A stretch of DNA of 50,132 nt from Armatimonadota bacterium. Lineage in GTDB: Bacteria; Sysuimicrobiota; Sysuimicrobiia; Sysuimicrobiales; Kaftiobacteriaceae. The number at the start of each line of letters is the position of its first letter. The first letter of the stretch is position 1. This document shows, piece by piece, positions 1-50,132 of the stretch. A program made the position numbers and the translations under genes. A model generated the notes under the pieces. That model searched no databases. It saw only the letters and a list, made by a program, of their open reading frames with translations, and was not told where the DNA came from. The stretch lies in the NCBI GenBank assembly GCA_020028455.1, contig JAHZOA010000005.1:1-50132 (forward strand), in the 5' to 3' direction.

Positions 1-393
<393 letters not shown>

Positions 394-520
394 AAATCCT
401 CAAAGGTCTTCCGAGGAACCAGAAGCCTCCATACGAAACAACACCCCGCCAGATCTGATCGATCCGCCGGGGAGACGCTCGTTAGGAGGTAGTGTGCATC
501 GGCTCCCTTACCGCTTATGC

Positions 521-534
521 AGTTTTCAAGGTAC
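521..534 (-). promoter_or_regulatory. rrn leader boxA-like antitermination element
   Basis: Minus strand GTACCTTGAAAACT, between promoter and 16S, resembles the Gram-positive-type rrn boxA (GTTCTTTGAAAACT). Confidence 0.6.
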
Positions 535-566
535 GGACGGGATTCCACCCCGTCTACGGCTTCTAT

Positions 567-595
567 AACTTACCTCTGATGGATAGGGTTGTCAA
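567..595 (-). promoter_or_regulatory. sigma70-type rRNA operon promoter
   Basis: Minus strand TTGACA (595-590), 17 nt spacer, TAAGTT (572-567), pointing into the 16S leader. Confidence 0.8.
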
Positions 596-618
596 CCCCG
601 AACGCACGCTGACGACCG

Positions 619-1314
619 ATGAGTAGCGTGTTGCTCTTGCAACTGCTCGTCGGATTTGCTGGAGCGATTGTGGTCGCGTTCGTCGCGCGCCGTATGAAGG
701 TACTTACCACAGACGGTGCAATCGCTGCGGCGATTATCGGAACAATCATCTATGGATTCGGCGGCTGGTCCACGGCTGCGCTGCTGTTGCTGTTCTTCGT
801 GAGCAGCGGTCTGCTGACGCGCGTGCAATCCCATCGCAAATTTCATCCCGAACACCGGCGAGGTCGTTCAGCGGATCAGGTGCTGGCGAATGGCATGGTG
901 GCGGCGTTGTCAGCGATCTGGTACGCGATTAGTCAATCACCCGCTGCGGTATCGGCATTCGCCGGAGCCGTCGCTGCTTCGACTGCGGACACGTGGGCAA
1001 CAGAAGTCGGGCTTCTTGCGGCTGCTCCCCCTCGACTGATCACGACATTGAGAGAGGTTCCCCCCGGTACCTCTGGAGGGGTTACCTGGCTCGGGACCGT
1101 CGCTGGAATCGTCGGCGCCGCAGCGATCTCATTCGCCGCATTCTACTGGCTGAGAACGCCGGTCGTTCCAGTACTGGCTGGCGGTGTACTCGCAATGGTT
1201 CTTGACAGCGTGCTCGGTGCGACGATCGAGGGACGCGTTCAGATCATCGACAACAATGGAGTAAACTTCGCCGCCTCAATCGTGGGGGCTGTACTCAGCG
1301 TTCTGCTCGCTTAA
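619..1314 (+). CDS. DUF92 / TMEM19-family integral membrane protein
   Basis: Hydrophobic ORF with R..QVLANG, ADTWATEVG and GTSGGVT..GT motifs typical of DUF92. Confidence 0.85.
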   Translation: MSSVLLLQLLVGFAGAIVVAFVARRMKVLTTDGAIAAAIIGTIIYGFGGWSTAALLLLFFVSSGLLTRVQSHRKFHPEHRRGRSADQVLANGMVAALSAIWYAISQSPAAVSAFAGAVAASTADTWATEVGLLAAAPPRLITTLREVPPGTSGGVTWLGTVAGIVGAAAISFAAFYWLRTPVVPVLAGGVLAMVLDSVLGATIEGRVQIIDNNGVNFAASIVGAVLSVLLA

Positions 1315-1319
1315 GAGAC

Positions 1320-2891
1320 TCAGTGACGAAAGCGGCGGATGCCGGTGAAGACCATGGCCATGTCGTGCTCGGTCGCGGCAGCGATGGCTTCCTCGTCGCG
1401 GACTGAGCCGCCCGGCTGGATCACAGCTGTGACTCCCGCGCGCGCGGCCTCATCGACGCCGTCTCGAAACGGGAAGAAGGCGTCTGAAGCCAGGACGCTC
1501 CCCTTCGCTCGATCGCCGGCGCCCTTCACAGCAATAATTACGGAGCCGACGCGGTTTGGTTGACCACCGCCGATGCCGACGGTGGCGACGTTCTTCGCAA
1601 GGACGATCGCATTAGACCTGACCCACTTCACGACTTTCCATGCGAACAGCAGATCCTCCATTTCCTGCGGCGTCGGGGAACGCGGCGTGACAACGCGCAG
1701 CGGGAACTCGTCGAGATCCCTCGCATCCGCGTCCTGCACGAGTATGCCGCCGGAGATCGATCGAAACTCGCGTGATGGATCGGGTCGCTTCCATCCGGCT
1801 TCAAGCAGTCGGAGATTCGGCTTGCGTTTGAACACCAATCTGGCTTTCTCAGAAACGGCCGGCGCGATGACGGCTTCAGTGAAGATCTGAGTGACGGCCT
1901 GGGCCGTCTCTTCGTCGATCTCTCGATTGAACGCGACGACCCCACCGAACGCCGAGACCGGATCGCACGCGTGCGCGGCGGTGTAGGCTTCGTGAGCGGT
2001 TTCTCCCACGGCGGTCCCGCACGGCGCGGCGTGTTTGACGACCGTAGCGGCCGGGCGGACGAACTCGTGAACCAGCTCCCAGGCCGCACCCAGATCGGCG
2101 AAGTTATTAAAGGAGAGCTCCTTTCCTTGGAGCTGCGTCGCAGCGGCCACGGTGCCAGAGACATCGTGTTCCCCTACATACAGGGCGCCCCGCTGATGCG
2201 GGTTCTCTCCATAGCGAAGATCCTTCAGTTTCCGATATGGGAGCGTGAGCCGCTCGGGGAACGCCCTCGATCCTGCAAAATATGTCGCGATCGCAGCATC
2301 GTAGGCCGCCGTTCTCGCGAACGCGGCACGGGCGAGGCGCCGCCGGCTCTCCTCTGAGATCCCACCTGTTCGATCGAGTTCAGTGAGAACATCTCGATAT
2401 TGGTCGGGGCTACTGACGACCGCTACGCGCGCCCAGTTCTTCGCCGCCGCTCGAAGCAGGCTGACACCACCGATGTCGATGAGTTCGAGGGCTTCTTCCA
2501 TGGGAGCCGTCGCGCCGGTTCGCTCGAATGGATACAAATCCACGACGACGAGATCGATTGGTTCCAGTCCCAGACTCTGAAGCTGAGACTCATGGGCCTT
2601 GATCGGGCGGGCCAGAATCCCGGCGAAGATTGCGGGGTGAAGCGTCTTGACCCGGCCGTCGAGAATCTCTGGAAACTTGGTAATGTCTTCAATCTTCGTT
2701 AGGGAAAGTTCCGCGCCGGCGAGCGCTGTTGCCGTGCCTCCGGTCGCGATGAGCTCGATGTCGAGCTTGGCAAGCGCAGTCGCGAACTCCACAAAGCCTG
2801 ACTTGTCAGAGACGCTCAGCAGCGCGCGGCGGACGCGGATGGTCGCAGGTCGTTGGTCATGGGTCGTGGGAAGGACCACTGGGTCACTCAC
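1320..2891 (-). CDS. purH: bifunctional AICAR transformylase/IMP cyclohydrolase
   Basis: [48 protein letters not shown] start overlaps the purN stop. Confidence 0.97.
2841..2868. repeat. 4x heptamer array GGTCRYN (single arm) inside the purH 5' end
   Basis: ggtcgca ggtcgtt ggtcatg ggtcgtg; encodes TTHDQRPAT. Confidence 0.7.
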
Positions 2892-3556
2892 CGGCTCACC
2901 TCGCTCGCCACTGATTCCCGCTTTCGCGCTTCCACAATCCCAACCTTTCGTCCCTCAATCAGCAACCGGCCCTCGGCGAAGAGATGAATGGCCAAGGGAT
3001 ACAATCGGTGTTCCTCCTCGGCGATGCGCGCGCCGAGCGACGACGGTGTGTCATCCTCTTGTACTCGCGCCACGGCCTGGAGAATGATCGGCCCGCCGTC
3101 TGGTGTCTCATCGACGAAATGCACCGTGCAGCCCGAGATTTTCATCCCGGCACTGAGGACGGCTTCGTGCACGCGCTCGCCATACATCCTCCGTCCTCCG
3201 AACAGCGGAAGCAACGAAGGGTGAATATTCATGATACGGCCTGCGAATTGTCTGACGAACGCCGGGCCAAGGATGCGAAGCCAGCCGGCCAGGCAGACGA
3301 GGTCGACGGAGTACGCGCGCAGTGTCTCGGCCAGTCGCGCCTCAAAGGTTTCGCGGGTTGGGAACTCACGGTGATCGAGCAGAATCGCGGGAACACCCGC
3401 CCGCCGCGCCCGCCACAACGCGTGCGCGCCCGGTTTGTTTGAGACGACCACGACGACCTCACCTGGAATCTCCCGGCCGGCGCAGGAATCCATAATCGCC
3501 TGCAGATTCGTCCCCTCGCCCGACGCGAGGACGGCAATCCGGATCCCCTCAGGCAC
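2888..3556 (-). CDS. purN: phosphoribosylglycinamide formyltransferase
   Basis: IAVLASGEGTNLQA, NIHPSLLP, GCTVHFV..DGGPII. Start moved to GTG 3556 (SD GAGGAG upstream). Confidence 0.95.
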   Translation of the reverse strand: MPEGIRIAVLASGEGTNLQAIMDSCAGREIPGEVVVVVSNKPGAHALWRARRAGVPAILLDHREFPTRETFEARLAETLRAYSVDLVCLAGWLRILGPAFVRQFAGRIMNIHPSLLPLFGGRRMYGERVHEAVLSAGMKISGCTVHFVDETPDGGPIILQAVARVQEDDTPSSLGARIAEEEHRLYPLAIHLFAEGRLLIEGRKVGIVEARKRESVASEVSR

Positions 3557-4661
3557 CCAGATCCACTCCTCTCTCGCCGGGGACGATCTCACCGATCACC
3601 CACGCTTCTGCGCCATTTGCTTTGCACAGGTCCACAGCCACGCCCGCGCGCGGCCCAGGCACGACCGCGATCATCCCCACGCCCATGTTGAACGTTGAGA
3701 GCATCTCTTCAACTGGGATCTTCCCGGCGTTCTCGAGGATGCTGAAAATCGCGGGCACCGGCCAGGCGCCGGCCCTGACGCGCGCCCGGCACCCGTCGGG
3801 GAGAATTCGCACGAGGTTGCCAGGGATTCCACCACCTGTGATGTGCGCCGCGCCACGGAGGTGACCCGCGGCGGCCAGTGCGAGGACGGGCCTCCGGTAC
3901 GATCGGTGGGGTCTCAGGAGTACTTCGCGCCACGTCGTTCCTAGTTCTGGAACCCTGTCCCCCAGCGACCAGCCGCGCTGTGCAAGCACGGCGCGTGCGA
4001 GCGTATACCCATTTGTCTGCAACCCCGCCGCGACCATACCGATCAGAACATGACCGGGTTTGATGGAAGAACCATCGATGATGGCGGACCGTTCAACGAC
4101 ACCGATGACGCACCCGACGATGTCGATGCCCTGGGGTGTGTAGACTCCCGGCATCTGGGCCGTTTCCCCGCCGATCAGCGCCACGCCCTCGTCGCGGCAC
4201 GCGGCACTCATGCCGTCAAGCACCTGAGCAGCGGCTGATGGCTCGAGACGTGCGGCCGCAATGTAGTCGAGCATCAGGAGCGGAGCCGCCCCGAGAACCG
4301 CGACATCATTCACGCCATGTACAACCACATCTCGGCCGGCGAGATCGAGCCGTCCGGCTTCTGCGGCAAGCAGCGCCTTGGTCCCAACCCCATCGATGGT
4401 GCTCACGAGGACGGGATCGGAGTAGCCTTTCAAATGGAACAGGCCGCTGAAGTGACCAAGATCCCCCAGCACACGGGTCGTGAACGTGCTGCGGATTGTC
4501 CGGCCGACGGTTTCCAGCAGCTTGGCAGATGCCTGCCGATCCACTCCTGTGTCTTTGTAGGTCAGCCATTCGACTCGCCCACGTTCGGGCTCGCTCATGG
4601 CCTTCGGCCGCACCGAGTCGAATGCTCTGAGCGAACGGAGTGAGTCGAAGGGCTCACTCAT
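3549..4661 (-). CDS. purM: phosphoribosylformylglycinamidine cyclo-ligase (AIR synthase)
   Basis: TY..GVD, DGVGTK, GGETA.MP, AHITGGG, FNMGVG. Start at ATG 4661 (overlapping the purF end) or ATG 4598 inside the repeat. Confidence 0.95.
   Translation of the reverse strand: MSEPFDSLRSLRAFDSVRPKAMSEPERGRVEWLTYKDTGVDRQASAKLLETVGRTIRSTFTTRVLGDLGHFSGLFHLKGYSDPVLVSTIDGVGTKALLAAEAGRLDLAGRDVVVHGVNDVAVLGAAPLLMLDYIAAARLEPSAAAQVLDGMSAACRDEGVALIGGETAQMPGVYTPQGIDIVGCVIGVVERSAIIDGSSIKPGHVLIGMVAAGLQTNGYTLARAVLAQRGWSLGDRVPELGTTWREVLLRPHRSYRRPVLALAAAGHLRGAAHITGGGIPGNLVRILPDGCRARVRAGAWPVPAIFSILENAGKIPVEEMLSTFNMGVGMIAVVPGPRAGVAVDLCKANGAEAWVIGEIVPGERGVDLGA
4566..4653. repeat. dispersed structured repeat, copy 1 (CCATTCGACTCG...GTCGAAGG family)
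   Basis: Shares blocks CCATTCGACTCGCC, GGCTCGCTCATGG, CGAGTCGAATG, CTGAGC and GTCGAAGG with 19913-19995 and 38601-38700. Confidence 0.9.
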
Positions 4662-6087
4662 GGACCACGCCAACGCCTTCGAGCGCGTACCGCCCCGCAG
4701 TCTCTTCGTGCGGGACCACTGTCGGATATTGCCCGTCGAGACACGCCATGCACAACCGATCACGAGACAGTTGCAGCGCCTCGACAAGCCCCGCCTGGGT
4801 GAGATAGCCCAGGCTGTCGGCGCCGATCATCTCTCGAATTGAATCCACGGAATTCGTTGCGGCGACGAGTTGTCCACGGCTGCTCGTATCAATGCCATAG
4901 AAGCACGGAAAGCGGATCGGCGGCGATGAGACGCGCATGTGGACTTCCACAGCTCCCGCGGTACGCAGCATGCGCACGATCTTGCCACTCGTGGTGCCCC
5001 GGACGATCGAATCGTCGACCAGAACGACCCGGCGCCCCTCGATGACTTCTCGCAGTGGATTCAGTTTTAGCCGGACGCCGAAATCCCGCACGATGGGATC
5101 GGGTTGGATGAACGTGCGGTGAATGTACCGGTTCTTGATGAGGCCGACCTCAAACGGCAGCCTAGAGGCTTCGGCAAAACCCATCGCCGCCGATGTCCCC
5201 GAATCTGGAGCGGCGATCACGATGTCCGCATGGGCCGGAGACTCGCGCGCCAGGATCCGGCCCATTCGCCGCCGGGTCACGTGGACGTTGCGGTCGGCGA
5301 GAACCGTATCCGGCCTGGCAAAGTAGATGTACTCAAAAACGCAGTGTGCGCGCCTCTCGACAGGAAGCATTTGAAGAGCCGTCACACCGCGTTCATCGAT
5401 GATGACCAGCTCGCCGGGCTCGATATCCCGGACAAACTCGGCGCCCACGTGATCGAATGCGCAGCTTTCAGAAGCCAGCATCCACGAACGGCCGGCCCGG
5501 CCGAGCACCAGGGGGCGGATCGCATAGGCATCCCGGAATCCGAGCACACGGCCATCAACAAGCACCGCCACTGTGTACGCGCCGGCGATCCGGCGCATAC
5601 AGTACTCGACGGCCTCTTCGACCGTCGCAACTGGTGCGCGCGCGATGAGGTAGGCAATCACCTCACTATCGGTCGTCGATGCAAAGGTAACGCCCACAGA
5701 CTCGAGTTCGGTCCGAAGCTCCGGTGCGTTGATCAAATTTCCGTTGTGAGCCAGCGCCAGAGATCCCCAGGGCGATGGCACGACAAGTGGCTGTGCATTC
5801 TCGATGCGCGCGGAGCCCATGGTAGAGTACCGCACGTGCCCCACACCGAGGAATCCTGGCAGCGTGGCAATCTTGTCCGGGTTGAAGACCTCGGAAACCA
5901 AGCCCATACCCCTGTGCAGGTGCACTCGCTGTCCGTCGCTCGCCGCGATGCCGGCGCTCTCCTGACCGCGATGCTGCAGCGAGATTAACCCAAGGTGGAC
6001 GATCGGCGCAGCAGGACCCTCTACGCTGTAAACTCCGAACACTCCGCATTCTTCGCGCAACCTATCGAGGTCCGGTGCAAGCCTCAT
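4654..6087 (-). CDS. purF: amidophosphoribosyltransferase
   Basis: Propeptide then EECGVFG, LQHRGQE, GHVRYST, VDDSIVRGTT, and a C-terminal C..C of the Fe-S type. Confidence 0.97.
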   Translation of the reverse strand: MRLAPDLDRLREECGVFGVYSVEGPAAPIVHLGLISLQHRGQESAGIAASDGQRVHLHRGMGLVSEVFNPDKIATLPGFLGVGHVRYSTMGSARIENAQPLVVPSPWGSLALAHNGNLINAPELRTELESVGVTFASTTDSEVIAYLIARAPVATVEEAVEYCMRRIAGAYTVAVLVDGRVLGFRDAYAIRPLVLGRAGRSWMLASESCAFDHVGAEFVRDIEPGELVIIDERGVTALQMLPVERRAHCVFEYIYFARPDTVLADRNVHVTRRRMGRILARESPAHADIVIAAPDSGTSAAMGFAEASRLPFEVGLIKNRYIHRTFIQPDPIVRDFGVRLKLNPLREVIEGRRVVLVDDSIVRGTTSGKIVRMLRTAGAVEVHMRVSSPPIRFPCFYGIDTSSRGQLVAATNSVDSIREMIGADSLGYLTQAGLVEALQLSRDRLCMACLDGQYPTVVPHEETAGRYALEGVGVVHE

Positions 6088-8300
6088 GAGAACACCTCAC
6101 GGAGTGATTCGTAGGCGTCGCTCATTTCCTCGATCGAGAGGTCGATCATTGGCCTAGCATCTGGACCGGCGATACTCAACCGGCTTCCGCCAATACGGCC
6201 GAGCACCACAAGCTCGATGCCCCCATGATTTGCAGCCAGAATCTGAAGATCGGGCAATCTATCAGGCGACACCGATACGACGACTCGCGAAGGAGCCTCT
6301 CCGAACAGCGCGACCTCAGCTCGATGGTCATAAGGCAAGGTCACTGCTACACCGACCCTGCCTGCGATTGCGCTCTCGGCGAGCGCGACGGCGATTCCAC
6401 CATCTGAGCAATCGTGGGCAGATCTCACTAGCCCACTCACGATGGCCTCGCGCACCGCGGCGAGTATGCTTGCGTGGGTGGTTAGATCGACGTCTGTCGG
6501 TCGCCCGCGTGAGAGACCGTGGATAAGCTCAAGGAAGTAGCTCGCAGCCAGATCGGGCGCGCTGCTCCCTAACAGAACAACCACATCGCCTTCCGTCTTG
6601 AACGACTGGGTGGCAATCTGCGCTACGTCCCGGACCAACCCCACCATCGCGACGACGGGCGTCGGCGGAACAAGCCCTTCGGGAGACTCATTGTAGAAAG
6701 ACACGTTTCCACCGACGACTGGAATCTGCAGCGCACGGCAAGCATCGGTAATCCCCATAACGGCCTGGCGAAAGGTCCAGAACACTTCCGGGTCTTCAGG
6801 ATTGCCAAAGTTCAAGCAATCGGTCACACCCAACGGCTCTGCGCCCACGCAGGCGAGATTCGCAGCAGCCTCAGCGACAGCCAGCTTGGCGCCGCGGTAC
6901 GGATCGAGCGCGCATAGCCTGCCGTTCCCATCAACTGTGATGGCCACTGCCTTGGGCGGCGATTCATGGATCCGTAGCACCGCGGCACCTGCCCCACCGG
7001 GTGGCACCACTGTGCGGATCTGCACCATGTGGTCGTACTGCTCAAACACGGCGCGCTTGGCAGCTACATCGCTGCCGCGCAGGAGACTCATCAGGGCCGA
7101 TCCAGGATCGACTGTGGGCAGCACATCGGGCATGATCCACTGCTCAGCCAGTTCCGGCGGCTCGCATGCCGCGGGGCGGTACGCTGGAGCCTCGGCAAGC
7201 GCGTACGGCGGGAGTGATACAACAGGGCTGTCGCGATACTCAACCCGCAGTTCTCGATCGGCGGTTACATAACCGATGACTGCCGCTTGCAGTCCCCAAC
7301 GCCGGAAGATTGACGAGATCCGGTTCTCGGATCCACTGCGGACAACCAGGAGCATGCGCTCCTGCGACTCAGACCTGAAGATCTCATCCGCACGCATCGA
7401 AGTTTCGCGCAGCGGCACGCGGTCCAGGTCGATGATCATCCCTACCCCACCGCGTGCCGACATTTCACTGGTTGCGCACGTGAGACCAGCCGCGCCCATA
7501 TCCTGAAGCGCCACAACATCGCCCGTGCCCAGCGCCTCGAGCGTTGCCTCGATCAGCAACTTGCCGGCAAGCGGATCACCGATCTGCACAGACGCGCGGT
7601 CCTCGTGCTCGGATGCTTCGTGTAGTTCCTCCGAGGCAAAGGCTGCGCCGCCAATGCCGTCCCGGCCTGTCCTGGCGCCGGCATACAGGACGGGGTTTCC
7701 CGGCCCCGCTGCACGCGACCGCGCGATGCGATTGTGCCTCAGGAGGCCGAGGCAGGCCACGTTGACGAGCGGATTGTCACGGTACCCGGGGTCGCAGAGG
7801 ATCTCACCGGCTACCGTCGGCACACCGACACAGTTGCCGTAGGCGGCGATGCCCGCGACGATTCCCGTCGCGATCCGGCGCGATTTTGGATCGGTCAACG
7901 GACCGAATCGCAGTGAGTCAACGAGCGCGATCGGCCGCGCGCCCATCGACAGAATGTCCCTGATAATCCCGCCGATGCCGGTGGCGGCGCCGTTGTACGG
8001 ATCGACCGCACTCGGATGGTTGTGGCTCTCCATCTTGAATGCCACAGCCCAGCCATCGCCGATGTCAATGACGCCCGCGTTCTCGCCCGGTCCCTGGAGA
8101 AGATGGGGGGCAGAACTGGGTAGCGATTGGAGTGTCAGTTTGGAATGCTTATAGCCGCAGTGTTCCGACCACATGACGCCAAACAACTTTAACTCCAGAG
8201 GCGTGGGGTCTCGACCGAGGCGGCGGACGATTTCGTCGTACTCGGATCGGGTGAGGCCTACGGCCTCGGGGCTCAGCGTCGAAGGTGAGAGAGTTCTCAA
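6084..8300 (-). CDS. purL: FGAM synthase subunit PurL (small form)
   Basis: [49 protein letters not shown]. Confidence 0.97.
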
Positions 8301-9010
8301 CGGAGAGCCTCGGCCCGGGAACGCGGAAGCGCGGGAACGCGGGAGCGCGATGTGACATATTCGATCACTGCCTCGAATATCAATCGTCCGTCGGTCGATC
8401 CCAGGATCGCTTCGGAAGCTCGTTCGGGGTGAGGCATCAACCCGACGACATTGCCCGCCTTATTGCACACACCGGCTATGAACCGTGCTGAGCCGTTCGG
8501 GTTGGCGTCCTCTGCGTATCGAAACACCACCTGGCGCTCGATATCATCAAGCAAGTCCTTGGGTGCGAAGTAGTTACCCTCCCCGTGGGCGACCGGCATC
8601 TGCAGGATCTGACCCTCCCGCAGATTCCAGGTGAACGGTGTCTTTGTCGACTCGACACTCATCAAGACCTGCCGGCATCGGAATTGGAGGCTCTGATTCC
8701 TCAACATGGCTCCCGGCAGCAGGCCCGCTTCGAGGAGAACCTGGAATCCGTTGCAGATGCCGAGCACCGGTTTTCCCGACGCCGCAAATGACTTTACTGA
8801 GGGCATGATCGGAGACGTCGCGGCCACAGCCCCCGCCCTAAGGTAGTCACCATACGCGAACCCGCCGGGGAGGACAACGCAATCCACGTCGTCGAGTAAT
8901 GAATCACCGTGCCAGAGCTCCACGACGTCTTGAGCTAAAACATTGCGCAAGACGTGAATGCAGTCGTGGTCACAGTTGCTGCCGGGGAAGATGACGACGC
9001 CGAAGCGCAT
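8297..9010 (-). CDS. purQ: FGAM synthase glutaminase subunit
   Basis: FPGSNC, PGGF.YGDYLR, GICNGFQ, MPHPER. Start ATG 9010 overlaps the purS TAA. Confidence 0.96.
8317..8348. repeat. 4x octamer array GGRARCGC (single arm) in the purQ 3' end
   Basis: gggaacgc ggaagcgc gggaacgc gggagcgc; encodes the [11 protein letters not shown] tail. Confidence 0.7.
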
Positions 9011-9267
9011 TATGACGGCCTCCGGGAGGGCAACGCATCTGTTTCGATTTTCCATTCCTCGATAAGTGGATTGGCCAAGAACCGGTCACACATCGCACTA
9101 ATTTCATCGACTGAAGCCTCGTCAGGCATTGTGATCTCGATGTGCTTGCCGACCCGGACCTCGGAGACGCCCTCGTAGCCCAGAGCATGCAGCCCCTGGC
9201 GGACAGCTTGCCCTTGTGCATCGAGTACTCCCGGCTTGAGCGTGATGACGACCCGTACAGTGGTCAT
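9010..9267 (-). CDS. purS: FGAM synthase subunit PurS
   Basis: LKPGVLD.QG, VRVGK, LANPLIE. Confidence 0.95.
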
Positions 9268-10181
9268 ACGAGTTTTCCCGTTAGCCGGGCAAAGGTCTCC
9301 AGATACCGTTGCCGCGTCGCTTCGACGACATCGTCCGGAAGTGATGGCACCGGGGGCTCATGATTCCACCCGGCCTGGTTGAGGTAATCGCGAACGAACT
9401 GTTTGTCGAACGACGCGAGCGATTGAGGGTACTGTGCCGCGTCCCAGTAGCGTGACGAGTCGGGCGTCAGCGCCTCGTCGATCAACACAATCTGATCATC
9501 GGCAAGACCGAACTCGAATTTCGTGTCGGCGAGGATAAGTCCAACCTGCCGGGCGTGGGCGGCCGCCCGCCAGTACAAGGTCAGGCTCAACTCCCGCAGG
9601 GTCTGAGCCATCTCCCTGCCGACCAGGTCTTCCATCTCTGCGAACGTGATGTTTTCGTCGTGGCCATGGCTGGCCTTCGTGGCCGGCGTGAAGATGGGCT
9701 GAGGAAGCACATCGCCGTTCCTCAATCCCCTGGGCAGAGGTTCGTCGGCCACCGCTCCTGTGCGGCGGTATTCATCCCACGCTGAGCCTGTGATGTACCC
9801 GCGAACGACACACTCAACGTCGATGCGCTCACACCTTCGGACGAGCATCGTACGGCCCTCGAGAAGAGTGCGGTCGACGTCAGCGAGATCCTCAACAGCT
9901 TCAGAGATCTCATCTACGTCGGTCGTAATCATGTGGTTCGGAACGATATCCGGCGTGAAATCGAACCAAAATTCTGAAAGTTGGGTGAGAATCCGCCCTT
10001 TCCCGGGAATTGGCGTTGGAAGAACATGGTCGAAGGCCGAGAGGCGGTCGGTCGCGACAATCAATAGATTTCCATCTGCCTCATAGACATCACGCACCTT
10101 GCCGCGCCTATATAAAGGAAGAGACAGATTCGTTTCCAGGACTGCGCGTGAATCGTGAGCGGTGAATGGTGAATGGATCAT
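9264..10181 (-). CDS. purC: SAICAR synthase
   Basis: GKVRDVY, DRLSAFD, ECVVRGY, DTKFEFG, DEALTPDSSR, DKQFVRD. Confidence 0.97.
   Translation of the reverse strand: MIHSPFTAHDSRAVLETNLSLPLYRRGKVRDVYEADGNLLIVATDRLSAFDHVLPTPIPGKGRILTQLSEFWFDFTPDIVPNHMITTDVDEISEAVEDLADVDRTLLEGRTMLVRRCERIDVECVVRGYITGSAWDEYRRTGAVADEPLPRGLRNGDVLPQPIFTPATKASHGHDENITFAEMEDLVGREMAQTLRELSLTLYWRAAAHARQVGLILADTKFEFGLADDQIVLIDEALTPDSSRYWDAAQYPQSLASFDKQFVRDYLNQAGWNHEPPVPSLPDDVVEATRQRYLETFARLTGKLV
10148..10175. repeat. 4x heptamer array GTGAATG-like (single arm) inside the purC 5' end
   Basis: gtgaatc gtgagcg gtgaatg gtgaatg; encodes HSPFTAHDS directly after the start. Confidence 0.7.
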
Positions 10182-11509
10182 GTTCCGCTCCTCGCAGGGA
10201 TGGGCGAAGGTCGCTGTGTTGGAATCCCGACCCGCTCCAAAATCTCATCGACGTGCCTCGTGTAGTGCTCAAGGTCGAACAGTTCATCCAGCTCTTGCTC
10301 AGTGAATCGACCGCTCTTCAGCAGCCCGGTACGAAACGAAGCCGTTCTTTCGACTGCGGCCATTGAGGCATCCTGAACGATTCGGTAGGCATCATCGCGG
10401 GACAGGCCGCGATCAAGTAGCGCGAGCAGCACTCGATGGCTGAAGACGAGTCCCCCGGTTCGCTCGAGATTGGCGCGCATCCGATCAGGTTCTACGACGA
10501 GACCCTTCAGCACGAATGCCAACTTGCGCAGCATGTAGTGGAGCAGCGCTGTAGCGCCGGGGATGGCGATGCGTTCCGCGGATGAATGGGAAATATCGCG
10601 CTCGCCCCAGAGGGCCTGATCCTCAAAGCCCGTCGTCGCGTACCCGCGAAGCACCCTGGCCAAGCCGGCGATGCGCTCACAGAGGATCGGGTTCCGCTTA
10701 TGCGGCATGGCGGACGAACCGGTCTGGCCCTTCAGGAAGGGCTCCCCGACTTCTCCAATCTCGGTGCGCGCGAGGTTCCGGATTTCTGTGGCGATCTTCT
10801 CAAGGGTTCCCCCGAGAATTGCGATTGCCGCGAGATACTCGGCGTGCCGGTCACGCTGGAGGATTTGAGAGGAGACCGCGGCGGGAGCCAACTTGAGGGC
10901 ACGGCATACATGTGCTTCAACAGATGGTGGCACGTGGGCGTACGTCCCAACCTCGCCGGAGACCTTGCCGACCGCAACCTGTTCGCGCGCGCGGCGAAGC
11001 CGTTCCAAACCGCGCATGACTTCTGCAAGCCACAGCGCCGTTTTCAATCCGAATGTGGTGGGTTCTGCCTGCATCCCGTGCGTTCGGCCCGCCATCATCG
11101 TGTACCGATGTTCGCTGGCCAGCCGCCGGAGTGCATCGACGACCGTCTGTCCCTCGTTGAGGAGCAAGTCGGCCGCGCGCACCATGAGGACAGAAAGACC
11201 GGTGTCGACGACATCAGATGATCCCAATCCGTGGTGGAGGTACCTGGCGTCGGCGCCGCTTTCTTCGGCAACAGAGCGAAGAAACGCCACCACGTCGTGC
11301 TGGGTCTGCGTTGCCTCGATCTCATCGATCCGCGCAGCGGACCCTACCTTGGCTGTGTTCCGCAGCCGGACGGCGGCCTCGCCCGGCACCAGCCCGACCT
11401 CAGCCTCCGCCTCGCATGCGAGGAGCTCGATCTCGAGCCAGATTGCAAACTTGGTCTCAGGCGACCACAGCTCTCGCATTTCGAGTGTCGTGTACCGATC
11501 GATCATCAC
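10178..11509 (-). CDS. purB: adenylosuccinate lyase
   Basis: MIDRY, GRTHG, GSSAMPHKRNP, ERDISHSS. Confidence 0.97.
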   Translation of the reverse strand: MMIDRYTTLEMRELWSPETKFAIWLEIELLACEAEAEVGLVPGEAAVRLRNTAKVGSAARIDEIEATQTQHDVVAFLRSVAEESGADARYLHHGLGSSDVVDTGLSVLMVRAADLLLNEGQTVVDALRRLASEHRYTMMAGRTHGMQAEPTTFGLKTALWLAEVMRGLERLRRAREQVAVGKVSGEVGTYAHVPPSVEAHVCRALKLAPAAVSSQILQRDRHAEYLAAIAILGGTLEKIATEIRNLARTEIGEVGEPFLKGQTGSSAMPHKRNPILCERIAGLARVLRGYATTGFEDQALWGERDISHSSAERIAIPGATALLHYMLRKLAFVLKGLVVEPDRMRANLERTGGLVFSHRVLLALLDRGLSRDDAYRIVQDASMAAVERTASFRTGLLKSGRFTEQELDELFDLEHYTRHVDEILERVGIPTQRPSPIPARSGT

Positions 11510-12798
11510 GAACCTCCGACCGGTGAAGCAATGTCCCGACGGCCAAATCCCGTCGGAATCAACGCTTCACGCTCCTGACCCACGCCGACCATCGACACGG
11601 GTACGCCGACGATTTCGGCGAGGCGAGAGAGAAATGCGCGGCTCTCATGCGGCAAATCGTCCGGCGTGCGCGCATCGGCCGTGCCCTGCCAGCCTCGAAG
11701 TTCCTCATAGACAGGCTCAACACGTGAGAGGACGGCGGTGTGCGGTATGGTGTCCAGCATGCGTCTGCCATCTTTGTAGGCGACACAGATTTTCACAGAC
11801 TCGAATCCATCGAGGACGTCGAGCTTCATGACTGCGAGTTCCGTAAACCCGGAGACCTCCGCCGCGTACTTTGCGGCAACGCAGTCAAACCACCCGCAGC
11901 GACGTGGCCGGCCCGTCGACGCGCCGTATTCCTGGCCCACATCCCGCAGACGCGTGGCCGTCTTGTCGCGCAGCTCGGTCGGCATAGGACCCGCGCCGAC
12001 AGCAGTGGTGTACGCCTTGACCACGCCGATGACGCGCGTGATCCGTTGCGGAGGAATCCCCGCGCCTGCGCACGCCCCACCCGCAAGACAGGTGGACGAC
12101 GTCACGTATGGGTAGGCGCCCCAGTCTAGGTCCCGCATCACTCCCAACTGTCCCTCGAGCAGGATCGCCTCGTCGCGGCGCAGGGCCGTTTGGACCAGCG
12201 GATGAGTGTCGACTATGTAAGGGGATAGTTTGTCTGCCCACTCCTCGCACAGGTACCAAAGCTCGCCCGGTGTCACCGTGCGGCCGAGTAGCGCTGCCGT
12301 ATGCCTGGCAACCTCATCGAGCCGGTCCTGGAGAAAGTCGGGTTCGAGGAGATCGCCGGCGCGAATCCCAAAGCGTGCGGCTTTGTCTGCGTACACGGGC
12401 CAGATCCCCCGCCGTGTCGTGCCGTGCGCCTTCTTCCCTCGGGTCACTTCCTCGCGCTCATCAAGCTCAACATGAAACGGGAAAACAAGATGCGCGCGGT
12501 CAGAGATACGGAGCCGGGAGGTTGAAATGCCGGCACCGTGGAGGATTTCCAGTTCGTCGAACAATGCCGTTGGATTGACGACGACTCCCGGGCCGATGAC
12601 GCACTCAACTTCAGGATGCGTAATCCCGGACGGCACGAGGTGCAGCCGAAGCGTTCCATGTCCGCCGACAATGGTATGTCCGGCGTTATTGCCACCATTG
12701 AAGCGGATGACCATGTGCGCATCCGCCGCAAGAGCATCGACAACCTTGCCCTTGCCCTCGTCCCCCCAGTGGCCGCCGACGATAGCTGTAACAGGCAT
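11506..12798 (-). CDS. purA: adenylosuccinate synthetase
   Basis: WGDEGKGK, GGNNAGHT, YPYVTSS, TGRPRRCGWFD, KLDVL. Confidence 0.95.
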   Translation of the reverse strand: MPVTAIVGGHWGDEGKGKVVDALAADAHMVIRFNGGNNAGHTIVGGHGTLRLHLVPSGITHPEVECVIGPGVVVNPTALFDELEILHGAGISTSRLRISDRAHLVFPFHVELDEREEVTRGKKAHGTTRRGIWPVYADKAARFGIRAGDLLEPDFLQDRLDEVARHTAALLGRTVTPGELWYLCEEWADKLSPYIVDTHPLVQTALRRDEAILLEGQLGVMRDLDWGAYPYVTSSTCLAGGACAGAGIPPQRITRVIGVVKAYTTAVGAGPMPTELRDKTATRLRDVGQEYGASTGRPRRCGWFDCVAAKYAAEVSGFTELAVMKLDVLDGFESVKICVAYKDGRRMLDTIPHTAVLSRVEPVYEELRGWQGTADARTPDDLPHESRAFLSRLAEIVGVPVSMVGVGQEREALIPTGFGRRDIASPVGGS

Positions 12799-13326
12799 TC
12801 AGGTGCTCCTGACCTCAATCTTGCGCGCCATGCCTGCCTTGAAATCTCGCAGTCGTTTGTTCAGCTCAGTGTCCCCGACTGCAAGAATTTGAACGGCCAG
12901 GATCGCGGCGTTGCGCGCGCCCCAGCTACCGATTGAGACGGTCGCGACCGGAACGCCCGGTGGCATTTGTACCGTCGACAGCAGCGCATCCAATCCGCCG
13001 AGTCCGGTGGCCTCGAGGGGAACCCCGATCACCGGTAAGACGGTGCGGGCAGCCAGCGACCCTGCCAGGTGTGCCGCCCCTCCGGCCGCCGCAATCAGCA
13101 CGCGGATCCCGCGCTCCTCGGCAGTGCGAGCATATCGGTCTAGGAGATCCGGTGACCGGTGCGCCGATGCAACGACGATTTCATGTGGCACATCAAACTC
13201 GGTAAGTGTCTTCGCGGCATCTTCCACTACCGGACGATCGGAATCGCTGCCAAGGACGATGCCCACCAGCGGTCGTCGGTCGTGGGTCGTGGGTCGTGGG
13301 TTCTGTAGGCTCGTAGTCTCGTCCAT
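12799..13326 (-). CDS. purE: N5-CAIR mutase
   Basis: GSDSD, SAHR, AAHL.G, PVIGVP, VQMPPGVPVATV. Confidence 0.96.
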   Translation of the reverse strand: MDETTSLQNPRPTTHDRRPLVGIVLGSDSDRPVVEDAAKTLTEFDVPHEIVVASAHRSPDLLDRYARTAEERGIRVLIAAAGGAAHLAGSLAARTVLPVIGVPLEATGLGGLDALLSTVQMPPGVPVATVSIGSWGARNAAILAVQILAVGDTELNKRLRDFKAGMARKIEVRST

Positions 13327-13392
13327 CTATCGATTCCCCTCCGTAGTCGCGGCAAGTTCTGTCCTACGACCTACGACCAACGACCTACGACC
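13271..13392. repeat. inverted heptamer arrays (GGTCGTG)4 ... (CCTACGA)4 straddling the purD/purE junction
   Basis: Arms at 13271-13298 and 13363-13392 are mutually complementary; both lie inside coding sequence. Confidence 0.85.
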
Positions 13393-14622
13393 GATGTCTG
13401 TTCGGAAGTGCATGGCTTCGAAATGAATGTGAGAGATCGCCGAGTACGCACGATCGGCGGCCTCTGCCAGGGTTTCCGCCCTGCCGACCAGATTCAGGAC
13501 TCGACCGCCCGCGGTCACCAGACGGCCATGTGAAATGGCCGTTCCAGCGTGGAACACGATGGCGTCATCAACATCGCCTAGTCCGGAGATCGGATGACCT
13601 GTCTCGATGGGACCAGGATAGCCTCGGGATGCGATCACGACGCAGGCGGCAGAACCCGGAATCCAACTCAGACGGGGGGTGCCTCCATCTAACAGATCGA
13701 CGATCGTCTCGGCCAGATCGCTTTCGAGCAGAGGCAAGATCGCCTGCGTCTCAGGGTCGCCGAAGCGGCAGTTGAACTCCAGCGCCTTCGGCCCATCGTC
13801 CGTGACCATCACACCGGCATACAGGACACCGCAGTATGGCCGCCCTTCGTCCGCCATTACAGCCACAGCGGGCTCGATGATCGTCTCAACGACCTCCGCC
13901 GCCACGGAGAGCGGAATCATTCCGGGAGCAATCGCCCCCATGCCGCCGGTGTTTGGTCCGCGGTCGTCCTCCAGGGCGCGCTTGTAGTCTTGCGCCGGGA
14001 GCAGCGGCACGATGCCCCCCGGCCCAACTAGGGCGATGACGCTCGCCTCGTAACCCTGCAGGCGCTCTTCGATTAGGATCCTCGCACCCGCGCTGCCGAA
14101 CTTGCGGGCTACCATGAAGTCGAAGACTGCTCGCTCCGCCTCCGCGCGAACTTCAGTCACGACCACGCCCTTGCCGGCGGCGAGGCCGTCCGCTTTGATG
14201 ACAAGCGGCCGGCCTGCGTCGCGGATGTACCTCAGCGCCTCGGAACTTTCCGTGAACACTTCAAATGGTGCCGTGGGGATCTCGTGACTCGCCATTAACT
14301 GCTTGGCAAACACTTTGCTGCCTTCGATCTCGGCGGCGGCCTGCGACGGACCAAAAATCCGCAATCCCCGCGCGCGAAAGATATCCACCAGACCTGATAC
14401 CAGCGGGGCTTCTGGCCCGACGATGGTGAAGTCGACGGAAAGCTCCGACGCCGCGTGGGTTAAGGCCTCAAGGTTTGAGGGGTCAATCGGAAGACACTGG
14501 GCTAGAGCAGCGATGCCTGGATTTCCCGGTGCGGCGTAGACCTGTGCTGGGGTTTGACCCTGGCGAAGCTTCCACACCAGGGCGTGCTCCCTCCCCCCGG
14601 CACCAACGACCAAAACTCGCAA
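13327..14622 (-). CDS. purD: phosphoribosylamine-glycine ligase
   Basis: GAGGREHAL, KADGLAAGKGV, GPNTGGMG, RFGDPETQ, FHAGT; TTG start. Confidence 0.97.
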   Translation of the reverse strand: MRVLVVGAGGREHALVWKLRQGQTPAQVYAAPGNPGIAALAQCLPIDPSNLEALTHAASELSVDFTIVGPEAPLVSGLVDIFRARGLRIFGPSQAAAEIEGSKVFAKQLMASHEIPTAPFEVFTESSEALRYIRDAGRPLVIKADGLAAGKGVVVTEVRAEAERAVFDFMVARKFGSAGARILIEERLQGYEASVIALVGPGGIVPLLPAQDYKRALEDDRGPNTGGMGAIAPGMIPLSVAAEVVETIIEPAVAVMADEGRPYCGVLYAGVMVTDDGPKALEFNCRFGDPETQAILPLLESDLAETIVDLLDGGTPRLSWIPGSAACVVIASRGYPGPIETGHPISGLGDVDDAIVFHAGTAISHGRLVTAGGRVLNLVGRAETLAEAADRAYSAISHIHFEAMHFRTDIGRRSLVVGRRTELAATTEGNR

Positions 14623-14634
14623 TCAGGCCCTCGG

Positions 14635-14647
14635 AATGTTCGGATTT
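14635..14647 (-). promoter_or_regulatory. PurBox-like site (PRPP-sensing PurR type)
   Basis: Minus strand AAATCCGAACATT matches AWWWCCGAACWWT exactly. Confidence 0.65.
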
Positions 14648-14697
14648 CGGGTCCAGATGAGGGCAGATCAGCCACGAAATCCCATCCGGCCAAGCAG

Positions 14698-14726
14698 ATT
14701 CTATACGATATGTCGAAGGTGGGCAA
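14698..14726 (-). promoter_or_regulatory. sigma70-type promoter of the pur operon
   Basis: TTGCCC (14726-14721), 17 nt spacer, TAGAAT (14703-14698). Confidence 0.65.
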
Positions 14727-14727
14727 C

Positions 14728-14740
14728 ATTGTTCGTATTT
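14728..14740 (-). promoter_or_regulatory. second PurBox-like site abutting the -35
   Basis: Minus strand AAATACGAACAAT, one mismatch to AWWWCCGAACWWT. Confidence 0.6.
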
Positions 14741-14758
14741 AAGGAAGACTCTTTAGGC

Positions 14759-14795
14759 AAAAAACAAGAGGCCCCGGATGGAACCCGGAGCCCCT
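14759..14795 (-). terminator. intrinsic terminator after groEL
   Basis: Minus strand AGGGGCTCCGG-loop-CCGGGGCCTCT followed by TGTTTTTT. Confidence 0.85.
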
Positions 14796-14816
14796 TTGGC
14801 TGCTCTTATGCGAGAT

Positions 14817-16433
14817 CTACATCGGCGGCATCTGCGGCATTGCGGGCGTCCTCTCTCCCTCTTCTTCAGGCTTCTCCACCACCATTGCTTCGGTGGTAAG
14901 AAGTAGCGACGCGATGCTCGCCGCGTTCTGCAGAGCGGAGCGGACGACCTTGGCGGGATCCACGATGCCGGCTTTGCTCATATCCTCGAACTTCCCGCTT
15001 AGCACGTTGTAGCCGATCCCAGGCTTCTGCTCCTTCTGCTGCTCAACGATGAGCCAGCCTTCCTGGCCGGCGTTGACCGCCAGCTGGTGGGCGGGTTCAA
15101 GGAGCGCCTTCGTGACCAGGGCGACGCCAATCTTCTCGTCACCTTCGGCTTCAATCTTCTCGAGGGCTTTGACCGCCTGAACCAGGACGCTGCCGCCCCC
15201 CGGAACAACCCCCTCTTCAACTGCGGAACGTGTCGCGCGCAGCGCGTCCTCAGTGCGGGTCTTGCGGTACTTGAGCTCTACCTCGCTCGGCGCGCCAACC
15301 TTGATCACCGCCACGCCGCCGGAGAGCTTCCCGAGCCGCTCCTGCAGCTTTTCCTTGTCGTAGTCCGAATCCGTGTCCTCGATCTGCTTGCGCAACTGCC
15401 CGACGCGCTTCTGGATTGCGTCCTGGTTGCCGCCACCGCCCACGAGGATCGTCTCCTCCTTGCGGATGCGCACCTGCTTGGCGCGGCCGAGCTTGGAGAG
15501 ATCGATCGACTCGAGCTTCAAGCCGATTTCTTCGGAGATCACCTGGCCATTGGTGAGAATGGCGATGTCTTCGAGGATTGCCTTCCGCCGCTCACCGAAT
15601 GCGGGCGCCTTCACGGCTACGGACTGCAGCGTGCCTCGCAGCTTGTTCACGACCAGCGTCGCGAGGGCCTCCCCCTCTAGGTCCTCCGCGATGATCATAA
15701 GCGGCCGGTTAACCTGTGCGATCTTCTCCAGGACTGGAAGGAGATCTTTGACCGCGGAGATCTTCTTGTCGGTGATTAGTATGAAGGGATCCTCAAGGAC
15801 CGCTTCCATCTTTTCAGGATCGGTAACGAAGTACGGAGAGATGTAGCCTTTGTCAAACATCATGCCTTCGACGACCTCGACCGTCGTCTCGATCCCCTTG
15901 CTCTCTTCTACTGTGATGACGCCGTCCTTGCCGACCTTGTCCATGGCATCCGCAATCAGCGTGCCGATGTCGGGATCGTTTGCAGAAATGCTGGCAACGG
16001 ACTGAATCGCCTCTTTGGTCTCAACCGGCTTGCTGACCTTGCGGATCTCCTCGATGGCGACGGCGACCGCCTTATCAATGCCTCGCTTCAGCGACATCGG
16101 GTTTGCGCCTGCGGCAACCATCTTGAACCCATCCCGAACCAGGGACTGAGCCAGGATCGTCGCGGTCGTCGTACCGTCGCCGGCCACATCCTCGGTCTTC
16201 GTCGCGACCTCACGCACGAGCTGCGCGCCGGCGTTCTCGAAGGGATCCTCCAGTTCGATCTCCTTCGCCACCGTCACGCCGTCATGAGTGATCGTCGGTG
16301 AGCCAAACTTCTTTTCAATTACGACGTTGCGGCCCTTCGGTCCGAGCGTGATCCTCACGGCGTCGGCCAGCTTGTTGACGCCGCGCTCCATCGCCCTCCG
16401 GGCCGTCTCGTTATAGGCTAAGATCTTCGGCAA
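14817..16433 (-). CDS. groL: chaperonin GroEL
   Basis: [36 protein letters not shown]; TTG start after GGAGG. Confidence 0.98.
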
Positions 16434-16456
16434 CTGCAGTCACCTCCATGAAGATT

Positions 16457-16531
16457 GTTGGCAGCTTGCAGCTTGCGGCTAGCAGAGTAGACAGGAGTTG
16501 GCTGCCAGCTGCATGCTGCCAACTGTTAGCT
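16457..16531. repeat. inverted heptamer arrays (TGCAGCT)n ... (GCTGCCA)n between groES and groEL
   Basis: ggcagct tgcagct tgcggct agcag ... gctgcca gctgcat gctgcca actgtta. Confidence 0.75.
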
Positions 16532-16845
16532 TATTTCTTAACGCCTGCAGGCTCGCGCTCCACAAGGGCGAGGATGTCGCTGTGGCGCAGGATCAAATAC
16601 TCCTGGCCGTCGATCTTGACTTCGCTCCCTGAGTACTTCGCGTAGAGCACGCGGTCGCCAGCCTTCACATCGAGAGGAATGCGCTTCTCGCCTTCCTCAT
16701 CCCAGTCGCCTGGACCGGCGGCAACGACCTCTCCGTGTTGTGGCTTCTCCTTCGCCGTATCGGGGATGACGATGCCACCCTTCGAGCGCTCCTCTTCCTC
16801 GAGCGGCTTGACCACAACGCGGTCGCCAAGGGGCCGCAAATTCAT
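16531..16845 (-). CDS. groS: co-chaperonin GroES
   Basis: [29 protein letters not shown]. Confidence 0.98.
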
Positions 16846-16880
16846 GGTTCTCCCTCCTTCACGTTATGCAGATTCGGGAA

Positions 16881-16907
16881 TTAGCACTCTCTGATATAGA
16901 GTGCTAG
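16881..16907. promoter_or_regulatory. CIRCE element (HrcA operator)
   Basis: TTAGCACTC-N9-GAGTGCTAG, one mismatch to consensus, upstream of groES. Confidence 0.93.
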
Positions 16908-16916
16908 ACCGTTTCC

Positions 16917-16945
16917 ATCTTATGAAAGAGCCGAGTGGCAATCAA
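16917..16945 (-). promoter_or_regulatory. groESL promoter
   Basis: TTGATT (16945-16940), 17 nt spacer, TAAGAT (16922-16917), just upstream of CIRCE. Confidence 0.65.
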
Positions 16946-17089
16946 GCCATCCAGCCCCGAGACTCTATAAATGGCCAGATTCCCTGGTTTTGGTGTTGGG
17001 ACCCTGCCAGTTCTCGATTCTACACGAATTTCCGCAATCGGGTAAGTGCCGCCGAGGGGGCACGCTACCAAAATGATCAAAAAGATGCC

Positions 17090-17119
17090 TTACTCACAGG
17101 GTTATTCACATTATCCACA
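17090..17119 (+). promoter_or_regulatory. cluster of DnaA-box-like 9-mers
   Basis: TTACTCACA (17090-98), TTATTCACA (17102-10), TTATCCACA (17111-19), all in the same orientation. Confidence 0.6.
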
Positions 17120-17167
17120 GGTGATCTGTCCCCAGGGGGCTCCCCAACCCCCCAGGGCGTTCGGCCT

Positions 17168-18193
17168 TCAGGCAGGAAGGCGTTCGGTTCTCCGCCCCAA
17201 AGGCAGGTCGCTGTAGGCTGAGAGGGCAAGGTCGTCGCGCAGACCCCGGCCGAAGCGGTAGTCTCCTGCAGCCGCGACCATGGCAGCGTTGTCCGTGCAG
17301 AGTGCCGGTGGGGGGATGACCAGTCGGTATCCTTTGCCGGCGCATGCTTGCTCCATCCTGGCCCGGAGAACGCTGTTCGCCGCCACGCCCCCGACGAGGA
17401 TCACCGTCCGTGGGCGCGCGCGCTCAGCCGCGGCCATGGTCTTGTTCACCAGTACCTTTGCGACGACATGCTGGACGCTTGCTGCCAAATCGACTGCCCA
17501 TTGACCATCTGAAGGGTGGTTAGCTTTCCGCAATGCCAGGAGGGCGGCGGTCTTCAGTCCGCTGAACGAGAAGTCCAAGGATCCATCGGGCATCGGCAGC
17601 GGCAGCGCTACCTTTGTTGGATCACCCTGCCGGCCCAACTCGTCGAGCTCTGGACCACCGGGATAGGGCAGCCCCATCGCACGGGCAATCTTGTCGAAGG
17701 CCTCCCCTGCGGCATCGTCGCGCGTCCGACCCAGGACATCGTAGGAGCCATGAGCGCTCATCGCGACCAGATCGGTGTGTGCGCCGGAAACAATGAGCGC
17801 GAGCACGGGAAACTCGATCTCCGGCTCGGAGAGAAAGGCGGCGTAGATGTGGCCTTCGAGGTGGTTGATCCCAATCAGTGGACGAGGAAGACTGAGCGCC
17901 AACCCTTTCGCTGCGGCCACGCCGACTGTGAGCGCTCCGACGAGGCCCGGTCCGTGGGACACGGCGATGCCCTCGACCCGGGTCAACGGGAGTCCTGCCT
18001 GCTCGAGCGATTCATCGAGCACGGGCAGCAGCCGTTCCACGTGCTTACGGGACGCAAGCTCGGGGACGACGCCGCCGAAACGACGGTGGAGCTGCACCTG
18101 CGAGGCAACCACGTTGCTGCGGATCCTGCGACCATCTTCGACGACCGCGACGGCCGTCTCGTCACAGGATGTTTCAATACCGAGAACGATCAC
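17168..18193 (-). CDS. tsaD: tRNA t6A N6-threonylcarbamoyltransferase
   Basis: GIETSCDET, GGVVPELASR, NHLEGH, DDAAGEAFDK, FSFSGLKT, CTDNAAM. Confidence 0.97.
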   Translation of the reverse strand: MIVLGIETSCDETAVAVVEDGRRIRSNVVASQVQLHRRFGGVVPELASRKHVERLLPVLDESLEQAGLPLTRVEGIAVSHGPGLVGALTVGVAAAKGLALSLPRPLIGINHLEGHIYAAFLSEPEIEFPVLALIVSGAHTDLVAMSAHGSYDVLGRTRDDAAGEAFDKIARAMGLPYPGGPELDELGRQGDPTKVALPLPMPDGSLDFSFSGLKTAALLALRKANHPSDGQWAVDLAASVQHVVAKVLVNKTMAAAERARPRTVILVGGVAANSVLRARMEQACAGKGYRLVIPPPALCTDNAAMVAAAGDYRFGRGLRDDLALSAYSDLPLGRRTERLPA

Positions 18194-18720
18194 TCACTTC
18201 TTTCGAGGTCTGCCCGGAGTTGCACGAGTCGATCCTTGAAAGACGTGTCCAGCAGGCTTCCCGTCCACATGATGATCGCGTCCTCACGGTTATCACTGTA
18301 GTACCCCTTGCGGGTGCCGATCTCTCGGAACCCATACTTCTTATAGAGCTTCTGAGCGGTCAGATTGGAGCGGCGCACCTCGAGGGTCATCCACCGGGCG
18401 CCACGTTCGACCGAGGCATCAATCAGCCCGACGAGCAGCCGCTCGCCGACGTGCATGCCGCGAAACGCGGGGTCAACCGCGATGGTCGTGATGTGCGCCT
18501 CGTCAAGGATCACCCACATCCCGCAGTAACCGACGATCTGCTCGTCGGCCCTAGCAATGAAGTACGTGGCCAGACGATTTTCCTTCAACTCATGCACATA
18601 GGCATCGCGCGGCCACGGCGTCCGGAAGGACTCGCGCTCGATCTCCAGCACGCGCGGGATGTCCACCGCGGACATTGGCTCAAGTGTGACGCGGACCAAC
18701 TGCTTCATGCGACCTAACAT
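18190..18720 (-). CDS. rimI: ribosomal-protein-alanine N-acetyltransferase (GNAT)
   Basis: EAHITTIAV, LEVRRSN, LY.KYGF, RKGYY..EDA; sits between tsaB and tsaD. Start 18720 or 18708. Confidence 0.9.
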   Translation of the reverse strand: MLGRMKQLVRVTLEPMSAVDIPRVLEIERESFRTPWPRDAYVHELKENRLATYFIARADEQIVGYCGMWVILDEAHITTIAVDPAFRGMHVGERLLVGLIDASVERGARWMTLEVRRSNLTAQKLYKKYGFREIGTRKGYYSDNREDAIIMWTGSLLDTSFKDRLVQLRADLERSE

Positions 18721-18769
18721 ATTTGCTTCTTTTCCTGCTCCTTCGCTCCTTGTTCTGGTCTCGACGCAG

Positions 18770-19438
18770 TTAGGCCACAGGCACGCGGGCATATACGGGC
18801 AATACGTGGTAGAGATCATCGTGCTCGCCTCGCGCCAATCGCGGCCAGCCGATCCGGCCGACGTGCGCTGCGCGCGGGGCCCACTGCGCTCGAGGCGCGA
18901 TGGTCGCGCGTTCACCGAGGCGGGAGGTCACCTCGCGTTCATACATCGCGAGGGCATCGCCAGCGAACGTAATAGGCCCTTCCGGCGGGAGCTTCTCCAG
19001 GATCTGGTCCAGCGGAGCGACGATTTGACCCAGGACTTGTTTGGGCTCGGCACCATTCGTCAGGAACAACGCCGCCGCGACTTCACCGCGCCGCGCGTCG
19101 AGCATCGGACACACGTAGCCGTCGGGGGCCACCCCGGCTGCCAGTGCGGCAAGGGTCGAGACGCCCACAACTGGAACCCCGCGCGCCCGACCCCACGCGA
19201 CCGCTGTGGCGATACCGATCCGCAGGCTCGTGAAGCCACCCGGACCCACCGACACGGCGACGGCCTCGATCTCTGATGGTGACAGGCCAGCCTCGCCCAG
19301 GAGGCGCTGGATCGCAGGGGCCAGCCACTCCAGATGGCGCCGCGGGACTTCTTCCTCAATGATCCGGACGAGGCGCTCACGTTCAAGAATGGCTACCCCG
19401 CCGAGCGACGTCGAGGTTTCAATGGCGAGGATGCGCAT
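18770..19438 (-). CDS. tsaB: t6A biosynthesis protein TsaB
   Basis: LAIETST, GPG.FT.LRIG, DARRGEV, P.Y.R. Confidence 0.93.
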   Translation of the reverse strand: MRILAIETSTSLGGVAILERERLVRIIEEEVPRRHLEWLAPAIQRLLGEAGLSPSEIEAVAVSVGPGGFTSLRIGIATAVAWGRARGVPVVGVSTLAALAAGVAPDGYVCPMLDARRGEVAAALFLTNGAEPKQVLGQIVAPLDQILEKLPPEGPITFAGDALAMYEREVTSRLGERATIAPRAQWAPRAAHVGRIGWPRLARGEHDDLYHVLPVYARVPVA

Positions 19439-19946
19439 CTGCTTTCACAAGTGCCTCGGTGATGGCGATGTATCGCGATCCCTGGGGGATGAACGCAATC
19501 TCCCGCTCGTTCTCGCGATCCGTGAAGCGGATTTCGACCCACAGGTATGCGGAGGGAAGCATGCTCCGTATTTTCTCTGCCCACTCGATGACAACGACCC
19601 CGTCTCGCTCCAGGATCTCGTCAAAACCAATGTCCTCGATCTGTCGCGGGGCATCGAGCCGGTAGAGATCAACATGGGCAATCGAAACGGGTCCGGAGTA
19701 TTCTCTGACGAGCGTGAAGGTGGGACTGGCGAAATAGCCGGCCGCGCCTGCCCCTTGAGCGATCCCGCGGGTCAGGACCGTCTTCCCCGCACCGAGATCT
19801 CCCGACAGGGCGATCACATCGCCGGATCGCAGTAGGTGACCCAAACGCCGTCCCAAGGATTCAGTCTGCTCTGAGGTTGCTGTTCGGATGGCGTAGGTGG
19901 AAGGGGGCGTCCCCATTCGACTCGCCCGCAGTGCGGGCTCGCTCAT
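19419..19946 (-). CDS. tsaE: t6A biosynthesis ATPase TsaE
   Basis: GDLGAGKT, SPTFTL, HVDLYRL, IEWA. Start 19946 or 19916, both inside the repeat. Confidence 0.94.
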   Translation of the reverse strand: MSEPALRASRMGTPPSTYAIRTATSEQTESLGRRLGHLLRSGDVIALSGDLGAGKTVLTRGIAQGAGAAGYFASPTFTLVREYSGPVSIAHVDLYRLDAPRQIEDIGFDEILERDGVVVIEWAEKIRSMLPSAYLWVEIRFTDRENEREIAFIPQGSRYIAITEALVKADAHPRH

Positions 19947-19995
19947 GGCCTTCGGCCGCCGATGCGAGTCGAATGCCCTGAGCCTGTCGAAGGGC
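19913..19995. repeat. dispersed structured repeat, copy 2
   Basis: ccattcgactcgcccgcagtgcgggctcgctcatggccttcggcc...cgagtcgaatgccctgagcctgtcgaagggc. Confidence 0.9.
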
Positions 19996-20004
19996 GCGAT
20001 TGCC

Positions 20005-21330
20005 TCATCGTTGGGCCGGCCGAACTCTCAATCGGAGCCCATCCACGCTCACGACCTCGACCCGTTGGCCTTCGGAAATCTGACCCGCGTCGGTCTTCGC
20101 CGTCCACATCTCGCCGGCCACGTACACCATCCCATCTGGGGAGAGATCGGTTCGCGCGACTCCCTTAGCGCCGACCAGACTCTCGCTACCCATCCTGGAC
20201 CGCGCCTTTTGCGCGCGCACGCCTGCACCAACCGCAAAGAGGAAGAACATCCCGGTGAGCACCGCCATAAAGAGCGCCAGCTGCAACGAGACTCTCAGGA
20301 ATGGCGCCTGCCGTTCGGTGAGGAGCAAGGCGCCCAGGAAGAAGGCGATCACTCCGCCGATAGTGAGGACCCCGTGGCCGGGGACCTTGATATCTGCAAT
20401 GAAGAACACGAGCGACAGCAGGATGAGCGCGACCCCCGCGACGTTCACCTGGAGTACGGCAAACGAAGCCAGCGCCAGAATCAACGCGATGCCGCCGACG
20501 ACGCCGGGAAGGATTGCGCTCGGATTGCTGAGCTCAAAGATAATCCCGTAGATGGCGATGGTCATCAAGATGAGCCCGATATTCGGATCGCTGATGAGGT
20601 CGAGGAATCTCTCGGTGATGTCCATGGGGAATGTGCGGACGGGCACGCCTTTGGTGGTGAGCGGCACGGCCCAGGTCTCTGAGGCGACGCCCCGGCCGTG
20701 GATTTTTGCCAGGAGATCATCGAGGTCCGTCGCCACAAGATCGACGACCTTGAGCCGTACGGCTTCAGCTTCATCGATGGACACACTCTGGCGGACCGCC
20801 TTTTCAGCCCAATCGGCATTCCTGTTCCTGCGCCGGGCGATCGTCCGAATGTTGGCGACAGAGTCATTTGTGACTTTCTCGAGCATCGTCTGGTCCTGCT
20901 GACCGTCCTGGCCCACGACGACCGGGTGCGCAGCCCCGATGTGCGTAGCGGGGGCCATGGCGGCGATGTGCGCCGCGTAGGTAACGAATACTCCCGCGGA
21001 GGCTGCTCGGGCGCCCTCAGGACTGATGTAGACGATTACAGGGACTTTCGCATTCAGCAGGGCTTTGGTGATCTCGTCCATGGACTTGAGAAGACCGCCC
21101 GGGGTGTCGAGCTCGACCACGAGCGCGTTCGCGCGTTTACTTTCCGCTTCGCGGAGCGCCCTGAGTATGTAGCGGGCGCTGCTGGGGGCGATGATGCCGT
21201 CGACGCGAATGCGGATGATCTCCCCGGGCGGCGGCTGCACTGGTGCCGCGGTCACCAGACCGGTCCACACGAGGAGTGTCACCGTCAACAACCACAGCCG
21301 CCTGCTCACGCCAAATCCCTCCCTGATCAT
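20005..21330 (-). CDS. nfeD: long-form NfeD membrane-bound serine protease (ClpP-like domain, TM region, OB fold)
   Basis: Signal peptide, LDTPGG, AASAG, IGAAHPV, a TM bundle and C-terminal G.V...GE.W.A. Confidence 0.9.
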   Translation of the reverse strand: MIREGFGVSRRLWLLTVTLLVWTGLVTAAPVQPPPGEIIRIRVDGIIAPSSARYILRALREAESKRANALVVELDTPGGLLKSMDEITKALLNAKVPVIVYISPEGARAASAGVFVTYAAHIAAMAPATHIGAAHPVVVGQDGQQDQTMLEKVTNDSVANIRTIARRRNRNADWAEKAVRQSVSIDEAEAVRLKVVDLVATDLDDLLAKIHGRGVASETWAVPLTTKGVPVRTFPMDITERFLDLISDPNIGLILMTIAIYGIIFELSNPSAILPGVVGGIALILALASFAVLQVNVAGVALILLSLVFFIADIKVPGHGVLTIGGVIAFFLGALLLTERQAPFLRVSLQLALFMAVLTGMFFLFAVGAGVRAQKARSRMGSESLVGAKGVARTDLSPDGMVYVAGEMWTAKTDAGQISEGQRVEVVSVDGLRLRVRPAQR

Positions 21331-23024
21331 CGTTCGCCCTTCGCGCTCTTCGCGAGTTTGGGCGAAAGGCCGCCCCGGCTCTCGCCCTGATGTTCAAAGA
21401 TTCGCTTCACGTCATCCAACGTATTGATTTCATCCGCGGTCTTATCGTCCCGGATGCGCTTGATTCGAGGGAACCGCAGCGCGTAACCGCTTTCGTGCCG
21501 GTCACTCCGCGTGACTGCGTCGAACGCCACCTCGAGCACGATGTTCGGCTCGACGATCTTCACTCGCCCGAGGTCCTTGGTCGTGTGCTGCTGGAACCAC
21601 CGCGTCAGCTCCAGGATCTCGACGTCCGTGAGTCCTGAGTAGGCCTTGCCGATCGTCACCAACGCATCGCCGTTTCGTACCGCGAAGGTCACATCGCTCA
21701 ACACGCTCGCCCGCTTGCCATGCCCGTGCTCGGCGGCGACAACGACAACGTCAAGAGTCGCGAGTTCCTCCTTAAGCTTCATCCACTGCCGGCCCCGCCT
21801 GCCCGGCTGGTACCGTGAGGTGGGCCGCTTGATCACAAGACCTTCATTGCCACGGTCACGCGCCTCGCGAAACTGGGACGCCAATTGCTCCGGATTGTCA
21901 GCGACCGTCCACATCGCCGACTGCACAGCGCCACCCAAGGGAAGGCCGCGCAGCGCCTTCTGGCGCTCGAGCAGGGGCCGGTCCATCAACACCTCTCCAT
22001 CCAGGTACAGTAGATCGAATGCGAACATCACGACCGGCACGGTACCGACTAAGTCCGAGGGGTCCTTCCGGCGAAGGCGCTGCTGCAGTGCGGAGAATGG
22101 GATCGCCCTTTCGTCCTTCCAGGCGATGATCTCGCCGTCGAGGATGTACCGGTGTCCTAGCGCCCGAAGATCGCCGTGGAGCTCCGGGAAGGAGGGCGTG
22201 ATCTCGTCGAGGGTGCGCGAATAGATCGCGAGCCGTGTGCCGTCATGATGGACCTGCGCGCGTATGCCGTCGTACTTGTCCTCAACGAGCAATGACTCGG
22301 GCCTGTCGCCATCGGCGCGGGTGAGTGCAAATGCTTCTTCGGGGGTGAACACTGTTTCTGCCAGCATGAAATGAAACGGGCGGAAGAGCGTGAGTGTCGC
22401 CTGATCAAGGTTTCCGTGGCGCGCCATCACGGCAACCATGCCGATGTCACTGACCAGCATGTTGGCGCGGCGCACGGTGGTGACCGGCACGTCGAACGCC
22501 TTCGCGATGGCTTCTTCGAGCAGACCTTCCTTCAAGCCGACCCGCAGATCCGAGGTGATGATGCGGACCAGGTACTTGGCTTCCAGGGGATCTGCGTCGC
22601 TCAGTAAAGTGCGCATCCCGTCGATCTTCACCTGGCGCGATCCCTTACCGGTGGCGCCGGCCATTCGCGTGAACGCGGCATCGACCGCCGGAAGTGTCAT
22701 CGGGGTACGAAACAGTGGGGCGTGGCGTCTCTGATGCAGCAAGTCGTAGGCCGCGGCGCCAAGATCGCCGTGGCGCAGATAGACCTGGTCCAGCGCCTCG
22801 CCGGTGGCACCGCTCACGTCCAGCAGAGCCTCAACAATGGCTGACCACCCGACATTGAGGGCGCGCCCGTCACCTGCCGGGAAGGGTGAGCCTGTGAGAT
22901 AGGTGCAGGCGATGCGCAGCTCTTCGTCGGTCAGGGTCTTGAGGTAGTCGGCAACGAGGTCGCGCTTTGCGATTTTGCTTGTTGTCCCGGAAATCGCTTC
23001 CAGGACTTCTGCCAACCTGCGCAT
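21327..23024 (-). CDS. ATP-dependent DNA ligase (LigB/archaeal-like architecture)
   Basis: N-terminal DNA-binding domain, EDKYDG, LDGE, FDLL, EGLVIK, W.KLK, LRFPR..RIRDDK. Confidence 0.93.
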   Translation of the reverse strand: MRRLAEVLEAISGTTSKIAKRDLVADYLKTLTDEELRIACTYLTGSPFPAGDGRALNVGWSAIVEALLDVSGATGEALDQVYLRHGDLGAAAYDLLHQRRHAPLFRTPMTLPAVDAAFTRMAGATGKGSRQVKIDGMRTLLSDADPLEAKYLVRIITSDLRVGLKEGLLEEAIAKAFDVPVTTVRRANMLVSDIGMVAVMARHGNLDQATLTLFRPFHFMLAETVFTPEEAFALTRADGDRPESLLVEDKYDGIRAQVHHDGTRLAIYSRTLDEITPSFPELHGDLRALGHRYILDGEIIAWKDERAIPFSALQQRLRRKDPSDLVGTVPVVMFAFDLLYLDGEVLMDRPLLERQKALRGLPLGGAVQSAMWTVADNPEQLASQFREARDRGNEGLVIKRPTSRYQPGRRGRQWMKLKEELATLDVVVVAAEHGHGKRASVLSDVTFAVRNGDALVTIGKAYSGLTDVEILELTRWFQQHTTKDLGRVKIVEPNIVLEVAFDAVTRSDRHESGYALRFPRIKRIRDDKTADEINTLDDVKRIFEHQGESRGGLSPKLAKSAKGER

Positions 23025-23042
23025 GACTCTATTCTAACGCAA

Positions 23043-23085
23043 GGGGTCTGACCCCCAGGGGCCTGACCCTTGGGGGCCTGGCCCC
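23043..23085. repeat. three tandem 13-bp palindromes GGGGYCTGRCCCY (period 15)
   Basis: ggggtctgacccc / ggggcctgaccct / ggggcctggcccc. Confidence 0.75.
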
Positions 23086-23117
23086 TAAGTGAAGTTCGTT
23101 GGAGATTCGTTGGAGGT

Positions 23118-24062
23118 TCAATCTGCAAGACCCGGAATACCGCCGATCCCCCTTGCCAATTGAACGCCACGTTTGATCGCCTCGGCCACTGCGCGTTCTG
23201 CGGCGACCCCCAGGGATAGCAGATTGGCTTTGGCCTCACCCAAAGAGAGTGCGAATGTCGTGTCCCCGTCAAACATTGTGTGCGCCGGCGAGATCACCCT
23301 GGCCAGGCCGTCATGGGCGAGCTGAGCGAGCTTGTTGGCCTGTTCCTTCGTCAACCCCGCGTTGGTCGCGACCACCGCCAGCGTGCTGTTTCCGGGGAAA
23401 CCCGGCACCTCTTCCATCGAAAGCAGCATTTCTGTCATGTTGAGAAAATGCCCGGTGGCCGGATCTCGTGCGCCTGCGAGGATCGCACCATTGTCAGGGT
23501 CGATTACATCGCCAAACGCATTGACCACCACAAGCGCGCCGATGACGACTCCGCCCGGCAGCCGGAGCGACCATGTGCCGACCCCGCCCTTCATTGCCGA
23601 GACCGGACCGAGCAGTTTTCCAACGGCGGCCCCGGTACCGACGCCGACGGATCCTTCCTCAACTTTCTCACCGGCGGCGCGCGCAGCCTCATAGCCCATC
23701 TCCGGGCCGGGGCGCACCTTGGCGCTGCCGACCGCGAGATCGAAGATCACCGCAGCCGGGACGATGGGAACCTTGGTGCCTCCGGTCTCAAAGCCAACGC
23801 CGCGTTCCTCAAGAAACCGCACCACACCGTCGGCCGCGGCGAGTCCGAAGGCGCTGCCGCCGGTAAGCAACACGGCGTGCACGCGCTCCACGAGATTCAT
23901 CGGTCGCAGCAGGTCAGTTTCTCGTGTACCCGGCGCCGCGCCACGCACATCCACTCCGCCGACGGCGCCCCGTTCGCATAGGATCACGGTGCACCCGGTC
24001 GCCGCTCTCTTGTCGGTGGCGTGACCGACCTTTATACCCGGTACGTCGGTTATCTGCGGCAT
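23118..24062 (-). CDS. P1/S58 (DmpA-like) peptidase
   Basis: ITDVPGIKVGH, GAAPGTRET, LTGGSAFGL, AHDGLAR.I.PAHT.FDGD. Confidence 0.9.
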   Translation of the reverse strand: MPQITDVPGIKVGHATDKRAATGCTVILCERGAVGGVDVRGAAPGTRETDLLRPMNLVERVHAVLLTGGSAFGLAAADGVVRFLEERGVGFETGGTKVPIVPAAVIFDLAVGSAKVRPGPEMGYEAARAAGEKVEEGSVGVGTGAAVGKLLGPVSAMKGGVGTWSLRLPGGVVIGALVVVNAFGDVIDPDNGAILAGARDPATGHFLNMTEMLLSMEEVPGFPGNSTLAVVATNAGLTKEQANKLAQLAHDGLARVISPAHTMFDGDTTFALSLGEAKANLLSLGVAAERAVAEAIKRGVQLARGIGGIPGLAD

Positions 24063-24066
24063 GGAA

Positions 24067-24834
24067 CTAGCGGGGCCGAGTCTCTCGCACGGATACTTCG
24101 CCCACAGTCACCGGTTGGACACCCGATGCGGTACGAATAAGAAGCGCGCCGCTGTCGTCGACGTCTTCGGCGATACCTTCCAGCATATGCGTACTGCCGA
24201 CTTGCACAGACCGCCCACTGAGAAACGATCGCCGCCTCCAGGCGCGCAAGACGGCTTTTGAATCCTGGGACAACAGATCGTAGAAGTGTTCGACTTGCTC
24301 CAGAACGGCGCGGGTCAACACAGACAGATCGACCGTCCGGCCCAGTGAGGCAAGAACGGTGGTTGCCCCCCTCCGCACGTCCTCCGGGAGCGCATCAAGC
24401 TCGACATTCACATTGATCCCGATGCCAAGGATCGCCACGCCTGCTGCTGATTCTACGAGAATCCCGCCAACCTTCCGGCTTTCAAGGATGACGTCATTAG
24501 GCCACTTCAATTGGATCGTCCGACCGCTCACTGATTCGAGAGCGGCGGCAACCCCCGCGCCAGCCGCAAAACCGATGAGGGGCCACGCTTCCAGGGGGAT
24601 TGTCGGACGCAATACGATCGAGAGCCACAACCCTCCTGACGGAGATGCCCAGGCACTCCCCTTCCTGCCACGACCTCCGGTTTGCTCTCCCGCTAGAGCC
24701 GCGGTCCCTTCCGGCGCATCGGCCTTAGCCATCTCTCGAGCGACGTCGTTTGTTGATCCGACGCTCTCGTATACCAACAGCGGCCGGCCCAGTCGCTGCG
24801 TGCGCAGCCCGTCATGGATGGCGTTAGCCTGCAA
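24067..24834 (-). CDS. birA: biotin-protein ligase (no N-terminal HTH)
   Basis: STN, QTGGRGR.G..W.SP, KWPND, KVGGIL, GIGINVN. Probable TTG start at 24834. Confidence 0.9.
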   Translation of the reverse strand: MQANAIHDGLRTQRLGRPLLVYESVGSTNDVAREMAKADAPEGTAALAGEQTGGRGRKGSAWASPSGGLWLSIVLRPTIPLEAWPLIGFAAGAGVAAALESVSGRTIQLKWPNDVILESRKVGGILVESAAGVAILGIGINVNVELDALPEDVRRGATTVLASLGRTVDLSVLTRAVLEQVEHFYDLLSQDSKAVLRAWRRRSFLSGRSVQVGSTHMLEGIAEDVDDSGALLIRTASGVQPVTVGEVSVRETRPR

Positions 24835-25306
24835 CCTTCCGCACCTCCTGCGCTGAGACGCTGGGGAGGAGATCCGCAATCCGCCGGCCGTCGGGAAGCT
24901 TCAAATCGGGTGCAATCTCAACCAGCGGTTCAAGCACAAACCGCCGGCCGACCATCTCTGGATGTGGGAGGGTCAACCGGTTCCCGTTCGTCACGAGATC
25001 ATCATAGAGCAGGATATCGATATCAATCGTCCGCGGCCCCCAATGAATCTCTCGAGTACGGTTCAGCTCCCGCTCCACTTGCTTGGTCAAGGTGAGGAGT
25101 GCGTCCGGATCGAGGTCTGTCTCGATCTCGGCTGCGAGATTGTAAAACCAGGGCTGTCCGACGTAGCCAATAGGCTCGGTCTCATAGACGGAGGACGCCT
25201 TCACGACGCGCACCTGGCCGGACCCCTCCAGCCCGCGTAGCGCCGCCTCGAGCATCGCTTTGCGGTCGCCGAGGTTGGCACCAAGGCTCAGGTACGCGAT
25301 CGCCAC
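24824..25306 (-). CDS. folK: HPPK (6-hydroxymethyl-dihydropterin pyrophosphokinase)
   Basis: LGANLGD, SSVYET.P, WGPRTIDIDIL, LPHP..R.FVL.PL. Confidence 0.96.
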   Translation of the reverse strand: MAIAYLSLGANLGDRKAMLEAALRGLEGSGQVRVVKASSVYETEPIGYVGQPWFYNLAAEIETDLDPDALLTLTKQVERELNRTREIHWGPRTIDIDILLYDDLVTNGNRLTLPHPEMVGRRFVLEPLVEIAPDLKLPDGRRIADLLPSVSAQEVRKVAG

Positions 25307-25668
25307 TAGCGCCGCTCTCGACGCACTTCCACACTAGAGTAATCGAGCGGGCCGGGTAGCTTCACCTGGGGCTTGCGCACGCGGACGGTGGCAGCCTGGA
25401 CACGATCGAAGGTGAGCAATCGTCGAGCCATGGAATCTGCAAGCGCCTCGAGCAGAGAACGCGACTCGCCCTCCATCGTGTCCTTCACGATGTCGTACAC
25501 GCGGCGATAGTCGATCGTCCGCTCAAGGTCATCGGTACGCCCGGCCTCGCTGAGATCAGCTTCGAGCTCAACGTCGACCACGAAATCCTGTCCGTTCGTG
25601 CGCTCGGTCTGTAGCGCGCCGTGATGCGCGAAGAACTTCATGCCCGCCAAGACGATCCGATCGGTCAT
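25306..25668 (-). CDS. folB: dihydroneopterin aldolase
   Basis: F..HG...E...GQ.F.VD, DDL..TIDY, LLEALA, V.KP. Confidence 0.95.
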   Translation of the reverse strand: MTDRIVLAGMKFFAHHGALQTERTNGQDFVVDVELEADLSEAGRTDDLERTIDYRRVYDIVKDTMEGESRSLLEALADSMARRLLTFDRVQAATVRVRKPQVKLPGPLDYSSVEVRRERR

Positions 25669-25673
25669 TGATA

Positions 25674-26288
25674 TCAGCGTGCCAGCCTGCTCTCGACGAT
25701 CCCCATGACCTCATCACGCAGGCGGTCGGAAGCCGTCACCAGTTCCTGCGCGCGCGCCTCAGTGGCCTGAACGTAACCGTGGTCCTTGATGCTGGAGAGA
25801 TTGATCCGGACGTTGAGGATCGCTCCGTGGACGGCGGCATGCGCCAGCAGCGCGGCCACACCTGCGTCACTGATCGCATTCACGTTTCCTTCTCGTGCCA
25901 CAAGCGCGGCGCTTTTCAATACGTCCGTGGCGTGCGCCGCGACCGCGAGCGGGACCGCGGCCGCCTCGATCAAGGCGCGCTGGATCGTCTGCTGACGCTC
26001 TCTTCGCTGAGCGTCGGTCTCTTTGGGCAGGCGCATGGCCCGCATGACATCGTCAAATGCCTGGGCGTCCTTTGCCGCGAGATCCAGGAGGGTCGTTCGA
26101 TCTTGATCCATTTTGCGGGCAACGGTCTCAATGGACACGCCGCCCTCTTTCACCTTCGTCAAACGGCTGACCATCGCGAGCAAGGCGGCCGCCATCGCGC
26201 CCGTGACAGCAGACGCGCTGCCCCCGCCCGGGGTTGGCTCCGCAGAAGCCACACGGTCGAGAAATCGCGCGAGGGGCTCGCTGATCAC
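25674..26288 (-). CDS. formiminotetrahydrofolate cyclodeaminase / cyclohydrolase family (FTCD_C)
   Basis: PTPGGGSASA, D..AF..VM.A..LPK, GN.NA.SD, NV.INL. Confidence 0.9.
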   Translation of the reverse strand: MISEPLARFLDRVASAEPTPGGGSASAVTGAMAAALLAMVSRLTKVKEGGVSIETVARKMDQDRTTLLDLAAKDAQAFDDVMRAMRLPKETDAQRRERQQTIQRALIEAAAVPLAVAAHATDVLKSAALVAREGNVNAISDAGVAALLAHAAVHGAILNVRINLSSIKDHGYVQATEARAQELVTASDRLRDEVMGIVESRLAR

Positions 26289-27574
26289 TGCTTCTCAGCC
26301 ATCAAGCGCCCGCGGTCGACCACAATGCGGCCCCGTTTGATTACCGTGCTCACCGGATTGACTCCAAACGTCATCGCGATTTGTCGATAGTCATCCACTT
26401 CGAGGATCACGATGTCGGCTGCCTTGCCCGGTTCCAGGCTCCCCACCTCCTCTGCCATTCCAACGGCGTGAGCCGCATTGATCGTCGCGGCCACCACCGC
26501 TTCAGCTGGAGTCATCTTCATGCCGAGGGATGAGAGAGCGATTACCATCGGCACAGAGTATGTGGGGGACGTCCCGGGATTGAAATCGGTGCCGATGGCG
26601 ACGGGCACCTGCAAATCGATGATGCGGCGTGCCGGTGCATACGGGAGACCCAGAAACAGGGCCGTCGCCGGAAGCAGAACGGCCAACGTTCCGCTCTCCG
26701 CCATTGCGCGCAACCCCTCGTCGGATGCGCGCAAGAGGTGGTCTGCTGAGACCGCTTCCAGTTCCGACGCCAGCCGCGCGCCTCCCTGGTCAGACAATTC
26801 ATCCGCGTGCATCTTCAGATCGAGTCCCGCCTCATGCCCTGCCAGCAGCACGTTCCGCGATTGGTCAGGCGTGAACGCGCCGACGTCGCAAAACACGTCA
26901 CAAAACTCCGCCAGATCCTCCTCCACCACAGCGGGAATCATCTCATCAATGATCAGCCGCACATAGCCATCCGGATCACCGGCAAACTCGGGCGGAACCG
27001 CGTGGGCGCCGAGGAATGTCGGAACGAGGTCGGCGTCGTGCAGCGCGCTCAGGCGATGAACGACGCGGAGTGACTTCAACTCGTCCTCGACGGACAGCCC
27101 GTACCCACTCTTGGCCTCGACCGTCGTGGTGCCGTGAACGAGCATGCGATTCAACCGGAGGTTCCCGAGTGCCAGGAGATCATCCTCGGAGGCAGCGCGT
27201 GTAGCGCGCATGGTTGACAGGATGCCCCCGCCCCGGGCGGCGATCTCTTGATAGGTGGCGCCGGCGAGCCGCATCTCGAACTCATCGGCCCGCGACCCGG
27301 CAAACACGAGATGCGTGTGCGGATCCACAAATCCCGGCACCACGACGGTGCCGCGGGCATCGATCGTGGTCGTGCCCGCGGACGCGCTGACTTCGTCGAG
27401 GACCTCAGCCGTCGATCCGGCCGCGATGATCACGCCGTCCGCGACCGCCACGGCCCCGTCCGCGGCCAACCCCAGATCCGCAAGACCGGCCCCACGCCGG
27501 GGGTGTCCGTTGTTTCCGGCAATGGTCAGGAGTTGCGCGGCATGCGTGATGAGGAGATCGGCGGGCAATTTCAT
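26285..27574 (-). CDS. hutI: imidazolonepropionase
   Basis: PGFVDPHTH, GGGILST, E.KSGYGL, HADEL, TDFNPG. Confidence 0.96.
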   Translation of the reverse strand: MKLPADLLITHAAQLLTIAGNNGHPRRGAGLADLGLAADGAVAVADGVIIAAGSTAEVLDEVSASAGTTTIDARGTVVVPGFVDPHTHLVFAGSRADEFEMRLAGATYQEIAARGGGILSTMRATRAASEDDLLALGNLRLNRMLVHGTTTVEAKSGYGLSVEDELKSLRVVHRLSALHDADLVPTFLGAHAVPPEFAGDPDGYVRLIIDEMIPAVVEEDLAEFCDVFCDVGAFTPDQSRNVLLAGHEAGLDLKMHADELSDQGGARLASELEAVSADHLLRASDEGLRAMAESGTLAVLLPATALFLGLPYAPARRIIDLQVPVAIGTDFNPGTSPTYSVPMVIALSSLGMKMTPAEAVVAATINAAHAVGMAEEVGSLEPGKAADIVILEVDDYRQIAMTFGVNPVSTVIKRGRIVVDRGRLMAEKQ

Positions 27575-27590
27575 CGCTGACGCGACGCAG

Positions 27591-28484
27591 CTATTCCATC
27601 AGGTGCGTTTCAAGGATTTGTTCACGCGTGAAGTCGCGGAGGCGAAGGTGGTGGCGGGCGACGTCGACGACCGCGTCGAGGGGAAGCAGACCTACGACCT
27701 CGCTCTCGACGATGGTCACCCCGTAGTGCGCCGCCTCCTCGTTGACCACTTCAAACGCTCGCTGTACGGGGGTCTGCGTGAAATCCACGAGGTTCATCGA
27801 GACCTGCGCCTTGCCACTTTCATTCTTCACGCCCATCGCCTGTACAGCCACCAGTCCGCCGCTGCTCTCGCGGACGGCGCGTGCAATCTTTTTTGCCACT
27901 TCGATGTCGTCTGTACTGAGGTTGATGTTGTAGGCGATGAGCGGGCGACGGGCACCCACGACGGCGGCGCCTGCAGTCGGATGAGGTTTCGCCTCACCGA
28001 AATCCGGCATCCACGCTGGATCAGCGAGTTTGGCCGCGAGGCCCTCGTATTCCCCCTTGCGAATGTCCGGCAGTCGCCGGCGCTCCGGTCTTGTCGCCGC
28101 TTCGGCGTAGAAAAACACCGGGACGCGCAGCCGGTCCCATATTTCTCGGCCGAGCGTCTTCGCGATCCCAACGGCATCGTCCATGGTCACGCCCGAGATC
28201 GGGATGAATGGAATGACGTCGATGGCCCCAAGGCGCGGGTGCTCGCCGCGGTGGGCATTCATGTCGATGAGCTCCACGGCGCGCTCGCACGCGGCCAGCG
28301 CTGCGGTCCTCGCCGCCTCCGGAGTTCCCACGAACGTGACAACGCACCGGTTGTGACTCTCGTCCGCCTGCACATCCAGGAGGCGCGCGCCGTTCGTCCG
28401 CCGGACCTCGTCCGCGATCGCGTCGATGACTTCACGGCGGCGTCCTTCACTGAAGTTAGGAACGCATTCAACCAATCGGGGCAT
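27591..28484 (-). CDS. ftcD: glutamate formiminotransferase
   Basis: ECVPNFSEGR, HNR.V.T, H.GEHPRLGA.DV, HPTAGA..VGAR, QVSMNL. Start moved to ATG 28484 (SD GGAG). Confidence 0.94.
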   Translation of the reverse strand: MPRLVECVPNFSEGRRREVIDAIADEVRRTNGARLLDVQADESHNRCVVTFVGTPEAARTAALAACERAVELIDMNAHRGEHPRLGAIDVIPFIPISGVTMDDAVGIAKTLGREIWDRLRVPVFFYAEAATRPERRRLPDIRKGEYEGLAAKLADPAWMPDFGEAKPHPTAGAAVVGARRPLIAYNINLSTDDIEVAKKIARAVRESSGGLVAVQAMGVKNESGKAQVSMNLVDFTQTPVQRAFEVVNEEAAHYGVTIVESEVVGLLPLDAVVDVARHHLRLRDFTREQILETHLME

Positions 28485-28500
28485 CGATCTCCGTGCGCGG

Positions 28501-29571
28501 TTACGACGACGGAGACACTGAGACCCAGCCGCGTTGCGCCGACGCCCGAACGGCGGCCATGGTCCGCTGCACCTGCAGGCCATCACGGAACGTCGCGGCC
28601 GGCTCCACGGGCTGACCATCGAGGATGACGCCGACGAGATGCTCGACGAGCCGGATGAATGAGAGCCCCCACAACTTCGCATACTCCATGCCGGGCGATG
28701 GCTCGAGCGTCTCTGGCTCCGTTACCTCGCTCAGGTCCTGGCCTCTACGCCCGGTCCACAACCGCTCTTGCTGATCGAGGACGATCGTTCCCTGGTCGCC
28801 CCAGATCTCGATTCGCGGGCCCTGTTGAATGGAGGCAACGCCGCTGAGCAACACTGTGCCAACGGCGCCGGATTGGAATCGCAACAAGAACGCGCAGAAA
28901 TCTTCGGAGGTGACCTTTCGCAACCCCCCGCCCTGCGGATCGGGCCGCTCTTTAATGTATGTCTCCACCGTGCCGCATGCCGCCTCGATCTCCCCCAGGC
29001 AGAAGCGCAGGAGATCGATCTGGTGCGAGCCCAGCGCGCCCAGGATGCCTCCGCCCTTTGCCGCGTCGGACCACCACGTCCACGGACGCGCTGGATCACT
29101 GCGGCCGGGCCCGACAACCGTGATCAGTGCATGGCGCGGGCGCCCGATCGCACCGTCGTGGACCAATGTCCGAATCTTGCGGCGGTTCGGGTTGAAGCGA
29201 AGTTCGTGGTCGATGACGTGCACGACCTCGCGACGTTCTGCCTCGTGTAACATTTCCTCGGCCTCACGGACATCCAGCGCCATTGGCTTCTCGCACAGCA
29301 CGTGCCGGCCTGTGCCGAGCGCGGCCATGGTCATCGGATGATGTAGAAACGGAGGTGTTGTGATGCTGACGAGGTCGAGATCTATTTGCACGAGCTCTCT
29401 GTAGTCATCGAACGCGTGTGGGATGCTGAACCGGTCCGCGATGCGACGAGCCTTCCCCGGCGTCCCGCTCGCTATCCCAACAAGCTCGACGCGTGGGTTC
29501 GCCTTGAACGCTGGAATCTGAACTTCGCTTCCGAAGCCTGTGCCGATGACCCCGACGCGGAGCTTGTTCAC
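28501..29571 (-). CDS. Gfo/Idh/MocA family NAD(P)-dependent oxidoreductase
   Basis: VGVIGTG.G, HVLCEKP, GGG.L...GSH.ID. Confidence 0.92.
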   Translation of the reverse strand: MNKLRVGVIGTGFGSEVQIPAFKANPRVELVGIASGTPGKARRIADRFSIPHAFDDYRELVQIDLDLVSITTPPFLHHPMTMAALGTGRHVLCEKPMALDVREAEEMLHEAERREVVHVIDHELRFNPNRRKIRTLVHDGAIGRPRHALITVVGPGRSDPARPWTWWSDAAKGGGILGALGSHQIDLLRFCLGEIEAACGTVETYIKERPDPQGGGLRKVTSEDFCAFLLRFQSGAVGTVLLSGVASIQQGPRIEIWGDQGTIVLDQQERLWTGRRGQDLSEVTEPETLEPSPGMEYAKLWGLSFIRLVEHLVGVILDGQPVEPAATFRDGLQVQRTMAAVRASAQRGWVSVSPSS

Positions 29572-29924
29572 GCTTCATCGACGCGGGAAAAGTGAATCAC
29601 CGTGACGGTATCCTCGGGCGAGACCTGTCGCTCTCGTCCGTAGATCGCGGACAGCCAGTCTACGAGCTCCTCATGCCGGCGCAATTCAGGATTGTCGCGC
29701 TGGATCTCCCGAGGGGAGACCTCTTTGAGCGACTTCACCTCGACCGCATCGATGATCGCCGTGGCGATTTTCTTGCGAGTGCCGTGCCGTCGTCCAACCG
29801 TGAGCCAAACGATCTGGCCAGATTGATACTTGTCTCGCTTGTCACCGAGGCGAATCGTGGCCGTCTTTCTGCCGTCGCGCAACTGCTCTGCAAACACCGA
29901 TGAGTAAAAGTTGAGGGCAAACAC
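29568..29924 (-). CDS. ASCH-domain protein (YqfB-like)
   Basis: F.....L..GRKTATIR motif. GTG start at 29924 after SD GGGGAGG; stop overlaps the next GTG. Confidence 0.85.
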   Translation of the reverse strand: MFALNFYSSVFAEQLRDGRKTATIRLGDKRDKYQSGQIVWLTVGRRHGTRKKIATAIIDAVEVKSLKEVSPREIQRDNPELRRHEELVDWLSAIYGRERQVSPEDTVTVIHFSRVDEA

Positions 29925-29962
29925 TTCAAACCTCCCCTGGACGACGTCAACTGCGATCGTGG

Positions 29963-30028
29963 GGTCGTAGGTCGTAGGTCGTAGATAGGACAATGATTTC
30001 CACGACCCACGACCTACGACCTACGACC
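29963..30028. repeat. inverted heptamer arrays (GGTCGTA)3 ... (YACGACC)4 at the hutU end
   Basis: Arms at 29963-29983 and 30001-30028; the hutU stop TAG lies in the array. Confidence 0.85.
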
Positions 30029-31729
30029 GTTCTTATCTTCGTTCGGCGACATCGGGATCATCAGGCCGTGCCTTTTAGCAGCAGTTATGGCTTCGGGATA
30101 CCCTGCGTCCGCGTGGCGCATGATGCCGGTTCCCGGATCCGTGGTAAGGACACGTTCGAGCTTCTCATCCCCGAGGGGCGTGCCGTCGGCGATGACGACC
30201 TGCCCGGCGTGAATGGAATACCCGATCCCCACGCCCCCACCGTGATGAACGGACACCCAGGTGGCGCCGGCGCTGGCGTTGACCAGAGCGTTCAGGATTG
30301 GCCAATCCGCCACGGCATCTGATCCGTCGCGCATCCCTTCAGTCTCCCGGTACGGTGACGCCACGGACCCCGCGTCGAGGTGATCCCGTCCAATCACAAT
30401 CGGCGCCGCCACCTCTCCACGGCGCACGAGGTCACTGAACGCCACCCCCGCTCGTGCGCGCTCCCCGTATCCTAACCAGCAGATGCGGGCGGGCAGTCCC
30501 TGGAAGGGCACACGCTTTTGGGCCAGACCAATCCACCGTCCGAGCGATTCGTGCTCGGGAAACAACTCAAGGACGGCCTCGTCTGTGCGCTGGATGTCGC
30601 GCGGTTCACCGGAGAGTGCGGCCCAGCGGAAAGGACCGCGCCCCTCGCAGAACTGCGGCCTGATGTATGCCTGCACGAAACCCGGGTAACTGAAGGCGCC
30701 ATTGAATCCGGCCTCCTTCGCCTGACCGCGCAGATTGTTTCCGTAATCAAAGACGACACTGCCCGAAGTCTGCATCCTGACCAAGGCTTCACAGTGGCGG
30801 CTGATCGATGCGCGGGAGCGCTTTACGTAATCGTCCGGCGCGCGCTGCCGCAGCTGAGGCGCCTCCTCCGCGGTAACGCCCTCGGGGATGTAGCCGCCGA
30901 GGGGATCATGCGCCGACGTTTGATCCGTCGCCACATCGAACACGATGTTGCGCCGCGCCAGCTCACTAAAAACCTCCGCCGCATTTCCGAGCAGCGCGAC
31001 GGCGTACGCTCTTCCCTCGCGCTTTGCCTCGTCGGTCCAGCGCAGCGCCTCATCCAGCCGGTCCGTCGCGCGGTCGACCCATCCGGCGCTGACGCGCCGG
31101 TGAATGCGCGCGGGATCCACCTCCACGATGAGGGCCACCCCTTCGTTCATCGTCACGGCCATCGGCTGGGCGCCACCCATCCCACCGAGTCCCGCCGACA
31201 GGACTGTGCGACCGCGCAGGCTTCCGCCGAAGTGGGCTCGAGCGACCGCTGCAAATGTCTCGTAGGTCCCCTGGAGAATGCCCTGGGTCCCGATGTAGAT
31301 CCACGAGCCCGCCGTCATCTGTCCGTACATCATGAGGCCGAGCGCTTCGAGCTCCCAGAACTTCTCCCAGGTCGCCCACGCCGGGACCAGCATGGAGTTG
31401 CTGATGAGCACCCGCGGCGCCCAGGAATGCGTCCGGAAGACCCCAACCGGTTTGCCCGACTGCACCAGCAGCGTTTCGTCGTCGGCGAGCGACTGGAGAC
31501 TCGTCACAATCGCGTCAAAACACTCCCAGTTTCTTGCTGCCTTGCCGGTACCGCCGTAGATGATGAGCTCGTCGGGCCGCTCCGCTACCTCCGGATCGAG
31601 GTTGTTCATCAGCATCCGCAGTGCTGCCTCCTGCGGCCATCCCCGGCAGGAGATTGCATTCCCCCGGGGAGCCCTGACGGGCCGGGGCTGTCCTGAACCC
31701 AGGCGACGTGAGCGGCCGGGGTCGCTCAC
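30014..31729 (-). CDS. hutU: urocanate hydratase
   Basis: [57 protein letters not shown]. Confidence 0.98.
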
Positions 31730-33249
31730 GACAGGCGTCCCACCAGCTGCTCGGCCGCGGCCAGCACCGAACCATCGCGGACAAGCTCGAGGCCTTTTGC
31801 CAGATCGTCGGCGAGCACGCGGTCTGCCTTCAAGGGAAGAATACTCTGGCGCACCGCATCATACGCGCGCCCTGTGCCCTTGCCGGGCCGCAGCGGACGG
31901 TGGAAGTCCAGGGCCTGTGCCGCACAGATGAGCTCGATACCGATGACCTGTTGAGCGTGCGCCAACACGCGGGCCGCTTTTCGGGCCGCGATCGCCCCCA
32001 TGCTGACGTGATCTTCTTGGTTGGCAGATGTCGGGATGCTGTCCACACTCGCCGGATGACTGAGGACTTTGTTTTCCGAGACGAGCGCAGCGGCCGTATA
32101 CTGGGCAAGCATCAGACCAGAATGCAGCCCGCTATCGTTCGTCAGAAACGCCGGCAGACCACTGAGATGAGGGTTGACGAGCCGCTCGATCCGACGTTCC
32201 GCAATGTTCGCGAGTTCGCTCACAGCGATGGCCAGCAGGTCGAGCGCTAGGGCCACGGGTTGGCCATGAAAGTTCCCGCCTGAGATCACGCGGTCATCGT
32301 CGGGGAAGATCAGTGGGTTGTCCGTGGCGGAGTTGATCTCGATCTCAATGACACGCCGGGCATACGCAATCGCGTCGCGTGAAGCCCCGTGCACCTGGGG
32401 GATGCAGCGCAGCGAATAGGCATCTTGCACTTTCGGCCTTGGCGGCGCCTGCTGCAGGATCTCGCTGCCAGTGATCAGCCGCCGCAGGTTCTCCGCGCTG
32501 GCGCGCTGCCCCGGGTGAGGACGCACTTGATGCAAGAGTGCATCAAACGCCTCAGGCAGTCCTCGCAGTGCCTCGAACGTCATCGCCGCGGCCACGTCGG
32601 CCGTATCAGCCAGACGCTGCGCGTCAACGACGGCCAGTGTGCCGAGCGCGGTCATGGCCTGCGTGCCGTTGATCAGGGCCATGCCTTCTTTTGCGCCAAG
32701 GACCACAGGCGACAGACGTAGCTTCGCGAGCGCTTCCCGGCTCGACAGGCGATGCCCGTTCACCGTCGCGCTGCTCTCGCCGATCATCGCCAGGGCGAGA
32801 TGTGCGAGTGGGGCAAGATCTCCCGACGCGCCCACGGAACCCTGCGATGGAACAACGGGGTGGATCGCCTGGTTGAGCATCTGAATGAGGAGATTGAGTG
32901 TCTGGAGACGGATGCCTGAGTAACCTAGCGCCAGCGCGTGCGCGCGGAGCAGCATCATGGCTCGGACAACCTCATCGGGAAGCGCCTCGCCCACGCCGGC
33001 GCTATGACTCCGGACGATATTGATCTGAAGCTGCGCCGTCTGCTCGGGAGAAATGTGCACTCCCGCGAGCTCGCCTACACCGGTGCTGATCCCGTAGATC
33101 GCCCGCCCTTCACCGGCGAGTCGCTCAACTACAGCCCGCGACCGCTCCACACGGGTCCGAGCATGAGGAGAGAGGGCAACCGCTGCCCTCTCTCGTGCAA
33201 CCGTGACGACGTCTGCCAGCGTGAGATGCTCGCCGATCTCGACGGTCAC
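31726..33249 (-). CDS. hutH: histidine ammonia-lyase
   Basis: [12 protein letters not shown] (MIO-forming ASG), [29 protein letters not shown] 33249 overlaps the upstream stop. Confidence 0.95.
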
Positions 33250-33929
33250 TTCAGACTCTCGTGAAAGGTCGAGCTCACCGCCTTCTGTCCGCGCGAGCCT
33301 ACGACCGTGGCCAGCACGACGTTGTCGTATGTGATTTTCGACGTCACCGTCTTCATGGTGTTGAGCTGGCTCAGAATGGCTTGCCACGCCAGCAGGCCCT
33401 CAGTTTCGAGGTTCTGCTTCGCCTCGGTTTTGTCGTCCGGAACGATCGTGACGACTGCGCGGTCTTTTTCGATCTTATCCCCAGGCTTGACGAGGACTTG
33501 CGCCACCGCGCCGGTGTAATCGGCTGTGGCAGCGACGACGATCTTTCCATCGCTCGCCTTCACACTGGCGACCGCTGCACCTTTCCTCACGCGTGTCCCG
33601 ACCTTCGCAAGACCCTGCGGGACGACTTCCCCGTCCATCGTTGCGCGTGCCGCCGGAGGATACGTCGCGGATTCGAACGTCACATCGACTGTACCGGCCG
33701 CTTCATTGACTTTGACGTCTTTGACCGTCCCGCGGCCGATGATATTCTCAACCAGATTCTTGGCGATGACATCTGGCGGAGGCGGCTTCCGCGCTTCTTC
33801 TTCACGCCGCCGGTAGGCCGAATCCCAGGCGTACAGCCCGGCGCTGACCACGACGACGGCGGCGACGTAAATGAGAATGGGACCGAGACTCACTCCGGTT
33901 TTGCGTACTAATTTTCCGGACTTTGCCAC
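33246..33929 (-). CDS. membrane-anchored hypothetical protein with internal biotinyl/lipoyl-like domain
   Basis: One N-terminal TM helix. Segment KVG..V.KG..V..V...A...G.V..VLVKPGD.I resembles the barrel-sandwich hybrid fold. Confidence 0.65.
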   Translation of the reverse strand: MAKSGKLVRKTGVSLGPILIYVAAVVVVSAGLYAWDSAYRRREEEARKPPPPDVIAKNLVENIIGRGTVKDVKVNEAAGTVDVTFESATYPPAARATMDGEVVPQGLAKVGTRVRKGAAVASVKASDGKIVVAATADYTGAVAQVLVKPGDKIEKDRAVVTIVPDDKTEAKQNLETEGLLAWQAILSQLNTMKTVTSKITYDNVVLATVVGSRGQKAVSSTFHESLK

Positions 33930-33955
33930 ACATTCACCCCCGAAAAAGCGACTAC

Positions 33956-34050
33956 GGAATCAGGAAACAGGAATCAGGAATCAGGAACTGATTCAACAGG
34001 CGCGGGGAGGTTCCTATTTTCCTGTTTCCTGTTACCTGTTTCCTGTTTCC
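33956..34050. repeat. inverted heptamer arrays (GGAAWCA)4 ... (TTCCTGT)4-5
   Basis: Arms at 33956-33987 and 34011-34050, intergenic. Confidence 0.85.
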
Positions 34051-34061
34051 GCACTGCAATC

Positions 34062-34658
34062 TCAGGAAACGCTGATCGCCTCAGACGTGGTGATGGTTCC
34101 TCTGTAAAGGAATGAAGTCTGCCTGATGGTTGCCTGAAAGTCGAACGGCGTGATCGCCGAGATGGCATCAATCGGCAGGATGACCTTGTAGCCTCGCAGG
34201 GCCGCGCTTCCCGCTGTGTGCAGCACGCAAATGTTGGCCACCGTGCCGCACACAATCACCGTCGCGACCTGCCGCAGACGGAGCTCATGATCGAGCGAGG
34301 TTCCAAAAAACCCGTCGTACCTCAGCTTTTGAATGACGCGGTCCGTGGGCCGAGGGGTAAGCTCCTCGATGATCTGCCATCCCCAGCTGCCACGAAGGAC
34401 GTGCTGCCCCCAAATTGGAAACTCGGGGTCGCCGGGATCGTGGGTATCCTGGGTGTAGAAGACCGCCATGCTACGCCGCCGCGCCAGATCGAGTAGGCGC
34501 TTGATCGCCTGGATCGTTTTCTCCGCGTCCCCGACGACGAGTGCGCCTCCCTCCTTGACGAAATCGTTCTGCATGTCGACAACGATCAGCGCCGTCGCCT
34601 TTGGATCGACCACAACGTGCCGCTCGACCTCATAATCGGGGGTTTCAACCGACTTCAT
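34062..34658 (-). CDS. isochorismatase-family cysteine hydrolase (nicotinamidase-like)
   Basis: VDMQNDF, D.H, W..H...GS.G, K..Y..F, G...NICV catalytic and metal-site pattern. Confidence 0.88.
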   Translation of the reverse strand: MKSVETPDYEVERHVVVDPKATALIVVDMQNDFVKEGGALVVGDAEKTIQAIKRLLDLARRRSMAVFYTQDTHDPGDPEFPIWGQHVLRGSWGWQIIEELTPRPTDRVIQKLRYDGFFGTSLDHELRLRQVATVIVCGTVANICVLHTAGSAALRGYKVILPIDAISAITPFDFQATIRQTSFLYRGTITTSEAISVS

Positions 34659-34673
34659 TCGCTCTCACGACCC

Positions 34674-35171
34674 TCACCTAGCCCACGCTGCGCCTTTCAG
34701 GAGAGGTCGTAGTAACGGCACCGCAAGCAGGATGACAATTATGTCGACGAGCGTCTCAAAGGCCAACCCGTAGATGAAAAGCGCCTTTGTGACATCATTG
34801 AGCGGAAGTAGCCCCACCTGGACGAAAACCAGAATGTTCAGCACATGCCCCACGATGATCGTCAAAGCCCCCAGGAATGCGCGTCGCCCCGCGAGGCCCG
34901 CGGTGAGACCCATGATCGTGTGCGGAATCACCGCCCATCGCTCAAAGAGGTTCCCAGCTGGAGTAAAGAACCCATTGACCCCTGTACCAATCAAGCCGAC
35001 GAGGGCCCCCGCGGCGGGCCCCAAAAGAATACCCGCGATTACGACGACCACCATGTTGAGGGCAATGATGGCCCCCGGGACCATGGGGTTAGGGATGAAT
35101 CTGACCACCTGGCCAACGACAACGTATAAAGCCGCGAGCACTGCGACATAGGCGATCTGCCGAGTCGACAT
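34674..35171 (-). CDS. ECF transporter S-component
   Basis: ~165 aa, highly hydrophobic, AxxxA in TM1, LLGP..G..VG..G. ATG 35171 follows GGGAGG. Confidence 0.75.
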   Translation of the reverse strand: MSTRQIAYVAVLAALYVVVGQVVRFIPNPMVPGAIIALNMVVVVIAGILLGPAAGALVGLIGTGVNGFFTPAGNLFERWAVIPHTIMGLTAGLAGRRAFLGALTIIVGHVLNILVFVQVGLLPLNDVTKALFIYGLAFETLVDIIVILLAVPLLRPLLKGAAWAR

Positions 35172-35189
35172 CCGCGCTTCCTCCCGTCG

Positions 35190-35226
35190 AAAATATTGAA
35201 GGCTGCCCTGCCAACAGGCAGCCTTC
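35190..35226 (-). terminator. hairpin / probable terminator after ftsH
   Basis: Perfect 10-bp stem GAAGGCTGCC/GGCAGCCTTC followed on the minus strand by AATATTTT. Confidence 0.55.
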
Positions 35227-35250
35227 GTCACAGCAGAATTTCGTCCCTGG

Positions 35251-37161
35251 TCAGGACGCTTCAGGCTTAGGCTTCAATGACGGAATCGGCATGTCGGGCC
35301 GGGCCTCTGAGTGCGGCGGCGGCTGCGGCGCCGCGGGGGTCTCCGGCTCGAGCGGCTCGCCGGCCATCACCCGTTCAAGTTGCGATCCTTCTAGACTCTC
35401 TTTCTCCAACAGGGCCTGCGCGATGCGCTCCAGTTTGTCGCGGGCTTCCGTGATCACCTGGCGCGCGTGATCGTAGCACTCATCGATAATCTTCCGCGTT
35501 TCCTTGTCGATCTCGTACGCGATCTCCTCGCTGTAGTTTCTCGTTTCGATCAGGTCGCGGCCCAGAAACACCGGCCCGTGGCGCCTGCCCAGCGCCATCG
35601 GCCCGAGTTTTTCGCTCATCCCAAATTCAGTCACCATCCGGCGGGCGAGCTCAGTCGCCTGTTCGAAATCGTTCTGGGCGCCGGTCGTCGATTCTCCGAA
35701 GACCAGCTCTTCAGCCACCCGTCCACCCAATGCCGCGGTGATGCGGTCGAGGAGCTCGTTCTTCGTATAGGTGTACTTGTCCTCAGGCGGCGCACTGATG
35801 ACGTATCCTAGCGCCATCCCGCGCGGCAGAATGGTGACCTTGTGCGGCGGATCCGCGTGAGGGAGCAGCTTGCCAAGCAGCGCATGTCCGCCCTCATGGT
35901 AGGCGGCGATCTCCCGCTCCTTGGCCGACAGCACACGGCTACGGCGCTGCGGTCCGGCGATGACGCGTTCGATCGCCTCTTCCATTTCGGACATCGTGAC
36001 CTTCTTCTTGTTGCGACGTGCGGCGAGCAACGCCGCCTCGTTGACGAGGTTAGCCAGGTCTGCGCCCGAAAATCCCGGCGTATGCTTGGCCAGAATTTCG
36101 AGATCGACATCCTCGGACAGTGGCTTCCCGCGGACGTGGACATCGAGAATCGCCCGCCGTCCTTTACTATCCGGATTGTCGACGACGACCCGGCGGTCAA
36201 ACCTGCCTGGCCGAAGCAGCGCAGGATCGAGAATATCCGGACGGTTGGTCGCAGCGATCAGGATAATGCCGGCGTTCGGATCAAACCCATCCATCTCAAC
36301 CAGCAGCTGGTTCAGGGTCTGTTCGCGTTCATCATGCCCGCCGCCTAACCCGGCGCCCCGCTGCCGGCCCACGGCGTCAATTTCGTCGATGAAGATCAGG
36401 CACGGCGCGCTCTTCTTGGCCTGCTCGAACAAGTCGCGGACGCGTGACGCGCCCACACCCACGAACATTTCCACGAATTCCGAACCGGAGATCGAGAAGA
36501 ACGGCACGCCGGCCTCGCCGGCCACGGCTTTGGCCAGGAGCGTCTTGCCGCTCCCGGGCGGTCCAACCAGCAACACGCCGCGGGGAATCTTGGCACCGAG
36601 AGCTTGGAATTTCTTGGGGTGCTTGAGGAACTCGATGATTTCCTGGAGCTCTTCCTTCGCCTCCTCGACGCCGGCTACATCCTCGAAAGTCACTTTCGGC
36701 CGGTTCTCTGTGTGCAGACGCGCACGGCTTTTGCCGAACGACATCGCCTGGTTACTGCCGCTCTGCGCCTGCCGCAGCATCAGCATCCACAGCCCGATCA
36801 GCAACAGGAACGGCAGCATTGTAGAAAGGATGTTCGGCCAGATGGCATTCCGGTTGCGCGGCTCAACGTTGATCTGCGTGCCCCTGGCTTGGAGGATGGC
36901 GAGGTAGGACGTGTCATTGGACGGCACGTAGGTCCGGAACGCTGTACCTTCCGGAGTTCCGTCCTTGAGCTTGCCGATGATCGTCTCATCACCGATCGTA
37001 ACTTCCTTCACGCGTCCTGCTTCGGCATGATCGATGAACTGGCTGTACGAAATCTCCTCTCGCGGGGCGCGGGCGCGGTACAGCGGTCCGACAAAGAAGT
37101 AGATCACGACCGCGAGGATGATGCCCCAAACAACTAGGTTACGTAGATACCGATTCAGCAC
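35251..37161 (-). CDS. ftsH: ATP-dependent zinc metalloprotease FtsH
   Basis: Two TM segments, [30 protein letters not shown]. Confidence 0.98.
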
Positions 37162-37213
37162 CGATCTTGCCTCCTACGAGTTAGCTTTACGATACGATGA
37201 ACAGTTTCTGTTA

Positions 37214-38563
37214 TCAAGCGGACCCAACGACAGCATCGTCGGGGGTATTCCGCACCGGGGGGATAGGGCCTCCTGCCGCCTTTCGCACGCTGAGCAGGAC
37301 AATGTGGCGTGTTCGCTCGCTCAGTCGAGCGATTTCAGAGATACGCCGGCCAACAATCCACACAATCCGTCCCCGCGCGTCGGTCACCACGGGGATTCTG
37401 TGACGTTCCCAGCGCGGTACTTTATCGTCGACGAACAGATCTTGTACCTTCTTTTTGCCCCGCATACCGAGCGGCATCATTCGATCGCCCGGGCGCCACG
37501 AACGAATCCGCAATTCTTCGCCGAGCGCGCCGGCATCGAGGTAGACCTCATCAGGCTGTGCGGAAGATGAAGGGCCCGGCGCCGCGATCTCAACGATGGA
37601 GGCACTAAGCGTCATGCCAAATTCCTCTGCCGTCACCGTACCCGGAATCCTCAAACGGTACTCCCTACTCGGTTCTTGCGATTGCGAACGGGTGACCTCG
37701 AGCGCATCGTAGTTGACCCGAACTGCGATCGTGCCGTCGGCAATGTCACCGGGGCGGCCTTTCGTGGCGACTCGATGCGCCCTCTTTTCCCAAACAACCG
37801 GCAGGCCGGCGGATGTTCCGGTGATCTGCGATGCCGCCCACCTCAACATTCGGCGCTGCACGTCCTGGGAGAGCCGCCGGAATTCGCCGAGTGGAATCCT
37901 GATCACAAGCTCACTGGCTTCGGCCACGTTCGCTACGTGCTGATATGTCAGATCGTTCAGCAGGCGGTCCGCGGATCGAATGACGCTGCTGAGGCTCAGG
38001 AGCAAACCGCTTCCTCCGGGAGCGACTCGTTCAAGGTCTGGGAGCACCCGGAATCTGATCCAGTTCCGGTCAAACCGCAGATCTCGGTTGCTGGGATCTT
38101 CTCGCCACTCGATAGACCGCACCGACAGGAAGCGGCGAGCCTCTTCGCGCGTACCCGTCATCAGTGGGCGGATGACGTGTGCCGCATCAAGCGGCCTTGC
38201 GATCGGGATCCCACCCAGCGCAGCCCAGGGATCTCCTCGCAGGATCCGCATCAGCACCGTTTCGATTTGATCATCCTGAGTGTGGGCGGTTGCGATGCGC
38301 CGGGCCCTGTGCTCACGCGCCACCCTCGCGAGAAATTCATACCGGGCCTCCCGGCCGGCCTCTTCAATTGAAAGCTTGCGACGGCGAGCTAATCCCCGCA
38401 CGTCGGCGGCGCTAGTAACAGATGGAAGGCCGTGCTGGTCCGCCATCCGGACCACAAAGCGCGCATCGTCAGCACTGTCCACCCGCAGGCGGTGATCGAG
38501 GTGGGCCACCACCAGGGTAAGATTCCATTCCTTGGTGGCCTTGACCTTCTCAAGAAGTTCCAT
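37214..38563 (-). CDS. tilS: tRNA(Ile)-lysidine synthetase; PP-loop segment apparently missing
   Basis: AHLDH.LR, EEAGREARY, TAHTQDDQ.ET, IRPL, D.SN, RN.IR and C-terminal GDR..P.G..KK..F.D.KVP are present. No SGGxDS. Confidence 0.85.
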   Translation of the reverse strand: MELLEKVKATKEWNLTLVVAHLDHRLRVDSADDARFVVRMADQHGLPSVTSAADVRGLARRRKLSIEEAGREARYEFLARVAREHRARRIATAHTQDDQIETVLMRILRGDPWAALGGIPIARPLDAAHVIRPLMTGTREEARRFLSVRSIEWREDPSNRDLRFDRNWIRFRVLPDLERVAPGGSGLLLSLSSVIRSADRLLNDLTYQHVANVAEASELVIRIPLGEFRRLSQDVQRRMLRWAASQITGTSAGLPVVWEKRAHRVATKGRPGDIADGTIAVRVNYDALEVTRSQSQEPSREYRLRIPGTVTAEEFGMTLSASIVEIAAPGPSSSAQPDEVYLDAGALGEELRIRSWRPGDRMMPLGMRGKKKVQDLFVDDKVPRWERHRIPVVTDARGRIVWIVGRRISEIARLSERTRHIVLLSVRKAAGGPIPPVRNTPDDAVVGSA

Positions 38564-38600
38564 ATCGTCTCAAATGTAGAAGGCAGCCATGTAGGCTGCC

Positions 38601-38700
38601 GTCCTTCGACTCGCTTCGCTCGCTCAGGACACCATTCGACTCGCATGCCAACTGGTCGAAGACCATGAGCGAGCCTGCTGCAGGCAGGCGAGTCGAATGG
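38601..38700. repeat. dispersed structured repeat, copy 3 (opposite orientation), sharing the tRNA CCA
   Basis: Minus strand ccattcgactcgcctgc...ggctcgctcatggtcttcgacca...cgagtcgaatgg..ctgagcgagcgaagcgagtcgaaggac. Confidence 0.9.
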
Positions 38701-38774
38701 TGGCGGCGGGGAGACTCGAACTCCCGACACCGCGGGTATGAGCCGCGTGCTCTGACCAACTGAGCTACACCGCC
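38698..38774 (-). tRNA. tRNA-Met(CAU), probably elongator
   Basis: GGCGGTGTAGCTCAGTTGGTCAGAGCA CGCGG CT CAT AC CCGCG GTGTC GGGAG TTCGAGT CTCCC CGCCGCC A CCA; 77 nt with encoded CCA. Confidence 0.95.
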
Positions 38775-38784
38775 ACGCCCATCC

Positions 38785-38812
38785 ATTATAGGGGGAACCC
38801 GCCGGTGAGCAA
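38785..38812 (-). promoter_or_regulatory. promoter of tRNA-tilS
   Basis: TTGCTC, 16 nt spacer, TATAAT, ending 10 nt upstream of the tRNA. Confidence 0.7.
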
Positions 38813-38816
38813 AGGG

Positions 38817-38895
38817 GACTCGTGATTCGTGACTCGTGATTCGTGACTCGCAACTGCAGGATTTGGCCTTACGAGTCACTAGTCACAAGTCACGA
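38817..38895. repeat. inverted heptamer arrays (GAYTCGT)5 ... (ACNAGTC)3
   Basis: Arms at 38817-38851 and 38871-38895. Confidence 0.85.
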
Positions 38896-38899
38896 TGTT

Positions 38900-39364
38900 C
38901 TAACGTATCGTGAATTGCAGCGCTGGAAGTTGAATCGAGGCTCGCTCGGACCCTTCGGTCCGCCCGGTCACGAACGCGATGATTTCATAGGCGCCCAGAT
39001 CGGCCCGGCGGCCCTGGTAGTCGCGCTGATCCCAGGATGCCTTGAGCGTCATGGGCTCGTTTGACCGGATGGGGATAGACTGAACAACCTGGATGAAAGC
39101 TTTGTCGTGCGACCACCGCCAGATCTCGTCGCCACGGGGACGCCGGACCAGCAGATCGAACCGCTGTCCGCTGAAAAACGTCAGCGTCACCGGATTAGCG
39201 CCTGCATTGCGGATCGTAATGGTGACTTCGACGGACTCGCCCGCGTCAAAGACCCGCTTTGTGATTGACGCCTCGTGCCGCAAACCGCCTTCAGCGCGCT
39301 CGACCATCAACGACGTTCCGGGCGCGGCGGCGACCAGCACCACTAGCACGAGTCCAATTAGCAT
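38900..39364 (-). CDS. exported BsuPI-like (intracellular proteinase inhibitor domain) protein
   Basis: Signal-like N-terminus; L.F.SGQ.FD..V.....E.WRWS...F.Q pattern. Start uncertain. Confidence 0.75.
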   Translation of the reverse strand: MLIGLVLVVLVAAAPGTSLMVERAEGGLRHEASITKRVFDAGESVEVTITIRNAGANPVTLTFFSGQRFDLLVRRPRGDEIWRWSHDKAFIQVVQSIPIRSNEPMTLKASWDQRDYQGRRADLGAYEIIAFVTGRTEGSERASIQLPALQFTIR

Positions 39365-39443
39365 TCCCTGCACGGTGACCACCCCGTTGTAGAACACTCT
39401 GGTCTAAATACGTATCCAGGGGGCCTGCAAGTTCTGCCAACCT

Positions 39444-39650
39444 TTATTTGAGGCCGAGTTTGGGCAACTCAAATCGGATCTTCCCCGCGGCGATCTCCTC
39501 GAGCGCAATCGTCACAGGGTTAGCACTGTCGATATCAACCATGGGCAGAGCGCCTTCTTTCAATTGCCGTGCCCGTTTGGCGGCGACGATGACGAGTGCG
39601 TACTTGTTCTCTACCCGGTCGAGCAGCGCCTCGAGTGGAGGCTTGATCAC
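39444..39650 (-). CDS. rpoZ: RNA polymerase omega subunit
   Basis: P....L..V.NKY.LV..AAKRARQL, P...AL.EI..GK. Confidence 0.95.
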   Translation of the reverse strand: MIKPPLEALLDRVENKYALVIVAAKRARQLKEGALPMVDIDSANPVTIALEEIAAGKIRFELPKLGLK

Positions 39651-39697
39651 TTCGTCACCTCGGTGGGGGTTAAGGCCAGTCTTGCGAGCAACACATC

Positions 39698-39725
39698 ATT
39701 TTATCAAGGGCTGAGACCCTGTCAA
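39698..39725 (-). promoter_or_regulatory. rpoZ promoter
   Basis: TTGACA (39725-39720), 16 nt spacer, TAAAAT (39703-39698). Confidence 0.7.
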
Positions 39726-39755
39726 TGGTAAAAGGCGGGTGCTAGAGTAGGGCGC

Positions 39756-40934
39756 ATGCGCATTCATGCGCTTGGATTGATGGCGTTCGGCTCCATTACG
39801 TCGATCATGATGACAATCCCTGTCCTGTCACTCTACTTGAGTGAACGGGGGTTGCCACCCGCGCATGTCGGAGCGGTCATCGGCGCCATGTCGCTTGCAA
39901 TCGTGTTCGCAGAGGTTCTGGTGGCGCCGGCTGCGTCGTCCCGCCTGGGACGGCGAGCCACGGTCGCGATCGCGCTTGCCGGCAGCGCTATTATGCTCGC
40001 GGTCTTCCCTCAGGTCCGCTCCCTCAGCGGCTTCTATCTCAACCGGCTGATCTTCGGCGGCCTGCGCGGGCTGCTGTGGCCGGTCATGTTCGCCGAAGTC
40101 ACAGAGCACGCCTCACCCGAACGCCGTGAGGTATCGTTTGCGATCTTCTGGATGTATTTCGGACTGGGCACGCTCGCGGGACCGGCAATCGGTGGCGTGC
40201 TGGGTGACCGCTTTTCGCTCATGGCGCCGTTCTTTGTCGCAGCGGTCATCTCGATGCTGACGCTGGCGCCGGTCGTCGCGGTGCGGCCGTTCCGGGATCC
40301 CAGCACCGGCAATCCGCTGGCCACCTACCGAACCCTGCTGCGCATGTCGCCGGCGATCCCTCGCGTGTGGGCGCTCACGTTGTGCAACGTCACGATATTT
40401 GGCGTCTACACCACGTTCTTGCCCCTGCACGCGGCATCGCGCGGACTCTCGGCGGCACAGATTGGTCTCATCTTCACAGGCGGCGCTGTATCCTTCATCC
40501 TCGGGCAGGACCTGCTCCGTCGATTGGTCGATCGCATCTCGGCGGAACGGCTGCTGGGGCCGGCGTTTATCGTGCGGGGCCTCGGCATCGCCATCGTGCC
40601 GTTTCTGTACTCCTTCGAAGCCCTCCTGATCGTGAACTTCGCAACTGGGGTAATGGGCGCTGTTCTACCTCTCGCCCTGACGACGCGCGTCGCCGCGCAG
40701 GCATCCCGCGAGCAGCTGGTGCCGGCGATGGGTGGATTCAACGCGGCGGCAGACCTGGGGTTCTTCGTAGGGCCAGTCGTCGGAGGCTTACTAGCCGCCT
40801 TCGGCCTGATTTGGGCGTTCGCAGTGGTCCTGCCGGTGATCGTGATCGCTTTGCTGCTCCTGCGCGACCGGGGTGGAATGCCGCACCAGACGTTACGTGA
40901 GCAGCATCCTGTCCATGACCATGGCGGCGAATAG
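39756..40934 (+). CDS. MFS transporter
   Basis: 392 aa, about 12 hydrophobic segments, SSRLGRR motif-A-like loop, GP.IGG in both halves. Confidence 0.88.
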   Translation: MRIHALGLMAFGSITSIMMTIPVLSLYLSERGLPPAHVGAVIGAMSLAIVFAEVLVAPAASSRLGRRATVAIALAGSAIMLAVFPQVRSLSGFYLNRLIFGGLRGLLWPVMFAEVTEHASPERREVSFAIFWMYFGLGTLAGPAIGGVLGDRFSLMAPFFVAAVISMLTLAPVVAVRPFRDPSTGNPLATYRTLLRMSPAIPRVWALTLCNVTIFGVYTTFLPLHAASRGLSAAQIGLIFTGGAVSFILGQDLLRRLVDRISAERLLGPAFIVRGLGIAIVPFLYSFEALLIVNFATGVMGAVLPLALTTRVAAQASREQLVPAMGGFNAAADLGFFVGPVVGGLLAAFGLIWAFAVVLPVIVIALLLLRDRGGMPHQTLREQHPVHDHGGE

Positions 40935-42668
40935 CAGGGCGAGGTACACGATAGAGTAACTGAACAGCCCCCTCGCAGACTGCGGTGTCTGCGCCCGTCG
41001 CAAGTGAATGGCCCGCCAGAGGAACACGCTGCCGAGCGCTGCCGCGGCAGATACATACATCCAGCCCATCGAACCGATCGGATACAGCAGCATCGTCGTC
41101 GAGACCAACAGCACGGAATAGATCACGATCTGCCGCCGAGTCTCGTGTTCTCCCGCCACCACCGGCAACATCGGTACGTGGGCGCGCGTGTAGTCTTCGA
41201 GGCGGTATAGCGACAGCGCCCAGAAATGGGGCGGTGTCCAGAGGAAGACGATCAGAAAGAGCAGCACCGCGGGAAATTCTACCCGACCTGTCGCCGCCGC
41301 CCACCCCACCAGAGGTGGGACTGCTCCGGCGGCTCCACCAATCACAATGTTCTGAGGCGTCGCCCGCTTCAACCACACCGTATAGATGAAGACATAGAAC
41401 AGTAAACCGAGCATTGCCAGCACCGCACTCAAAAGATTCACCAATGACGCGAGGATCGCAAAGGCGAGCGCTCCGAGGACCACCGCAAAGGCAAACGCAA
41501 ACGGCGGATCGATCCTGCCCGCCGCAATGGGTCGCCTCCGGGTGCGCGCCATCAGGGCATCGATGTCTCGTTCGAGTATCTGGTTGATCGCGCCCGCCGA
41601 TCCCGAGGCAAGTGCCCCCCCGACGAGTGTGCTCAGCATGACCCACGGGGAGACGACGCCAGGCGCCGCGACAAGCATCGCAGCTCCAGTCGTGACAAGG
41701 AGCAGCACAACGATCCGCGGCTTGGTGAGACTGACGTAGTCGAGGATTCGGGCCACCCCTCTCCCCTCTGGGGAGAGGGGTTTGGGGAGAGGGGCAACGG
41801 GCTCGGTCATCCGGGTGGCCAGGACCGCAAGCACGATCAGCGTAGCGAACAGTGCCGCTGCGTTCGCTAGATGAGCTGTCGTTACGCCGGGCGCGAGACG
41901 GTACTCGATGTTGAGCGCGCCGATGAAGACCTGCAGGATCAACAGGCTTACGGCGATCGCGGACGTGGCCTGAAGCAGCGGCCGCCTCCAAAGCCTGTAC
42001 GCCGCGAACGTGGTGGCGATGATCAATACGCTGACGAGCGCGGCGGCGAAACGGTGCACGACATGGACGCCCACCGCGCCTCTCAGGGGAGGAAGCAGTT
42101 CACCGGTGCACAGCGGCCAATCCGGGCAGGCCAGGCCGGCCCCGCTTGCACTGACATATCCGCCCAGCAGAACAAGCATGTAAGTGGCGATCGCAGTGAA
42201 GACTGCAAGCCGCCGGAAGCGAACGTCTCTGCCCGGCACACTCTTGGCGCCCACGACGGCCAGCGTCGCGAGAACGATCAGTGTCGCGAAGAACGCCATG
42301 GCCGTGCCGAGGTGCGCGACGACCACCCACTGGCTCAGTTCTGACTGTACCGTCAATCCGCCGAGGATAATCTGTACACCGACCAGGAGCAGCGCCAGGG
42401 TCGAGAGACCCCGCAGGGCACGCGCCTCCCAGAGGCGCCACGTTTGCACTGCAACGGCAAGGGTCAAGAATCCAACCACCGACGCCACGAGCCGGTGACT
42501 ATACTCGATCAGCACTGGTCCGGCAAGCTGCGGGATCCACCGTCCATCACACAGGGGCCAGTCAGGGCACGCGAGGCCCGATCCGGTTGCTCGGACCACA
42601 CCACCAAGGACGATCAGGAAGTATGTGGCGACGGTTGTTGCGAGGACGAGTCTTGCGAACGACTTCAT
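40893..42668 (-). CDS. heme A synthase (CtaA) - heme O synthase (CtaB/CyoE) fusion
   Basis: Two G.GLACPDWPLC repeats with EYSHR/HR and HL histidines, then LTKPR, D.LM.RT..RP, YT.WLKR, WTPPHFWAL. Confidence 0.92.
   Translation of the reverse strand: MKSFARLVLATTVATYFLIVLGGVVRATGSGLACPDWPLCDGRWIPQLAGPVLIEYSHRLVASVVGFLTLAVAVQTWRLWEARALRGLSTLALLLVGVQIILGGLTVQSELSQWVVVAHLGTAMAFFATLIVLATLAVVGAKSVPGRDVRFRRLAVFTAIATYMLVLLGGYVSASGAGLACPDWPLCTGELLPPLRGAVGVHVVHRFAAALVSVLIIATTFAAYRLWRRPLLQATSAIAVSLLILQVFIGALNIEYRLAPGVTTAHLANAAALFATLIVLAVLATRMTEPVAPLPKPLSPEGRGVARILDYVSLTKPRIVVLLLVTTGAAMLVAAPGVVSPWVMLSTLVGGALASGSAGAINQILERDIDALMARTRRRPIAAGRIDPPFAFAFAVVLGALAFAILASLVNLLSAVLAMLGLLFYVFIYTVWLKRATPQNIVIGGAAGAVPPLVGWAAATGRVEFPAVLLFLIVFLWTPPHFWALSLYRLEDYTRAHVPMLPVVAGEHETRRQIVIYSVLLVSTTMLLYPIGSMGWMYVSAAAALGSVFLWRAIHLRRAQTPQSARGLFSYSIVYLALLFAAMVMDRMLLT
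41756..41794. repeat. REP-like CCCCTCTCCCC element, in frame in the CtaA-CtaB linker
   Basis: Minus strand CCCCTCTCCCC AAA CCCCTCTCCCC AGA GGGGAGAGGGG; 39 nt. Confidence 0.75.
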
Positions 42669-43384
42669 GCGCCCGAACGCGGTTGCGCCGTTCGCGCGGC
42701 GGAAACAAGCGAGCGGAACAGCTGGCGTTGAGATTCATCGTCAGGCATGCGTTCGGGATGCCACTCCACGCCGATCGCAAACGAGGCGCTAGGGAATTCA
42801 ATGGCTTCAATCACTCCGTCTGGGGCGGCCGCCGTGATGACAGCGCCCCTGCCCGGCTGTTTGACAGCCTGATGGTGGGCGCTGTTCACACTGAGTTCTC
42901 TCCGTCCAACGATCTCCGCCAGGCGGCTGCCGGGGACGATGCGGATGTCATGAAAGACGTCCTTCCCCTCGACCCTGTGAGCGGCTGGATCGATTCCGAG
43001 GAGGGAGACATCCTGGTAGAGACTTCCACCCGAAGCAACATTCAGGACCTGCATCCCTCCGCAGATGCCCAGTACGGGCATCCGCTCTTCGAGCACGGCG
43101 CGTCCCAATGGGATCTCCACCTCATACCGGTTCGTATCAACGTCCACCTCGAGCCCGGGGGTGATGCTCTCTGAATACATACGCGGGTCGATATCCCGGC
43201 CGCCGCTCAATAGGAGCGCATCGATTCCCCGCAATGCAGCGCGTTCCCCGGCCGCGCGAAGATCCGCCGGGGTGATCCAGTGCACAACCCCGCCGGCGGC
43301 TTCTACGGCCGTCGCGTAGCCCCGCGCGGACTGGGTGCTGGGATCAATCGCCGTGATTCCGATGCGGGGCGCGCCAGGGTTCAC
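42665..43384 (-). CDS. gamma-glutamyl-gamma-aminobutyrate hydrolase family (peptidase C26)
   Basis: LLSGG.DIDP, LGICGGMQ, VNS.HHQAV, DGVIEAIE, WHPE. GTG 43384 overlaps the upstream stop. Confidence 0.9.
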   Translation of the reverse strand: MNPGAPRIGITAIDPSTQSARGYATAVEAAGGVVHWITPADLRAAGERAALRGIDALLLSGGRDIDPRMYSESITPGLEVDVDTNRYEVEIPLGRAVLEERMPVLGICGGMQVLNVASGGSLYQDVSLLGIDPAAHRVEGKDVFHDIRIVPGSRLAEIVGRRELSVNSAHHQAVKQPGRGAVITAAAPDGVIEAIEFPSASFAIGVEWHPERMPDDESQRQLFRSLVSAARTAQPRSGA

Positions 43385-44100
43385 GGCGACACGAACGGTG
43401 CGTCGCCGCCGGTGCAGAACGCGCATGGCGAGTTCGCATCAGTCTGCGAGGACACCACGACGACCTCTGTCGTGACCTTGAGTGACCGAATCGCAAATGT
43501 GATGGGCCAGGTCGATTGCGTCAAGACCGGGTTGTACTTGGCCTCGAGGGCTCGGATGATGGGGTCGAGCAAAGGAACCCCGTTGACACGCATGTTGTCT
43601 ATATAGAAGTAGAGATCTTTGGTCCCGCCGAGCGCAAACCACCCCTTCAGCCACACCCGCACCGGAAGGTTGTTGAGGGGAACGGTCCCTTCCCCGAAGA
43701 GAAACTGTCCGTCCGACCAGAGGCGGATGTCTTTAAAGGCATTTCCGGAGATGAAATATTCCTGCAGGCTCTTCAGGGTGAACCGCGCGTGGATCGCGGA
43801 CTCTCGCCACTCATCGACGCGCAGCTCTCCGCGCTGCATCGCGCCGACATTCAGCGATGCGCCGACGACACGGAACCACACCTCGTCAACCTGCATTCCG
43901 CCGAGGTTGGCCTTCTTCGCATAGACGCTGATCCGCGCGAAGCCGCCGGGATAGAGGTCGGGTACGGCGTCAATCCTGATGTCATTCGTCTGGAGGAATC
44001 CCGCAAACAGCTTCTGCAGGTCGGCTTCAGGCTGACCGGCGGCAGGCGCGGCCATCGCCGCCACCACCACACTTATTGCGATCACACTTGCCCACCGCAT
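43381..44100 (-). CDS. exported hypothetical protein (possibly DUF2993/LmeA-like)
   Basis: Signal peptide, beta-rich body, C-terminal CxxC; coupled to the next gene. Family assignment is weak. Confidence 0.6.
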   Translation of the reverse strand: MRWASVIAISVVVAAMAAPAAGQPEADLQKLFAGFLQTNDIRIDAVPDLYPGGFARISVYAKKANLGGMQVDEVWFRVVGASLNVGAMQRGELRVDEWRESAIHARFTLKSLQEYFISGNAFKDIRLWSDGQFLFGEGTVPLNNLPVRVWLKGWFALGGTKDLYFYIDNMRVNGVPLLDPIIRALEAKYNPVLTQSTWPITFAIRSLKVTTEVVVVSSQTDANSPCAFCTGGDAPFVSP

Positions 44101-44130
44101 CCTCGCACTCTCCGGCGTGCTCTTCTCTTG

Positions 44131-45129
44131 CTATCCTTCTTGAAGGACCGCTGCGTGCGCAAACAGCGCCGGCTGTCCTCCTGTGTGCCAGAACACCACG
44201 TTCTGGTCAGAGCGAAACCGCTCCTGCGCAATCAATCCCATCAGTCCTGCCATCCCTTTTCCGGTGTAGACAGGATCGAGCAGGATTCCCTCGGTGCGGG
44301 CGGCGACCCGGATCGCATCGAGGCACTCCTTCGTTGGAATACCATACCGCTCTCCGATATAGTCGTCGTAGACGATCACGTCGTCGGGATGCGGCCGCCA
44401 CTCGAGCCTCAACATCTCGACTAGCTCGGTGACGATTCCGACCACGCGCTTCACAACGGTCTCTCGGGGCGGTCCCGCGCTGATCCCGACGACCTGCACG
44501 CCGCTCTGGGTGAGCTTTGTGCCGGCATACAGTCCAGACTGCGTGCCGCCCGAAGTGCTCGTGTGCACGATGGCGTCAATTCGCAGACTCAAAGCGTTGG
44601 CCTGACCCAGGAGTTCGAGCGCGGCTTCCATGTAGGCCGCCGCACCGAACGCATTGCTCCCGCCACGAGGAATGACGTAGGGCTTCCGGCCGTCCCGACG
44701 GAGCTGCCGCGCCATGTCCTCAACGACGCCCATCAGCACGTACTCTTCATCAGTCTGGATCACGCGGACCTCAGCGCCGAAGATGTGGTCCAACAATAGG
44801 TTGCCCTGCCGCTCCCCAGGCACGTCGCCATTGAGTACCACGATTGCCTCGAGCCCAAGCTTGCGCGCCGCGGCCGCCGTCATGCGGGCGTGATTGGACT
44901 GAACTGCACCCACTGTAATGACGACGTCACAACCCTGACTCTGCGCCTGTCCCAGCAAGAACTCAAGTTTGCGTGCCTTGTTTCCGCCGATGGCAAGCCC
45001 GGTGAGATCATCGCGCTTGATCCAGATTTTCGGTCCGCGGAGATATTCAGTCAGCCGCGGCGCGAACTCCAGTGGCGTGGGGAGGTGCGCCAAGTTGACC
45101 CGGGGCAAATCGCCGAGCTGCACGCTCAA
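44131..45129 (-). CDS. D-cysteine desulfhydrase / ACC-deaminase family PLP enzyme
   Basis: IKRDD, GGNK.RKLE, QSNH.R, LDPVYTGK, HTGG. Start TTG 45129 or GTG 45123. Confidence 0.9.
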   Translation of the reverse strand: MSVQLGDLPRVNLAHLPTPLEFAPRLTEYLRGPKIWIKRDDLTGLAIGGNKARKLEFLLGQAQSQGCDVVITVGAVQSNHARMTAAAARKLGLEAIVVLNGDVPGERQGNLLLDHIFGAEVRVIQTDEEYVLMGVVEDMARQLRRDGRKPYVIPRGGSNAFGAAAYMEAALELLGQANALSLRIDAIVHTSTSGGTQSGLYAGTKLTQSGVQVVGISAGPPRETVVKRVVGIVTELVEMLRLEWRPHPDDVIVYDDYIGERYGIPTKECLDAIRVAARTEGILLDPVYTGKGMAGLMGLIAQERFRSDQNVVFWHTGGQPALFAHAAVLQEG

Positions 45130-45140
45130 CCCTCAAATAC

Positions 45141-45216
45141 GGGATAAGGGGATAAAGGGATAAGGGGATAAATTGCGCATTAACCTTATCCCTTTATCCC
45201 TTTCTCCCTTTATCCC
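45141..45216. repeat. inverted octamer arrays (GGGATAAR)4 ... (TTATCCCT)4
   Basis: Arms at 45141-45172 and 45186-45216; the second arm supplies the pxpBC tail and TAA stop. Confidence 0.88.
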
Positions 45217-46819
45217 GCAGTTCCGTAAAGAGCGCTTCTCGCGCTCGAAGCGCGCTTATTGCTGCTTCCACTGTTGTTCGTTCGAAGCGCACAAGGGTTC
45301 CCGGTCGCGCCTGACCTACCAGCGGAAGATCGACCGTGGCCACGACCCCGATCTTTGGATACCCGCCCGTGGTCGGTCCGTCGGCGGAGATCACGATGGG
45401 TTTGCCATCCTGGGGAACTTGTATCGCGCCGGGAAGCATCGCGTCAGAAAGCATCTCCCTCTCAACGCGCGCGATCGCAGGGCCATCCAGACGAATCCCG
45501 GCGCGGTCACTCTGCACCGTGACGCGGAAGGTAGAGTTGTAGAATCCGTCGGCTCCATCGACGAACCACTTCTCCTGTGGGCCGGGAATGACACGAAGGC
45601 CGATCTCGTCAGAGGGGACTCGCATGATCTCCGACGGCACCCTGGTGTTGATGGGTCGTCCGCGCACGCGGCGCACGCCGAGCATGTCTCCCCTGACGAG
45701 TCGCCGTCCGACGCGCCCTGCAGCAAACGCCGACGCGCTTCCGAGAACGGTCCGTGCTTCAATCCCACCAGCGAGCGCGAGGTACGCCCACGTCCCCTTT
45801 CGCGGTGCACCGAACCGGATCTCTTGTCCCGAACTCACTCGTACTGGCTGCCACAGTTCAATCTCTGCTCCGTCCAGCGTAGCGGTGAGGTCTGCACCCG
45901 CCACCGCCACCCAATGCTCATCATGCATCCTGATGACAGGGCCGGGCGCTGTGCATTCGATCGCCGGGGCGCCGGGGTCATTCCCAACCAAGATATTGGC
46001 AACTCGGAACGCATCCCGGTCGATTGCGCCGGAACCAGGCATCCCGAGATGGCGATACCCTGGGCGGCCGAGATCCTGCACGGTCGTGAAGAGCCCAGGT
46101 TCGAGCACCTCGACGGCAGGGTGAACCGGCGCACGGAGAAGCGGAACGGCGTCCTCGGCCAGAAACTCTGCGTGCTTGACGGCAACAAAACGGACACGAT
46201 CGCCGGGGCGGAACAGGATCGGATCTGTCTGGGAAGGATCATAGATGGGCATCGGTGTGCGGCCGATCAGCCTCCACCCACCCGGAGTCTGCAATGGATA
46301 GATGCCGCTCAGAGCGTCCGCGATCGCCACAGACCCCACCGGCACGCGAGTGCGGGGCGTGGCCAGCCTGGAGACACGGAGCGCTTCAGGCAGCAAACCG
46401 AGATACGGAAATCCCGGCGTAAACCCCAGCATGTAGACCGTGTATGCCGCCCGTGAATGAACCGCGATCAACTCTCGCGCGCTTAGACCGCGCGTCGCCG
46501 CCACCTCGTCGAAGTCCGGTCCAGCATCACCGCCGTAGACAACCGGGACTTCCAGGTCACGACCCGCCTGTGGCGCTTCGGGGGCAACCCTGGGCGCGAG
46601 ATCGGCCGCGGCGGCAACGACGGCATCCCGGCTGCCGTCCAATGGATCGATCACGATGAGCACCGACCGCAAGGCGGGTATCGTCTCTTGGACGCCGCGC
46701 ACATCATGCATCGCACGTGCCAGCGCCCGAGCCCTCCCGTTGGCCAGCGGAGAGAGCTCATCGTCGAACTCGACGAGGATCGCGCGATCGCCGAACGGTC
46801 TTACAACAGGCTCCCTCAT
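45194..46819 (-). CDS. 5-oxoprolinase PxpB-PxpC fusion (allophanate hydrolase 1+2 / KipI-KipA type)
   Basis: GF.PGFPYL, GIYP..TPGGW.LIGRT, TTVQDLGR.G, SDR.G.RL, GAIQVP..G.P, TTGGYPKI. Confidence 0.9.
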   Translation of the reverse strand: MREPVVRPFGDRAILVEFDDELSPLANGRARALARAMHDVRGVQETIPALRSVLIVIDPLDGSRDAVVAAAADLAPRVAPEAPQAGRDLEVPVVYGGDAGPDFDEVAATRGLSARELIAVHSRAAYTVYMLGFTPGFPYLGLLPEALRVSRLATPRTRVPVGSVAIADALSGIYPLQTPGGWRLIGRTPMPIYDPSQTDPILFRPGDRVRFVAVKHAEFLAEDAVPLLRAPVHPAVEVLEPGLFTTVQDLGRPGYRHLGMPGSGAIDRDAFRVANILVGNDPGAPAIECTAPGPVIRMHDEHWVAVAGADLTATLDGAEIELWQPVRVSSGQEIRFGAPRKGTWAYLALAGGIEARTVLGSASAFAAGRVGRRLVRGDMLGVRRVRGRPINTRVPSEIMRVPSDEIGLRVIPGPQEKWFVDGADGFYNSTFRVTVQSDRAGIRLDGPAIARVEREMLSDAMLPGAIQVPQDGKPIVISADGPTTGGYPKIGVVATVDLPLVGQARPGTLVRFERTTVEAAISALRAREALFTELRDKGRKG

Positions 46820-47637
46820 ACGAGGGGCGTCGGTGATTTTGGATAGGAACCAAGCACGCGGAGGAACGTGGTGACGTCTGTGAGCTCGGCAAGCGCGGCG
46901 GCAGCCTCCGCATCATCCTGGTGGCCATCGAAATCAACATAGAAGACGTACTCCCAGGGGACTTCACGTCGGGGACGTGATTCCAGTTTGGTCAGGTTGA
47001 TCGATCGAGTCGCGAATGCCCCCATCGCGCGGTGTAGTGCGCCGGGGACATTCTTCGTCGTGAAGACAACTGAGGTCTTGCAATCAGAACTATAGGGGGC
47101 AGCGGTCCTGCTGAGGCCTAGGAACTTGGTGTAATTGAACGGGTTCGTCTCGATCCCCTCGGCGAGCGTCGAGAGGTGATAGATTTCCGCGGCACGCCGG
47201 CCTGCAATCGCCCCTACGCCCTTCAGGCGCTGCGCGGCGACGATCCTTGCGCTGCCAGCCGTATCATTCGCGGCAACCGGTTCGAGGTCATGGCTTCGCA
47301 AGAACTCTTCGCACTGCGCCAGCGCCTGCGGATGCGAGTATACCTGTCTGATGGATCCAAGCGTCTGGCCCGACAGCGCGAGCAAATGGTGGCGGATCCG
47401 CAGGTCGATCTCGCCGACGATGAACAGCGCGTACGCAAGGAGCAGATCATACGTTTCGTTGATCGAACCGGCCTGCGAGTTTTCCACTGGCACCACACCG
47501 CCGTCGGCCCGGGCTGCGGAAACCGTCTCAAAGACATCGCGCAACGTTGAGCATGGGATGACCTCGACCTCGCCGTAGAGCGCCGCCGCGGCTTCCTCAC
47601 TGTACGCTCCGCGTTCTCCTTGAAAAGCGACACGCAT
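46816..47637 (-). CDS. pheA: prephenate dehydratase (PDT + ACT)
   Basis: AFQG..GAYSE.A, VPVENS..GS, SHPQALAQC, N.TKF, INLTKLESRP. Confidence 0.94.
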   Translation of the reverse strand: MRVAFQGERGAYSEEAAAALYGEVEVIPCSTLRDVFETVSAARADGGVVPVENSQAGSINETYDLLLAYALFIVGEIDLRIRHHLLALSGQTLGSIRQVYSHPQALAQCEEFLRSHDLEPVAANDTAGSARIVAAQRLKGVGAIAGRRAAEIYHLSTLAEGIETNPFNYTKFLGLSRTAAPYSSDCKTSVVFTTKNVPGALHRAMGAFATRSINLTKLESRPRREVPWEYVFYVDFDGHQDDAEAAAALAELTDVTTFLRVLGSYPKSPTPLV

Positions 47638-47639
47638 GG

Positions 47640-48734
47640 CTAGCGGTAGATGCGCGCTACCCGGGGACCAATGCCGGTCAAAACCTCATACGAGATCGTC
47701 TGAGCCTTCGAGGCGACCTCGTCCACGCTGATTCTCTCTCCGAAGAGCTCGACTTCGTCGTCCACGGAAACGTCGGCGTTCGCCACGTCGACGGTCAGGT
47801 AATCCATGCTCACGCGCCCAACGATGGGGTGCCGTCGATCCCGGATGATCACTTCGCCTTTCGCGCCCGCCAGCCGAGGGTAGCCATCCGCGTAGCCGCA
47901 CGCGACCGTCGCGATGGTCGTTTGCGTTCGTGGGCGAAAGGTGGCGCCATATCCCACTGCCGTACCCGCGGACACGTGTGTGACCCGGACCACGCAGCTC
48001 TTTAGTCTCATGACGGGACGAAGGCCAACCTTATGTTGAAGATGCTGGGCTGGAGAGATTCCATACATCGCGATCCCGATGCGGACCAGATCATAGTGGG
48101 CCGCAGGATATGCGATCGCGGCCGCACTGCTGGCTGCGTGAATCAGGATCTTCGGAAATGCGCGGCGCGCCGTGACAACGGCCGGAGCGAATCGTGCCAG
48201 CTGTTCCTCCGTATAGTGCCGGTCGGGCTCATCAGGGCTGGAGAGATGTGTGTAGCAGCCTTGGAGAGGGATGCCGGCCTCTTTCAGTCTGGAAATTGCC
48301 TGGTCGGCATCGCGGGCCATGATGCCAAGACGGGTCATGCCGGTATCGATCTTGAGGTGAATAGGCGCGCGCGGAAAGCGGCGGAGCCGCAACAAAGCTT
48401 CGAGGAATTCGGGGGAACCGATCGTGATGCTGATCTTGTGCTTTGCCGCGGCGGAAAGTTCACTTGCTCCCACTGGCCCAAGGACGAGAATGTGCACCTT
48501 GATTCCCGCCTGGCGGAGCGCCGACCCCTCCTCGAGCGTCGCTACCCCGAGCCACGTCGCGCCGGCCCGGACCGCGGCCTTCGCCACGTCGACCGCCCCG
48601 TGCCCGTAGCCGTCGGCTTTCACCACTGCCATGACTCGGCAGGACGGCTGCAGATGCTTACGGATTTCTCGAAGATTGTGCTGAACGGCAGACCGATCGA
48701 TTTCTGCCCAGGCACCCCGCTGACCAGGACTCAT
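47640..48734 (-). CDS. alr: alanine racemase
   Basis: AVVKADGYGHG, HLKIDTGM.RLG, GYADG, GRVSMD, TISYE. ATG 48734 overlaps the upstream TGA. Confidence 0.95.
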   Translation of the reverse strand: MSPGQRGAWAEIDRSAVQHNLREIRKHLQPSCRVMAVVKADGYGHGAVDVAKAAVRAGATWLGVATLEEGSALRQAGIKVHILVLGPVGASELSAAAKHKISITIGSPEFLEALLRLRRFPRAPIHLKIDTGMTRLGIMARDADQAISRLKEAGIPLQGCYTHLSSPDEPDRHYTEEQLARFAPAVVTARRAFPKILIHAASSAAAIAYPAAHYDLVRIGIAMYGISPAQHLQHKVGLRPVMRLKSCVVRVTHVSAGTAVGYGATFRPRTQTTIATVACGYADGYPRLAGAKGEVIIRDRRHPIVGRVSMDYLTVDVANADVSVDDEVELFGERISVDEVASKAQTISYEVLTGIGPRVARIYR

Positions 48735-49807
48735 CCTGGATAGCGCCGATACCACTCGTGGCCGTTTTGCACCTGAACCTGATCCCAGCCGCCAATGCTC
48801 TTGTGTGTAAACCAGGGCCGCGCACGATCGGCAACGGCATTGGCCCGTTCGAAATTGGCGAGGCCCTCTGACGTGAGGAGGTCGCGCATGCGCTTTTCAT
48901 GAGGATACGTGGAGACCACTCCTTGCCAGATCGCCCGACCGCACAGAAACCCGCTGGCTCCTGCCTCCACAGCCAGCTCCAGGCTTGCGATAAATTCCTG
49001 GATGTCGACGCCGCCGCTGAGAATCACCCATGGCCTCCCGGCCGCGGCATCAAGTTCGCGGCAGAATGCACGGACCTCACCGAGATCATACACCGCGGGC
49101 CGTTCTTTCTTATCGAATGTCCCGTGACGAAATTCCTGAGTGTATTTCAGGTCGCAAGGAAACTCAAGCTTCATCACGTCAACCTCGTAGGCTCCACTGG
49201 AAAATTCGCGCGCGGCCTCGATCACGTGGTGCGGCCGCTTCCTCGCAAATTCTGGCGTGTCAGTCGTTGCCTGATCAACCGAATACGTGACGACTTCGAG
49301 AAGGAACGGGATGTCCTCGCGGACGCACTCATCGGCCACGGTCCGCACCAAACGCTGCTGGTGGCCTCGTACCTCGCTGGAGGCCTCAGGAGTGTAGTGG
49401 ATGAGCAACTTCACAGCGTTGGCACCAGCACGCTTGGTCTTGGCCACCGACCATCCATCGATCAGTCGGCCCTTGCGCTCCCTCCCCCCAGGGCCCGCCG
49501 GATCATACCCTGACTCCTCGGATGCCACGAGAATGCCGACACGGTGAGGGATAATCTTGACGGCTCGCGGCAACGCGTACACAGGATCGATGAGCGTTGC
49601 CGTAGAGGGAGCCGCGAGGACCTCAATGATGAGCTGTTTTGTCTTCGCCATCTCCTCATGTGTGACGTCCTCGGGCTCGCGTCCAGTGACCTTCGCAAGC
49701 GCCGCTTGCAATGATGCCCGCTGGTCAACGGCCAACATCTTAAATCGTCCGGCGGCGTCGGCCAGTCGCAGCAAATTCACCAGCTTTCCGCTAGAGAACA
49801 TCGCCAA
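48731..49807 (-). CDS. class I tagatose-1,6-bisphosphate aldolase family (LacD/YihT-like)
   Basis: MLAVDQR, AVKLL..Y, PF.LE, DV.KLEFP, PWVILSGGV, GASGFLCGRAIW. Confidence 0.88.
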   Translation of the reverse strand: MAMFSSGKLVNLLRLADAAGRFKMLAVDQRASLQAALAKVTGREPEDVTHEEMAKTKQLIIEVLAAPSTATLIDPVYALPRAVKIIPHRVGILVASEESGYDPAGPGGRERKGRLIDGWSVAKTKRAGANAVKLLIHYTPEASSEVRGHQQRLVRTVADECVREDIPFLLEVVTYSVDQATTDTPEFARKRPHHVIEAAREFSSGAYEVDVMKLEFPCDLKYTQEFRHGTFDKKERPAVYDLGEVRAFCRELDAAAGRPWVILSGGVDIQEFIASLELAVEAGASGFLCGRAIWQGVVSTYPHEKRMRDLLTSEGLANFERANAVADRARPWFTHKSIGGWDQVQVQNGHEWYRRYPG

Positions 49808-49823
49808 ACCTGCCTCCGCTACC

Positions 49824-50051
49824 GTCTACTGGGTCTACCGAGTCTTCCGAGTCTTATGAGTCTACTGGGTCTGCACCCTCTCTCCGTGAGTCTACAGAGT
49901 CTGTGAGTCTACAGAGTCCCATGAGTCTACCAGGATTCTTCAGAATTATCGTTAGACTCGGAAGACCCATTAGACACGGTCGACTCATAGACTCAAGTTA
50001 GGAGGGTGCAGACTCAGAAGACACTGTAGACCCAGTAGACTCGGTAGACTC
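49824..50051. repeat. ~230-bp imperfect palindrome built from 9-mer arrays (GAGTCTACN)n ... (NGTAGACTC)n
   Basis: About 11 units left and 10 units right. The interruption GGGTCTGCACCCTC is mirrored by GAGGGTGCAGACTC; centre near 49940. Confidence 0.9.
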
Positions 50052-50053
50052 TT

Positions 50054-50132
50054 TCAGTGCGGCGGCAAGCTCTGGATATTGCCGGCTGCAATCCTCAAGA
50101 GGGATCCCGCGAAAGTGGCATTCGCTGGCCTG
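50054..50132 (-). CDS. possible 3' end of an upstream gene (unidentified)
   Basis: Open frame ...NATFAGSLLRIAAGNIQSLPPH-TGA ends just before the palindrome; too short to identify. Confidence 0.35.
   Translation of the reverse strand, partial: RPANATFAGSLLRIAAGNIQSLPPH

Follow-up and report, generated by a model that had tools for sequence, protein, structure and literature searches.

Palindromic elements between the genes of the window

The window, by which we mean the whole stretch of 50,132 nt that was analysed, contains two kinds of elements within and around essential operons such as pur and groESL: palindromes built from two inverted tandem arrays with a loop in between, and single arrays (Table 1). 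All seven two-armed structures that had been proposed in a sequence-only reading of this DNA were recovered at their positions by Tandem Repeats Finder and/or an inverted-repeat finder followed by direct reading, and the three proposed single arms are present as well, near the positions claimed for them. The elements are all located between protein or tRNA genes, and none is inserted in a helix of the 23S or 16S rRNA. The only Rfam 15 matches in the window are a 16S rRNA (1-393) and one tRNA, and in this search the palindromes matched no Rfam 15 family at the gathering score.

Table 1. Tandem-array elements of the window and their genomic context
Type	Unit	Position	Arms	Loop	Context and remarks
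Single arm	GGTCGTN	2848..2870			purN/purH junction
Single arm	CGGGAACG	8316..8349			purQ/purL junction, within 3' end of purQ open frame
Single arm	GTGAATG	10148..10176			purB/purC junction
Two-armed	GGTCGTN	13271..13392	13271-13301 / 13363-13392	61 nt	between purD and purE (both - strand)
Two-armed	about TTGGCAGC/TGCAGCT	16457..16523	16457-16479 / 16501-16523		least regular of the seven
Two-armed	GGTCGTN	29963..30028	29963-29984 / 30000-30028	15 nt	between urocanase and ASCH-domain genes
Two-armed	GGAAWCA	33956..34050	33956-33987 / 34018-34050		
Two-armed	GAYTCGT	38817..38893	38817-38850 / 38874-38893		between BsuPI-like gene and tRNA (38701-38774)
Two-armed	GGGATAAR	45135..45222	45141-45171 / 45186-45216		between carboxyltransferase and PLP-dependent enzyme genes; outer foot AACTGC...GTA
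Two-armed, long	GAGTCTACN (9 nt)	49824..50051	49824-49930 / 49952-50051		3' of DeoC-like gene

Some of the elements overlap with the ends of the preceding reading frames; for example, 22 codons of the purD ORF run into the element at 13271. The element at 16457 is located between the stop codon of groES and the groEL Shine-Dalgarno sequence GGAGGTGA, and the true start of groEL is probably a TTG near 16437. The array of the long element at 49824 consists of 11.7 copies with 62% matches. The unit of the element at 33956 is the same as the one that flanks a TIGR02436 gene elsewhere in the genome, on contig C70. Folded as RNA, six of the window structures reach -35.5 to -57.7 kcal/mol (z = -3.5 to -8.8), and none of 200 shuffles folds equally well.

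Frequency and placement in the genome

In the genome (2,343,781 bp in 270 contigs, an assembly that is 94% complete) 491 arrays with a period of 6-10 and at least 2.8 copies were identified. Considering arrays within 300 nt of each other, these form 99 non-redundant inverted pairs but only 3 direct pairs, and about 100 more arms of the same unit families are found as single arms. The largest families are GGTCGTN with 35 pairs, and CGGGAACG and GGGATAAR with 15 pairs each. Simulating these contigs with a third-order Markov model, which yields a composition-matched genome, gave 34 arrays and not a single inverted pair. Chance is therefore excluded, and the expectation that paired arms are far more frequent than random is borne out. 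There are also no inverted pairs in the 80 metagenome loci of a GroES scan that were used as background, a scan that reached distant lineages of at most 69% identity and no close strains.

Based on a crude purpose-made gene caller, 81 of the 92 classifiable pairs are located between co-directional genes, compared to 1501 of 1942 junctions in the background (binomial p = 0.012). Two corrections apply to the earlier statement that all elements sit at boundaries of co-directional housekeeping genes: the element at 38817 adjoins a tRNA, and several upstream ORFs enter the elements. The distance from the stop codon to the element has a mode of 4 nt and a median of 4, and the element is found upstream of the ribosome-binding site.

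Shared geometry of the hairpins

An arm comprises four units, and each unit combines a core of 6-7 nt with 1-3 variable nucleotides. The copy number reported by Tandem Repeats Finder over 198 arms has a median of 4.1 (IQR 3.9-4.3), and exactly four cores are present in 27 and 32 of 34 arms of the GGTCGTN family and in 15 and 12 of 15 arms of the GGGATAAR family, respectively. The 5' arm contains more G than C in 90 of the 99 pairs, and in no family is the order of the arms opposite. In addition, an outer foot of the form AAnnRC...GYnnTT is common to all unit families (67 elements). Complementarity at the spacer positions is rarer than chance, with G:C at the spacer in none of 131 cases. In registers shifted by one unit, or reversed, spacer complementarity is only at chance level, and there is thus no hidden register. 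Pairs with two different arms occur alongside the single arms. Sense and antisense strands fold about equally well (on average -53.6 and -54.3 kcal/mol, with 219 and 240 G-U pairs; p = 0.27), and because the folding does not prefer the sense strand, selection may not act on the sense RNA.

The loops are unique and have a median length of 24 nt. Comparing all loops of at least 14 nt to each other gave only one hit, and comparing the loops to the interiors of the gene-bearing cassettes described below gave none; the elements are therefore derived neither from cassettes by deletion nor from a copied MITE. A MITE identity, for which a conserved interior and target-site duplications would be expected, was rejected, since the interiors are not shared and the flanks are inverted and not direct. 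One strict geometry found over many unit sequences, together with unrelated loops, means that these are not ordinary copied MITEs, and here the sequence-only reading, which had described one architecture with exchangeable units, is supported.

TIGR02436/PF05635 cassettes between arrays

Two TIGR02436 genes are encoded in this genome, at positions 6575-6895 of contig C70 (101.5 bits) and 2793-3116 of contig C41 (83.7 bits; cut-off 24), the latter with one internal TAA. The window itself does not contain such a gene, as had been noted before. Both genes are located between inverted arrays, although those on C41 were judged by eye only, and in a set of 39 distinct cassettes that are homologous and span several phyla 29 show this arrangement (the other 10 are without a clean pair), the scan for homologous loci having used a subset of 8 from a 21-sequence alignment. 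The association of TIGR02436 genes with arrays, which had been put forward in the earlier reading, is thus real. The other gene named there, GxxExxY (TIGR04256), was found neither in this genome nor in any of the 94 genomes searched, all of the same phylum. In a full-length cassette of roughly 0.4-0.6 kb, the TIGR02436/PF05635 gene has an array of about four 7-9-nt units on either side, the two arrays being inverted relative to each other. Matching inverted arrays on both sides were found for 23 of the 25 cassettes examined from the taxonomic family. At plasmid loci of cultured bacteria (Calothrix, Nostoc, Geminocystis, and Azospirillum), five of eight are cleanly flanked, two are complex, and one is non-matching. 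As far as ORF-based calls, which are unreliable in GC-rich DNA, can tell, cassette genes have no uniform direction with respect to the genes around them.

The cassette product (PF05635, 2.3e-29) is 'S23p', the protein of 23S rRNA intervening sequences, and is homologous to Avd, a pentameric protein of diversity-generating retroelements (DGRs). Avd forms a pentameric, positively charged barrel (PMC6182149). The PDB relatives 2GSC and 2RLD contain five chains per entry, and weak bAvd matches were obtained for 16 of 21 members. The four units per arm do not match a pentamer, which counts against the explanation preferred below. Other candidate drivers were not found next to arrays: the genome has three Y1_Tnp genes and three reverse transcriptase genes, and arrays flank none of them.

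Of 21 other genomes of the taxonomic family, 15 have TIGR02436; the 19 genomes examined from six further families of the order gave no match. Samples of about 100 kb each contain 2 and 5 pairs in the two gene-bearing genomes and none in six genomes without the gene, the samples of G004 and G010 having been picked partly near cassettes.

Matching of unit and cassette across genomes

Arrays of a given unit are most abundant where the respective cassette is found. GGAAAAG arrays have 74 and 73 hits in two cassette-bearing genomes and at most 2 in each of 20 others, and for AGTTGGAA arrays the two genomes with the cassette yield 37 and 11 hits, a congener 13, and none of the remaining 19 more than 1; related genomes are not independent and such counts therefore overstate the support. 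Genome G017 has 59 hits to the GGTCGT-core pattern, and those listed are mostly GGTCGTT, the unit of its own cassette. Sister proteins have identical or nearly identical units, and in orthologous cassettes of one genus an 8-mer has changed to a 7-mer in both arms while the core GTTGAA was kept. The array unit co-diverges with the cassette protein. The three largest families of this genome, GGTCGTN, CGGGAACG, and GGGATAAR, have no cognate gene in the 94%-complete assembly, and this counts against the explanation that we prefer.

Array-free, array-only, and gene-filled alleles, for which an alignment of junctions across genomes had been suggested, were all found at orthologous junctions. Cassettes remain at the same junction across genera. 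The arrays persist over long times with both arms changing in concert, and they are stable between congeneric orthologues.

Comparison with known systems

Among the closest known systems is the IVS of Coxiella burnetii. It has a PF05635 gene in a long-stem loop and, adjoining this ORF at the foot, tandem GACAGAT heptamers that number 2-3 according to strain; RNase III cuts at the start of the first heptamer and the element is regarded as selfish (PMC4990558). The combination of a PF05635 gene and tandem heptamers in a stem-loop context is shared with the elements described here. However, the IVS is found in rRNA helices, while the present elements are located between protein genes, mostly lack an ORF, number about 100 per genome, and belong to many unit families.

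Also close are the convergent pairs of GGGAATC heptamer arrays in Xanthomonas, described by Rehm et al. in 2015 together with GGGGAYT arrays in Nostoc (PMC4692102). They are intergenic with the G-rich arm on opposite strands, amount to 70-75 inverted pairs per genome, have largely conserved positions between species but variable lengths, and were read as G-quadruplex formers of unknown function. As in that description, two tandem heptamer arrays lie here on opposite strands, close together and between genes. In contrast to the Xanthomonas pairs there are many unit families, most of them unable to form quadruplexes, and a cognate gene cassette. The main text of that paper makes no link to a PF05635 gene, and '23S' does not occur in it. 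The TAACTGA heptamer repeats of Beggiatoaceae, also found in cyanobacteria and Bacteroidetes, are similar in being intergenic tandem heptamers near start and stop codons, but only one unit is involved, the arrays are direct apart from one reported inverted case, and the article text names no associated gene (PMC4679880).

REPIN-RAYT systems are a further parallel. There, too, two short inverted repeats separated by a spacer are scattered through extragenic DNA and match the sequences on either side of a resident gene (PMC3337134, PMC3116915, 10.1101/2022.05.22.493013), and a single cognate gene, mostly vertical inheritance, long persistence, and lineage-specific repeat families are common to both. 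The cognate gene here, however, is a four-helix-bundle Avd-like gene and not a Y1 (HUH) transposase, and the arms are tandem arrays and not a single palindrome. The homologous Avd of the DGRs, a pentameric four-helix-bundle protein, binds nucleic acid but needs a second enzyme in order to act (PMC6182149, PMC10053308). The gene here differs in that it stands alone between tandem arrays and has neither a reverse transcriptase nor a template or variable repeat next to it.

Origin and function of the elements

On balance, we consider it somewhat better than an even chance that the palindromes of the window are gene-less members of an IVS-type cassette family, related to the cassette gene as REPINs are to RAYTs, with putatively protein-recognised arrays and a stem predicted to be cut by RNase III. 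The arrays probably serve the Avd-like pentameric protein as recognition sites, and RNase III, the gene of which is present in the genome, probably acts on the stem. The conserved core of 6-7 nt, repeated at fixed spacing, would be recognised by the cassette's own protein, and this protein would maintain and spread the arrays together with host enzymes, in a REPIN-RAYT-like manner but with a protein that by its fold is not a transposase. On read-through from the host operon, the arms would pair as a stem of 28-32 bp with a weak or mismatched position after each core, and RNase III would cut the paired stem as mapped in the Coxiella IVS. Such cutting would explain why an insert between stop codon and ribosome-binding site is tolerated and does not kill the operon.

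Several other explanations have to be weighed. The arrays could have arisen by themselves, through replication slippage and selection for intercistronic hairpins that stabilise or punctuate the mRNA, the TIGR02436 gene being just a passenger homing into the loops of palindromes that were already there. Most unit families in the genome are indeed without a cognate gene, the loops are unique, single arms and hetero-arm pairs exist, two genomes of one genus differ widely in the units of the cassettes at the junction downstream of T2SS-F, and in many bacteria heptamers are reported to outnumber all other long simple repeats (PMC4679880, PMC4692102). However, slippage with a passenger gene is unlikely, because unit and protein co-diverge, the arrays of a given unit are abundant mainly where the cognate cassette is present, gene-free genomes have no pairs in the samples of about 100 kb, and neither the fixed number of four units nor the avoidance of spacer complementarity is expected from free slippage. 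It is quite unlikely that the arrays are domesticated regulatory sites of the host, which bind a host or cassette protein on the nascent RNA, compete with the stem, and thereby tune stability or translation of the downstream cistron. The location a few nucleotides past the stop codon and before the ribosome-binding site, the periodic weak stem positions, including the missing spacer G:C pairs, and the persistence across genera would suit this role, but purifying selection alone can explain such a placement in a 90%-coding genome and a sense-strand bias is absent. Moreover, the junctions of a given operon that carry elements differ between closely related genomes, which speaks against a regulatory need that is conserved.

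The sequence-only reading had raised the option that excision of a mobile cassette from an operon junction leaves the gene-less palindromes behind as scars. The filled, array-only, and empty alleles at one junction and the loop differences from copy to copy are in agreement with this option, which we nevertheless consider very improbable: there are 99 gene-less pairs compared to two filled cassettes, no loop resembles a cassette interior, and cassettes are kept at orthologous sites across genera. In addition, the foot motif tends to be present at both sides of gene-less elements but is clear only at the 3' side of the gene in the few cassettes read (by eye, uncounted). Least probable of all is a retro-synthesis, in which the Avd-like protein and a reverse transcriptase add short repeats, from a short RNA template, to the 3' ends flanking a break. 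Two inverted arrays on either side of a filler loop would result, the G-rich strand of each pointing 5' to 3' to the centre. This would account for the universal arm polarity, the fixed unit number, the unique loops, and the fact that unit and period change jointly in the two arms, and it is in line with the Avd homology (PMC10053308) and the three RVT_1 genes of the genome. Yet no reverse transcriptase adjoins any cassette and none of the three reverse transcriptase genes has arrays beside it, no template RNA was found, the arrays are stable between congeneric orthologues, and we know of no bacterial system of such kind.

Implications

The view that the palindromes represent an undescribed system has to be narrowed. 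Paired heptamer arrays have been published for Xanthomonas (PMC4692102) and heptamers beside an S23p gene for the Coxiella IVS (PMC4990558), whereas a link between both was not found. Our searches of article texts in the open-access literature found no paper connecting PF05635/TIGR02436 genes genome-wide to flanking inverted tandem arrays; the TIGRFAMs/NCBIfam descriptions may state the association.

The analysis joins two puzzles. To our knowledge, no function has been assigned to the PF05635 family in all the time since the first descriptions of rRNA intervening sequences, and we know of no explanation for the overrepresentation of tandem heptamers in the genomes of bacteria. The elements can be recognised by a simple rule, namely four cores per arm, the G-rich arm 5', the shared foot, and the mismatched spacer, and they probably shape mRNA processing in essential operons and break metagenome assemblies. 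As a tentative generalisation, which we regard as possible but rather doubtful, PF05635 proteins ('S23p', Avd-like) may be sequence-specific binders of iterated 6-7-nt cores, forming with their arrays a widespread, vertically persistent, selfish or symbiotic system akin to REPIN-RAYT but without transposase, in which each protein lineage keeps its own tandem-array hairpins. If true, one system would explain the heptamer excess, the GGGAATC pairs of Xanthomonas, the tandem heptamers of cyanobacteria, and the origin of ORF-bearing rRNA intervening sequences, and the small PF05635 proteins would amount to a naturally occurring collection of sequence readers, each fitted to its own repeat.

Paired arrays in the window and the genome

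The paired-array structures are real and far from chance. The sequence-only reading had claimed seven two-armed structures, built from two inverted arrays of short tandem units (arms) around a loop, and three single arms, and all of these were recovered at their positions with Tandem Repeats Finder (TRF) and an inverted-repeat finder, and by reading each of them directly. RNA folding of six window structures gave energies from -35.5 to -57.7 kcal/mol (z-scores between -3.5 and -8.8). The window corresponds to contig C2 of an assembly (G000) of 2.34 Mb in 270 contigs with 62% G+C and 94% completeness. Throughout this genome repeats with periods of 7, 8, and 9 are in excess (259, 227, and 282 of 1451 TRF rows). 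Among the 491 arrays with a period of 6-10 and at least 2.8 copies, pairing within 300 nt yields 99 non-redundant inverted pairs versus only three direct ones. When the same contigs were simulated with a third-order Markov model, 34 arrays and no inverted pair resulted.

The largest unit families among the 99 pairs are GGTCGTN (35), CGGGAACG (15), GGGATAAR (15), and GTTGAAG (8), followed by GAGTCTACN (5), GGAAWCA (4), GAYTCGT (3), and eleven families that are smaller still. The opposite arm order was found in no family, and 90 of the 99 pairs have more G than C in the 5' arm. The median element length is 86 nt. Arms have a median TRF copy number of 4.1 (interquartile range 3.9-4.3), with 168 of 198 arms between 3.5 and 4.9. 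When cores were counted directly, exactly four were present in 27/34 and 32/34 of the two GGTCGTN arms and in 15/15 and 12/15 of the GGGATAAR arms. Each unit consists of a conserved core of 6-7 nt (94-95% identity between arms) with one to three variable positions after it. These spacers are complementary less often than expected from arms re-paired among elements of the same family, both in GGTCGTN (0.206 versus 0.401 ± 0.038; 0 of 2000 shuffles as low, and a G:C pair in 0 of 131 cases) and in GGGATAAR (0.237 versus 0.375 ± 0.060, P = 0.0095), with no significant departure in the remaining two families checked. The stem is thus a series of four short helices with weak or mismatched positions in between. 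A common outer foot is present in all families and reads AAnnRC to the left of the arrays and GYnnTT to their right (position frequencies G 0.81, T 0.67 and 0.61; 67 elements). Loops have a median length of 24 nt (interquartile range 19-33.5) and are unrelated to one another, a single significant match being found among those of at least 14 nt. Identity with a MITE was rejected by this loop comparison and by flank analysis. In addition, there are 101 single arms with family units, 28 of which have a degenerate partner, on the geometrically correct side in all 28.

Other repeats and features were seen in the window, elsewhere in the genome, and in related loci (Table). A third palindromic element, GTCATTGCGAGCGAAGCGAAGCAATC..., is found at operon junctions of relatives, namely purC-purS of the congener G001 (contig C106, locus L142) and groES-groEL of genome G009 (locus L046).

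Table. Locations of features accompanying the paired arrays (window positions unless a contig or locus is named)
Location	Strand	Feature	Remarks
1-393	-	16S rRNA gene	contig start falls inside the gene; model positions 1-381
4561-4657		second, unrelated dispersed palindrome family, CATTCGACTCGC...GCGAGTCGAATG	copy at ~4560-4660 matches more than a dozen G001 places at 73-89% identity
19914-19975		same family
38630-38702		same family
8297-8400		purQ open frame extending into a repeat element
13327-13395		purD open frame extending into a repeat element
16433-16450		ribosome-binding region of groEL	longest groEL ORF begins at an ATG inside it
23042-23085		15-nt tandem repeat, unit AGGGGCCTGACCCCC
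33956		gene-less palindrome	unit of the C70 cassette
38701-38774	-	tRNA gene	adjoins a palindrome of the second family; GAYTCGT element 43 nt away
G000:C41:2154-2240		15-nt tandem repeat, GACCTGCTCCC-type
G000:C186:3430-3466		15-nt tandem repeat, GACCTGCTCCC-type	~100 nt from a Y1_Tnp gene
L097 19432-19700 (G004:C9)		palindromes of different units, nested or tandem	beside a cassette; a similar cluster in L125 (G004:C10), downstream of the T2SS-F gene
L220 1035-1062		lone 7-mer array, AGCACCT x4	metagenome contig of an unrelated lineage; ~50 nt after groES

Gene cassettes

G000 encodes two genes of the TIGR02436 (PF05635) family, both located between inverted arrays; one of them contains an internal stop codon. 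The cassette on contig C70 reads (GGAAACA)x4.6, gene, (TTTCCTG-type)x4.1, and that on contig C41, which was read by eye and lies outside the cassette-flank scan, (AGGGCTT)x3, gene, (AAGCCCT)x4.4. Both units recur as gene-less palindromes, the former in the window and the latter on contig C123. Across 41 related genomes, the gene is present in 15 of the 21 further members of the taxonomic family and in none of 19 genomes from six other families of the order. Of the family's strong-hit cassettes 25 were scanned, and 23 of them are flanked by matching inverted arrays on both sides; the five weak gene matches have no such arrays. A scan of species genomes yielded a further 24 loci, of which 10 are duplicates; their sources include Desulfobacterales, Nitrospira, Omnitrophota, a Firmicutes MAG, and Alphaproteobacteria. 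In total, of 39 distinct cassettes, 29 are flanked on both sides by matching inverted arrays, nine show at least one array or are truncated by the end of a contig, and one has no array. Read in the orientation of the gene, the 5' arm ends 40-197 nt ahead of the match and the 3' arm begins up to 116 nt past it, directly adjoining it in one case; a distance of 359-609 nt separates the two arms.

Among 24 matching records from plasmids of cultured bacteria eight loci were examined, of which five are cleanly flanked (two in Calothrix, Nostoc edaphicum between nrdB and nrdA, Geminocystis, and Azospirillum), two are complex (Pseudanabaena and Gemmatirosa), and one has non-matching units. In the Pseudanabaena galeata plasmid pPg_01 (locus L234) cas6 and cas4 are the neighbours of the four-helix-bundle gene, and the arrays are very long (11-16 copies), with a palindrome upstream and a direct-orientation array downstream of the gene.

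The closest solved relatives of the cassette protein are Xcc0516 (2GSC) and 2RLD, with five chains per entry. Xcc0516 is described as five four-helix bundles in a 2006 paper listed among the references of PMC10053308, a review that also states that PF05635 is homologous to the DGR protein Avd. Avd is portrayed in a passage of PMC6182149 as a pentameric, positively charged barrel acting together with a reverse transcriptase. Weak bAvd matches were obtained for 16 of 21 cassette proteins. PF05635 genes have been noted inside cas operons and rRNA insertions, and the literature calls them uncharacterised.

Placement and turnover at gene junctions

According to our own crude gene caller, the genes on either side are co-directional for 81 of 92 classifiable pairs, compared to 1501 of 1942 background junctions (p = 0.012), with seven pairs at convergent and four at divergent junctions. 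The median distance from the upstream stop codon to the start of the array is 4 nt. Among 95 cases, 28 have a called upstream ORF that overruns the element start; apart from two of these, the overrun ranges from a few to about 66 nt. As the genome is 90% coding, such placement may simply mark the sites at which an insert is tolerated. Within the window all host genes, including the pur operon, groES-groEL, and hutU, are on the minus strand. Because the purD and purQ frames run into the elements, the arrays code for short tails at the C-terminus of both products, and both genes seem to have had their original stop codons displaced; purE of G001 likewise reads through a single arm. The groES-groEL insert is located between the stop codon and the conserved ribosome-binding site GGAGGTGA, and comparison with 20 relatives points to a TTG a few nucleotides downstream of this site as the true groEL start.

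Orthologous junctions differ in content. The groES-groEL junctions of 21 family genomes contain eight tandem-array palindromes with differing units, five other hairpins, and eight short array-free spacers, and the palindromes of G000 and G001 differ completely. A right-hand remnant and CGGGA-type units common to four genera suggest one old insertion with concerted drift of its unit. Of 14 genomes compared downstream of a T2SS-F gene, five are gene-filled (units GGAAGCA, CGACAACG, GCAGTCGC twice, and GCGGTCGC), two have single-arm remnants, and seven have plain terminator-like hairpins. In the pur operons of G000 and G001 (about 74% nucleotide identity) arrays occupy different junctions, and a junction with an array in one genome is an overlapping ATGA or TAATG junction in the other. 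The purA-purB junction of G001 (L142) carries two adjacent arrays of similar but non-complementary units, (GGGACCA)4 and (GGTTCCC)4, which could derive from one palindrome through divergence of its arms or could be two single arms independent of each other.

Array units follow the cassette protein

In the protein tree, sister cassettes bear identical or near-identical units: GCAGTCGC and GCGGTCGC; GGAAAAG and AGGGAAG; AGTTGGAA, AACGTTGA, and GTTGAAG; TAAGTG and AAAGTG; CGTTCAT and CGTTGGT. Several of these are orthologous insertions, as their flanking genes show. In the orthologous cassettes of one genus, an 8-mer has become a 7-mer in both arms with the core GTTGAA retained.

Gene-less arrays also track the resident cassette in unit-pattern searches across these related, and hence non-independent, genomes. 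The GGAAAAG pattern, for which the reversed-pattern control is uninformative, has 74 and 73 matches in the two genomes that carry the corresponding cassette and no more than two in any of 20 others. The AGTTGGAA pattern has 37 and 11 matches in the two genomes bearing its cassette, 13 in a congener, and no more than one in any of 19 others (control 0). In genome G017, 59 matches to the GGTCGT core were found; the listed ones mostly have GGTCGTT, which is also the unit of the cassette in that genome. However, GGTCGTN arrays are present without such a cassette in the assemblies of G000 (142 matches) and G001 (43), which counts against a cognate-cassette model. Samples of about 100 kb, equally from non-independent genomes, contained two and five pairs in two gene-bearing genomes, the samples being partly chosen near cassettes, and none in six genomes that lack the gene, one of which is 99% complete and belongs to the same family.

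Possible mechanism and relation to known systems

The arrays might have arisen by independent slippage with homing of the gene, might be footprints of excision, might be synthesized by an Avd protein together with a reverse transcriptase, or might represent domesticated regulators. The arrays are homogeneous within a genome despite saturated synonymous sites between genera, and the core is kept in dozens of dispersed copies. Therefore, something must read the core. Because the cassette protein is the only component that varies with the unit, we favour the arrays being its recognition sites over these alternatives. They would be iterated sites, related to the protein as REPINs are to their RAYT. 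It is a weak point of recognition by the cassette protein that the largest unit families have no cognate genes in the G000 assembly, and another that each arm has four units versus five subunits in the protein. The sequence-only reading, which took the structures for possible empty cassette footprints, was right in its observation, and its interpretation is supported in part.

Operons would probably tolerate the inserts through RNase III cutting of the stem. G000 encodes RNase III, and a passage on the Coxiella IVS (PMC4990558) maps an RNase III cut to the first heptamer, the copy number of which varies among strains. The folding of the elements shows no sense-strand bias, a weak point of the proposed mechanism. 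The elements would work like IVSs but are not in rRNA, and they resemble REPIN-RAYT systems, except that the Y1 transposases of G000 are not array-flanked. No Rfam family matches them. The closest printed description is a passage on 70-75 convergent GGGAATC array pairs in Xanthomonas, which leaves their role open (PMC4692102); the strain studied is also the source of Xcc0516. Our literature searches turned up no paper that joins such arrays to a PF05635 cassette, although curated family descriptions may do so. We class the finding as a cassette family of the IVS type with a large population of gene-less members at operon junctions. The general association of gene and repeat yields a testable function for PF05635 proteins.
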